A stretch of 64,000 nucleotides of DNA from Paragordius varius (lineage: Eukaryota > Animalia > Nematomorpha), in contig OZ176055.1 in NCBI GenBank assembly GCA_964247055.1, positions 7,316,001-7,380,000 of the forward strand, written 5' to 3'. Positions within the stretch are counted from its first letter, which is position 1. The number at the start of each line of letters is the position of its first letter. Under the pieces are notes generated by a model. The model was not told the origin of the DNA. It was given only the letters and a program-made list of their open reading frames with translations, and searched no databases. Positions 1-64,000 of the stretch are shown here, piece after piece. Both the position numbers and the translations under genes were made by a program.

Positions 1-866
1 GGCCTGGGCCATATTAGAATAAATTCAAAAAACCAAAAAATATAAAAACAGCAGTTTTAGAAGAGAAAATGCATTGTAACTGTAAACTTATTAAATAATC
101 CTTATAAATGTCCAAAAATGCCTTAAACTTTGTTTTTAATCTTTGGACTTTCGAAATTATAAGCCTCCTTAAGGAAATAAATTATTGATGAGAATGTAAT
201 TTTTTTAAAAAACGAAAAACTTTAAAATGGCTGTTTTGAATGACATAAAAGTAATAAATTAGTGTTTCAAAGATAAAAACTCTCTTGAGTTATCTTTTTT
301 GGACATTCCTTGCCATCTAGACAAAGTTTAAGCTATTTTCATCCATTAGTTTAAAAATATATTAATTACGAAAAACGCTCTCGCTTCGCAGGTTTGTCGC
401 TTCCTATGTCCAATATTAACTATCGATGTAAATAAAACATATTAGTATGCATTTTATAGAGTTTTTATTACTCTTACGAATGATATATTACCGGGCATTT
501 GTTGTATATCAAAGAAAAACATTTTGTTATAATTTTTATTTCAGATTTACTGTTAGGATGATAGTAAATATCAGAAAATGCCTAAAACTCGAGTAGCAGA
601 AAAAATTGTTGTCTGTAGTTATAGGTTGTTTAATCCATTTTTAATAAAGATAACTTAACAGCCTTTAACACAGTTACTATTTTTTTTAAACACTAACTTT
701 CGATGATGCAAGCATTCCTCTCTATATTATTTGTAGCTTTTTTCCTCGATTAGAGCTTTTTTACGATAGTACAAATAAGGGGTTGGAGGTAACTAAGAAT
801 GCACTCATGACAATCAGGCCTTTAAATACCAGTTAAAAGCTTTCAATTATATAATTTTATAATATA

Positions 867-3800
867 CTAGCGTAAATCTCGGGCTGCTACGCGAGGAAGT
901 CCTTCAGACTTCTTAGGGGGGTTTATTGAAAAAAGGGATCAACAAAATTGTGGTCCATATATGTAGATTATTTCGAAACATTATTTAATAGTTATGATCT
1001 CATAGGATTTTAAAAACGGTGCTTCATAGAATACTATGCATTCATACTAATATATTGTTTACTGGTGTGAAGGCCCCAAATCGACTAGCGGAAAAAACCG
1101 CTATATAATTTTTACATTTTTATAGGTGTTATTTAAAGACTTTATTGAACTCGTATGGCTTCTTAAGTTTTTTAAAAATTAGCTCCAAAACTACGCCATT
1201 TTTGTATGGAGTCTCGGTTTTAAACCCCTACCCACAGACCTATATGGAAAAAGCGCTAAGTTAAAATCTTTGCCTTTATAGGGAAAATATTTGGAATCAT
1301 CTCTGATACCATCGTCTCCTGGATTATTCGAAAAATACCTCACTAAATAATCATTATATGATGGCATTTTAGGGCATAAAGGCCCCAAATCGCATGACCC
1401 CAATTTTTACCTAGTTACGGTTAATATTTCAAGCCTTTAATGAGCTTATATGGCTTCATAAATTTTCTGTAAATACGCAATTTCTAAATAGTGGCGCAGT
1501 TTTTAGAGGGTAGCTGCTTACTCAGGGGCTAGTATAAAAAGTGTTGGGCAAAATTTTTGCCTTTATATGGGGAACAGCTGCAATTATCATGGATTCCATA
1601 TGTTCCTATAAATTATTGGAAATATTGCTTTAAACTAAAAAAACATTCTATGGTGGCGCATTTTTAAGGGCGTGAAGGGCCTAATTAACGGCTAATTTTT
1701 AAAAACCCCACGACCTAAATTTTTGCCTTGTTATGGGTATTATTTTAAGCACCTATTGAACTCATATGGTCTGATATGTTTTCTGAAATTTAGCTCCAAA
1801 GGCACGGTATTTTGATATGACGAATCGGTTTTAGCGGGTATCTCCTTATCCGGCAGCCAATATAAAAGAAACGCTCGACTAAAATTTTTGCCTTTCAACA
1901 GGGAATACCTGGAATCCTTATTAAATTTTTACTGTCTATGCTTCTCTGTGACGTAGTCTAACCGATAATCATTCTTAATAATTTGCAATAAATAGAGGTA
2001 ATGGAGATAAAATAATAATAAAAATATTTAATAAAAAGAATGTCTTTAATTATTTTTTTTACGGGTTTTTGTATAGGCTAGCTCAAATATTTACTCGAAT
2101 TGACCATATTTAAACTGTTCCTTATGAAAGTTAATATTCAACTATCATTGGATTTAATTCAAGATTTTCGTTTTACGAAATTATGGTTAGAAGTTTTATT
2201 TTGAAATTGTGTTCACACAGCTGGGATCAAGGGATATAAAAAGTAACTCATTTTTGGTCCCTTTTTAAAGAAAAGAATATACAAATTCGCCAGATATGTG
2301 TTTAACCGAACTCGTATGTCTTCTTAAGTTTTTTAATCAGCTCCAAAACCACGCCATTGTTGTATGGCGTCTCAGTTTTGGACCGGTAGACCCCTACCCA
2401 TAGACATATATTTGAAAGCTCTGATTTAAATTCTTTGCCTTTATATGGCAAATATTTGGAATCATTTTTGATACCATCGTCTCATGGGTATTCGAAAAAT
2501 TACCTTAACACTAAATAATCGTTATATGAAGGCGTATTTTTAGGGGCATAAAGGCCCTAAATAAACGGCTGATTAAAAAAAGCCTGACCTTTTTTATCTA
2601 GTTAAGGGTAATATTTTAATCTTTTAATGAACTCATATGGCTTCATAAATTTCTGTAAATTACCTCCAAAACAACGCGATTTCTATATAGGGCGCAGTTT
2701 TTCTAGTAGCCCCTTACCCAGCCAGGGGCAGGTATAAATAAGCTTTGAGCAAAATTTTGCCTTTATATGGGAAACTGGAATTATCATGGATTCTATATCT
2801 TCCTATTAGACATATAGGTTTCTGAAGTTTGGCCCAAAAAGCATGCTGTATCGATATGGTTTCGCAGTTTTATGCGGATAGCGCCCTAACCAGGGGCGAA
2901 ACAAAAAAACGATCGATTTAAATTTTTACCTTGATTTATGTAATACCTGGAATCATGACTAATTCTATATGCTCTTGTGGGATTTTCGAAAAATGCTTTA
3001 AAACCAAAAAGTGATTCTATGGTGGCCCATTTTTCAGGGCAAGGGCCTAATAGAGGGTTAATTTAATAAAACCGCTCTACTTAAATTTTTGCGTTTTTAC
3101 GGGTAATATTTCAAGCCCTTTAACTCATATGTGATAAATATTAATTTGCCTCCAAAGTCACGCTGTATCGATATAATGGCGCAGCTGTTGGCGGGTAGCC
3201 CCCTACCCTGAGATAAATATAAAAAAGACGCTTAAAATTGCCTTTATAGGGAAATGCCTAGAATCATCATTCTTTCAATATGTTCTGATTAGTTTTTTGG
3301 AAGAATGGCTTTAAAACTAAATAATAGTTCACTGATAGCGCATTTTTTAGGGCGTAAAGGGCCTAATTAATGGCTAATTTAAAAAACCGCTCGAATCAAG
3401 TTTTTGCCCTTTTACAGGTAATATTTCAGGCCCTCATTAAACTTATATGGCCTGATAGGTTTTCTGAAAATTAACTCCTAAAGAATGCAATTTTGATATG
3501 GTGGCGGATTAGGCGTGTAGCTCCCTACCCATAGGCTGATACAAAAAAAGCGCTTGATTAAATTTTTGCCTTTTTACGGAGAATATCTGGAATTATGATT
3601 GATTCCATATGCTCTCATTAGTTTTTGGAAAAAATACCTTAAAACTAAAAAATCATTCTATGGTGGCGCATTTTTAAGGGCATGAAGGGCCTAATTAGCA
3701 GCTAATTTTAAAAAAACCGCACCATCTAAATTTTTGCCTTGTTACGGGTAATATTTTAAGCAGCTATTGAACTCATATGGCCTGTTAGGTTTTCTGAAAA

Positions 3801-4329
3801 GCCCCAAAGGCACGCTGTTTCGATTTAACGGGTAAGTTTTTAGCGGGTATCTCCTTACCCAGCAGCTATCATCAAAAAAACTCTTGACTAAAATTTTTGC
3901 CTTTTAACAGGGAATACCTGGGAATCTTATTTGATTTTTACGGTCTTATACTTTGGGCGAAAAATAGATTCAAAAAATATTTTTGTGGACTTAAGCAGGT
4001 AAAAAGAGGGCCTAAATTAAAAAAGCGAGCCGACTATGTTCGGTGCAATCCAGAAAAAGTCAAAAAAAATCATATTTGAAATCGAATGGTCCAACACGTT
4101 TTCCGGAACATTGTCTCAAAGACATAATTTTTGTGGACTTGTGTTTTCTAAAAAACCCGTTTTTACACGGGGTGGGTCCGAACTGGGGGCCTAATTAAAA
4201 AAAGGGCGTAGCTATTGTCGGGGCATTCATTAATGATTATATTTTTTCGATATTTGGATTTGAATGGGTCTACCGGTTTTCCGGAAACAAATCACAAAGC
4301 CACCACTTTCCATTTTATACATATATAGA
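867..4329 (-). mobile_element. Non-autonomous Helitron-like element (longest copy) with internal tandem-repeat array
   Basis: On the minus strand it starts A|TCTATATAT at 4329 and ends GCAGCCCGAG-ATTTACG-CTAG|T at 867. This gives the TC...CTAG termini, A|T insertion site, subterminal hairpin and no TSD expected of a Helitron. The interior has recurring ~160-170-bp units containing AAATTTTTGCCTTT. No Rep/helicase ORF. The same termini recur at 26358, 29394 and 46748. Confidence 0.85.
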
Positions 4330-5068
4330 TTATTAATAAAACTTAGCATAGTGGTAAATACCTATATTCAATAAGGAAATATATTAATATTTTATCAAAA
4401 TTTTATGGTTTGTAACTATAAAGCCAATTTAAATCATTGTTAAAGGAAATTTTTTACATTTGCAGTAGGGATGTTGCATTTATAAGCGGTCAGACCAGCA
4501 ATTTTTTCTAGACAGGTTAAAAACTCAACCTAATATACGAGATATTTTTTAAACCGTATACACAGTTACCACTTTCCTTTAATCCAATTTTAGATTGTCA
4601 AATGAAATCTAATATAACTCATTTAAATCTATCTTCAATAGGACTATTTACATCTTGTTAATATGTTTAATTAAATTTAAGTATGTATGGTATAATTATG
4701 TAATGATTAATGATATGATATTGGTCCCTTGTTTAAAAAACATCAAAATAAAATTGTTTAAAGTAAACCTTGATATAAAAGAAGGCAAATCTTACCATAT
4801 AATTTATTTAAATCATTTATATAAAAAAAAATTTAAACTGGCAAATTTAAGGGAGATATCTCTTCTAATTTGTTACTAATGTTAAAGATAATGATAAAAT
4901 CATTGTAGTGTTGTACTGTGAAAAGATATATAATTTTAATATAAGTGCCATCCAGCGCAATTAATTTCTAGGCAAAAAAACAGCAGGGGAGCATTGCTTA
5001 ACGCAGCAGCATATTAATTATTTATAAATCACTCACTTTTTTTATTTTATAGTTTATATTTTGCAGAC

Positions 5069-5106
<38 letters not shown>

Positions 5107-5949
5107 TTATCACCTTTAATGTTTAAAAATTAGGTATATATATACCTGCCCTGTTTTCACTAGAATTATAGCTTTTTCGAGATTTTTGAACAGTAATATA
5201 ATTTTATTACACATCATTAATTTTGTTTATGTGTGTGTAAATAGAGCAATTAAATACAAATGGATGATTTGGAAAATGCCAACTTAGCAACATTTTTATA
5301 TTTATAAAATATTTATAATTATTTATATTTTTATGTAACTTTTAGAATATTTACTATTTTGGACGAAAGAGCGCCCAAAAGCGACAAATTTTAAACACGC
5401 AATGTCCATTCATTTGGGGTTGTTTTAGATTTCGTTGAAGATACTATATATCTAAATATTAGGAATTTTTCTAATTTCTATAGATTCTTTCAATGGTGAT
5501 ATAACTCATGTTTTTGGAGATCCAAGCATTTAAGTATGATTAATGTTAGCCTCAATGTTTTAACTTATTTTAGACTGAGAGAGTTAAAAATAAAATTATT
5601 ATGCACGTAAATTATTTAGGTATATCCCGTTTTCCCCCTCCTCCCAATATAAATTATTAATTAATTGGCAATTTTTATCATAACCAGAAATGATGAATTT
5701 CCAGGGGGTCATATATGTATCTTATAAAAAATATCATATTTATCATATATAAGTTCATTCGCTTAAACTGAGACTCTTCATTAATGCATAACAATTATAC
5801 TTGCTTTATCTATTTGGCAAAAAAACATATTTTGACGAATTGCGCTAAATTATATTTAACCTATGGGGAAGGGAGTTCATTAGGTTTTACACAATCTAAA
5901 CATTTAAGTTGGTTTAGTTGGTTAGGAAACCAAAATGCAATTATTTAAA

Positions 5950-6450
5950 AATAGCACATAAATCAGATATCAAAAAAACGGCAATTAAAATATAGTCAAC
6001 CACAAGAAAAATTTATTATGACTTTTAGTATGCATAATAATCGATCTATATTAATAAAGTTGCTCCATTTCGAAAAAATATCATTAAATATTAAATTGAA
6101 AGATATGTTATAAATATTGATCGATAGCTGGTCAGACGTGCATGTATTCAACTGCTTTTATCTCAAATAGTTTTGAGAATCAATATCAACACTAATCGCT
6201 ATATGATTCTAAGTGAAATGGGTCGACGATTATGTTAAATAACTGTTTTCCGATTTAACTTTGAAAAATCTTATCCTACTGAAGAAACAAATGAATTATA
6301 ATCAATATCAAGGAGTTATTAATAGAACTATCATTGGCTAGTATAATGGAAAAATTTGCGAAAATTTAAATTTTTGATTAAATGCGCAAAAATAAAAAAC
6401 CTGATACGCTTTCTAAATTTCTGTTTATCCAAGTTGTTTTGAAAATAATA
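5950..6450 (+). pseudogene. Possible highly decayed hAT (DUF659-type) transposase remnant
   Basis: Fragments ILIDSWSDVH (~6115-6145) and MGRRL (~6218) resemble the D-x-W-S/T-D region seen in the better preserved copy at 23730. Many stops and frameshifts. Confidence 0.3.
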
Positions 6451-8471
6451 ATATATTTCCCAAAACATTTCAATACGGAAGATGCGTATCGATAATATAT
6501 TTTATGAAATATATTTTTTCAATCAAAGCAATTTTATCAGCTATAATTTTGAAATAGTCTTTATATGTTAATAAATTTATACCTAGCTGAGATAAAAAAC
6601 TTTCATCAAATCTGTTTTGTTTTATATATAAAATATGGAAAAAAGTAAAAGTAAAAAAGTCAAACACAATAAAAACCGCACAAAAAGGGGTTTGATTGTA
6701 TGGAGTACAATGTGCATAACTTTATATTTAAGGTTCGGTGATCCAATAAATAAGGTCATATCAAACTTTTAGAGGTTATTGCACATTTTTCATATAACAT
6801 TATTGATTTGATGATAATTGGCGTTATTTTTACATTTTTGAATTAAAACCATTTGATTGCCAAAATGTTTGAATCTTAAATCCTAATTATTTCCACTAAT
6901 CCTAATGTTTTGGTCGTAAAGGATACCTGTACCCATATAAGTTTAATTATATTACTCATGTATTAAATATAACATTATATATTTGATGAAAATTTATTTA
7001 GTCAAAATAAATGATATGGCGTTATTTTTCTAAAAGTTAAGCAACCTTTTATTATTATATAATACATTTTTTAATTTGATTTAAAAGCATTTCATTAATT
7101 TTTGCCAAAATGTTTGAATCTTAAATCCTAATTATTTCCACTAATCCTAATTACATAATTATTTAAGTATTTATTTATATTAGTTTCTTTAAATACAAAT
7201 TATATTTCGCTAAATTAATTCAGTTTGTCGTCAAAGGGTACCTCTACCTATGAATTATAAGTTCAATATATACTCATGTACATCTGTAATTCAATTCTTA
7301 TGTAAAGAAAAAATTTTACAATATAATACACTAATTAATATAATAGAGCCTAATCTATACGGTAGAAGCTTTAGAATTAATTAGAATTAATCAGATTACT
7401 TAGGTTACAATATTGATAAGTACTGAGAATTTAACTGATGTCTGCCGTAAAAACTTGAACAAGTTTGATGTAAAAAGATAAGGTAAACAAGGTCGAAAAA
7501 GCTTATACAGTATGCATTACATTATTTTTGAAGAATTGTCAATATAGTAGCGTAGGGTTATGAAACAACAAATGGTTGCAATTACAATTATATCCTATTT
7601 TACAACATTAAATTTTATTTAATTATAAATAAAATTTGTTTTATACAATATGCTACTGTATTACCGAGTGACCGACAATAATATGAATTGATTAACATTA
7701 CTCTGCATACTGCTGTAGTCATCTTCAAAAATGCAATTAAGTAAGGCTCGTATTATATTTCTATGTTTTTTTAAGTTATACTTTTAGGATCTGATTATTT
7801 TCGGCTTCCTCTATATTAATTAGAAATCATTTTTAAATCTTTTAAATTTAATCCTATCATACATAACCTTTTAAATACTTGTCTTATTAATCCAAATTTT
7901 TATATTCTTTTTTTGCAAAATATAGGAAAAGGGGTGTCTATAACCCCATTTTGTTAAAATTTTTCCAACAACAGTTGGTTTTGGTAAACATCAAAAGTCT
8001 AGGTATTGGACAATACTATAAATATATTAAAGTCATATGAAATTAATGTGTAGAAACGATTGTAACACACATATATATATTTATATATAATAAAAAAATT
8101 TTTAATCCGATATATTTATATTAATGACATATAGCAAGCTTAAAATATCATTAATAATCTATATTATTAATATATATATATATATATATATATATAATTG
8201 ATTCACACAGCATATTTTTGGAGAGGGGATAGGTATCATTGATTAGTTTTTAAACGTATTTGCTTTCTAAATTAAAGATATTTTATTTGTTAACCTTTTC
8301 TGTTTTTCCCTCTCTGCAGGAAGGATTTAAGTCAGTCCTACCATTACTTTTGTAATTTTTTGTATAATACAAAACTTGAATTTTGAAGAAAAAACATATT
8401 TACACCCACTTTATTATAATTAAAAATTCATCCTCAGTATATTTTCATTTTCAATTTTTTATCCCAAAAAA

Positions 8472-8895
8472 ATGTTGTTTAATACGGCTTCAAAGATCCA
8501 TAAATTGGTATGTACTATCATATTATTATTACTTATTGCTGGGTTTGACAATCCTGGAGTCGCCAAAGTCTATGCTTTGACTGAACCTCAATTTGAAAAC
8601 AGAGTTTAGTAAGTATTAATAATCACTTTACAGACTTTTCGACCTTTTCATATTACTCATTAAATAATTTTTAAATTGAGCTCGTAAGCACTAAATAATA
8701 TAATATAGGGTTGTCAATTGCCCCCAATTATATTTATAATTTTAAAATTTTAAATTAAACTTTAATTCTTTTAGTGAAAGAAGAGCAGCTGCTTGGGTCC
8801 CTAGCAGTCGATATGGTCGTTCTGGTCCGGAAAAACGAAGTTTGCCACTATTTTCTCATTTGTGGATTAAAAATAATTTTAATGCAATTTTATAA
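8472..8895 (+). CDS. Neuropeptide precursor (85 aa), predicted mature peptide AAAWVPSSRY-amide, luqin/RYamide-like
   Basis: join(8472..8608,8775..8895), with a phase-2 intron GTAAGT...TTCTTTTAG. Protein MLFNTASKIHKLVCTIILLLLIAGFDNPGVAKVYALTEPQFENRVYERRAAAWVPSSRYGRSGPEKRSLPLFSHLWIKNNFNAIL*. It has a hydrophobic signal-type N-terminus, RR before the peptide, a G-R amidation/cleavage signal and a later KR. A strong upstream acceptor (TTTTTCCCTCTCTGCAG, ending 8319) suggests a 5' UTR intron. Not in the ORF track, which reports only wrong-frame overlaps. Confidence 0.8.
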
Positions 8896-10504
8896 TTTCC
8901 GTAATTTCGTATCGCTTTTTGATGATCATCGCTTTAAATTTGAAATATCATTAATTTTGCAATAAAAGTAATTAGATTTAATAACTATATAATTTTGAAA
9001 AATTAAATTTTTGACATGTAATTTTTCCATAATAATATAGACGGAAATGAATTAGTGTGTTGGTGGGGAGGTCAGGAAATTCGCCCAGGTTATATGATAT
9101 ATATATAACTCAACTTATTTCGTTATAATTTTTAAGCCTTTAGATATTTATTTGGAAATTTTTTTTGTAATGTTGGTAAAAACTAACCACCGCATAGCCT
9201 ATTTATAAAGCGAATTGAATTTTAGTTTTATGGCACGGAAAAATACATGGTTTTTTTATATGATTGAATTAAAAAATCATAACTTAGAGTTAAATCCAAC
9301 CAATTTTGTGCAAAACAAACTGTTTGTTTATAAATTTTTATTTTTGATAAACTCCAAAAGTCTTATAATTTGGAAACCTAATAAAATGGGTTAGTTTGCC
9401 TGAATTGTATACCAATTTTTATAATTGATAAAATTTTCAAGCTACACCGAAAAATTAAGGATTTTTGCGAAAAAGCATAATTTGTTTATTAAAATTAAAA
9501 ATTGGTTCAATTTTACAAATTGCATAAAATTTTGGTGTCCACTACAAAATATTTTGATGATTGAATATAAAAATCCTTAAAAAATCAAACATGTAAAGGA
9601 TGCTAATTTATTAAACCCAATTTGTCGATTCATAGCCATTGTACATGGGTGTATATTCAAAAATAAGTTTTGTAAGAGATAACACAGAGATAAAGATATG
9701 AATCCTACTTAAGACTTGGACCCCCTCGCAACTTGAGTGGGTAATCTTTTATTCGGTTTCAACACCTTTTCTTTTTAAACATGAAGTAATACACATCTAC
9801 AGCCATGATACCAAATATAGCCCCAAAAATTTTAATTTTCTTACGTTTTCTCCTAAAGTGCTTCAATCAAAATTAATGAAATTAAAATTAAATGAATTAT
9901 GGTAATTATATAATCCAGTCCCCATTTTATGGTATTATAAAATATTTAAGCAGTAAATTGGTTATATTCAAAAAATTTATTTAATCTAAGTTGTACTATA
10001 TTGGCTGTTATAATTTTGAAAAATAAATACAATTAATTATATGATTATGGCGAGAATGACGGCAATATATAAACTAAACCTATTTAGGTAAAAAATTATG
10101 AATTTTTTGAAGATTTTAAGCATTATATTAAGTACAGTTATTAAAATATTGATATTATTAAGTATTATACTCTGTAAAATAAAGTAGTTGATAATTATAT
10201 AACATTCATAATGGTGGCTATGACCGTGAATGACCGTATAGAAAAGATAAAAGCTTGTGATTTTTAAATTTAAGGCGAAATTTGAAGGGGCATCGTTTTT
10301 TAAAGCAAAATCCCTCTTTGATTCGAGTAAATTGTTTGTTTTCAAACTGTTTTCACAATATAACAGCATATCAGTGAGCATTCATCTCAATATATTAAGT
10401 TTGGTGTGTTTCAGATTCCAAGGATAAAAATGCATTAGGTATAGTGTTAAGTATTTACTGGTTTTTAGTACATAAAAACACTGTCATTGTAAATTTATTA
10501 ATTT

Positions 10505-11739
10505 TATTTATTTTGCCCATTAATTTCTAAGCATTTCGCCCATCTTTAAACTATTTATATGCTATAAAAACTGATTGTCCTTTGCACCAGTTTTTAAGGT
10601 GTTCTGATCAGCGTATGCTCCATAGATGCAAAGAGGAAATAGTCAGATGGCACCATGGAGGAGTACAGTGAATGTGGAAGAATTTCCCATCTAAGCGATT
10701 TTAGGACATCTATCACTAGTTTTGCAGTGTCATGCAAAATATATTACCATGTCTTCTGGCCCATTTGGTTGTTTTTCGATTATTGCATGACTCATATTAA
10801 TTATTTATTGGCGATAGCGTTGTGAATTAACGGTTTTATCTGCTTCAGAGTTTATAACACACATAACCGCTTTTCACCAAATGGAGGAGCATGGTATTTC
10901 TAGCGAAGTGATTTGGCATTGGTGTAGATGGATCGGCTTGAAATGGAAAAAGCCACGATTTTTTCCGCTTTTAATTTACATTGTAAACCCGCTTCTCATT
11001 CCCCGTTACAATTCGATAAAAATGATTTTGATCCTGAACAGGATTTCACAAGGACTTTGCGATTTTTGATTTGACGTTCATTTAAATTGGGTGATGCCCA
11101 TTGACCGAGCTTTGTCTATCCTATTATTTGTGGACTTATATACCATTTACAGTTCAAATTCACCCTTGAACAATTCAAATTCACCCTCGAACAATTCAAA
11201 TTCACCCTTGAACAATTCAAATTCACCATAAAAATAAATTGTGTGTTTTCGAACTATAATTCATAATATGAAATTTATCTTTATAGCATATTTTATTTTC
11301 TTAGTATTATTTTAATTTGAATCAAAATCTTTATTTTTTAAAAATATAATAATATAGAGGTAATTTTTAATATTGAAAAACATATATTTTAATTGAGGGT
11401 GAATTTGAATTGTTCGAGGGTGAATTTGAATTGTTCAAGGGTGAATTTGAATTGTTTAAGGGTGAATTTGAATTGTAAATGGTATATTATGATATATGTA
11501 ATGCTTCTAATTAGAGTTAAGTCATCATCTAATAACTCGCATTTTATGGTCTTTGTAGTTGGGTCGTCTTCCAAAACGCCCACTCTCTTCGCATTCAAAT
11601 GGCAACTCTTAAAATTTATAAACCATGTTTCAATTAAAGCCTGTTCACCATATGTTTTACCAGCAAAGCTATTCTTCTGAAGAAGTAAAAAAAGTGAGGC
11701 GTGCCGCAAATGTTCTTTTTCAGGCATGAAATTCGACAT
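10505..11739 (-). pseudogene. Decayed mariner transposase, interrupted by a MITE
   Basis: Minus-strand fragments in mariner order: MSNFMPEKEHLRH..., ASPNLNERQ (WVPHEL region), RIVTGNEK, LRWEILPHSLYS...PSDYFLF (YSPDLAPSDY region) and RWAKCLE. Frameshifted. Confidence 0.85.
11141..11484. mobile_element. MITE with TIRs built from 21-bp tandem repeats (copy 1)
   Basis: TA|TACCATTTACA...TGTAAATGGTA|TA. The arms consist of repeated AACAATTCAAATTCACCCTTG in inverted orientation. Sits inside the mariner relic. Further copies at 14499, 20016 and 59993. Confidence 0.85.
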
Positions 11740-12485
11740 GAATACCTCTAACGACGGATTCAACTAATGTGTATTTGTTGTTAATGTTAAATGAATAACG
11801 TAGGTGTGTTTCAAATTAATTAGCTGGGTACCTTTCACTGATGTCTTCTCTTAGTTAAACCGTAAAACTTATGAAGTTTGGTGAAAAATTGCATTTTCCC
11901 TTATTTTATTTAAGTGATCATTTGTCTAAAATTTGGTTTTCGAAAAGTAAATGCCGGTAAAACATGTATATGTCAAAAAAAGATTGATATTTCACACAAT
12001 TTTCAAGAGTCAAGTCTTGGCTTGAAAAGTGTCCGCAACAGATATTCATTATTATAAAAGGCAAAAATAGAAAAAAATGTCCAAATTGATTCACCGACAT
12101 AAAATTATATAAATGTATGACATACTATTTCAATATATCCATGTGATTTCCTTATACAAAAATGTATTTAATTTTGATGAAATAAAGATTTTTATAAATC
12201 TAGTCATGTTGCAGGAAGATCCCAGAAAACTCATAAAGTACCCGTGGAAATAGTGCTTGTCTAATCTATCAATATATATAATCTTTTATTAACATTAAAA
12301 TAGTTAGCTTTCTCTGTGGATATTTTATTTCAAAATATATTTATATGGATATTAAATTATATGTCTATATTATGTGAAACTTCAATTATTCATATTTATG
12401 CCTTTTACAAACACCTAAAAAACAAAATTAATAAATTTATTAACAAATATCACAAAATTGTTTTAATGTATTATAGGGAGATTTT

Positions 12486-13553
12486 TCAGCAATTATCAAT
12501 AGATTTGTAATGATCTTCATCGATAGTATTGAATATGTGGCCTTCATTATTTAAAAATTCCAATTCTTTCCTATATATATATATATATGTAAGTTAAAAT
12601 TAGTTATAATTATTATAAATTACACAGACACAAACACACATATATATAATTATAAAATGAATGAAATAGAAATACTCATAAATTTTTTTAAAAATTTCTA
12701 TATACACTTCAAATTTAGCCAAACTCGAAAAAGTGCAAGAGGCATATGAAAAATGAAATTAAAAATTCTATTGTATTCTTTAAATTTAGTCAAAATGAAA
12801 AAAGCGCAGGATGGATATGATAAATAAAATTAAATGTTATATAATTTTGTGATATTATTCTTATTTTTAGATTGTCTTTTTCCCAGACCCCATTTAAATA
12901 TTAAATTCTTGAGTTTTAAATAAACTAACTTTTAATTACAAGTAATTATTTGGTAGCCAATATTTATGCGGTATCAAATTATGTGAAAATAATGCTTTTA
13001 TAAGTTTAAAGTACCCTTACAAAAACACAATACAAAAAGTCTTATAACTGGAGTAAACCAAATAATACACTAACTTATAAACAAATTTTTTATGAATTTT
13101 ATCTTAAACTCAAAATAGCTATTAAGATAACACTTTTTGCGTCTGCCAATAATAAAAAATATCTGGTTTACTATGTTAAATTTTTAAAGTTATATGAAAT
13201 TAGAGTAGTATTATGCGCGCGAATATTGAAGTTATTTGCATCTAATTGTGTATGGGAAAATTTTTTATACTTTTATATAAAAAAAAGGCGTTTTCACAAA
13301 CTCAAACTAAAAAAGGGTGACAAACATTTAAATTTAAACAATTAATTGGAAAAATGAAATCGTTATCTATGTTATACCGTATATTATCTATGGGGACATT
13401 TGGCATTTGTCGTTTAATATCATGCAAAGATGCGCCTTCTTCTGTTCGATTCATTGAAATGACTTTAATTATCTAAAACAAATATAAAATTAAAATATTA
13501 ACGAAAAAAAGTATAAAAATTTGACAAAACACTTTTTTAATACATTTTGGCAT

Positions 13554-13599
<46 letters not shown>

Positions 13600-15676
13600 A
13601 TTATAAAAAATGCATAAATATAATTTCATCTCTATATCGAGGAATTAAAAATGGGTCATTAGCGCAAAACCATAAAAAAGAATAATAAAATTGTAGTATT
13701 TCACATAAAACGAGAATAAATTATCAAGGTTATTTTTGCCGTTTTTTTCCATTCTACCGATTTTTGTAATAATAAAATCGGCTAAACAAAATTATTTATA
13801 TCCAAAAATAATAAATTTATTAGATTACAATTTTTTTGATTTTCTGTGGTTTTTATAATGATAAAAAATAACCTGAATAGCTAACGGTTTTAAACCTGAG
13901 TATCCTTGCGTAAATGTATTATTGATCATAGAATCCTCCATAAGATTACTGTCCATACCTGGAAAAATTTATAGGATAAAATTTTCTGATTAAAAATTTT
14001 TGTTGGCCATCATAATACTTTAATATAAATATTAATTTAATACAAATAAATGTATTTAATTTAAAAGTTTTTTCTAGGCACACTAATACTTATTTTAGGG
14101 GAGATATATTATTATAGGTATTGTACAGTAAATTTAATAACGTTGGAATACACATAGTTCCTTTTCAAATGACAAAAATTCTAACAATTTCGTATTAAAT
14201 AATGATAAAAATACTAAAACCATTATTAGATGGATCATTAAACGGTTGTCGGGAATTAAAGGTATTATCATTATTATGATTGTCGCACATAGCTTTGAGT
14301 TTAGCGTTGGCATACGTTATTTCCAACATATGCAGAGTTAATTCATTCATATCCGTTATCGGTAAGATTTTGAAAGCCAAAACACTCTTTTTACCATTAA
14401 AACTTCGAATGGTTCCAAACACGCGAATGTACGAGTTTTCAGGGTACACAACATTTTTATCTGAGGAGCCACCAAAATCATCGCTAGAATCCTATATATA
14501 CCATTTACAATTCAAATTCACCCTAAAACAATTCAAATTCACCCTTGAACAATTCGAATTCACTCTCGAACAATTCAAATTCACCCTTGAACAATTCAAA
14601 TTCACCCTCAAATAAATTATATGTTTTTTGAGATAAAAAATTTCCAATATATTTTTTATAGTTTTAAAAAATAAAATTTTGTTTTAAATTAAAATAATAC
14701 TGAAAAGTAATAAACTATGCCATAAAGATATATTTCATATTAATAGTTATATTAGTTCGAAAACACATAATTTATTTTTAGGGTTAATTTGAATTGTTCG
14801 AGAGTGAATTTGAATTGTTCAAGGGTAAATTTGAATTGTTCGAGAGTGAATTTGAATTGGAGGGGGAATTTGAACTGTAAATGGTATATATGCATAAGGA
14901 AAAAAGCGATATTTAACACTTGTAATTTTTAAGTGGTGGGTGTGTTATATACAGAGCAAAAATTATTTGAATGCTTATCTTGTGATAAAGTAAACAAACT
15001 TTATTTATTAAGGGACTCTATTATATCCACAAAAACCAAAGATTCATATTATAAGTCTCAAAATATATCAATGTAATTTAAGTAATATCGCATTTTTCAA
15101 AAAATGATGTATAAAAAGTATAAAAACCTATTTGCTGAAATAAAGTATGAGATTAAGGATTGTAGTTGGCATTTTTTAATTTATATTGAGTTAATAGTAA
15201 AAAATATTTTATCGTCCGTTTTTAATGATTTTGTAATGCTATAAATATAATGATTAAGGATAACTAGTTAAATCGATATATAAAATATTAGTAAAAACTT
15301 TAGTATCTATCCATTTTTTAACTTCTATAGTAGGTCCGCTCATATCATCCACATCATAAGTAATGATAGTTGGACTTTCTTTTACCGATTTAATTTTTCC
15401 AACGATTGTAATCTAATTTAAATAAAATGCATTTGTACTGAAAAGATTTAACAACATTTTTTTAAAGCACCTTATCTTAAAAATTAACCTGATGTATTTC
15501 TATATCACCAACCATCAAATTCTCACGAGTTGAATCCAAAGCCAAAATAGAGGCAACGGTACAAGGTAAAAGGTTTTGATTCATAATACGAGACTAATAT
15601 TATTTTAGATTATTACCTTTCCCGAATCTGATGTCATGTTATGGGACGTATTTAAGAAGCCGGCCGATGAATTCAT
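12486..15676 (-). CDS. RPA2: Replication protein A 32-kDa subunit (271 aa; start codon less certain than the rest)
   Basis: complement(join(12486..12570,13378..13472,13873..13958,14221..14491,15299..15412,15489..15593,15617..15676)), 816 nt, all introns GT-AG. OB-fold motifs LLPCTVASIL, ITIVGKIK...YDVDDMSG, YIRVFGTIRSFNGKKSVLAFKILPITDMNELTLHMLE. Winged-helix C-terminus LEFLNNEGHIFNTIDEDHYKSID. Confidence 0.95.
13557..13597. repeat. (TA)n microsatellite (similar tracts at ~5072, 8170, 33182, 60548, 63866)
   Basis: Uninterrupted TA dinucleotide run. Confidence 0.95.
14499..14886. mobile_element. 21-bp-repeat MITE (copy 2) in an RPA2 intron
   Basis: Same TACCATTTAC / GTAAATGGTA termini with flanking TA. 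The source of the spurious LQFKFTL-repeat ORF 14280..14615. Confidence 0.85.
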
Positions 15677-16018
15677 AATATCTTAAAAATTTATGATAAG
15701 CGCCAAATTAAACCCTCGATATATTTTAAAAAAGTATTAATGTGAGCTTACGAATGCCTGAAAATTAAACCATGTGTTAGTTTTTTTTTAAATTTACTTT
15801 TTACAGTGCAATCAGGTAAAAGTCTGTTTAAACCAGTTTTATGGTGTTACCTGAGTCGATCTCATTTTTTTATTTCTCCTTTTCGCTTTACTATTTTATC
15901 ACATAGTTTAAGACGATTAAAAAATTTATTAACACATAATAAATTTAATCAATTATTATTTTATCCGAATTATAATCACGCTCAATTTTTAAGTTATAAC
16001 AAATTTATCCGAAGAAAT
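15677..16018. promoter_or_regulatory. Head-to-head RPA2/FPGS intergenic region, probable bidirectional promoter
   Basis: Only 342 bp separate the two divergent ATGs (15676 and 16019). No TSS data, so promoter function is inferred from geometry. Confidence 0.6.
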
Positions 16019-19000
16019 ATGCAGAATGGTTATTCCAAACATTCTTACGAAGTTTTGACACCCTTTTTCATTCTCTATTCTAGGAAGCAATATTGTGTTT
16101 GAATAAACTGCAAACTAATAAAGACGTTTTGGATGAAATCCGAAAGCACCAGGACAGTTATGCTCTCTTCAATCTTCCAAAAATCAAAAACATTTTTGAA
16201 CGGCTGAAAATTCCCGTATATAATTTTATCATTCTCCCATATTTTTTAGATCAATGAATTGAACAAATTAAATGTAATTCATGTGGCCGGGACTAAAGGA
16301 AAGGGTTCTACTTGTACATTTACGGAACATATTTTAAGGAATCATGGTTACAAAACTGGATTATTTAGGTTTTTTTGAATTTATGTTGTAAATTCTAAAC
16401 TTTTTTGGGTTTTTTTTATCAATAATATAATTTACTTATTACCCACAAACGCTTTTTAGTTCTCCTCATGTTGAAACTATTCGTGAACGTATCAAAATAA
16501 ATGGGCGTAATATTGATAAAAATATGTTTACCACCTATTTTTGGCGCATATACTATGAACTGTTAAAGACTCAGGTAGAAATTTATATTAAATTTCAATT
16601 AATTACTAAATTTTTTCATTATTATATAAATGTTTAAATATTTTTTTAGGGAAATACGCATAATTATATACCCTCATTTTTCCAATTTCTGACGTGCATG
16701 GCCTTATACATATTCCTGAAAGAAAAGGTTTATTCAATACATTTTTGCCTTAAAAAAGGAGAATTTAGAATAATAAATACTTTTATGATTAGGTTGATGT
16801 TGCGATTTTAGAGGTTGGGATTGGTGGACAATATGACTCAACAAATATTATTGAGTATTTATATATTATTTTTAATATAGCCATATTCACTTTTTTTTAT
16901 TAAAAAATAGTTAAAAAAGGTAAATCATGATAAAAGGAAAATAGAATTTTTAGGCAACTATTATTTGAAGGATTTGTTTCCAGTTTCGATTCCTACATTC
17001 TTTTTTTTTAATAGAGCGCTTCTAACTCAATGATTTTATGAAAGTTTTTTTGTTGTGGTTGCATTTTATTTATCTACAAGCCCATACTTTATTATATCAT
17101 CCTCTTAATTATTAGCACTAAATTTTATTAAGGGTAACTTTTTCCAAAACCACCCTAAACAAATTATAAAATAAAAGGCCATAATGAAATGATTAACCAT
17201 TATATTTAATTTGTTCTAAAAAGAAATTTTGATAAATCAATTTTACAACTGCGATTTCGGTTGGAGATAGATGTTCAAAATTTTCGTAACCGTTGTGCTA
17301 TGGTTTCCCTCATATAAAAACAGTTCCAACTTACCACTATATCTCTCACGTTTGTTTTTTTCTGTTACAACTTAAGCAAATATTTTTCAACTTTATTTTA
17401 TATTTTTTACAAAATCACCGTATTATTCTTTTGATGTTTAAGCGTATGATTGTGTTAGATATCTTTAAATAACGTGTATCATATACTGTACCTTTGCCAA
17501 AAATGTTAAATTTTTTGAATGTTATGGCGATCATTCAATTAGCAATTGTAATACCTGAGGTTAGCGCTTAATAAATGTTTTAACGCATAAAACATAATAT
17601 CATTTGTGATGTTTTTGTTTTCATAGTTAATATATTTAAAATTGGCACACGCAAAGATTTTATGTCCAGATATTTTCAAGTTAGAAAACATCAATTATAA
17701 TTGTTAAAAATGTTAAATCGATTATTTTTGAAATGTATAATTACACGTAGTTCGGTCGCAATTGATGTAATTGCCAATCGGTAATGTCAGTAAGATATGA
17801 TACGATTAAGGAAATAGAAAGTTTTTTTTAATCTATATAACATAACTTTTAATATTTTTATAAAATCAAAAATATCTAAAAGCATTTTTGACTTGTATTT
17901 GACTGATGTAACCAACCACTTATTAATACCCCAAAATCAAAAAATTTATCAATCAAAATTAAAATACTAGTGTCATAAAAAATTACAATTTTAGTGTTTG
18001 TATAGAATCTTAAAAAAATATTTTTTTTCATAAAATTAATATTTTTATCATTTATAGCTATTTATCCATAAAAATATGTAAAAATATATTTGGGTGTTTT
18101 TTAAATCGGTCAAATAAAAATTGATATCATATGGATAGAACGTAAAAATATAAATACAAATATTTTTTTCAAAAGACTCGTGTTATAAACTTGATTTTTT
18201 TGAATATAACTTATTTATTTAACCATCGCAAGTAGTGGTTATATAGTCAATCATATATTTTAGAATTGTAATAATACAATTTATATAGCAAAAATTAAGG
18301 TTGTGAAAAAAAATTATTATATTTTAACCTTTTGTCCGTATATAATTTAAAATCTTACTTTAATAAATTCTTAACTTCTCTGGCATAACCCTATCTATAA
18401 TGTGTAGAATAAACGTTTGAGCGTTAGAATAAAAAATGATTATAAAAGAGAAATGTGTGACACAAATGGCTTTATGAGACGCATTTTTGGATTACAAAAT
18501 CCGGTGGTTTGCATTTGAAAAATACGTGGGCATTAACAAATATTTTATTGGATATTAGACTTAGGAAACTCAAAAAACTATTTATTTTAACACTTTTTTG
18601 CTATTTCATTGTCAAAATTTGTTAAGATTTATCGGTAAAATTGTTAAAAAAATATTTTTCTTAGATTTCGTAAAATTTTATATTTAGAATTTTTCGTGTG
18701 CCACGGAAATATTTTTGAGAACCGCATGTAAAACAACCCTAGTTTAAAATATTAGAGTTTTCACTTTTTGCCCGATTTCAATTTTCTCCCAATATTTCAA
18801 AAAATAGGTTGTCAACAAATAAAAATTTTTGCGGCAAACGAATACGCTGGTCATAAGTTATCTCATGAAAAAAAATTTTCCGTTAAAATCTTTTTTGCAC
18901 ACAGTATATTTATGTATGTACAAAGTCAGACCAACTTTTTTTATGATATGCGTAGAAAACCCATAGCATGTGGCATAACATCGATTGGTATAGATCACGT

Positions 19001-22000
19001 TTCTATATTGGGTGATACTCACGCTAAAATAGCTTGGCACAAGGCTGGAATCATTAAAGTATAGTAGTAGAATAATAAATTTGGTCTTGAGTAAATCAAA
19101 CACTTTGTAAGGATGAAAAAGTATTATTTATTTTTATTTCATATTATTTTAGCCTGGAGTTCCATCTTTTACGGTAATGCAACATCCGGAAGCTATGAGG
19201 GTCTTACGAAGACGTGCTCGAGAGAATAAAGTTTTTTTCTAATATTTCCTTATCTAAGGACAAAAAAAATACTTTTTGAGTAATTTGGTATAAAATTTAA
19301 GGATCGGTAAAGATTTTTTTGATATATCTACTATTACTTTACAGTTTGCAACTTTTTGTATTAATCCAACAAGCAAAAGATTCGTTCTTATATACTGGTA
19401 TAATTATTATTTTACGCCTTCCATAAGGGCTTATTTGGAAAATATTTTTTTAATAATTTAAAAATGTGCTTATATTAGCGCCAATATGCCTTTTTACTAT
19501 TTGGTTCAACCATCTAATATGGTTTACAAAAAACAATAAAATCATTAAATTATTCTAACCATAATTCCGCTCTAATATGCAACAAGTTAAGGTATTTCAC
19601 ACCTTTTTAAGTTATAAGCCTTTGAATGATTTAACAAAATTTTACAATACAGTGGTGCTAATTGAGTATTTTTATCAAATAACTTTATACCTTGTGTAGA
19701 GTATATTACAATTATCGCCGCCACTTGATACCTATCATGATATGGATGATCCAACTCAAAATTTAACTGTGTCTCTTAATGGGTTCGGTTCGGTTTCAAC
19801 GACCACAAATGGTCACACTAAAACAACAAACTGTCAAACAAATGGACTTTTAATTTCCAAAAATAATCAATTCAATAATTCTCACAATGAAAACTCTAAA
19901 AATTGTAATGGTTTTGACCACTCTTCAGTCATTGCCTCAACGAATGACATATTCCGTATAAATGCATCACTTGCTATACAAATGGCTAATGCTTTTATCA
20001 CGGCCACCTCAAGTATGCCATCTACAGTTTAAATTCACATTCGAACAATTTAAATTTACATTCTACCAATTTAAATTCACCTAAAAATAAATTATGGGTT
20101 TTTGAACCATTATAACTCATTATTAATATGAAATATATCTTTATGGCATAAATTATCATTTTTCAGTATTATTTAAACAAAATTTTATTTTTAAAAATAT
20201 ATTAAAATATAGGTAATTTTTAATCTTAAAAATAGTATAATTTATTGAGGGGGAATTTGAATTGTTCGCGGGTTAATTTGAATCGTTTAAGAGCGAATTT
20301 GAATTGTAATTGGTATATTATGAAGATTTTTGTGTTTCTAGATCAGTGGTGGTGTACAACACAAGTGGCTTTGCTGACCGCATTCAAAAAATATATGGAC
20401 GTTAACAAATATTTTATTAAATTTTAAACATATGACTGTAAAATTAGTATTTATTTTAACCATTTTTGCGAGTAAAAATCAATTCCACTTAGTTTTCGTG
20501 AAATTTTGTATTTGTAATTTCTTAGAATTATTTTGGAGTGCCGCATGTTGGACACCCCTGTTATAGATAAAAGAGAAAAAAGGTTTCTCAAAAAGTTTTA
20601 TAAAAATATGTTAGTATATAATCAACAACGATTAGAATTGGAACCGCGCTTGGTTTTATTTTTTTTTATTCATCAGAAACATTAAACATTTTTTAATCAA
20701 TATTGTTTCGTTTATGTTTTGTGGCTTTTGAATTTATACAAATAATTATAAATTTTTTAATTTTTTCCCACTAAATCAGAAATTTTTTTCGCAAAAACTT
20801 ATCTTAGCCTAAACATATGTTGGGATTAAAGATAATTGAAAGTAAAACAGTTTAGATTACACTCCCATAACTTTGTGTATCATCAAGCCCTTTTAATAGA
20901 TTTTTTAATTTTTAACCATAAATACTTTATAGTTACCAAGGCAGGATAATTATTTTATGAGATTTTTATTTGTTCATAGATCGAGATGGCGATAAACTTA
21001 ATGAAATCATGAATGATGATGAAAATAATACTTATAACAGTTACGACTTTGATCTTATCAGACAACATGCCAAGGAAGGGAATCAAAGTTTAGATGAACA
21101 AATTGCTGAATATGCCAGAAATGCTGTTTGGTATGATTCTGCTCAAGATGATGAATTACCAGCTTTGGCGCCCACGTTTCCTCTCAATCGTGCCTACATT
21201 AATGGTAAGTTAATAATAAACTATTCTAGGTATTTGACTGTGTACAGTAAACCCGCCCCCCTCTAATGAGTTTTTTTAGATTAATAGCGCTTAGAAAAAT
21301 TACCCAATTATTTTTTCCCACAATCTAGGTCATTTAGGTAGGGGGTGTTCATTGTATACCCCAAAAATTCAAAAGTATATAACGTATTGTAAGATATTTA
21401 TGTCAATTGTTGTGCTCTATTTAGCTCTTGAAACTTGTAAATTGGATGGTAGAACACAAGTCATACCTTTCAACGGACTTAAGTTGTATTTGGATGGAGC
21501 ACATACACAAGAAAGCATAGAGGTAACGTTAAAAAAATCAACTCTTTTTACTTTATTTTTTATATAAAATTATTTTTGCTAATTATTATTAGTATTCTAC
21601 TGAATGGTTTACACAAATGGTTGAAACAGAAGAACATCTTTGCAATAAATCGAGTAACAAATATGCACTTATTTTCAATTGCACTGGAGACCGGGACCCT
21701 AAAACATTGCTCAAACCACTTAAAGTATTGCATCTATTCAAAACAAATATAATAATTTTTGTGCCCCATAATTTTTTATTTATATTTTTTTAAAAAATTT
21801 TAGAACTTTCCATTTTCATTGGTGCTTTTTTGTCCAAACATTAGGGATCATGGGACCCCTAACATAGGTATTAAACCTTTTAGTAGTTTTATCAAATAAT
21901 ACTGCATTTCATTTTACACATTTTTCACGGTTTTTTTCCATTGAAACACCTTTAAACGCTAACGTTTTACATTTCTATGCCGTATATAGAATGTTTCAAT

Positions 22001-22357
22001 GTGACGCTTGATAAAACGCAACAAATGCAAGCATGTATCCGAAATTGTAACATTTGGAATGAAATGAACAAAGATTTGAATCAATCTTGTGGTGATTTGA
22101 ATAAACCTAAACTCAAAGGTGTTGAAGGGAAAGACACATTTTTATGTTGGGACGATGAAAGGCCAAAGCCAAATTTTCTGTTGGATAATAGAGTTTTATC
22201 TTCAACGGCAAGTACGAACGAGGTGGTAGATTGTGTTGATCATGCCATAAAAGCTTGTCAAACACACAATATAAGCCACGTTTTTATCACGGGAAGTTTA
22301 TACTTGGTCGGAGCTGTGCTGCAATATGTTAAAATTCATCGAAAACAAGCGATTTAA
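16019..22357 (+). CDS. FPGS: Folylpolyglutamate synthase (639 aa, 14 exons)
   Basis: join(16019..16051,16084..16215,16250..16368,16460..16574,16650..16727,16793..16854,18956..19058,19153..19230,19700..20012,20980..21204,21425..21522,21593..21724,21804..21867,21990..22357) = 1920 nt in frame. Motifs: P-loop [72 protein letters not shown]. Confidence 0.96.
18765..18907. mobile_element. Terminal arm fragment of the foldback element family, in FPGS intron 6
   Basis: Matches the right arm of the element at 60594-61797 (GCTGGTCATAAG.TATCTCAT...TTTTTTG.ACACAGT). Confidence 0.6.
20016..20315. mobile_element. 21-bp-repeat MITE (copy 3, more diverged) in FPGS intron 9
   Basis: Left end TGCCATCTACAGTTTAAATTCAC, right end GAATTTGAATTGTAATTGGTA|TA. 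The left TA is positions +2/+3 of the intron donor GTA. Confidence 0.75.
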
Positions 22358-22687
22358 ATGGGACCAATTATATATATTTGAATTTTATATATTTTTTTAG
22401 ACTTTGAAAAGAAAAGATTTTAATGTTAAAAAATCATGGAAATCTTGTAAATGTGTTTCTTAATCGTTTTTTATTCATGTTTTGCCTATAAAATAATGAA
22501 TGGTATTGTTTAACAATTAATCAAACTAATTAATACTTATAGTTTTATAGATTATATGCAAAATATAGTTTTTTTGGAATTATTGTCCTCACCAAAGTAT
22601 TATTTTGTAAAACGACATTTATATTAATTTACGAATGAATAAATGAAATTATATGGCAAAATATTGTATAAAAACTTATGTAATAAC

Positions 22688-25285
22688 TAGGGTTGTGCAT
22701 TTGACTGCTTTTTTAAAAAAGTCCAGTCAGTCCATGGTCATGACCCTTAAGTACATATCATGCGATATTGGATTGTGAAAATAATGTTCGTACGACACTT
22801 GCGTTTCACTAATAATCTATGGTTTTTCTAAAAAGTTTACTGTATACATTTTTTGATATTTATTATTTACAAATATTTTAAATCAAATTAAATCCGTTTT
22901 CAAATAAATTTTGCCACATGTTTGTGGCCTTCTCAATATTCAAATATATAGCTTTTAATACTTGATATTTCATATAAAATTTTACATAGTTTGTTTAAAA
23001 CTTTCTTTCATCATTGAAATATCCAATTATAAAATGTTTTATCAAAATATTGGTTACATATATGGAATGATTGCATATTTTGAAAAGTGTTTGATTGTTT
23101 TGTTTTTCAAAATATTGGAATTACCAGCAAATTGTTTAAAAACAGCTGTTTTTTAAAAAACTTATAGTAATATTTTCTTTTTTTATTTTTTTGTTCAATA
23201 TTATTAAAAAAGATAAACATTTAATACAAAATAATCGATATTAAACATACTCTATTTTTAAAAATATATTAAAAGTTATTAAACATGCATCCTTATAACA
23301 TTATCATTAAAACATGAAATCCACCGTATGGAATTATTTTGAAAAACAAAACAATCAAGCACTGTGCAAGATATGCAATTATTCAATATATATGAACCAA
23401 AATAGAATGAAAAAACATCTTAAAACTGTTCATGATATTAATTCATTGGTGAAAGAAAGTGTAAAACAAACTAGGTAAAATTTAATTTAAAATATTCAGT
23501 ATTAAAAGTTAGTATTTGAAAATTCAGAAAGCGACAAACATGTGGCTAAATTTATTTATACTACTTCTGCATTCAATATTATTGAAAACAATCATTTCCA
23601 TAATTTCGTTAAAAGTTTACGTCCTAATTACGAACTTCCATCCAGGAGAAAAATTTCAAATGAGTTACTTGATGAATGTTATAAAGACATTACGAAAGAA
23701 ATTAGCTTAATTTGTGAAAACAACAACATTTCTTTGATTGTCGATTCGTATTCAAACATCCGTCGAGACCAAATAATTAACATTGTCGGACAGGGATAGC
23801 AAAAATCTTTTTTTATAAAATCAATAGATAGCGGATTTGAAAGCAAAACAGCAGAATATATTTTGAATATTTTGGACTGACCCAATTATAAATCATATTG
23901 GGTCATCAAAAGTAACGGGCTTTGTATCGGATAATGCGGCGAATATGAAGGCCGCTGGAAAATTAATTTCTAAAAAATACCCTAATATAGTATGGTATGG
24001 ATGTCAATGCCATATGATGAATAGCTCAATAAAGGAATTCATTAAGTTAAATGATATCCCGGAAACTTTATATATTGTGCGAACTGTTATCGATACTATA
24101 AAATCTAATAAATCTTATAAAAAATTTCAAAGTAACCAAAAAAATCTTAATGCAAAGCCACTGACACTTAATTTTTGGGTAATTATACACGATATTATAC
24201 CATAACTAAATTCAGAAAAGTTTTATTGATGAAAAAATAGCTATTCAAAAAATGGCAATCGATCCTCAATGGAAAGATTTTTTGACCCCTAAAGACAAAA
24301 AATCATATATTAATCAAATACTGGATGTAGATAATATTTTTTGGCCTACTGTAATGGAAACTTTAAATTTTTTTAATATATTTACTGAGGCAATAAGCAA
24401 ATTGGAATCTGATGTGTCTTTCATCCCCTGCGTTTATGATATTTGGTATCATTCAGAAAGTTTGTTTCTGAAACCTATTAATATATTTTGCCATCAAAAG
24501 GATGAAGCTATTGAATTGTTTAATAAACGTAAGTAGCAAGCGATCACTGATTTAGTTATGGCTCATTTACTAAATCCAGGTCGAAAAAATGATCTAACAA
24601 GCGAGGAATCGTCTTATGCAATTAATTTACTTCAAACTTTGTGCACAAATTATCAATATTCCTTTGAAAAGATTTACCCACATTTTGTTAATTATATCAC
24701 AAAAACCGGGCCTTTCATGCATATCAAATATGAAGGATTAGGCGTAACAGAATTTTGGAAATTTGTCAGCACGTTTACTGACTTTAAAATTTTATCTGAT
24801 CTTGTTCAAAAAATAATATAGAAGTTTTTCTATGCAAAAATACATCCATAATCCTTATCGGAATCGATGGGATGAGGAAAAATAAACTCATGTTAATTAA
24901 ATACAATCTCCGAAACGACATCGATTATATTAGCGAGTCTGAGGAGCATGAAAACATTATATTATAATTTTTAATATTTTGTGTATATTTTTTGTCAATA
25001 AATGATTAAATTTGATCGAATATATTTGTAAATAATAATTATCAAAAAAATGTATGAATACTTGATCTTATTTAGAAAAACCTTGACATTATTAGTGAAA
25101 TGTAGTGTCGTTCGAGCATTATTTAATCGCCAATATCGCATATTTACTTAAATAGGCTATTTATTATTATTACAATTTTTCAATTACCGATAATTGACAA
25201 CAAATTTTAAAAAGTGGTCATGACCGTGGTCATGACCATGGTCTGACCGGACTTTTTTGTAACAGCAGTCAAACGCACAACCCTA
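22688..25285 (+). mobile_element. Full-length but pseudogenised hAT element (BED finger, DUF659-type core)
   Basis: TIRs TAGGGTTGTGCATTTGACTGCT / AGCAGTCAAACGCACAACCCTA. Flanks GTAATAAC vs GTCAGCAC are a degenerate 8-bp TSD (5/8). BED zinc finger MKSTVWNYF...CKICN...KKHLKTVH from 23314. Broken ORFs with LPSRRKISNELLDECY, LIVDSYSN, DNAANMKAAG and YGCQCHMMN. Confidence 0.88.
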
Positions 25286-26143
25286 GTCAGCACAACCATA
25301 GTAACATTTACATTTTAAAAAAATAGGTAAAAACTTATAACCATGTATAACAAAATTTGAGTTGAAGTTATAAAGTAAACAATTTTTAGGATTTTTATTG
25401 ATTAATCGGTATGGGTTTATCCAGCATTAAACGTTATCTACCCAAAATACTAAAATATTGCAAATTTTTAGGGGCATATTTTCTGTTTTAATATGTTATT
25501 ATAATTTAATTCAAACAAATATTGGTTTTGTTTTGATTTTAAAATCATATGGTCGGAGAAAAACCCTGGAAATCAATAGCTTTTTCTTGAAATTGAAGCT
25601 TTCACGAAAAGAATTATTTATTATCATATCACACACCTGTTTTATTGCAACAAATTTATAATGGATTAGGTCAAAGTAGGTTTAGAATAATTCAATGCAA
25701 CCATAATCAAATTAATTCTAATTTTTTTTTAAAATTTTAGTTAGACAACAGGAAAGAGAATATTATTGTCTCAAAGTTATTTTATTCGCTTTTTCTTGAT
25801 AATCACCAATAATAATTCTCGGGTGTATTTGCCCTCTTGCATATTAACGGGTGTATAGTTACCACTGTATAAAATATAACAGAAAATATAAATGTTTTAA
25901 AAATAATGAGGTATGGTAATTTATAAACATATCCATTATGTGAATGCTATTAATTTCCCATAGCTTTATCAAATTTTCTTCTGTCACATAAAGGAGAACG
26001 AGATTAATTATGAGACAAAATATCATGCATATTGAAACAAAATTGATTGGGAATGTTGAAACATTGGGTAAGGAAAATAAAACGCTCACAAGAAAATTAA
26101 AATACCGATTAATAATATTAAATGAAAAGATAAAAGCGAATTA

Positions 26144-26335
26144 CCATATGAGTAAGTATACATTACTAGAAAGTTATTAATTATTGCCAAATAGTAAGTA
26201 CAACAAAGGGCAGTATTATTGGCTGATAATAGCAAAAAATGAAAAAAATAACTATAAGCCAATAAACTGCCCTTTGTTGTATATACTGTTTGGCAATAAG
26301 TAATAACTTTCTAGCAATGTATACTACTCATACTG
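26144..26335. mobile_element. Palindromic ~190-bp MITE with TA flanks
   Basis: Near-perfect foldback (ATGAGTA..TATACATT.CTAGAAAGTTATTA / TAATAACTTTCTAG.AATGTATAC.ACTCAT) bounded by TA. Confidence 0.8.
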
Positions 26336-26357
26336 TAAAAACTTCAATAATATCAAA

Positions 26358-28288
26358 CCTATATATTTATAAAAATGGAAAATGCTGGCTTTGTGATATT
26401 TTAGGCAAAGCCGGTAGAACTATTCAAATCCAAATGTCAAAAAAATATAATTATTAATGAATGCCCCGACAATAGCTTCACCCTTTTTTGAATTAGGTCC
26501 TCAGTTCGGGCCCACCTCGTGTAAAAAACGGTTTTTTTGAAAGCACAAGTCCACATCGTGTATTTGAGACAATATTCCCCAGAACGTGTCCATTTGATTT
26601 CAAATATGATTTTTTTTACTTATTTTAGATTGCGCCGAACATAGTCGGCTCGCTTTTTTAATTTAGGCCCTTATTTTACCCGCTCCACCCGTAAAATGCC
26701 ACTTTTTTCAAAAAAATTAAGTCCACAAAAATAATTTTTTGATTCTATTTCGCCCAAGGTATAAGGCCGTAAGAATTCAATAAGGATTCCACGTATTCCC
26801 TGTTAAAAGGCAAGAATTTTAGTAATCGTTTCTTTCATGATAGCTGCTGGGTAAGGAGCTACCCGCTAAAAACTGATCCGTAATATCAAAATAGTGTGCC
26901 TTTGGGGCTAAATTTCAGAAAGCCTATCAGGCCATATGAGTTCAATCCGTGCTTAAAATATTATTCGTAGAAAGTCAAATATTTAATCGAGCGGATTTTT
27001 TAAATTAGCGGTTAAATAGGCCCTTTACACCTTAAAAAATGTATCATTGAACTATTATTTAGTTTTGAAGCCATAAACTATTAGTAACATATGGAATGAA
27101 TGATGACTCCAGGTATTCCCGTATAAGGCAGATTTTTTTATCTAACCACATTTTTATATTAGCCTCTGGGTAGGGGGCTACCCGCCTAAAGCTCCACCAC
27201 CATATCAAAATTGCGTTGTTTAAGAGTTAATTTTCAGAAATCAGGCTAAATAAGTTTTATAAGGGCCTGAAATATTACCAGTAAAAAGCAAAAGTTTAAG
27301 TCGAGCGGATTTTTTAAATTAGTGGTAAATAGGCTCTGGGTAAGGGGCTACTTGCGTAAAAATGCGTCACTATATCGATACAGCATGCCTTATGAGACCA
27401 TGTGAGTTCAATAAGGGCCTAAAATATTTAATACCCCTTAAAAAACAAATATTTTAGTATGGGGGTTATTGCTAAGAAAAGTTTTACGCCCTAAAAAATT
27501 CGCCGCCATAGAACAATTTTCTGGTTTTGAAGCAATATTTCCAAGAACTTATAGGAACATATGGACATTATAATTCTAGATATTTCCCTTATAAAAACAA
27601 AAATTTTGCCAGACGCTTTTTTATACCTGCCTCTGGTAAGTACCCGCCAAAAACTGTGCCACTATATAGAAATTCTGTTTTGGAACTAATTTAAAACTTA
27701 TGCCATATGAGGTCTAAAGTATGAAATATTACCTTTAACGGTAAAAATTAAGGTCAGGCCTTTTTTTATTAGCCGTTAATTTGGGGACTTTATCTCCTAA
27801 AAATACGCCATCATACGATTATTTTGTGTTTCGAATAATCCATGAAACGATGGTCTCGAGGAGGATTCTAAATATTTACCTATAAAGGCAAAAAATTTAA
27901 CTTAGCGCTTTTTCCATATAGGCCTATGGGTAGGGGTCGACCGGCTTAAAACTGAGATATCCCTAAAAAATGGTATAGCTTTGGAGCTAATTTTTAAAAA
28001 TAAAAAGCCATACGAGTTCAATAAAAGCTTTAAATATTACCCATAAAAAGGTAAAAATTATAGTATAGCGGGTTTTTCCGTTAGCCGTCAATTTGGGGCC
28101 TTTACATCAGTAAACAATAATTAGTATGAATAAACATTTTTGAAAATCCTATGAGATCATAGCTTTTAAATAATGTTTCGAAATGATCCACATATATGGA
28201 TCATTTTATTGTCCCTTTTTTCAAATACCTCCCTCCCCCAGAAGTCCGAAGGACTTCCTCGGGCGCAGCAGCACGAGATTTACGCTAA
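26358..28288 (+). mobile_element. Non-autonomous Helitron-like element (copy 2)
   Basis: 5' A|CCTATATATTTATAAAAATGGAAAATGCTGG (T>C variant of the TC start). 3' GAAGTCCGAAGGACTTC...GCAGCACGAG-ATTTACG-CTAA|T. The interior is a reverse-complement match to 900-4300. Confidence 0.85.
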
Positions 28289-28529
28289 TATTTTTTTAAA
28301 TTACTATAGTCATTAATAATTTTTTTTGTTACTATCTTGCCCAGTCAGGCGTCACTGTGACATAGTCAAAATTATCATTTATAAATTGATAATATATTTA
28401 TGAACAAAAAAGATTTAGTCACAGACGATTTTCATATTTGGAGGCATATTTAACATAGCTTGTTGCGGTCCTAACCATGTGCTAATTTTAAAAACCTATC
28501 TTAATTCAAATTTTTGATTTTAAAAGGGA

Positions 28530-29090
28530 AATCATTGATATTCTATTTTATAAGGTCTTATAAGGATCCGAAAATTTTCAGAGGCACGTTATTTTTATAT
28601 GGTGTCCTTATATCAGAAGACTAAATCTTAATCAGCAGCTGTTTAAAAATTGCGCCTAATTAAAATTTTTGCCCTTGTATGGGAAATAGCTGAAACATTA
28701 TCCAATCTTTATGGTCTTATAATGTTCCAAAAAGATGCTTCATATTCGGTGCCGCATTTTACAGAGGTTGGCCACCAAACCAACGGTTAAATATAAATAA
28801 GCGCTTAACTAAAATTTTAAAATTTTTGGTTTTACATGAAAAGTTAAACTATTGTAAATTATATGTATACACATAAAAGGGATGAAAAATAGCTTTAGAC
28901 TCACGTTATTTTTATATGGTGGGGTCAGCGCCATATTAATAAAAAGCACTCTATTTTTGTCTTTATAATGGGAAAAACTAAACCCATATCGATTTGTCAT
29001 AGTTTCGGAGGCTTAAGTTTTTTGATAAATATGTTGTATTACGAGAGTAGCGTCTAAATACGGGGCCTAATTTTACAAACCGAAAGATTA
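28530..29090. repeat. Diverged units related to the Helitron internal repeat, without termini
   Basis: Contains AAAATTTTTGCCCTTGTATGGGAAATAGCTG, similar to units at ~1550-1580. Boundaries approximate. Confidence 0.45.
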
Positions 29091-29393
29091 TGTTTCGCGG
29101 ATTCGTAAAAAAATGCAAAAATAAATATTAATAATTTTGTGCAGCTGTGTCTAACCAAAAATTATATTTATAATTCGTTTATGTTCGCATTGAAATTGAT
29201 AAAACAACCTTATTCCTTTGTTAAGATGTATTTAAATATAATTTATTCAATTAGAGCAAAAACGTATCCAAATTATATGTAAAAACACTTCCTTCATATA
29301 ATATAAAGCATCTATGAGAGAATTTCATAGGTATAAAAGCGTAAATAACAACATTTAATAATTTATTAAAATCGTTAAGTTTTTTTCATGTAA

Positions 29394-30567
29394 TCTATAT
29401 ATTTATAAAAATGGAAAATGCTGGCTTTGTGATCTGGTACAGGAAAACCGGTAGACCCATTCAAATCCAAACTTCGAAAAAATATAATCATTAATGAATG
29501 CCCCGACAATAGCTTCGCCCTTTTTTTGAAATAGGCCCCCAGTTCGGGCCCACTCCGTGTGAAAAATGGGTTTTTTTGACACAAGTCCACAAAAATCGTG
29601 TCTTTGAGACAATTTTCCGGAGAACGTGTTGGACCATTCAATTTCAAATATAATTTTTGTTTAATTATTTTCGATTGCGCCGAACATATTCGAGTCACTT
29701 TTTTGATTTAGGCCCTCTTTTTACCCGCTACCCCCGTAAAATGCCATTTTTTTCACAAAACAAAGTCCACAAAAATAATTTTTTAAATCGATTTTTCGCC
29801 TTAGGTATGAGACCGTAAAATTCAATAAAGATTCCACGTATTCCCTGTTAAAAGGCAAAAATTTTAGTCAAGCGTTTCTTGAATGATAGCTGTTGGGTAA
29901 GGAGCTACCCGCTAAAAACTGATTTCTCATGTAACTTTGTGATCTGTTTCCGGAAAACCGGTGAACGCAATCAAATCCAAATATCGAAAAAATATAATCA
30001 TAAATAAATGTCCCGACAATAGCTTCGCCCGTTTTTAGAATTAGGTCCCCAGTTCGGGCCCACTCCGTGTGAAAAATGGGTTTTTTTGACACAAGTCCAC
30101 AAAAATCGTGTCTTTGAGACAATTTTCCGGAGAACGTGTTGGACCATTCAATTTCAAATATGATTTTGTTTACTTATTTTTGATCGCGCTGAACATAGTC
30201 GACTCACTTTTTTGATTTAGGCCCTCTTTTTACCCGCTACCCCCGTAAAATGCCATTTTTTTCACAAAACAAAGTCCACAAAAAAAATTTTTTAAATCGA
30301 TTTTTCGCCCTAAGTATGAGCAGTAAAAATTCAATATGGGTTCCACCTAATCCCTGTTAAAAGGCAAAAATTTTAGTCAGGCGTTTCTTTGATGATAGCT
30401 GCTGGGTAAGGAGCTACCCGCTAAAAACTGATTCCTCTTGTAACTTTGTGATCTGGTACCGGAAAACCGGTAGACCCATTCAAATCCAAACTTCGAAGCC
30501 ACCCCCCCCCCCCCCAGAAGTCCGAAGGACTTCCTCGGGCTGCGTAGCAGCACGAGATTTACGCTAG
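29394..30567 (+). mobile_element. Non-autonomous Helitron-like element (copy 3) with internal ~500-bp tandem duplication
   Basis: A|TCTATATATTTATAAAAATGG at 29394. Ends CTCGGGCTGC-GTA-GCAGCACGAG-ATTTACG-CTAG|T at 30567. The segment at ~29430-29935 is repeated at ~29936-30460. Confidence 0.88.
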
Positions 30568-32709
30568 TACATTGATAAAATTATTCAGGATTATATATGT
30601 AACACTAATGGTATTCTCGATTTCATATACAAAACAGTTTAATCATTCCAAATAAGAGGGTCAGTGTATTACCCTTTTTAAAAATATGTAAATTAACTTA
30701 ACAGTAAAACCTGCTACAAAATTTTAAAAACTATATAATATTCAAAATGCAGTATATTGGCTTTAAGACAGAAAAACGGCAGGCCTGATTCAAATAACGA
30801 GGAAAATTATTTATTTATGAATGAGCCAACTATAGTCTCATATTTTGAATTAGCTCCAAAAACCAGAAAACAGGATAAAATACCACCACCGAAAATTGCC
30901 TCACCTTTCCCGAAAACGTGTAGATTTGAATTATATTTTTTTAAACGATGTGCCGATCATAAGCCCCCAATTTTTTTGAATGATATTGTTGCTCTTATGA
31001 TTATTTTAACAGAGTCACCCATTAAGTTTTTAACGGATTATAAAGTCTTAGTTGAGTTTTAATCGTTTGAAGTTAAAATAACTATCACAAGCATTTTAAA
31101 TTGTGTGCGTAAAAAATAATATTAAATATTATTACAAAAATTTTAAATTTTGATTAAAAAAATATAATCATCTTAAAAAGGGGTCATTGTGTGGTAGAGT
31201 CAAAATGTATTCATTGGCAAAATCCGCTCTATTTCTTTTAGGCGCTAACCAGTAAAATGCAATTTTGGATAATTAATAAAAAAATTTAAAACAATTTTTT
31301 GCCCTAGTTATGAGGCTAGATAAATCAATAGTGATGCTAAAAGGCAAAAAAACGAATACTTTTATTTGATTAGCCGCCGGCAGATCTGCTTTCTATAAAA
31401 TTCACCGCTATATAAAAATAACGTGGCTTAATTTTAATATTCACCCAAATTATATGAGATCAGTTATATTTAAAGCTTTTGCCGGTTTAACTAAGGGAAG
31501 ATGTGAGAGCATAAGTACGCAGGCGATTAATTTGATACAAACAAACCCGCAAGTTTGTTCATTTAACAATAAAATACAAACATCCACAATTTGAGTTCAC
31601 CAGAAGCTATTGTTTTACTTTTATCATTCGGTAATCATGTTAAATTTTGTGAAAAAGATTTGCGGCGCGAATTGCTATCAGAAGAAAAAGGCTGTTGAAA
31701 GTTAGCCTTTTTTAGTAGAAACATATGGTGAACATATTCACACATGTAAAGTATGGTTTGAATATTTAAAATTATGATATGGAAAAAAGTATGCACACAC
31801 TTTGATAAACCGCAATCCCCTATATAATATTGGCCAATAAACGCAAACTATAGAATGCACCTTAAGCTGGCTGATTCGCATTATAGTTGGTCAATTAGCA
31901 ACACAGTTGTGTATGAATATAAACAACTAAATGTTGAAATTAAACAATATTTTGCTATCCTACATTACTTTGTTTATTTAATCTTGAACAAAATTTGTTT
32001 TAATACGGTACCGTATTAAAAATTAACCAACTAGAATGGGAATAATTCACCATAAATGTACATACATTAATTTAATGTGTTTTACAACAAAATACCTAAA
32101 TTACAAAAAGATTTGATTATTGACTAACATATTAATATGGGGAAATTTTTAGATTCAATTGCTTTTTTATTAGCACAACAGCTTATATGAGTGTGACCTT
32201 CTTTTAACAAATTGGCAATTTTTTAAAATAATTATATTGGATGAAAGAACATATTAATTTATATTAGAAAAATTGAATTTATATTATCGACCTTACAAGT
32301 TATATAAAAAAATATCTTAACCACCTGACACATAAAAATATTAAAAATTACTATTTTTAAAATAACAGATTCAAGGTTTTGGTGCATTGCCAAAACAGCG
32401 CAAGTATAAAATAAATCCTCATTTTCAATTTTGAATAAAAAAATATTTATTTACACTTATGGCAAATTTATATAATACAACGCTTCAACACCATATACGT
32501 GTAATATATAACCCAATACTGGTATTAGCCAACCTTAAATGTTGGCATACGCACAGATAAAACAAATATTTGAAGTAATGGGCTGGCAGTAGATTATATA
32601 ATATATATATATATATATAAACAAAGGGATAGTCAGTCATTTAAACATACATTTTATATTTTAAATAAAAAATAAATTTATCAAACAAAAAAACATTACG
32701 ATTTCAACT

Positions 32710-33182
32710 ATGGCAGCACCCAAAATGAATTTGTATGCGATGTCCATTGGGATTATGATTATGTTGGCACTATTCCCTGAAGCAATAGGTAGGTACCCCA
32801 TAATTTTAAATTTACACAGCCCCACACCATTTATTAAAAGGGTGATTTTAAATAAAAAAATTTAAATGCATGCTATGAAGTTTAGGCAATGATAAAAAAT
32901 ATCATATGAAAATGTTAGTAGCATTTAACCTCGCACCTAATCTTCAAGATATAATTTAAATATGCCCTTGAATTCTTCACACTTTTATCTAGTGTATATT
33001 CGCGCAACAGTATCTACATTTCATCTTTAAAGGTGAGGTGCATGATTTAATTCAGGAATGTCCAGCACACTTTTTTCAAACGCAAAAATACCCCAAAAAA
33101 TGTTACTATGCTTTTTTTTCTTTCTTGAATTTTACCATACATCTATTCATTTTTTCTTTATCTCTAAAATATAAATGATATA

Positions 33183-33217
<35 letters not shown>

Positions 33218-36200
33218 TAGAACAGTGGTACTCACCAAAAAAATTTGACGGGCCAAATAAAATATATTTTTTTTAAGGGCCATGAACATTATTATGGCAA
33301 ATATTCGATAGCTATTTGAATATGCACATATATATACTCTAAATCAGCACAATGAATTAGTTGAGGAACGCATGTAAAGTCAGCTAAAAACTCGTTTTGC
33401 ACCATTTAGCTTAAAAAATTAAAATATTTTGATAACAACATTTATTTTGATATTAACCAATAATTTTTGACAAATTTGGTTTCGCCTCAAAACAGGCCAA
33501 TCTTACAGTCATGTCTATATAGAATTGTCAGAAATTCGTATTTAAATGATTATAATTTTTTTTTAATTGTTTTGATGTTTGATATGTCAACTTTCAACAT
33601 GCGAATTTTTAAGCCTTAATAATAATAGCCTATTTATTGTAAGAATTTTTAATTTATAATTAAATGTTGCAAAATATTATTCTTGAACGTTTTATCTACA
33701 ACATGCGCATGTAATTTATGATAACCAAGTTTGATATTTGTTTTCATTTTCTAGGGGTTTTTAACATGCACTTAAAATATAAACTAAACTCAAGCAGATG
33801 TCCATTTAATCTCTCTATATATATATATATATATAAAGAAATAAATCATAAATCTAGAGTTATTTTAAAAAATTATGAATATCAACGATAACCCATTATT
33901 TCTTCTTTGCTCGGCAGCTAGTGTACTTGAAGGTTTATATTAAAAAATAAAAATTCAGAACGAAATCCAATATTAAAGGAAAACATAGCTCCCTCAGTTT
34001 ATACTAAGTTCAATAATAGTTTGCGATAATGCACCTATTCACAAAGCCGCGGTGGTATGTGAGCTAAGGAATAAAATTGTTTATTTACCTCCATATTCGC
34101 CACAACTGAATCCCATTGAATGTTTTTTTCATGAGATTAAACATCAATATGATAAAATACCCCGGTGTAGTACCCCTCTAGAGCAGCATAACAAAATTGC
34201 AACACTTTGCTAAGAGAGGAGGGAAAAAAATCTAAAAAAATTTATAATTCTTCACATATTTTGTTGGAATGTATACAAAGAAAACCCCTAGAAAATGAAA
34301 ACAATTATAAATTTATTTAAATATTATAATTATCAAAAGATATTTTTATCTTTTAAATTATATTTTGGTTATGTGTGTTTAAACTCTGAGTTAATAAAAT
34401 TTTATAATTAATATTTTACAAAAGATAAAAATTACAATATGCGCATGTTGTGCATCAAGAATAATATTTTGCAATATCTTTTAATTATAAATTAAAAATT
34501 CTTACAATAAATAGGCTATTATTATTTTAAGGCTTAAAAATGCGCATGTTGAAAGTTGACATATCAAACATCAAAACAATTAAAAAAAAATTATAATCAT
34601 TTAAATACGAATTTCTGACAATTCTATATAGACATGACTGTAATAGGTCGTCCATATTATCCTCGGTTAAGCGATTTCTGTTCTTGACATACTTCATTTT
34701 TGAATATGCCGTTTCACACGTGCAATTTGAGGGAAAACAGTTAGGATAACTTGAGCACATTTTTTTATATTTTCATATCTATTTGGCACTTCTTGCGAAA
34801 ACTATACATATCTTTCTTTTCTACGATTTTCCTTAAATATACTTCCAAATTGGAATCATTTTTAAAATCTACGAATTCTTTAATGATATGCGCCTGATCA
34901 AAACCGAAATGCTCAAGTTGCTTAATATTGGATATATCCATATGCCATGTAAACGATTTTTAAGCAATTTTTAATATTTTTTAATTCTAGAAATCTTAAT
35001 TTCATCTCATTAGATATATTAAATTCTATTAAATTAATTTCCCCGCGGTAAATTCATATTTTCCTCATGATTAGTTTTAAGTGTTGGAAAGTATAGGAGT
35101 GTTTTATAAAATCTTGTTTAATTATTATTTTGACTTCAAAAGCAAATATTTGATTAGCTAGTTGGGTTTTTATTTTGCCTTACAGACTTGTATTAAAAAT
35201 AAGTTTATAAGTAATGTAGCAAGAGTAGGCTAATAAAATTCACTATTTGTCACTATTAATTTCTTCGTCAAACTTTCTGTTATCTTTTATAAAGAATAGA
35301 ATTTCATGTCTTAAAACAAAAAATCCATTTAATACTTAAAAATTAGCCATCTCACAGCGGTGTACAAAAGTAGATCATCAAACTCAGTGTGGAAATCCTT
35401 CAGAAGGTTTTTGAATTTACGGCGGTTGAATTCTCTGCCAAACAGGTAGTTTACTATATTTACAATCGTTTTAATTATTGAATTGAGTGAGTCCTTTTGC
35501 CCGCGAAACCAAGTTTTGCTGATGAATAAAGGAGTGAAAAAATATATATTTTGCAAATTATATTTGTTTTCAAAAGAGGAATAAATCCTTTGTTTATTCC
35601 AATATAGAGGGACAGCCATCTGCGCTGATCAAAACCATTTTTTTAGATATACTATTATTATCGAAAAATGTTTTAATTATTTCGAGAAAATTACTTCCTT
35701 TCGTGGTATTATTCATTAGTAAAAATTAATATTACTTGTAGATTATGTTGTTATTTCAAAATCTCACGAATAGCGCACATTGAGGTGTTGAACTAATATC
35801 GATGCTAAAATCAATAGCAATACTAAAATATGTGCAGTTTTTTAATGTATTGTTAAAAATATATTTAGAGACATATTTTCAAATGCGTCGAGCACATGTT
35901 GAATCAGAAAGTTGAAATTTTTTTTAATTTGCCTCATGATTTGATCTTTATTATGGAATTTATCTAAAAAAAGTGCAGGCATTTATTAGACATTCTTTTA
36001 ATAGTTGGAAATCAGTGAACGGTTTCATATTTTGTAGCAAGTTTTAAAGCTAATGTTACAGCTTTTTCCTGAGAGAAAGATATGGACATAATAGATTTTT
36101 CTTTCTGGTATAATTCCTTTTTTATATTGTTCGTTTCTTTCCTCATGATTTTCTGGTAATTTATGAGAACGATGGATTATAAATGTTTATTAATATTGTA

Positions 36201-39200
36201 TTTTTTACAAATATGTTGTCCTTACATATAAGGCAGGTAACAACATTTTTATTTAAAAAGTCAAAAAAAAAAATTTTCCCATATATAAAGGAGCGATTTT
36301 CATCGGATAATTAACGTTATTTGAATAACATTCTTTAAATTTATGTTTAAATATTACGTAATTTTTTTCAAAAATATATGATATAATATAAATTATGCTA
36401 GAAAAAAACAGGTCGAAATTTAATGATGTTGATTTTAAAAATATTTTATAGAATGAGTTATTAAAAATGATGCAGGATAACAATGAAAAGAATATGTATA
36501 TGCAATTTTGGGTGAAAGGCTTGTTTAAATACAAAAAAGGAAAATACAGAAACAGAAACAACGTGTGTCAAAGTTTTGAAATCCTTTTAATGTAGGGAAT
36601 TTTTATACATTTAAAATTGGGTATCTACCAAAATTAAATCTAAAGAAAATAAATAAATATTAAAATAAGCGAAAATTCGTTTATTGTATTTTAAATATTA
36701 ATAAAAAAAATAATTTAATTATCAATATGGTCATAGGGCAATTTTAAAACATTCTTAGGGCCATGCGGGCCGCGGTTTGAGTACCACTGGTCTAGAATCT
36801 CCCTTTTCCTTTTTTTTATTTAAGGGTAAAGATTTAAGAATCTGTAAAAGCTTACACTTGCCCACCCAGGGCTAACAAAGGTGATGGAAAATTCCACAGT
36901 TTTGAGATTCGAACTTTGACACTCCACACACACACAGAGTGTTAGAATTCGGTTCCCTACCTGTTATCTATCAGGAAAACTCTTTATAATATGGCTTTTC
37001 ACTGTTTATATTTGGCATGGATTCGTTTTATATTTTATCCCCATTATTTATTTATTTTTTTTACATTTTTTATAATGTATAGATGCTGCCGCTTGCGCTA
37101 ATTGCGTGTTTGGTGGAGTAACCACAGGCTGTTCACAGACTCGGAATTACACATTGACAAGATCATCTCAGGGTCAGTTTTATGTAGAGTTTATTAAATG
37201 GAAAAAATAGTATAACACGGCCGCCCACAAAAGTTTTTTTTATTAATTATACATCTTTTGATAACTAAAAATGTCAGGATATGGAATATCGAAATGATAA
37301 ATGCAGTTAGTATACTAAAAAATATTTTAAATTTTCTCCTATCAGCCACAATATATCGCACTTTTAACGTATATTAGGTCAAATTAAATTATAGATGAAA
37401 CCACGTTCGAATCCTATATGCTAATGTGTATCATAAAGACAATTTTAAACACTTTAAGCTTTATACATTATACCACAGAAGTTTTTAAATAAGTAATTCC
37501 TTTGCCATCTAAATTAACTCTAAAAACCTTGTTAATATGCGGTAAAAAAGTTTAAATGTTTAAATTAATTTTTTTACTAATTTACGCTAAAGCAAAAGTA
37601 GCGTACAATTCATAATACATATAATAATGCCGAAAAAACTATCGATTCAGCCTTTTAAATTTAACGGTTTTTAATGCCCAAAAACCATTATAAAGGCCCC
37701 AATAGCGTAAAATATTCATTGAAAGTTTTCGGATATAAAAATAAAACAAATCAAAACACTGAAATGAATTTAGCAACTAATATATATATTGGAGGCGTTG
37801 AATAATTATACGATATTCCGACTTAGGTGCAAAGCTAATTATCAAAATAAGTATTTACACAGTACCCATCGTAACACTTTCCACAAAAACATCGTGATGA
37901 GTCATATAGGTTATGATAAAAATATCTATTAAGATTTTCATGATACTAAGTATCTTAACAAAAATTCTACTTGTATGGAAATGGCCCACATATAGGAAAA
38001 TCAAAAGATTATATATTATGTCTAATGAAATTTTTTTTGGTGCTAATTTTTCATTTATGTTTACAGACATGTATACTTTATTTTATCAAAAATTTACTTT
38101 TTTTCGTTAAATGGGTGAAAATATTTGGTGAATGGAAAAACAAGAGCTTTATGGTATCAACCATATCATATTTATCGAAAAAGTAAAAGAAGTGTGGGGG
38201 AATGGCGTCGGAAATCTTTGATAAAAAAATGAAAATCTTAAAATATTTTTAAAGGGGAATGGTAATATTTTTGTTAATTTTTTAGCATTTTTTATTAATT
38301 TTTTTCGATAAAATTTTTATTTTTAACAAAAAATCGAAATGGATTGTGTAAAATATTCGGAATTAAATTTATTCACAAATTTATTTAAGAGAAATCTGAA
38401 TTGATAGAAACCATCAAATTATGTATAAAAAGTATTGTTAAAATTTTGAATTATTTTAAACTGTTTTATCATGCTTCTAGAGCACATAAACATTTTTAGT
38501 AGCTACAAATCAAAATAAGTTACTATTTAAGAATGTTTTGCTTTTCACATAGTATTTTGAATTACTTTTTTTGTAATAAACTGTTTAGTTTCTGCTAAAA
38601 AAATATTTGGCATTACTCGAGATATTTTATATTTTAAGCTTTTATATGATAAATAAAATAAAACCTACAATCATGCATAAACACAAGTTTATCAGCTCTA
38701 ATTTAGGTTTTTTAATACCTGAAAAAATTACATTTTAATCAATAAAAATTTCCGTTTACCAATTAGCGTTATGAGACGTACTAACATAAAATTCAGTTAT
38801 CAATTTTCTCTTTTGTTTTAAATTTACGACCAAATTGAATCTTGACTATATCTAAAAATAATTTTTCTAGGATTTTATCATCTTTATCATTTTGATATAC
38901 ATTAGCCTGTAGTTTTAACTTCTAGGAAACTTGGTTTTAAGCAGTTAGATACTTTGTTGTATGTATTGATTTTTGTTTGCTTTCAATTTATTGTAAAAAA
39001 AATGTAAAAGTAGTTTACTCAAATGCATTAGCCGATTCACTAATTGTCAAGCACAAATTAAAATGAGACAAAGATTAAAATTTCTAAAAATCAAGTATGA
39101 TTTAATTTATTTTTAATTACTATTTTAATGCGCGCAGCTTCAAACCCATTTAAAGGGCTTTGTGTGACCAGGGGAGCCCCCGGCACAATTGGAACTTGCT

Positions 39201-42200
39201 TTATAAATGTCTATTTCCCTGCCAATTATACCGTCAGTAAGTATTTAAAAAATATAATTTTCTTTAATAATGTGAGAAATAAAAAATACAAATTTTTCAT
39301 CGATATAAATTTTTATCAAGGCAAAAATCAGAAAAACCGCTTATTGTAAAAGAGAAAGATATGATTGATATTTTATAAACATAAAAATATATACAAGAAA
39401 CTAAGTTTATATTAAGCTAAGAATCAATCAAATTAAGGAATTGTATCGGGATTGTGCTTTTGGTTTTAGCCATTACGAGTGATTAAAAAAAGTTTAAACT
39501 TTTGTGGTAAGTGCTCCATATCAGAAAATAATGGCAAAATTTGCGCACATTTTTTAAATAAATTTTTTGATGAAGCTAAATGATTCATTCGAAAATCACT
39601 AAAATATATCATATCTAAATATTAAAATCAAAATATTTTTAAAAAAATCAATTTTTAGATATGGGATCCAAAAATTTCAAATTTTTTTGCTCCAAAATGT
39701 GCTATTAGCTTCATTCGAAAATTACTAAAATATATCATATCTATATATTAAAAGCAAAACAATATTTTAAAACAATTTTAGAAGTGGGCTCCGAAAATTT
39801 AAAATTTTTTTGCTTCAAAATATGCTAGGATGAAAATTTGATTATATGTTAAATTTTGATATCAACCAAAAATATTTTCTATGCATGCTTTTTTCAAAAA
39901 TTTAATTAGAAAAATTTTGTTACAGCGTACTCCATACTATTTTGAGGCATGAGGAAACGGTATAAAAGCGCTTTAAGATATTATAAAAACACTTTAATAT
40001 ATATAACATTTCTATCACCTCAGAATTTTGATTAAAATATTCATTCGTCTTAAAATTTATGTTAAATATAAATTAATTTTCAAAATTTCTCCCAAGTTTC
40101 TAAGCAAACGAACCTTTTATTATGAAGACAAAATAATGTTAAATACCATCGAATAATACAGAAAAAGTTTTATAATATCTTAAAACATTTTATACCGTTA
40201 CCACCATGCTTCAAAATACCATAAAAACGTTTCACCACTTGATATAAATTAAATTTTTGAGCAAAATATCTTTTTTTCGGATATTTTTTGGTCTCAAAAT
40301 TTAGCATATATTAATATTTATCACCCAGTCTCGGCGGTTTTGTGTTTATTTTGACAGAACTGGCCCATAAGAGCAAAAAAATCTGGTACTTTAAATTAAA
40401 ATTTATAAAAAATTATTTTGCTTTTTATATGTAATTCATAATATATATTAGTGATATTTTTTAGACGGAAGCATTTGGCTTTCACCAAAAAAATTTATTA
40501 AAAAATATGCGTAAATTTTGCCATTTTCTATTTAGAACACTTATTACAAAAATATAAATAACTTTCTGACATCCTTAGTAGGGGACAAAATTAAAAGCAT
40601 AATTATAATCCTGATACATTTTCCTATAACAATATATATTTTTTCTCAATATACTTTTTATACCCCCAATTTTGAACGCAGTGTTTAATCAATTGGGTTC
40701 TTTTGTTATTCGTAAACGGTTAAACATTTCTTTTGTTAATTTGGAATGCTTTAATAAAAACTATGGTCGGTTTAAATTTACGATTCGAATTGGGGTATCT
40801 AGTGACTACAGACCATATTTAAATTATAACATTAAAAAACAGCTGAAAGAGACGATTACAATTAAAATTTATTACTAACCTAATTAAATTATATGAATTA
40901 GCCAAAATATTAATAAAATAGCTTCGATACCTTTTTTAGATCACAACATTTTTGCAATATATCATCGTATTTTTGGATTCAAGCGCTAAATTTAAACTTT
41001 TTTTTCAATATTTTATCAAACATTAATGTAAACAGAAAAATGGTTGTTTATTTTGCATTATTATATTTAAATGATGCACACATGTCATGTTTTAATTTTT
41101 ACCATCATGTTTACCCATAAAAGTAACGTCAAGTTTTTTGAAAGTTTCTTTTTTGTATTTCCGTGCATTAATGTTACATAAATGCAAATTTTACAATGGA
41201 TTCATGCCATTTTGAGATATTTGGATTTAAACCGACCTGAGGTCATCACCAAAGGCCCTTATTTATATAAAATCACTAACTGTGTTTTATCAAAGTTTAA
41301 CAGTTTTGTTTTTCAAAATAAATTTAAATATTCAAATGAATTACTACTTTAAATGTATTTGTATCTATTTCGATCTTACCATATACGGAATAATTTATCT
41401 TTCAAAACGTTATCAACATTTGTTTGAAAGATGATAAATCAACTTCTTTAAATCACTGTTAGCAGAAGTTTTTGCTGTTAATGTGATCATTGATTTTCCA
41501 ACCAAAACATTTGCAAACTTAAAAATTTATCAACGTTTCTCCAACAAAACTTAACATATTCCCAATCAAACAACCCCTTACACTTATATATTGCTTTAAA
41601 ATAATATAATTCTTTGAAACGTTCAATTATAACTCCATTTTTAAAAAAAAATTGTTTCACTTTTTAACAATAGTTAACTTTAAATCATGGATAATTTAAT
41701 AATATAAAACTATCCAAGGTTAGTGTTCTTAAATACTATTAATAAAAAGAGTCTTTGGTTGATAAAGTGTTGTGTATAAATGTTAAAGCGTTAGATCATG
41801 TTTGAGAAAAAAATGAAAGCTTATTATTAATTCGAGTAAACTTTTCAAAAAAAACACATTTTTTATAGTGAAGTTATTTATTATTATGCGATTTATAAAT
41901 TCTCTTTCTATTTACAAAAGGCGCTATATTGACAACTGCAGCTGGAGCGGAGACAGAATTTGCCATTCCGACCACCGCTCCTCAGAATGGGGTTAATATT
42001 GTTGCAACCAATCCTCCAACGATTGGCGATCAAAGGGGATATCTTGTGAATAACATCCCCGACACTGTGGGAAATAGTGTGTGCTTTTGGGTATTTTTCA
42101 TACATACATATACATATATATATATATATATATAGTGGTATTTGGGTTCAAAAATTTAATTTAGTCATTTGAGTTTTGGATAAATAAATTCCACTGGATA

Positions 42201-43961
42201 TCTATTTTGCATAAAATTTTAATTCAAAAAGCTCACCACATTCATCTTATATTTTATTAAAACTTGGATGAACGCATTCATTTTAGTCCTTCGATTCAAA
42301 TTGGGGTAGTTGGATACCCCCGGCCTGTTTAAAATTAAATTCTTTAAAAAAAAGGAATAACCATGGCAAAATATTGCACTTATATAACATTAATACACCA
42401 AAATTTATAAAAATTTTTATTCAAAAATACTTGATATCACTTATTTTAACACTTGGATACAACACACTCATTTTAGTCCTTCGATTCAAATTGGGGTAGT
42501 TGGATACCCCAGGCCTGTTTAAAATAAAATTCTTTAATAAATATAGAAGGAATCAAAACCATGCCAAATTTTGCACTTATCTAACATTAATAAACCGAAA
42601 TATATAAAAAAATTTATTTTAAAATACTTAATATTACTTATTTTAAGCTAAAACCGAAAGGTAAAAATTTCGTCACCGTGGCATGTGTCAAATTGTAAAA
42701 TTGAAAAATTATACAAACTAAACCGCTTTTTCTATTCTATCAATGTTAGATGTAATTTATATAAAAAATTAGCTTTAGTTTCACCCTTAAAATTAAATAA
42801 AGACGATATTTTGCAAAAATTTTGTGAAATAAAAATGGCGTCGAAATAGTTTGAGATTGAGCTTTTTTTTCAAAACAAAATTTTATCAAGTTTTGGCATA
42901 TTTATATAATATTTATCAGGATAGAAGCATAAATTTAAATTGAGACCGTTTCCTTCAGTAGTTTTTTAAAAATATTAATTTAAATTTAGTCCCAAATTGA
43001 ATCGAAGTGTTAGGCTAAAACCGAAAGGTAAAAATTTCGTCAACGTGACATATGTGAAATGGTAAAATTAAAATATAATACAAAATAAACCGCTTTTTCT
43101 ATTTCTATCAATGTTAGATGTGATTTAAATAAAAAATTAGCTTTAATTTTACCCTTAAAATTAAATGAAGACGATATTTTGCAAATATTTTGTAATAAAA
43201 ATGGCGTCGAAGTAGTTTGACATGGAACTTTTTTTTCAAAACAAATTTATATTTATATATTTTGGCATATTTATATAATTTATGTTAGGATAGAAGCATA
43301 AATTAAGATTGGGACCGTTTCTTTAAATAGTTTTCTAAAAACCCTAACTTAAATTTAGTCTGCGGTATTTAGATCCAATTTGAAGCTAAGTGTTAAAAAC
43401 ATATGATTTTACCAGTCGGTACCTGAGATGAAAAAATAAAATAGTGCTCTAAAATTTAGATTTATATATATATATATATATATTAAAATAAGGTTTATAA
43501 TTAGCAAATTTTAAATGTAATGTTATCTGATTCTATAATCAAAAGATTATGAGGCTATGCGCAATAACTAATATCAATTATACGGAATTGTTGCTTTAGC
43601 ACACACAAATAAATCTATTAAAATTATATTAAATATCTGATTTTTCATTCTCGCTCTACTTTGTAAATGTCGAAGCTTAACAAATCACTGACTATAATTT
43701 ATTTATTTACTAACATGTTTGATTCCAAAAATATTTTATATGGTAAATTCCCAAAAAACAGCTGGCATCGTGAACCACAAATTTCTTTAACAAAAAATGC
43801 GAAAATTAAAAAAACATATAAATTAACTAATAAATCATTATGAAACTTATTATATGTATAAATTTAATGTTTAAAGTTTACCTTCTTTCGTACATTAGAT
43901 AAATATCCCTGGAAATGTTGGGATTATACCATATACTGGTGGTAGAGGACCCCATCCTTAA
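32710..43961 (+). CDS. Uncharacterised secreted Cys-containing protein, paralog A (166 aa)
   Basis: join(32710..32788,37083..37172,39138..39236,41921..42090,43899..43961) = 501 nt, GT-AG introns, phases 1,1,1,0. MAAPKMNLYAMSIGIMIMLALFPEAIDAAACANCVFGGVTTGCSQTRNYTLTRSSQASNPFKGLCVTRGAPGTIGTCFINVYFPANYTVSAILTTAAGAETEFAIPTTAPQNGVNIVATNPPTIGDQRGYLVNNIPDTVGNSVCFWINIPGNVGIIPYTGGRGPHP*. Identical exon lengths and phases in paralog B support the model. Confidence 0.85.
33223..36789 (-). mobile_element. hAT element of Buster/Charlie type (GTF2IRD2/EPM2AIP1-like transposase relic) in intron 1 of paralog A
   Basis: TIRs CAGTGGTACTCA / TGAGTACCACTG. TSD TTCTAGAA / GTCTAGAA matches the nTCTAGAn preference of this group. 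Relics IVNIVNYLFGREFNRRKF...LLLYTAVRWL and CETAYSKMKYVK...RLTEDNMDDLL. Empty site (GTCTAG) in unit B at ~51348. Confidence 0.9.
33506..34640 (+). mobile_element. Tc1/IS630-like element with ~200-bp TIRs nested in the hAT
   Basis: TA|CAGTCATGTCTATATAG...CTATATAGACATGACTG|TA. Internal DDE relic VCDNAPIHKA...VYLPPYSPQLNPIECFF (~34020-34130). Removing it restores the host frame DDLLRLACFEAKPNLS. Confidence 0.88.
36808..36975 (-). mobile_element. Probable tRNA-derived SINE, antisense in intron 1 of paralog A (homolog ~51356-51505 in B)
   Basis: On the minus strand: an A-box-like TAG..AACAGGTAG, a B-box-like GTTCGAATC (GTTCGAACT in B), a unique body, then AATAAA running into an A-rich tail. No intact cloverleaf. 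Confidence 0.55.
42258..43396. mobile_element. TTAA-flanked (piggyBac-type) non-autonomous element with internal tandem duplications, specific to unit A
   Basis: TTAACACTTGGATAC (42446) ... AAGTGTTAA (43396). Repeated ~190-bp and ~365-bp blocks. Absent at the homologous position in unit B (~61910). Related sequence at ~52960-53460 and 54056-54596. Confidence 0.5.
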
Positions 43962-44295
43962 ACAAACATAGGGTGGAATGTTGTTTCTATTCTATTTACT
44001 TTATTGATATAATATAGTAATTAAATTAACAAATGCACACTGTATTAAATACAAATTAGTATAATTTTTAAATTTATAAATTTTAATGTAGTTCAATTTA
44101 TTATCTGGCACGGGGCATATTTATTATCTATTCATATTTCATAGATTTAACACATTTCGACAAAATGGGGGTCATAAATAAATGTTTTGAATTGTATATC
44201 ATTCAATAGCTGAACGCTGCATATAAATGAATATCGAAATAATTTATTCGGTTAAAATACTAGATAGCCCAAAACAAAAATCGTTTCATACTGGA

Positions 44296-45240
44296 CAAGG
44301 GCGGTTTAAATAATGGCCCTCCCCTTCTCCCCTAAAAATCGTTTGCAATTATCTTCACCTGGCGCATCACTTAGATTCGTAAAAAATATTATATTTAAAG
44401 TTGATAATATTTACATGACTGGGCATTATGAGTCTAAAAGTTTTGCGTTCCTGGTATTTTTAGATATGATGGTTAGTACCCACCCACCTACCCTAACCAC
44501 CGCCAATTCCTTAATCTTAAAGGAGAGCATATATTAATCAACAATTCATGTTTTAAATTTTCGTTTTCTCGATTTTGCATGAGCAAATTTTCTAATTATA
44601 TCTTTTTAACCATTTGATCCGCCATATCCGCTTTAATTGCTTGTAACGATAAATTGCTCAACTTTTTTTCAGGCATCGTGCTTCTAATATAATGATAAAT
44701 TATTTTTAACTTTGAAAATGAACGTTCCGCTGTAGCAACCGTAACTGCAAAAATCAAAACAATAATAATGGTGTTATAACTTCATCACAACTGGCTGAAA
44801 CTGTTGGGTATTTAATAATTAATAGCTCTGGAAATTGTCCGCCATTGTTAATTTGAGCGATCTTAAGCGAATCAAAAACTGACACTATTTGAACTGAAAA
44901 TATTCTCACAAATCATTTGGATAATATTAAATTTTTAGCTGAATTGATAATTCTACTTCACTTATTTTAGTAAACTTTGATGGAAGCAGAAATAAAAACA
45001 TATCCGTTACGCTATAAAAACTGCAGAATCTGTTTTTTGAAAATATTTACTCTAAGCTTATGATCTAAATTAGAAAATCTATGGTCATCGGCAAGTTCAT
45101 CAATATGTCTTTTAATAATTTTGTGTCTCTTATCACTAAAAACAGGTTTTTTATGCCCCATTTTATTTCCATTTACATGGCATCGTTTTTTGCGGTTATA
45201 TAGTCATTTCTATATTTTAATAAGGTTATATTTAAATTTT
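44296..45240 (-). pseudogene. hAT transposase remnant (C-terminal dimerisation domain)
   Basis: Minus strand IFAVTVATAERSFSKLKIIYHYIRSTMPEKKLSNL at ~44650-44760. A TIR-like CAAGGGCGG near 44296 lies at the end of duplication unit A. Outer boundary approximate. Confidence 0.7.
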
Positions 45241-46263
45241 CGAGCTTTGTTTTTGCTTTTATGAGGTCTACATCATTTGATCGTAATATTATTGTAGAGA
45301 CTTTACGTACTAATCAACTTATAATTAAACCGCTTATTGAGATAGTGAAAAAAATGCATTTTTCACTTTTTCTTCCTTTCAATCAATAACAATTCTTTCA
45401 AGCAATCATTACCAACATATCTGTAAATAAAAAAATGGAATTCAAAACGTTCACAGTTGGAGTTGACCAGCAAATTGGAGTTGTTGTTGTATCAACTGGT
45501 TCTATAATTCCTAAATCTAACAATCTGTCCAATTCCTATTCTACCAATGGTTGCAATCGAAAAAGAACTCTTCGGCATGGAAAACATTTTGGTTATGCAT
45601 CCGATATCTGAAAGATTTATATTGGATTTCCGTTGAATCAACCAAGTTCATTTGAAAAAAGTTTAGGAAATCTGTTATTCAGATCCATATTATTATAATT
45701 AAAATTAATATTATTAATTACACCTTTTGGAAATGGCAGATTGTAAGCTTTTATCCATGGTAATCCAAAAATCGGATCAAAATTTCCTTTTGTAACGACA
45801 CATGGTAATGTTTTTTGTTTGTGGAACGTCACATTAACCATCGCTTCCCCATTATGGGAATTTCATTATTGTCATATGTATCATTCGATCGGACCACGTT
45901 AATTTGGGACAACTAATTTGCCTCCATATTTGTTGATTTATGAGACAAAAGTCAGCACCGGTGTCGAAAATCATATTTATTAATTTATTATTAATCTTAA
46001 CCATAATTCTAGGGGTAGTGCCCGCTTTTATAGATCTAATTTGAACTAAATTTCTTACCAACTATGTTTTGCACATTGAACTAAAGTGGTTAAATTTTTT
46101 ACATTTGTAACAAGTTTTTTCCAAGCCGGGCATTTGTTCTTTATTTGGGATAATCCACAAATGGAACAATTGATTTTGTCATTAATATTGTATTTTTCCT
46201 TTTTATTATTATGGCTTTTGCTGACCTTTACTTTCAGTGGCGTACCGAGCATTTGCAGCGCCC

Positions 46264-46678
46264 GGCTTTGTGATCTGGTACAGGAAAACCAGTAGACCCA
46301 TTTAAATCCAAACATCGAAAAAATATAATCATTAATGAATGCCCCGACAATAGCTTCGCCCTTTTTTTAAAATAGGCCCCCAGTTCGGGCCTATGTAAAA
46401 AACAGGTTAAGACAATTTTCCGGAGAACGTGTTGGTGCATTCAATTTTAAATATGATTTTTGTTTATATTTTTGATCGCGCCGAACATAGTCGTCTCGCT
46501 TTTTTAATTTAGGCCCACTTTTTACCCGATCCCCCCGTAAAATTCTATTTTTTTCAAAAAACAAAATCCACATAAATAATATTTTAAATCTATTTTTCGC
46601 CCTAAGTATGAGACCGTAAAAATTCAATATGGATTCCACGTATTCCATGTTAAAATAAGTCAAGCGTTTCTTTGCTGA
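46264..46678 (+). mobile_element. Truncated Helitron-like fragment
   Basis: Matches the 5' interior of copies 3 and 4 (GGCTTTGTGATCTGGTACAGGAAAACC...) but lacks both termini. Confidence 0.75.
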
Positions 46679-46747
46679 GTAAGGAATATCTATCATATGT
46701 ATAGGATGTTAAAAAAATATATGGAAATAAAACACTATTTATGGTAA

Positions 46748-47802
46748 TCTATATATTTATAAGAATGGAAAATGCTAGTTTTGTGATTTGGTACAGGAAA
46801 ACCGGTAGACCCATTCAAATCCAAATATCGAAAAAATATAATCATTAATGAATGCCCCGACAATACCTTCGCCCTTTTTTAAAAATAGGCCCCCAGTTCG
46901 GGCCCACCCCGTGTGAAAAACGGTTTTTTTAAAAAAGTCCACAAAAATTGTGTCTTTGAGACAATTTTCTGGAGAGCGTGTTAGACCATTCAATTTCAAA
47001 TATGATTTTTGTTTTTTTTCGATCGCGCCGAACATAGTCGTTCGCTTTTTTAATTTAGGCCCTCTTTTAACCCGCTCCCCCCGTAAAATGCCATTTTTTT
47101 CAAAAAACAAAGTCCACAAAAATAATTTTTTAAATGTATTTTTCGCCCTAGGTATGAGACCGTAAAAAATCAATATGGATTCCACGTATACCCTGTTAAA
47201 AGGCAAAAATTTTAGTCAAGCGTTTCTTTGATGATTATAGCTGCCGGGTAAAGAGATACCCACTAAAATCTAATTTCTCATGTAATTTTGTGATCTGTTC
47301 CGGAAAGCCGTTGAACCCAATCAAATCCAAATATGGAAAAAATATAATCATTTATAAATGTCCCGACCATAGCTTCGCCCTTTTTTGAAATTAGGTCCCC
47401 ATGACGGGCCTACCCCGTGTAAAAAACAGGTTGAGACATTTTTCCGGAGACCGTGTTGGACCTTCAATTTCAAATATGATTTTTGTTTACTTATTTTTGA
47501 TCGCGCTGAACATAGTCGACTCACTTTTTTGATATACGTCCTCTTTTTACCCGTTACCCCAGTAAAATGCCATTTTTTCAAAAAACAAAGTCCACAAAAA
47601 TAATTTTTTAAATCCATTTTCCCCCCAAGTAATTAATATATTAGTCTGAATGCACCGTTTTAAAATTTCTATAAAATCATATTTAAATAATGTTTCGAAA
47701 TAATCCACATATGTGGATCATTTTATTGTCCTTTATTTGAAATAGCATCCCCCTCCACAAGTCCGAAGGACTTCCTCATGCTGCTAAGCAGATTCACGCT
47801 AG
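46748..47802 (+). mobile_element. Non-autonomous Helitron-like element (copy 4) nested in the hAT
   Basis: A|TCTATATATTTATAAGAATGG at 46748. Ends AAGTCCGAAGGACTT...CACG-CTAG|T at 47802. Confidence 0.85.
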
Positions 47803-50700
47803 TTATATATATATAAATATAATTGACATTTCGTTTCATATGAATTGATCTTATGATGAAGGCGAACAATAATGATTAAAAAAATAATTGTTAATCTAGG
47901 CGAATTTTACAATACAGATTCTAACGGATTTAAAATTTATGATAATTTATGTAATGCAATTTATTTAACCGTAAAATATTAATAAATGAGATTTTGGAAA
48001 GGAAGGAGGCAACTAAAAGAAAATATATCTTTTATATAAAAATTTTCTGGCTTTTGATATTGCATAATTATCAATTATATCATTCAAATCTATCATAAAT
48101 TTTTCTTTCCACCCTATAATGTTAAGCCATTCAAACACTCTTGACTCATCATCAATCGCAGAAATTAATTTCAATTTGCTGAATGACCCTTAACAACTAG
48201 CGACTGACGTTGAAATAGTTAAAAGTATTTGAAGTGCAATATTTAAATTAGGGAACACATCTTCACCGTATGATATTATAAATGTTAAGAGTTTTAACGG
48301 AGTTTAAATGACATTTTTTCGACTGAGAAGTAATATCCTACAATCACAAATTTTTATAAAAAGATCTCATTAAAATCTGTATTGTAAAATTCGCCTATAG
48401 ATTTACAATTATTTTTAAATCACAATTGTTATTTCAATAATTTTTCAAAATGAGCTACATGAGTAAAGCTATTTTGATGCTGAGTCAACTAGATACATTA
48501 TACTTTCAACATGTCCTCGAAAACGGAGATTTTGAGTGATTAAAAATTTCATACAGACCCATATTTGATGTAAAATATTTCGCCATCGATCCTTTTCCGA
48601 TTATGTGAGCCTCTAGAGCAGCTTTCTGCCTCTTTCTAAGTAGAAAATGCTTCCGATGATTAAGGCTATGGATTAATTATTTATTTTTTTTCCTCCATTG
48701 AAACCATGCGTAGTTATAAAAGATGATGGTAAATAATTAGATCGATCAAAAAGTGGGCAATAAAAACAATAAGCAGATCTGTTCTTTGGTCAATTCAACT
48801 TGAAATCCTTCTTTTTTACCAATATGTCGAAAAAACCAAGATTGGGGCATTGGACGATGATTGTTTCTTTCAAAGAGATTAAATTTATTTTGAAATCGTT
48901 GAGATCCACGAATAATCATTTCTATGGGAAGTTGATAAGATATTACGGGAACATTATTATTAGTAAATTTTAAAAAGGCAACATCATTTAACTCTATAGG
49001 TATAGCGCTTGGAATTACCAATGGTATATTTGTAGTTTTCTCATCTCTATTTATTAAATCAATAACGGTTAAGTATAAAGTAAGGTGTATCGTTATGTTT
49101 GTGTCGCATAAACTTTTTTCAATGTTATGGTCAGATATTTTCGTTAAAAGATTTCATACTCATTCGCATTTTATTTTATTATCTTCGTAGATTTTACGTT
49201 TCCTATTCGTAACCACTGAGTTTAGGCATTGATATCTAATGAAAATGAAAGTATAAAAAATACAATATTAATAACACTACCTTGTTAGAGATGAAATGAT
49301 TTTGGGGATTTAATTAAATAAAATTGGGTTTTTAAATTGAATATGATTAAAATAAAAATGCAATTATAAATTATATAAATAAGAGATATGGTTTTGAACT
49401 GAGAGAAAAGTTAAAATAATTTAATTAAAGTCAATAAAAGAATTAACAATATTTGCCCGATAAAGAAATGTTTTTTGAGCGAAAAAAAGTTTGCACATGT
49501 TGAAGGGAATACCTACATGAAAGTTGTTTTTTGCATAATGTTTGCTCTTGATCTCATTCATATATTTAGATATTATTTTAGGGATTATTACGTAAATTGC
49601 TAAAAAACTTACTTAATAGTTGTTATTATTTTTAATTTAAATTAAATATATTTAGGCGCCCCTAAATAACGGCGCCCGGGGCATGATGCACCCCCTTGCC
49701 CCCCCATCGGTACGCCACTGTTTACTTTATTCACAGTGGCTGATAAATTCTCAAATTCCTCAAAACTGAGGGCTAGGTCAACCAACATTTGTAAAGTTAA
49801 TGGTGTTCCTTTGCCTAAGGGATATTTGACGTGTTGCTCTCTTTCCAATCTTGGCTGGAACTTACAATAAGCATATCTCTTATCTTGTTGGCAATATCAG
49901 AATCAAAACCTGCATTATCAGCTAGGATTTTTAGTCTTTCTGAATACGACAAAATCGGTTCATTTTCCCCCCGACGAATAGGAAAAAATGCTCACCGTTT
50001 GGCGCATATATCTGGACCGCTATTTTATAGATCTCTGGGCATTCTAGAGCACCTATGTTGTCCGGATATAATATGTTTTCAATTTGTTCAAAATTTTTAT
50101 TCCACCAAATGCAAGGAACAATTTTTTCACAGCATCATTGGTGATCGGCATCAGCAAGAAGTTGGATGTGCTTGACGTAATTTTTGAAATTCAATGATTC
50201 ATCAAAAGGCTCCAGAATTATCCGATTTATGGGGTGTGCATTATTAACTGCGAATTCGGAATCTCCATGCAAGGAATAATTTTCCTCGTCAATAATAATT
50301 CGAATAGAAAAACAATTTATTGTTTATATATCATAAAAAATGATTGTTTGTATAGATTATTTTAATCAAATCTTAGAACAAAACACGGAAGTTATCATAA
50401 TAATATTGTAGTCAATTTAATATAAACAATTCGTTGAATCATGACGCACGCGTATAATGTTATTGCGCATAATAAAAAAATAATGCACAAATAATATAAC
50501 ATATCAATAATAATACAACGCTTCAACACCATATACATATAGTATACATAAAGAGCAATACTGGTAATAAAACAAACATTTGAAGTAATGGGCTGGCTGT
50601 AGCTTATATATAATATATATAAACAAAGGGTTATTAAGCAATTTTTTTATTTTGAATAAAAAATAAATTTATCAAACAAAAAAACATTACAATCTCAAGT

Positions 50701-53700
50701 ATGGCAACATCCAAAATGAATTTGTATGCAATGTCCATTGGGATTATGATTATGTTGGCACTATTCCCTGAAGCAACAGGTAGGTACCCCATAATTTTAA
50801 ATTTACACAGCCATATTTTTATTAAAACGGTTTTATTAAATGCATACTATGAAGTTAAGCAATATTAAAAAATATTATTTGAAAGTTGTTAGTACCATTT
50901 AACCTCGCACCTAAACTTCAAGATATAATTTAAATATGCCTTCTAATTTTTCACAATATTTTGTGTATATTGCCAATACAATATCCACATTTCATCTTTA
51001 AGGTCGAGGTGCATGGTTCAATGCAGGGATGTCCAGCACGCTTTTTTCCTCAAAAATACCCTAAAAATGTTAAAAATATATAAAAATATATTTCTATCAA
51101 AATTTACGATTATGAAGAAGATATATCATCTAAAATTGAGCCCAAAATAAACTTATAAACCCAAAATCAAAACAGTTTCGAAGATATTTGTGTTGGACTC
51201 CCCTGCTTTAAGGCAAGTAAATTATATATCATAAATGCGTTACCACCCAACATTGTAATATGTTTTTCTTGGAATTGTACCATATTTCTATTTATTTTTT
51301 CTTTATCTCTAAAAATAAATAATATTAATGATATATATATATTTATAGTCTAGTCCTTTTTTTATTTAAGGGTAAAGATTTAAGGATCTGTAAAAGCTTA
51401 CATTTGCCCACCCAGGGCTGACAAAGGTGATGGAAAAATTCCAAAGTTTTGAAGTTCGAACGTTGGCAGTATTAGAGTTCGGTTCCCTACCTGCTATTCA
51501 GGAAAATTCTTTATAATATGGCTTTTCACTGCTTATATTTGGCATGGATTCGTTTTATATTTTAACTCCAATATATAATTTTTTTACATTTTTTATAATG
51601 TATAGATGCTGCCGCTTGCGCTAATTGCGTGTTTGGTGGAGTAACCACAGGCTGTTCACAGACTCGGAATTACTCATTGACTAGAGCTTTTCAGGGTATG
51701 TTTTTGTAGAGTTTGTTCAGAGATTTATTAAATGGAAAAAAATAGTGTAACACGGCCGCCCACAAAAGTTTTTTTTTATTAATTATACATCTTTTGATAA
51801 CTAAAAATGTCAGGATATGGAATAACGAAATGATAAATGCAGTCAGGATACTAAAATAATATTTTAAATTTTCTCCTATCAGCCACAATATATCGCACTT
51901 TTAACGTATATTAGGTCAAATTAAATTATATATGAAACCACGTTTAAATCCTATATGCTAATGTGTATCATAAAGACAATATTCAACACAAAATGTTTTT
52001 AAACTTTATACATTATACCATAGAAGTTTTTAAATAAGTAATTACTTTGCCGTCTAAATTAACTCTAAAAACCTTGTGATTATGCGGTAAAAAAACTTAA
52101 TATTTAAAATAATTTTTTTACTAATTTACGCTAAAGCAAAAGTAGCGTACAATTCATAATACATATAATAATGCCGAAAAAACTATCGACTCAGCCTTTT
52201 AAATTTAACGGTTTTTAATGCCCAAAAACTATTATAAAGGCCCCAATAGCGTAAAATATTCAATGAAAGTTTTCGGATATAAAAATAAAACAAATCAAAA
52301 CACTAAAATGAATTTAGCAACTAATATATATATTGGAGGCGTTTAATAATTATACGATACTCCGACTTAGGTGCAAAGCTAATTATCAAAATAAGTATTT
52401 ACACAGTACCCTTCGTAACACTTTTCACAAAAACATCGTCATAAGTCATATAGGTTATGATAAAAATATCTATTAAGATTTTCATAATACTAAGGATTTT
52501 AACAAAAATTTTACTTGTATGGAAATGGCCCACATATAGGAAAAAAAGATCATGATGCCTAATGAATTTTTTTTCGTGCTATCCATTTATGTTTAAATTA
52601 AAATATATTATAAACTAGATATAAATAGTAATAAAATATTTATAGTAAACATTTGTTATGATATGTCAGAGCTAAAAGCTTCAAATACTTACAGTCATGT
52701 AGACTTTATTGTGTTAAAGGTTTACTTTTTTTCGTTAATTGGGTATTAATATTTGGTAAAGAATATAAAAACAAGAGCTATATGGTATACCATATCATAT
52801 TCTTTAAAAAAGTAAAAGAAGTGTAGGGGAAGGGCGCCGGAAATCTTTGGTAACAAATGAAAATACACTAACTCTTACTTCACTTAAAATTATTGTATAA
52901 AAGGGTTAGGAAAATCGTAATTTTTATCTCAATTATAATTTTTTTTGTTTTGATATGGGAACGATTTAAAATATGCTATATTAAATAATCATAAAATTAA
53001 ATTCTTTAAAAAATATATCAAAACCATTGTAAAATTTTCCACTTTTATAAGAAACATAAATATATAAAAAATTTATTCAAAAATACTTGATGTTAGTTAT
53101 TTTAAGCTGACAAATGGTAAAAATTTAGTCAACGTGACCTGTGTAATACAAATAAACCGCTTTATCTATTTCTATCAATGTAAGTATAATTTAAATAAAA
53201 AATTAAATTTAATTTTACCCTTAACACTTAATGAAGACGATATTTAGCAAATATTTTGTAAAATAAAAATGGTGTCGAAGTTGTTTCACATGTAACTTTT
53301 TTCAAAACCAAATTTTATTTAGATATTTTGGCATATTTATGCAATTTTTATTAGGAAAGAAGCATAAATTTAAATTGGGACCGTTTCTTACACTAGTTTA
53401 TTAAAAATATTAACTCAAATTTTGTCTGGGGTATATTTGGATACCCCATTTTAGGTGTTAAATAATTTTATCAAAAAAATTAATATATAAAATTTGGCAA
53501 AAAATTAACAAAAATATTACCATTCCCCTTTAACAATATTAATTTTCATTTTTTACCAAAGATTTCTGACGCCCTTTCCCCACACTTCTTTTAATTTTTT
53601 AAAGAATATGATATGGTATACCATATAGCTCTTGTTTTTATATTCTTTACCAAATATTAATACCCAATTAACGAAAAAAAGTAAATCTTTAACACAATAA

Positions 53701-56700
53701 AGTCTACATGACTGTATTTTTATTTTCGTAAAATAAGCTAAAGACTTGATGCGCCATAATAATTTCTAATGTTTGCTGGAGCATGATGTTAAAAATCGTT
53801 TTAAAATTTAATTTTTGGCTATATACTGGTGAAGATTATTTATGGTATAGAAAACAGTATGAAAACACTTTTGATAACCCTTAACACCTCAAAATTATAA
53901 TTTAAAAAAGTTTTTTCAAATCGAAATGGATTTTTTAAAATATTTGGAATTAAATTCATTCAAGACAAATTTATTTAGGAGAAATCTGACATGATAGAAA
54001 CGAGCATCATCAAATTACGTATAAAAAGTAATGTTAATATTTTAAATTATTTTAATTGGATACAACACATTCATTTTAATCCTTCTATTCAAATTGGGGT
54101 AGTATAATTTAAAAAATATGGAATGAATTGAAACCTTGGCAAAAATTTGCGCATTTATTACATTAATGAACCGAAATATATAAAAAATTTCATTCAAAAA
54201 TACTTGATATTACATATTTTTAACTAAAACCTCAAGGTAAAAATTTAGTCAACGTTACATGTTTGCCTTAGCTAAATTTAAAAATAATACAAAGTAAACC
54301 ATTTATTCTTTTTCTATCAATGTTGGATGTGATTTAAAAAAAATAGCTTTAATTTTAGCTATATCAAATAAACACTATATTTTGCAAAAATGTTGTAAAA
54401 TAAAAATGGCGCCGAAGTAGTTTGATATGGAACTTTTTTTCAAAACCAAATTTTATTTAGACATTCCGGCTTATTTATATAATTTGGTTGATAGAAGCAT
54501 AAATTTATATTGGGACCATTTCTTTCAGTAGTTTTTTAAAAAAATAAATTTAAATATAGTCTGGGATATTCAGATACCCCAATTTGAATCGAAGTGTTAA
54601 ACTGTTTTTATCATGCTTGTCGAGCACATAGACTATTTTTAGATACTACAAATCAAAATAAGTTACTATTTAATAATGTTTTGCTTGTCACATAATATTT
54701 TGAACTAATTTTGTAATAAACTGTTTAGTTTCCGCTAAATAAATATTTGGCATTACTCGAGATATTTTATATTTTAAGCTTTTATTAACGGGGTAATAGA
54801 AAATTTATGATAAATAAAATAAAACCTACAATCATGCATAAACACAAATTTATCAGCTCTAATTTAGGTTTTTTAATGATCTGAAAAAATACATTTTAAT
54901 CAGTAGTAATTTCCGTTTACCAGGTAGCGTTATGAGTAAGGTGACCAGACGTCCCGCTTTTTCACACTTTGTCCCGCGTCCCGTTACGGTTTTGAAATGT
55001 CCCGCTTTTTCACGATCATAAAAAAAATGTTTTTTGAAATACATTTTAATATAAAAATTTATTTTTTTATCCGTTTTAACTTTTTATAATTTTATCTTTT
55101 ATATCTATATCAATTTTAAATTAAAATTTTTTAAAATTAAAAATATTTATTTTTTTCGAATTTAAATCATATGATTATACACTTTGTTCCTACTCCTACT
55201 GCAACATTATCAAAAAGACAAATTAATACCACAAATCGGTAGCTTATTTACTCCAGAAAATTAAGGTAATATAATATTTTTTATACTAATATTAGTAGTA
55301 TGAGTATAAAAGAGGTTGTAAATTCAACGATGAATTAATAAAAGAATCTCCTTTTATCAAAAAAACGAAGAATAAATCATTTTTAAATGTTCTTTGTGCT
55401 GGGGGAATTCACATAGCACATGTCGGCAAGCATGATATTACAAAGCATATGGAAGCACAGTAACATAAAAAATATTTAGATATGGCGGAATCCTCTTACA
55501 AAATGAAGAATTTTTATCGAAAAACCGCTTTTGGAGAGGAAGAAAAGAATTTGGCACTACCCGAAGCGTTTTATCTTTCCACGCCGTTAATCACAATCTA
55601 TCCTTTAGATCTATGGATTTTACCTCACAGGTTATTCGTACCCTATTCAAAAAAAATTATGTGTGCCCGTACAAAAGCTAAAGCCTTTGTATGCAATGTC
55701 CTTTCGCCACATGCGTTTGCTCAAATACAAAAAGATTTGCTGAAAATCAATTTCATATCACTATACTCTGCATATCACAAGGAAACAAAATTATTTCCCA
55801 CTTTAATAAGATATTTTGATCCAACCGGAGTAAAAATTAAAATTTTCGATTTTTTCTCTACCCGGTAAAAATTCCGACATAATTTATACTTCAATAATAA
55901 ACATTCTAGAAAAAACAATTTAAAAGACAAAAACATCGCATATTGCGCTGACAACACCAATACGAACTTCGGTGGAAAAGCAAGGAGGGAAACGAAAAAT
56001 ATTTTTCATAAATTAGCAGATAATCTTAATCAAAACATTATTGGCGTTGGGTGTGCAGCGTATATAATACACAACACTATTCAAACAGCCGCGGATTTGT
56101 AATGCCTAGATGTGAAAAATGTAGTTGTTAAAATTATATATACACGGTACGCTTTGAAACGCTCAAGGAATTCTGTGAAAATGCAGAAGTTCAATATCAA
56201 AAAATGCTTGGATTAAAACTCGTTGGTTAGCTCTGCCAGCTATCTAAAGAATTTTAAAAATGTATGATCCTTTTAAATCTTTTTTTATCACAGGACAAAT
56301 GTCCTACAACTATAAAAAAGTTTTTTGAAAGTGATTCTTTAAAAATAGGTTAGAATTCTTAATCAAGCTTCTCTCTTTCAAAATATTATTAAATTTATAA
56401 AAGGTGACAAAATTTCGGCAATCGAAGTAGCCAATGAAGTTAGTAACCTAAAATTCCAATGTCTTATAAGATTATTTAGAAGCGATTTAATGAAATTGCT
56501 CATTTTTATTGGATAACATTAAAACCAAAATTTAATTGGTGCGATGTTCAAAAATCATTTGATTACATCTGCATCTCCCAAAAATTCCCAACACGTAATC
56601 TTTCAGAAAATGATTTTTTTTCTTAAGTATCATTAGTTAAAAAATATTAATAATGAAAAACTTAAATTATGGACAACTGAAAAAAATACAGTAGAAAAGA

Positions 56701-59700
56701 AATGGCTAGAAATATTTCATCATTTTGAACAAAACTATGTTCCACACAATAATATTTTAAAAAGGCACTATCTTTACCTGGGACCAACACTGCTAATGAG
56801 CGTGTTTTTTTCCATAGTGTATCAGGTGTGGACATCGGTCAAATTTAAATGTTGAAACTTTAAAGGCCATTTTATCTGTCAAATATAACTTGACAAATTC
56901 TTGTGAAGACTTCAACAATATTTTAAAAAAGATGACAATCTGCTAAACGCAAATCAAATAAAAAATATACCAAAAAATGAAATATTTTTTTATATTTATA
57001 ATCTATTTGTTTTAAAAATAAATCAATATTACAATAAATTTTTGCTTAAAAATCTTTGGTTGTACACCCTCTCCCATGCCCTTCCCCCTTCTCTTTGTCC
57101 CGCTTTTTCGTTCAAAAAATCTGGTCACCTTAGTTATGAGACGTATTAACATAAAATTTAGTTATCAATTTTCTCTTTTGTTTTAAATTATCGACCAAAT
57201 TGAATCTTGACTATATCTGAAAATAATTTTTCTAGAATTTTATCATCTTTATCATTTTGATATACATTAGCCTGTAGTTTTAGCTTCTAGAAAACTTGGT
57301 TTTAAGCAGTTAGATACTTTGTTGTATGTATTGATTTTTGTTTGCTTTCAATTTATTGTAAAAAAACGTAAAAGTAGTTTAACTCTAAAATGCATTAGCC
57401 GATTCGCTAATTGTCAAGCACAAATTTAAAATGATACAAAGATTAAAAATTTTAAAAACGAAGTATGATTTAATTAATTTTTAATTTCTATTTTAATGCG
57501 CAGGTTCAAACCCATTTGAAGGGCTTTGTGTGTACAGGAGAGCCGCGGGCGTAGTTGGACCTTGCTTTATAAATGTCTATTTCCCTGCCATTTATAACAT
57601 CAGTAAGTATTTAATAAATATAACTTCTTTAATAATATGAGAATTTAGAAAATGCAAATTTATCGATATAAAAATAGTTATCAAGGCAAAAATCGAAAAA
57701 CCGTTTGATTATATGTAAATTAAAATCATGTCATGATTTATAAATATAAAAATATATATAAGAAACCAAATATTTATGTTATAGCTAAGAATCAATAAAA
57801 TTAAGGGAATGTATCAGGATTGGGCTTTTGGTTTACGCCCTTACGGTTGATTAAAAAACGTTTAAACTTTTGTGGTAAGTGCTCCATATCAGAAAATAAT
57901 GTCAAAATTTACGCACATTTTTTTAAATAAATTTTTTTGATGAAGCTAAATGCTTCATTCGAAAATGCTAAAATATAACATATCTAAATATTAAAAGCAA
58001 AACAATATTAAAATAAAATCAATTTTTAGATGTAGGCTATAAAAATTTCAAATTTTTTTGCTCCAAATGTGCTAGGATGATAATTTGATTATATGCTAAA
58101 TTTTGATATCAATCAAAATTTTCTATGCATGATTTTTCAAAAATTTAACTAGAAAAATTTTGTTAAAGCGTACTCCATACTATTTTGAGGCATGAGGAAC
58201 GATATAAAAACGTTTTCTATATAAAACATTTCTATCACCTCAGAATCTTTATTTTATATTCCTTCGCCTTAAAATTTATGTTAAATACAAATCTTTTTTT
58301 ACGAAATTTCTCCCAAGTTTCCAAGCAAACAATTATGAAGACAAAGTAATGTTCAATTATCTTGAATGATAAAGAAAAAGTGTTTTTATAATATCTTAAA
58401 ACATTTTATACCGTTACCACCAAGCAAATACCATAAAAACGCTTCACCACTTGATATAAATTAAATTTTTGAGCAAAATTATTTTTTTCGGATATTTTTG
58501 GTCTCAAAATTTAGCATATATTAAAAATATTTATCACGCAGTCTCGGCGGTTTTGTGTTTATTGACAGAAATGGCCCATAAGAGCAAAAAATTTGGTACT
58601 TTAGGAGCGGGAAATTAAAATTTATATGAAATTATTTTGCTTTTTATATGTAATTTATGATATATTTTATTGATATTTTTTTTGAATGAAGCATTTGGCC
58701 TTCACCAAAAAAATTTATAAAATATGCGCAAATTTTGCCATTTTCGATATAGAACACTCACCACACAAATGTAAATAACTTTCTAACATCCTTCGTAGGG
58801 GACAAAATTAAAAGCATAATTATAATCCTGATACATTTTCCTATAAAATATATATTTTCTCAGGATACTTGTTTATACCCCCAATTTTGAACGCAGTGTT
58901 TATCAATTGGGTTCTTTTGTTATTCGTAAACGGTTAAACATTTGTTTTGTTAATTTGGAATGCTTTAATAAAAACTAACATTTCGAATCGAATTAGGGTA
59001 TGTGACTCCCCATATTTAAATTTTATACATGAAAAAGTGCTGAAAGAGACGAATACAATTAAAATCTATTACTAACCTAATTAAATTATATGAATTAGCT
59101 AAAATATTAATAAAATTTGGTATTGAAAACCATATAGAAGCTTCGATACCTTTTTTATATCACAACATTTTTTCAGGATATCATCGTATTTTTGGATTCA
59201 AGTGCGCTCAATTTAAACTTATTTATTAAAATCTTATCAAACATTAAGATAAATAGAAAAATGATTTATTTTGCATTATTTTATATTTAAGTGCAAACAT
59301 GTCATGTGTTAATTTTTACCATCATGTTTACCCATAAAAGTAACGTCAAGTTTTTTGAAAGTTTCTTTTTTTGTATTTCCGTGCATCAATGTTACATAAG
59401 TGCAAAATTTTACAATTAATCCATGCCATTTTGAGATATTTCAATTTAAACCGGCCTAAGGTCATCATCCAAGGCCCTTATTATTTAAATAAAATGACTA
59501 AATGTGTTGTATCCAAGTTTAAGCGTTTTTGTTTTTCAATAAATATTTAAATATTCAAATGAATTTAAAAACTACTTCAAATTCATATTTTTTTGCTATT
59601 TTGATTTTATCATTTATGGAATAATTTATCTAGACGTTCCAAACGTTATCAACATTTGTTTTTAAGTTGATAAATGATCTTCTTTAAGTCACTGTTAGCA

Positions 59701-60546
59701 GAAGTTTTTGCTGTTGATGTGATTATTTTAAATATTCCAATAACATTTTCAAAACTTTAATAGTAATTAAACTCGCAAAACTCAAATTCCCAATCAAACA
59801 CACTTTTACATTTGATAAATTGCGTTAAAATAATAGCTAAATTTAATAAGCATGTATGATCACTTATTACTCCATTTTTTTTGTAAAAATTGTCAATTGC
59901 TTAAGTAGTTACTCTCGAACCATAGTTAAATTTATATCATGCATGGATAACGTAATAATAAAACTATCCAAGATTAGTGTTGATAAATACTATACCAATT
60001 ACAGTTCAAATTCACCCTTGAACAATCCAAATTCACCCTCGAATTCAAATTCACCCTAGAACAATTCAAATTCACCCTAAAATAATTATTTACTGAAAAT
60101 AATAAACTATGGCATAAGGAATATTACATATTAATAATGAGTTATATTCGCCCAAAAACAATTAATTATTTTTAGGGTGAATTTGAACCGTAAATGGACT
60201 GTTAAAGAGTCTTATAAATGAATAAGCTCATAAAATCGTGTTTAGTTATTAATTGAAAATGAAAGCTTTTTTATGTTAATTCGGCTAAACTTTTCAAAAA
60301 ACACATTTTATATCGTGAAGTGTGAGAATGCATTAGATTTATAAATTCTCTCTCTATTTTCAAAAGCGGGTATATTGATACCTGCAGCGGGAGTAAAGAA
60401 AAATTTTACCGTTCCGACAACGGCTCCTCAGGATGGGGTTAATATTGTTGCAACCAATCCTCCAACAATTGGCGATCAAAGGGGATATCTTGTGAATAAC
60501 ATCCCCGACACTGTGGGAAATAGTGTGTGCTTTCTGGTATTTTTTC

Positions 60547-60596
<50 letters not shown>

Positions 60597-62501
60597 TGTG
60601 TGCAAAAAAGGGTCATTTTGATTTACGAAAAATGTTTTTATGAGATAGCTTATGACCAGCTTATTCATTTGCCGAAAAAAATTTTATTTGTTGACAACCT
60701 AGTTTTTGAAATATTGAGAGAAAATCGAAATCGGGCAAAAAGAAAATTAAGAATAATTATGGATAATTCAAAAAATAATGTTAAAATTTGAAATATTATG
60801 GTTTATTATCATTTTAGGAGATAATAGCCTAAAATCATATAGTTTGTGTTTCTATATTTCAGGTCAAAAGATGGCGTTTTTCTTTTATCACACTTAAAGA
60901 CAAAATAAATTAATGAAACTATATTAAAATATTTTTTCAATTATTTACTACCTAAACTCAATATTAAAATCTCATTCATATTTTATTCAGTAAAATAAAC
61001 TTTTATATCAAAATAACCAAAAATATTGTTTTTATTTTTGAATTTTTTTGTCATCTGGTTTATTAGTGTATTAAAAATTTATACTGTTTTATTTTGGGTT
61101 CTCACATGATGACGAATTATTAAGTATATAATTTATGCAAAATAGGATATAAAAGTAGTGGAATATCAACCAACACATACAATTTCCTGTAACATCTGTT
61201 TTATAACAAATTAATATTTGTATTGGGATTTGTACGGATTGTTGGTTGATATTCCACTTTCATAAATTATATACTTAATAATTCCTAATCATGTGAGAAT
61301 CCAAAATAAAACAGTATAAGTTTTTCATACACCCATAAACCAGATGACAAAAAAATGCAAAAATAAAAAAATATTTTTGGTTTTATTTTGATATAGAAGT
61401 TTATTTTACTGAATAAAATATGAATGTTAAGACTTTATATTGAGTTTAGGAAGTAAATATAATATAGTTTCATTAAATTTATTTTAAGGATAAAAGAAAA
61501 ACGCTATCTTTTGACCTGAAATTTTATAGAAAAAAAACTATATGATTTTAGGCTATTTATATAATGAAATTATCTCCTAAAATGATAAATAATCATAATA
61601 TTTCAGATTTTATCATTATTTTTTGAATTATCCTTAATTATCCTCGATTTTCACTTTCTGCCCGATTTCGATTTTCTTTCAATATTTCAAAAACTAGGTA
61701 GTCAACAAATAAAAATTTTTTCGGCAAAGGAAATCGCTGGTCATAAGCTATCTCATTAAAAAAAATTTTTTTGTTAAAAATTTTTTTGTACACAGTGTAT
61801 ATAGTGGTAAAATTTGGGTTCAAAAATGTGATTTTGTCATTTTGGTTATGTATATTAAATATTATTCATTTTCTTAAAGTTTTAACTTATAAGTTCACAC
61901 AACTTTATTCAAAAACATATGATTTATTCGGTACCTGAGGTGTATATATAAAATAAAGCGCTAAATTTTAAATCTATAGTTTAAAATTAAAATAAGGTTT
62001 ATAATTAGCAAAATATAAATGTAATGTTATCTAATTTTATAATTAAAAAATTATGAGGCTATGCCCAAAAACCAATTGTTTCATTTATACAAAATTGTTG
62101 CCTTAGCATACACAAATTTTTATTAATTAAAATTATATTTTAAATATCTGATTTTCCATTCTCGCTTTACTTTGTAAATGTCGAACCTTAATAAATCACT
62201 GACTTAAAATTTATCTATTTACTAATATGTTTGATTACAAAAATATTTTATATGGGAAATTCCCAAAAACAGCTAACATCGTGAACCACAAATTTTTCTG
62301 ATTGTGAAGATTGGTGACATCCTTTAATAAAAAATGCGAAAATTAAAAAAAAACCATATTTTAAATTAACAAATAATCATTATTTTTTAATATATGTATA
62401 AATTTGATTTTTAAAATTAACCTTCTTTCTTACATTAGATTACGATCCCTGAAAATGTTGGGATTATTAAATATTTTGGTGGTTACGGACCCCATCCATA
62501 A
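50701..62501 (+). CDS. Uncharacterised secreted Cys-containing protein, paralog B (166 aa)
   Basis: join(50701..50779,51606..51695,57504..57602,60367..60536,62439..62501). MATSKMNLYAMSIGIMIMLALFPEATDAAACANCVFGGVTTGCSQTRNYSLTRAFQGSNPFEGLCVYRRAAGVVGPCFINVYFPAIYNITGILIPAAGVKKNFTVPTTAPQDGVNIVATNPPTIGDQRGYLVNNIPDTVGNSVCFLITIPENVGIIKYFGGYGPHP*. No indels or stops relative to A. All six Cys kept. Confidence 0.85.
52692..53714. mobile_element. Non-autonomous Tc1-like element with long (~230-270 bp) TIRs
   Basis: TA|CAGTCATGTAGACTTTATTGTG...CACAATAAAGTCTACATGACTG|TA. Only the left arm survives in unit A (from 38064). Confidence 0.78.
54056..54596. mobile_element. TTAA-target MITE specific to unit B
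   Basis: TTAA on both sides (54052-55, 54597-600). A single TTAA at the homologous site in A (~38456). Same family as 42258-43396. Confidence 0.7.
54937..57132 (+). mobile_element. hAT element with Blackjack-like termini, specific to unit B (intron 2)
   Basis: TIRs TAAGGTGACCAGA / TCTGGTCACCTTA with a perfect 8-bp TSD GTTATGAG. A single GTTATGAG in unit A at 38768-38775. Broken transposase ORFs (55482..55868 and downstream, DNTNTNFGG, GCAAYIIHN). Confidence 0.92.
59993..60199. mobile_element. 21-bp-repeat MITE (copy 4, asymmetric) in intron 3 of paralog B
   Basis: TA|TACCAATTACAGTTCAAATTCACC...GGGTGAATTTGAACCGTAAATGG. Absent from the homologous site in A (~41735). Confidence 0.8.
60594..61797. 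mobile_element. ~1.2-kb foldback (palindromic) element with TA flanks in the last intron of paralog B
   Basis: TA|CATTGTGTGCAAAAAA...TTTTTTGTACACAGTG|TA. The arms are complementary almost to the centre (GTGGAATATCAACCAACA ~61160 / TGTTGGTTGATATTCCAC ~61245). Inserted in a (TA)n tract that is uninterrupted in A (42113-42134). Confidence 0.85.
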
Positions 62502-63866
62502 ACAAACATAGGCTGGAATGTTTGTTTCTATTCTATTTACTTTATTAATATAATATACTAATTAAATTAACAAATGCACACTCTATTGAATACAAATTAG
62601 TATAATTTTTTTTTCAAAAATTCAATTTATAAATTTTAATGTAGTTCAATTTATTATTTGGCACGGGGCATATTTATTATGTATTCATATTTCATATATT
62701 TAACACATTTCGACAAAAATGGGGGTCTTAAATAAATGTTTTGAATTGTATATTATTCGATAGCCGAAACCTGCATTAAATGAATATTGAAATGATTTAT
62801 GCGGTTAAAATACTCGAAAAGAAGCTTTTACTTTTCTACTATTAGCCCAACACAAAAAAATTGCTTCATATTAGGTGGAATTGAAAAAATTTAACATAAC
62901 AAAATATTGTTAATATTTACCAGATAACATTAAACGCAAAATGTAACTGATCTACATTTTTTGAAAAGATTAAGTAATCCCACTTTGAGGTCATATTGAA
63001 CCAAATATAACTTTTTTGGAAAATTTTTTAAAATATATTTTATATACACAATGTCCACATTTATGCTGAATTATTCATTAATTTTGGTTAATACAAAATA
63101 TTAAAATTAAACTGTTTTTTCCTTGTACTTGTTTATGGACAAAATTTGTTTTAAAACACACACTCATCAACAATATGTGAATGAGCCAACTTATAAATGT
63201 GCATACTGTATTATCCTATAAAGTTAAAGTTTACCCAATATATCGGGTTTAAAAAATAAGCCTTATAGAAAAAGAGAAATCTCAGACCAAGTTTGCTTCT
63301 TTGAATAAATATCTATTAATCAGTACTGTCTTGATAGGGGTATTCAGTCTTTCGGGAGAAAATTTTATTTCCATCCTTATAAATCTTTCTTTCCCCTGGT
63401 CTTCCTCTCACCTTTTTATCAATTCTTAGTTTCAAATATAAAACTTCTATCCTTGAAAAGGTTAAATGTTTCTCAAGTAGACATACATCCCACCCTTCAA
63501 GAATTTTCGTTCAAATAGTAATTAGCATATAATTTTTACCAAACATCCATCATTTGCAAAATAAATATTTTTATCTACGCACTATCATGCGAAAAAATTC
63601 TAATAATTTACCAGAAGATTCTGTCAATCTTTTTTATAAACATACTCTATACAATTTTTTTTGTTTAGATTTCTGTATTTGTATAAAAACAATTTATTTG
63701 ATGGTTTCAAATAAATTGTTTTTAATACGATTATAATATCCTTTGATTATGCTGCTTGACTAATATATGGCTGCCAAATATGGCTGAGTTTCGTTAATGA
63801 TATCATTTTCTATTTTTCATTAAAGTTTTAAAAAATTTTATGTTTTGGGTCCTGCTTTAAGGTTTG

Positions 63867-63902
<36 letters not shown>

Positions 63903-64000
63903 AGATATTTTATGCAGGCCGCAGCTTAGTGCCATCCTATTTTTTTTAATATCCAGTAATATTATTTGCACAGTTTACTCCAATAACATCGTAACTTATC

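Follow-up and report, generated by a model that had tools for sequence, protein, structure and literature searches.

Luqin-family neuropeptides are peptides of about 10 residues with an RF-, RY- or RW-amide end, and the C-terminal part of their precursors contains two cysteines (PMC5576490, PMC7041311). Among spiralians, the peptide reads APSWRPQGRF-amide in Aplysia and QWRPQGRF-amide in nemerteans and brachiopods, where the peptide and its processing signal read QWRPQGRF-G-KR (PMC8557429 supplement). In Caenorhabditis elegans, the small LURY-1 precursor (89 residues) gives rise to PALLSRY-amide and AVLPRY-amide, which are 6-7 residues long and contain no Trp, and has a C-terminal Cys pair with a spacing of 8; these ligands and their receptor NPR-22 have been demonstrated experimentally (PMC5576490). 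The Drosophila RYamide precursor yields two peptides with an FF core, including RYamide-1 (PVFFVASRY-amide; receptor CG5811), and one Cys follows the second of these at a short distance (PMC8557429 supplement). The RYamides of Priapulus caudatus are intermediate in that they combine a QWRP start with an RY-amide end, whereas tardigrade precursors contain one peptide each, one of the paralogues being devoid of the second Cys (PMC7041311). We found no catalogue of hairworm neuropeptides in the literature, and a 2024 study of nematode FLP peptides named hairworm genomes as the missing outgroup.

Here we describe a locus of the hairworm Paragordius varius, situated in a strongly AT-rich stretch of 64,000 nucleotides (GC 0.25-0.33; hereafter, the window), that with high probability is a real gene. 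Its membership in the luqin/RYamide-type (LURY-like) family is probable, and the combined reading, a genuine gene of small size and several exons that encodes a hairworm neuropeptide precursor of the luqin/RYamide type (nematode LURY-like), is the one that we favour, with some reserve. The features of the locus are collected in Table 1.

Table 1. Features of the predicted precursor gene and its surroundings (positions are those of the window)
Feature	Position	Strand	Description
Window	G000:C6:7316001-7380000		assembly size 110.5 Mb
Exon 1	8472-8608	+	ATG at 8472; 45 codons; leader and short spacer
Intron 1 (putative)	8609-8774	+	166 bases; GTAAGT...TTTTAG; GC 0.22
Exon 2 core	8775-8839	+	(Y)E-RR-AAAWVPSSRY-G-R-SGPE-KR; GC 0.51; phase 1 at end
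RR cleavage pair	8779-8784	+	upstream of AAAWVPSSRY
Predicted mature peptide	8785-8814	+	AAAWVPSSRY; 10 residues
CAGCTG word	8786-8791		within exon 2; sole copy between 3182 and 23143
Gly amide donor, then Arg	8815-8817, then 8818-8820	+	P4 = Arg
KR pair	8833-8838	+	after S-G-P-E
TAA stop of the 85-residue model	8893-8895	+	
Intron 2 (probable)	8840-9040	+	201 bases; GTTTGC...ATATAG
Exon 3 (probable)	9041-9088	+	48 bases; (N)GNELVCWWGGQEIRP(G..); first Cys of luqin-type C-terminal motif
Last-exon candidate (weak)	12871-12923	+	D-C-LFPRPHLNIKFLSFK-stop; acceptor TCTTATTTTTAG; AATAAA at stop

Comparison with known luqins and RYamides

A peptide of about 10 residues that ends in R-F/Y/W and is followed by Gly and a basic site is found at 8779-8820, with amidation predicted. 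Counted from its C-terminus, Trp is at position -7, Pro at -5, Arg at -2 and an aromatic residue at -1, which agrees with a preliminary description of this DNA that had pointed to the W-x-P spacing and the RY-amide-type end. All four positions are shared with the spiralian luqins, as are the length of about 10 residues and the presence of one peptide per precursor; the spiralian forms differ in their RF-amide end, in a peptide that abuts the signal peptide and in the C-x10-C motif, which is present in all sequences compared. The mixture of luqin and RYamide features, the novelty of which had been implied, is already described in Priapulus caudatus (PMC7041311). The Priapulus precursor is, like that of the hairworm, an ecdysozoan one with a luqin-like start and an RY-amide end, but it contains W-R-P, two peptides and a proven C-x10-C, as opposed to W-V-P, one peptide and only the first Cys in the hairworm.

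The C. elegans LURY-1 precursor resembles that of the hairworm in its small size, its place in the luqin family and its S-R-Y or P-R-Y amide ends, and differs in the length and composition of the peptides and in the spacing of its cysteines; furthermore, the nematode ligands and receptor rest on experiment, whereas the hairworm pair is predicted from sequence. The proposal that R-Y-G-R constitutes a favourable context for monobasic cleavage has a close parallel in Drosophila, where the RYamide precursor is identical over the six residues S-R-Y-G-R-S (PMC8557429 supplement). RYamide-1 additionally shares the aromatic residue at -7 and an S-G soon after the cleavage site, the differences being the two peptides and the FF core of the fly precursor against one peptide and W-x-P in the hairworm. 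The single peptide copy, which had been listed among the departures from typical precursors, is indeed seen here and has a precedent in tardigrade precursors, which also have single peptides (PMC7041311). These tardigrade precursors, likened to that of the hairworm on the basis of their published description, are ecdysozoan and encode one RY-amide peptide (PMC7041311).

Some resemblance extends to the surroundings of the cysteine in exon 3, which read LVC-WWGGQEIRP- in the hairworm, TLC-LKIDVEGNYK-C in Glottidia and LEC-NPIGIEQLYH-C in Daphnia, the three sharing a hydrophobic residue in front of the Cys as well as Glu at +6. These comparisons of precursors (sequences from the PMC8557429 supplement) were made by eye, and the resemblance involves few residues and is not a statistical one. 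Word searches for precursor homologues with the exon 1 ORF and the exon 2 frame returned nothing and a look-alike search of the atlas gave no usable match, both results being uninformative because a length filter excludes full-length precursors.

Gene structure and predicted processing

The sequence elements of the spliced anatomy proposed in the preliminary description, that is, an ATG leader, a GTAAGT donor, a TTTTAG acceptor and the succession RR...G-R...KR, are all present. The last two bases of exon 1 belong to a split Tyr codon (TA|T), and the acceptor TTTTAG (8769-8774) places the boundary TTTTAG|T at 8774|8775. The leader, which had been described as hydrophobic, passes a crude signal-peptide test based on hydropathy, charge and the residues at -3 and -1. 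Its top 12-residue hydropathy window scores 3.36, the n-region has a charge of +2, the h-region covers approximately residues 12-25, and small residues permit cleavage after G24 or A31. The same test was passed by just 4 of the 127 ATG-initiated ORFs of at least 40 aa in the window (3%).

On the basis of this arrangement, a processing route can be proposed in which the leader would bring the precursor into the secretory pathway and a prohormone convertase would cleave after RR and, in addition, after the single Arg that closes R-Y-G-R or at the KR pair five positions further on. A carboxypeptidase would then remove the basic residues, and peptidylglycine alpha-amidating monooxygenase would convert the Gly into a C-terminal amide, yielding AAAWVPSSRY-amide (calculated MH+ 1106.574), which would act on the RYamide-type G protein-coupled receptor described below. 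The precursor itself would run on past 8839, via 9041-9088 and a further exon, into the Cys-containing C-terminal part of the family. We infer transcription, splicing, processing, amidation and receptor pairing alike from the DNA. Components compatible with such a route are encoded in the genome: an amidating-enzyme-like exon was found with PF03712 (best solved relatives PAM, E = 1e-9) and domains of the prohormone-convertase type (P_proprotein) are present at two loci; the search of the genome with Pfam PF01082 gave no match.

A second copy and the 3' end of the gene

The peptide-gene locus is single-copy across the 110.5-Mb assembly, and a genome-wide search of the assembly detected no paralogue. 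Two of the sequencing runs that were mapped on the locus, X4 and X5, come from one sample, S3, which bears the same species label and is diverged by about 5-8% in the flanking non-coding DNA. The orthologous contig of S3 spans 8210-9087; it differs at 36 bases and has 12 gaps. A second S3 contig of about 2.8 kb, present at full depth and with no counterpart in the assembly, aligns to the stretch at two places only, 8769-8843 and 9034 to approximately 9088. The first block, in which there are 3 differences in 75 bases, comprises the exon 2 core together with six bases of the acceptor and four bases on the GT donor side; the second comprises the second GC island and seven bases of the ATATAG acceptor. 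A contig of X5 joins 8843 directly to 9034, skipping 8844-9033, and continues for 54 letters, to about 9088. Two of the exon 2 differences can be placed, one being synonymous in a Pro codon (8829) and the other falling in the split codon (8839).

The retention of exons amid surroundings that are unalignable at 85% looks like what purifying selection, or gene conversion, would leave on coding DNA, and the limits of the alignment can be read as marking exon edges. The second S3 copy could be a paralogue or an exon-edge repeat copy. Variation is also found elsewhere in the gene: intron 1 has at least 7 haplotype base differences in its 166 bases, and in run X2 exon 1 has four differences (N4Y, T15A, I16T, F25L), which leave the leader hydrophobic and compatible with a signal peptide.

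We think it probable that exon 2 stops at 8839 and is spliced to 9041-9088. The junction from 8839 to 9041 keeps the frame free of stops through exon 3, which is in phase 1 at both ends, has a donor CAG|GTTATA at 9088|9089 and coincides with a GC island at 9038-9103; an indel polymorphism of 1 base at 9126 argues against read-through past this donor. With T at +3, both donors, GTTTGC and GTTATA, are weak relative to the general consensus. An alternative donor leading to a Cys-containing exon had already been suspected. The element CGAA|GTTTGC is present, although it is located at 8839|8840 and not near 8849, and the Cys-containing exon to which it leads seems to be 9041-9088, as indicated by the GC island, the open frame and the second S3 copy.

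The structure originally put forward was a two-exon gene, with a precursor of 85 residues as the main product, a stop at 8893-8895, no Cys motif and release of a second, non-amidated peptide, SLPLFSHLWIKNNFNAIL. The frame does stay open to 8895, an AATAAA follows about 70 bases beyond, the competing donor GTTTGC is weak, and the full Cys pair is missing in the Drosophila RYamide precursor and in one tardigrade precursor as well. Against these points stand a drop in GC from 0.51 to 0.21 exactly at 8839|8840, the interruption of the second S3 copy, which ceases at 8843 and restarts at 9034, and the fact that the next GC island preserves the frame and adds a Cys. The last 18 codons of the 85-residue model (8840-8895) are intron-like, given their GC of 0.21 and the failure of the second S3 copy to align beyond 8843, and they fall outside the conserved block. 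We accordingly regard the 85-residue form as a rather unlikely main product. Under the structure with exon 3 that we prefer, the SLPLFSHLWIKNNFNAIL tail, which has an intron-like composition and lies beyond the conserved block, belongs to an intron, and no second peptide would be produced.

With this structure, a second Cys would be expected in a further exon downstream; it was not located in the 6.9 kb searched, where several candidate Cys exons were seen and none could be confirmed. If the C-x10-C spacing of the family holds, the last exon must open with two bases and a Cys codon. The weak candidate at 12871-12923 would yield exactly C-x10-C, has the best acceptor among the candidates and is found only once in the genome; by chance alone, the 6.9 kb searched should contain about one or two sites of this kind. 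A rival last exon would follow a 48-base intron leading to 9137 and give a Cys spacing of 19.

A candidate receptor

A receptor of the luqin/RYamide type, proposed earlier as something to look for in the genome, was found on the basis of sequence identity at G000:C5:1719356-1726613. A genome scan with Pfam 7tm_1 gave 148 matches, and a TM7 pattern, W-L-A-M-S...N-P, selected two receptor genes, this one among them; a TM2 pattern was discarded, since it returned only noise and one gene resembling amine receptors. The best database match of the exon that encodes TM2-4 is a protein of Gordionus sp. (72%), followed by three mosquito proteins annotated as 'RYamide receptor-like' (53-56%). In the reverse search, a mosquito 'RYamide receptor-like' protein matched the TM2-4 exon at 56% and the TM6-7 exon at 54%, whereas the NPF-like receptors of the same genome reach about 32%. 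The nearest solved structures are NPFF and NPY receptors, which is to be expected since, to our knowledge, the luqin/RYamide receptor family is missing from vertebrates.

Between TM1 and TM2, the receptor gene contains about 280 residues rich in Asn, Ser and Thr, within one open frame of 580 codons (C5:1718276-1720015, + strand); either the first intracellular loop would be exceptionally long, or the stretch would be an intron free of stops by chance. The second gene selected by the TM7 pattern (C5:2167277-2174107, + strand) has a TM7 that reads WFAMSNSMYNP and a TM2-3 region resembling tachykinin receptors, and is probably a tachykinin-type receptor, as judged by eye. Separately, five near-identical GPCR first exons occur in tandem within 62 kb at C9:4654575-4715960; they amount to a recent local gene expansion and by eye look like the pyrokinin/neuromedin-U type.

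Judging from its sequence, the AAAWVPSSRY gene is the strongest candidate for encoding the ligand of the RYamide-type receptor. Another RY-amide gene is present at G000:C5:12059996-12060024 (- strand; L003:1500-1950), in a single open exon of about 170 codons that contains CAGCTG, has a hydrophobic segment beginning about 35 residues in and ends in KR-ARPLTPLRY-GRKK-stop. We take this gene to be of the P-L-R-F/Y type, with more resemblance to FLP-15/-21 of nematodes, or to sNPF, than to luqin, and it was set aside as a ligand of the RYamide receptor, being PLRY-type and a different kind of gene.

The AAAWVPSSRY locus might also be a real secreted-peptide gene that is not a luqin/RYamide orthologue, that is, one specific to the lineage or related to FLP, sNPF or NPF peptides, with a product acting on another RF/RY-amide receptor, for example an NPF-like one. 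C-terminal RF/RY-amides arose in several families, variants of nematode FLP-19 and FLP-34 end in RY-amide (PMC11658156), NPF/NPY-like receptor genes are present in the genome (e.g., C5:1577139, C2:12975435), and the two-Cys motif is unproven here. We nevertheless consider this origin quite improbable, because the spacing of W-x-P, the residues S-R-Y-G-R-S around the cleavage site, the exon with a Cys and the RYamide-type receptor of the genome favour a luqin/RYamide peptide, and because the hairworm peptide has 10 residues without an L-R-L-R or P-L-R-F core, a type that the ARPLTPLRY gene fits better. The PLRF-amides of the sNPF and FLP-15/-21 type have an x-P-x-L-R-F/Y or R-L-R-F amide core, frequently present more than once; AAAWVPSSRY ends in P-S-S-R-Y. 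Peptides of the NPY/NPF type have about 36 residues and an R-P/Q-R-F/Y amide end; just 10 residues separate RR from Gly-Arg at this locus.

Peptide gene or chance pattern

The bare motif consists of a dibasic pair and, no more than 20 residues further on in an open frame, R-[FYW]-G-basic. Sequence of this composition should contain about 0.3 such motifs per 64 kb; the window has one, at AAAWVPSSRY, and there must be hundreds genome-wide. Since a motif this common arises by chance, the case for a gene rests on the leader, the GC island, the uniqueness of the locus and the second, diverged copy. GC amounts to 0.51 in exon 2, compared with 0.22 in intron 1 and 0.21 in 8840-8895, and peaks at 0.60 in windows of 45 bases, a value that elsewhere in the window is reached almost only by repeats; exon 2 is the sharpest non-repeat GC island in the neighbourhood. 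The more specific pattern W-x-P-x-x-R-[FY]-G-basic has 6 matches genome-wide, of which AAAWVPSSRY is the only one that lies in an open frame and a GC island and has a dibasic pair upstream. Three unlinked places in AT-rich DNA (C4:12611381, C5:7248387, C5:9743249) read W-x-P-F-x-R-F/Y-G-K/R-L with stops close on both sides, and may be due to chance or be relics of one repeat.

If the locus were not a peptide gene, the pattern would have arisen by chance over some other GC-rich conserved element, such as an exon in another frame or on the other strand, a regulatory element or an exon-edge repeat copy. The frequency of the bare motif and the blank exon-wise homologue searches (with the length filter already mentioned) are compatible with this explanation, as are the reading frames of the exon 2 island, where two other frames and also the opposite strand are open. 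All four runs mapped on the locus are genomic DNA, whereas RNA-like runs under the same species label contain next to none of its words, and the exon 1 differences in run X2 are 4 out of 4 non-synonymous. The chance explanation would have to account, on the other hand, for the occurrence in one frame of a unique locus of an ATG with a signal-like leader, a perfect in-phase GTAAGT, RR, Gly-Arg and KR, for a second island that prolongs the same frame with a Cys, for a conserved block whose edge in the second copy lies only a few bases from the predicted splice sites, and for an RYamide-type receptor that would otherwise have no candidate ligand. In view of these observations, we hold a chance pattern to be unlikely and retain the reading of the locus as a peptide gene.

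A minor point concerns the word CAGCTG, which occurs 10 times in the window against 2.7 expected; its presence in exon 2 lends weak support to the gene. Three of the ten copies in the window fall in GC-rich repeat families (1-4400, 27100-30600, 46200-47800), which make up most of the GC islands of the window.

Evolutionary implications

Nematodes are the sister phylum of hairworms. The AAAWVPSSRY gene and the C5 receptor could equally well prove or fail to be the first luqin/RYamide ligand-receptor pair described for Nematomorpha, with a peptide that has the luqin-type W-x-P and an RY-amide end. If the assignment is true, the W-x-P start persisted to the common ancestor of hairworms and nematodes and disappeared independently in nematodes and in arthropods; retention of this spacing in hairworms, as sister group of the nematodes, is of modest evolutionary interest. 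The overall picture of the family is unchanged, as both the mixed luqin/RYamide appearance and the single copy have published precedents. The gene and its receptor would add one data point for the evolution of a system related to feeding and egg laying, and they would supply a defined peptide and receptor for experiments in a parasite that is known to alter the behaviour of its host. The locus also illustrates how readily very small peptide genes with several exons escape notice, or receive a wrong 3' end, in a genome so rich in AT.

Genomic surroundings

A Pfam search of the larger ORFs of the window produced zero matches, and no tRNAs were found in the window. A neighbouring multi-exon gene at 15500-22357 (+ strand), with a P-loop exon near 16273-16330, resembles folylpolyglutamate synthase; for its last exon, of 126 residues, an exhaustive representative search found no relatives and one irrelevant match. 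A short tandem repeat at 11389-11470, 14540-14615 and 19990-20080, whose frames read FKFTLEQ and RVNLNCS, recurs at several places and terminates several long ORFs, and is probably a piece of a dispersed repeat. Downstream of the peptide gene, at 9711-9768, 56 reference bases are replaced by 18 other letters in a structural variant common to runs X2, X4 and X5, and mariner-like remains are located at approximately 10.5-11.8 kb of the window.

Follow-up and report, generated by a model that had tools for sequence, protein, structure and literature searches.

Tandem genes for a predicted secreted six-cysteine protein in the horsehair worm Paragordius varius

Closest described proteins

Horsehair worms are parasites known for manipulating their insect hosts, and to our knowledge the secreted molecules of the hairworm phylum are almost unknown. 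The orphan secreted cysteine proteins of parasites (excretory/secretory or effector-type proteins) are made as short pre-proteins, with a leader exon followed by a phase-1 intron and a few conserved cysteines on a fixed scaffold; their genes show local tandem duplication and fast, patchy amino acid divergence, and they have no homologues beyond their lineage. Proteins of the ML domain (MD-2-related lipid-recognition; NPC2 and Der p 2) are secreted, single-domain proteins of ~130–150 aa with six cysteines, and the first and last cysteine are close to the termini of the mature chain. Classic insect odorant-binding proteins are small and secreted, have six conserved cysteines and often occur as tandem duplicates.

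Within a window of 64,000 nucleotides from P. varius, we found two tandem genes, A and B, which are probably real and intact and most likely encode a secreted, N-glycosylated protein that is lineage-restricted and combines a conserved cysteine scaffold with diverged segments. They share each of the listed features with the orphan parasite proteins; however, there are two copies here and no large expansion, and this class assignment is by analogy, not homology. Like ML proteins, A and B have their first and last cysteines near the ends of the mature chain, but the cysteine spacing differs and the scanned exons gave no Pfam ML match, which speaks against membership in that family. They resemble odorant-binding proteins in size, predicted secretion, cysteine number and tandem arrangement; in contrast to those proteins, which are all-helical with a different fixed cysteine spacing, A and B are rich in G, T, N, P, V and I and have no Pfam match.

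Gene models and the predicted protein

We rebuilt both gene models from the sequence. Gene A occupies 32710–43961 and gene B 50701–62501, both on the + strand, and each has five exons of the same sizes (79/90/99/170/63 nt, including the stop) with intron phases 1,1,1,0. The splice dinucleotides AG/GT are present at 16 of 16 positions across the two genes, and for exons 3 and 4 the chosen boundaries are the sole open AG..GT combination with homologous positions and equal sizes in both copies. Exon 1 of gene A (32710–32788, 79 nt) carries the start codon and the signal-like leader and ends in phase 1; there is an in-frame stop 16 codons 5′ of the ATG, and the donor reads gtaggt after the final G of the exon. 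Exon 2 (37083–37172, 90 nt) encodes C31-x2-C34-x8-C43 and a sequon, NYT, at residue 48, and has a GC content of 0.49 as compared to 0.28 in its flanks. Exon 3 (39138–39236, 99 nt) encodes the C65-x11-C77 loop, where the residues differ most between the copies. The first third of exon 4 (41921–42090, 170 nt) is variable and is followed by a near-invariant core, aa 107–144, that runs up to C144. Exon 5 (43899–43961, 60 nt plus TAA) encodes a variable tail with GPHP at its end, and an ATTAAA lies 59 nt 3′ of the stop. The exons of gene B are at 50701–50779, 51606–51695, 57504–57602, 60367–60536 and 62439–62501, the last including the stop codon. Introns measure 4294/1965/2684/1808 nt in gene A and 826/5808/2764/1902 nt in gene B. 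The genome that hosts the pair is AT-rich. In both copies the exons form GC islands (0.37–0.49 as compared to 0.20–0.30 in the flanks).

Both genes encode 166 aa with a hydrophobic leader and a C-terminal GPHP directly before the stop, and in both proteins the cysteines are at positions 31, 34, 43, 65, 77 and 144 (C-x2-C-x8-C ... C-x11-C ... C). The copies differ at 34 of 166 residues and 56 of 501 nucleotides. The preliminary description had proposed two 5-exon genes with equal exon sizes, and the rebuilt models have this same structure and reproduce its protein length, leader, cysteine pattern, GPHP ending and count of differing residues. Its view that frames, splice sites and cysteines are intact also holds: all splice dinucleotides are in place, there is no coding indel and the six cysteines are present in both proteins.

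We assessed the signal peptide from hydropathy and the –3/–1 rule. Residues ~11–22 are the sole strongly hydrophobic stretch, with a top 11-aa hydropathy of 2.57 at aa 12–22, while the next-highest 11-aa values elsewhere in the protein are 1.55–2.0. K5 precedes this stretch, and the I/T-D-A before A29 agrees with the –3/–1 rule. The GPHP terminus is polar. By hydropathy and the –3/–1 rule, A and B have the characters of classical secretory pre-proteins, with no sign of another membrane span or a GPI-type tail, and are predicted to be secreted. Protein A carries sequons at 48 and 86, and protein B at 48, 88 and 102. The short motif P-x(0,1)-[TN]-[IV]-G occurs at aa 71, 121/122, 136 and 150, with steps of 14 aa between the last three; its count was never matched in 20000 shuffles, though the motif had been picked with the sequence in view. 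We also considered whether exons 2 and 3 are an internal duplication (both have C-V-x..G-x-C ... NYT), and rejected this reading: BLASTP gave no alignment, and the best ungapped self-matches were no better than those of shuffled sequence (P 0.24–0.31).

Homology searches were run exon by exon, with a longest query of 56 aa. These exon-wise searches returned no relatives in Pfam, the PDB, a word search, a HMMER scan of 1.84 billion proteins, or metagenome and prokaryote contigs. The Pfam scan (E<=10) covered exons 2–4 of A and exons 3–4 of B and is weaker than a whole-protein scan; exons 3 and 4 gave no match at this threshold, and no score for any scanned exon was at or above the gathering threshold of a Pfam-A family, consistent with the earlier statement that no domain could be recognised. 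Several candidate matches were rejected. DUF3716 matched 16 residues of exon 2 through the CxxC motif and scored 18.1 bits, below its cutoff of 22. P0001, the sole match of the large HMMER search, results from the translation of a DNA repeat and was matched eight times over. The PDB matches, designed SAKe6 propellers, owe their score to summation over identical repeats and cover query residues 12–30 only, and a Kelch-type beta-propeller, with blades of ~50 aa, was discarded since no single stretch passes and the protein is too short. A search of the genome for further paralogs, which the preliminary description had proposed, found exactly two copies for exons 1–4.

By these exon-wise searches, the putative family is restricted to its lineage at the sequence level and has two members in the genome. 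The earlier term lineage-specific stands in that sense; since the searches were exon-wise and the longest query was 56 aa, the proteins could still be remote members of a known fold. A and B would then be very divergent forms of a known secreted fold, such as a beta-sandwich lipid- or ligand-binding domain, a lectin or a protease inhibitor, and the family would not be new. This is the strongest of the alternatives, and we hold it possible though not probable. The low power of the searches favors it, as does the uninformative result when exon 4 was folded alone (pLDDT 43.7), and many fast-evolving secreted proteins of parasites turn out to have known folds. Against it, exons 3 and 4 are without a Pfam match, what did match amounts to summed-repeat artefacts and the sub-threshold DUF3716, and the cysteine spacing is unlike that of ML-domain and insect odorant-binding proteins.

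Divergence of the copies and of their introns

The two genes lie in a tandem segmental duplication of ~12 kb on one contig, in which exons, introns and flanks are colinear and the exon-intron structure is identical. Unit A (32472–44264, + strand) contains gene A with ~240 nt upstream and ~300 nt downstream, and unit B (50510–62817, + strand) aligns to it in colinear blastn blocks of 82–90% identity.

Across these units we found no indel in 501 coding nt, as compared to 92 events in 5275 aligned non-coding nt (1.74 per 100 nt; P ~1.6e-4). This difference points to constraint on the reading frames. Nucleotide divergence, by comparison, is 11.2% in coding and 10.65% (562/5275) in non-coding sequence, the whole-gene dN/dS is ~1.0, and third codon positions are not enriched in differences (22/18/16). 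The replacement changes are not evenly spread. In aa 1–56 and 107–144 taken together, 7 of 215 nonsynonymous sites differ as compared to 562 of 5275 non-coding positions (Fisher 1.4e-4), and within the core aa 107–144 pN is 0.012 and pS 0.107, with synonymous changes at the neutral rate. The differences between A and B instead cluster in the C65–C77 loop, aa 84–105 and aa 145–161, and in these diverged segments the N-glycosylation sequons are shifted and the charge is reversed. For aa 57–106, pN is 0.217 and pS 0.094, a ratio of 2.3 with a binomial P of 0.14 in this comparison of two copies; this segment differs from all aligned non-coding DNA (Fisher P 0.001) but not significantly from its immediate 150-nt flanks. 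The variable segments may reflect either diversifying selection or relaxed constraint. The intron adjoining exon 2 also has low divergence (2.7–9%), and the low divergence around this exon could in part be due to gene conversion instead of selection.

These values bear on a second alternative, that A and B are non-functional open frames, the recent products of a duplication that are untranscribed or decaying and have survived by chance and gene conversion. A dN/dS of ~1 and the equal divergence of coding and non-coding DNA agree with such decay, and random-substitution trials left the frame open in 20% of cases (P(no stop) 0.20) and all six cysteines in 16%. The patchy divergence along the unit is compatible with conversion tracts. 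In contrast, decay does not readily account for the absence of coding indels, the complete splice dinucleotides and cysteines, the depletion of replacement changes in the core at a neutral synonymous rate, or the GC islands formed by the exons of both copies, and we think this alternative quite improbable. The data support selective constraint acting on the reading frame and on some segments of the protein, and the earlier proposal that the pair is kept intact in duplicate is borne out by the missing coding indels and by the depletion of replacement changes in aa 1–56 and 107–144.

The introns have also diverged by insertion. Intron 1 of gene A contains an A-specific insert at 33216–36810, an older ~2.3-kb repeat inside which a young element of 1.14 kb is nested. 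The inner element (about 33500–34645) has inverted ends of ~215 nt and is 94–99% identical to other copies; the outer repeat is ~82% identical to other copies, which are uninterrupted at the inner element's site. This insert has 135 matches elsewhere in the genome among the matches listed. Intron 2 of gene B contains a B-specific dispersed repeat of 2.2 kb (54937–57132) that has 264 matches in the genome; of these, three are full-length, at 92–95%. The introns were thus invaded independently by kilobase-size transposons, as first described, and the sequences support insertion after the duplication. That two haplotypes of one locus were set in tandem by the assembly is hardly credible: only the tandem arrangement speaks for it, while the non-coding divergence, the 92 indel events, the copy-specific kilobase-size insertions and the 6.2-kb spacer between the units on one contig support the earlier judgement that uncollapsed haplotypes are unlikely.

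A further GC island lies 5′ of exon 2 in both copies (36811–37082 and 51357–51605). This segment is non-coding, is common to A and B and contains tRNA-like box motifs; we rejected it as an extra exon, and Rfam gave no match for it. A synteny search for a related worm gave no usable conserved exon in the 10 kb downstream, and the nearest conserved gene upstream ends >10 kb away.

A candidate extracellular protein of hairworms

Taken together, these data indicate a real, taxon-restricted pair of genes for a predicted secreted protein. Removal of the leader, which is on its own exon, would yield a mature product of ~14 kDa and ~138 aa with few helix-forming residues and up to three disulfides. 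Its fixed scaffold would consist of the six cysteines, the N-terminal C-x2-C-x8-C segment and the core aa 107–144. Variable exposed loops on such a scaffold would suit an extracellular binding or surface protein, and the two paralogs may differ in specificity, perhaps where the worm meets its host or its environment. The preliminary description had proposed an effector, an adhesive or cuticular component, or a recognition protein as candidate roles. A more specific reading is that this is a hairworm-specific family with an unseen fold, in which the disulfide-bounded C65–C77 loop and two other surface segments would be under diversifying selection through binding to molecules of the insect host, of mates or of the environment; the protein would then be a candidate parasite-host interface factor. 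This reading is speculative and in our view unlikely.

By itself the locus is another orphan pair of genes for a predicted secreted protein, of a kind common in animal and parasite genomes, and it opens no long-standing question. The conserved scaffold with variable loops makes the protein a testable candidate for extracellular recognition or for an interface role. If the genes are expressed, they would add to the thin molecular catalogue of the horsehair worm a protein family that is invisible to homology-based annotation.

Gene models in the duplicated unit

The window (C6:7316001-7380000 within the 110.6-Mb assembly) has a GC content of 27.6% and the character of an AT-rich, animal-type genome with GT-AG introns. 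In a six-frame scan of the window, we found the pattern C-x2-C-x8-C twice on the plus strand (37094 and 51617) and GPHP followed by a stop likewise twice (43947 and 62487). Comparing the two halves of the window by blastn returned a colinear duplicated unit, 32472-44264 (unit A) versus 50510-62817 (unit B), that is 82-90% identical and in which the introns are homologous too. Exons 1, 2 and 5 of the two genes were set by reading the sequence, and for exons 3 and 4 we enumerated every open AG..GT pair, which left a single combination with homologous positions and equal sizes in A and B. Gene A has its exons at 32710-32788, 37083-37172, 39138-39236, 41921-42090 and 43899-43961, and gene B at 50701-50779, 51606-51695, 57504-57602, 60367-60536 and 62439-62501, all on the plus strand. 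The two genes share exon sizes (79/90/99/170/63 nt) and intron phases (1,1,1,0); in each, donors are near consensus (gtaggt, gtcagt/gtatgt, gtaagt, gtattt), acceptors are all ag and the ATG is preceded by an in-frame stop 16 codons upstream. Each product has 166 aa with cysteines at 31, 34, 43, 65, 77 and 144 and a GPHP end, and the two differ at 34 residues. The gene pair of the preliminary description was borne out item by item, from exon sizes and splice sites to the cysteine pattern, the GPHP end and the 34 differences.

Constraint on the coding sequence and search for relatives

Four independent lines back A and B as a real gene pair: indels, replacement changes, composition and conserved features. 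In the non-coding part of the unit, we found 562 mismatches (10.65%) and 92 indel events in 5275 aligned positions, whereas the coding sequences have 56 mismatches and no indels in 501 positions, where 8.7 indels are expected (P about 1.6e-4). Nonsynonymous changes are depleted relative to the non-coding rate in aa 1-56 and 107-144 (7 at 215 sites; Fisher 1.4e-4), and in the near-invariant core, aa 107-144, pN is 0.012 whereas pS, at 0.107, is at the neutral level. Each of the ten exons stands out as a GC island (0.37-0.49 versus 0.20-0.30 in the flanks), and a GC content of 0.45 or more is reached by just 0.36% of 170-nt windows across the 64 kb. All six cysteines and all 16 splice dinucleotides are kept in both copies; this conservation is weak evidence by itself because, under simulated random substitution, 20% of trials retained an open frame and 16% all cysteines. 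Overall dN/dS between A and B is 1.0, and their differences fall 22/18/16 on the three codon positions. A and B are intact paralogs in which both the open reading frame and the scaffold are under constraint.

Homology searches were run exon by exon, with power limited by a longest query of 56 aa. The preliminary description had raised the prospect of more paralogs; in the organism's own genome, exons 1-4 each match exactly the two copies (E ≤ 10). Searches of metagenome contigs and prokaryotic genome contigs gave no matches, and Atlas gave no usable match. Exon 4 of B within its natural open frame, which made proteins of 81-259 aa eligible, found no relative in a word-index protein search. By exon, Pfam yielded no family match, only a sub-threshold likeness to DUF3716 that we rejected, as it covers 16 residues around a CxxC. 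A HMMER search with an exon-4 profile against 1.84 billion representatives returned solely P0001, a translated DNA repeat whose eight matched stretches are an artefact. The PDB returned two designed six-fold symmetric propellers and nothing else, and this likeness was likewise rejected because its score is summed over identical repeats with no single stretch passing; with exons 2 and 3 as queries, there were no matches. The proposal of a lineage-specific family is favored by the lack of any credible relative outside the genome, to the extent that such short queries allow. Taken together, A and B probably represent a real, taxon-restricted pair of secreted-protein genes.

Transposons and other repeats in the window

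Each copy carries inserts that the other lacks, in agreement with the independent uptake of transposons proposed earlier. Intron 1 of A holds a 3.6-kb insert absent from B. Its outer part, an older repeat of roughly 2.3 kb that matches at least 20 copies at about 82% identity, encloses a nested 1.14-kb element (33500-34645) whose inverted ends measure about 215 nt. Other copies of this inner element are 94-99% identical (a 99% copy lies on contig C3), which indicates recent activity; the element is apparently a non-autonomous DNA transposon. The insert in intron 2 of B is a 2.2-kb repeat; three full-length copies of it are 92-95% identical, and partial copies are numerous. As each insertion is missing from the other copy, it is simplest to place these insertions after the duplication. 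The outer 2.3-kb repeat, which looks older than the A-B divergence, may instead have been lost from B or reflect homogenizing conversion between A and B. We rejected the reading of the two units as haplotypes of one locus, as one contig carries them in tandem with 6.2 kb between them, and they differ by 10.65% in non-coding sequence, by 92 indels and in transposon load.

Directly upstream of exon 2, both copies share a GC-richer segment (36811-37082 and 51357-51605) that contains tRNA-like box motifs (GGTTCGAAC-like). Rfam gave no match for this segment, which resembles a SINE-type element already in place when the unit duplicated. (TA)n microsatellites lie about 10 nt past the exon 4 donors of A (42100-42134) and B (60547-60597), and another lies downstream of B (63865-63912). 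A unit of about 510 nt is present once upstream of A (30003-30568) and in about three tandem copies in the spacer upstream of B (46266-47803), 77-87% identical by blastn of the window halves; this unit may have belonged to the original duplication or may represent a repeat family. Several exon-like open frames at 18768-22357 (plus strand) carry motifs reminiscent of folylpolyglutamate synthase (Mur-ligase type), and one at 14195-14449 (minus strand) resembles the OB-fold in the 32-kDa subunit of replication protein A; no Pfam match was obtained for the former as single exons or for the latter. Four consecutive open frames at 23542-24821 (plus strand), with a weak DUF659 match (E 1.8e-4, below threshold), resemble a hAT-type transposase in decay. 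At 14507-14612 and 14780-14859, tandem repeats of 21/42 nt lie in opposite orientations about 170 nt apart; their unit recurs at 11393-11760, and they possibly mark the ends of a mobile element.

Predicted products and divergence between the copies

The sole strongly hydrophobic stretch of each product is at aa 11-22 (Kyte-Doolittle 2.57), preceded by K5, and cleavage before A29 is compatible with the -3/-1 rule; we found no further hydrophobic span or GPI-type tail. Exon 1 is essentially the leader followed by a phase-1 intron, which is the usual layout of secreted-protein genes. The mature chain would have about 138 aa (14.2-14.5 kDa, pI 8.3-8.6), rich in G, T, N, P, V, I and A, with sequons at N48 and N86 in A and at N48, N88 and N102 in B. 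Exon 4 folded alone gave a pLDDT of 43.7, and the model was discarded. Both proteins carry the motif P-x(0,1)-[TN]-[IV]-G at aa 71, 121/122, 136 and 150 (exons 3-5), the last three spaced by 14 residues and straddling the exon 4/5 junction. None of 20000 shuffles reached this count, for a motif picked after the sequence was seen, and pairwise self-alignment for an internal repeat was not significant.

The 34 replacements are grouped in three segments: the C65-C77 loop (6 of 11 residues and 9 of 33 nt differ), aa 84-105, where charge is reversed (A-E-T-E versus V-K-K-N) and a sequon shifted, and aa 145-161 within exon 5. The 37 residues between the second and third segments have one difference (N112 in A, D in B). 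In aa 57-106, pN/pS is 2.3 (P 0.14, not significant, with just 3.5 synonymous changes), and divergence exceeds the unit-wide non-coding rate (Fisher 0.001); we found no excess over the immediate 150-nt flanks, whose apparent divergence of 0.10-0.22 is inflated by misaligned indels. The variable segments may reflect diversifying selection or relaxed constraint, which an A-B pair without an outgroup does not separate.

The block that includes exon 2 and the first 900 nt of intron 2 (36811-38063 versus 51357-52595) is 2.7-9% diverged, as compared to 10-15% elsewhere, which may reflect a gene-conversion tract or conservation within the intron; gene conversion may contribute here because the low divergence runs into the neighboring intron. 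After the stop, about 190 nt (43962-44150 versus 62502-62700) are about 95% identical, in contrast to 78% in the last coding exon, and contain ATTAAA about 60 nt past the stop, so this segment is likely a constrained 3' UTR.

Judging from sequence properties, the products would be secreted co-translationally, N-glycosylated and stabilized by up to three disulfides. More speculatively, the C65-C77 loop and the other two variable segments could be exposed on the surface of a fixed scaffold, so that the paralogs might bind different extracellular partners. It is improbable that the proteins have a new fold and act at the host interface under diversifying selection. As an orphan pair of genes for secreted proteins, A and B are of an ordinary kind; the observation is sound, would not surprise a specialist, and deserves a line in the genome annotation.
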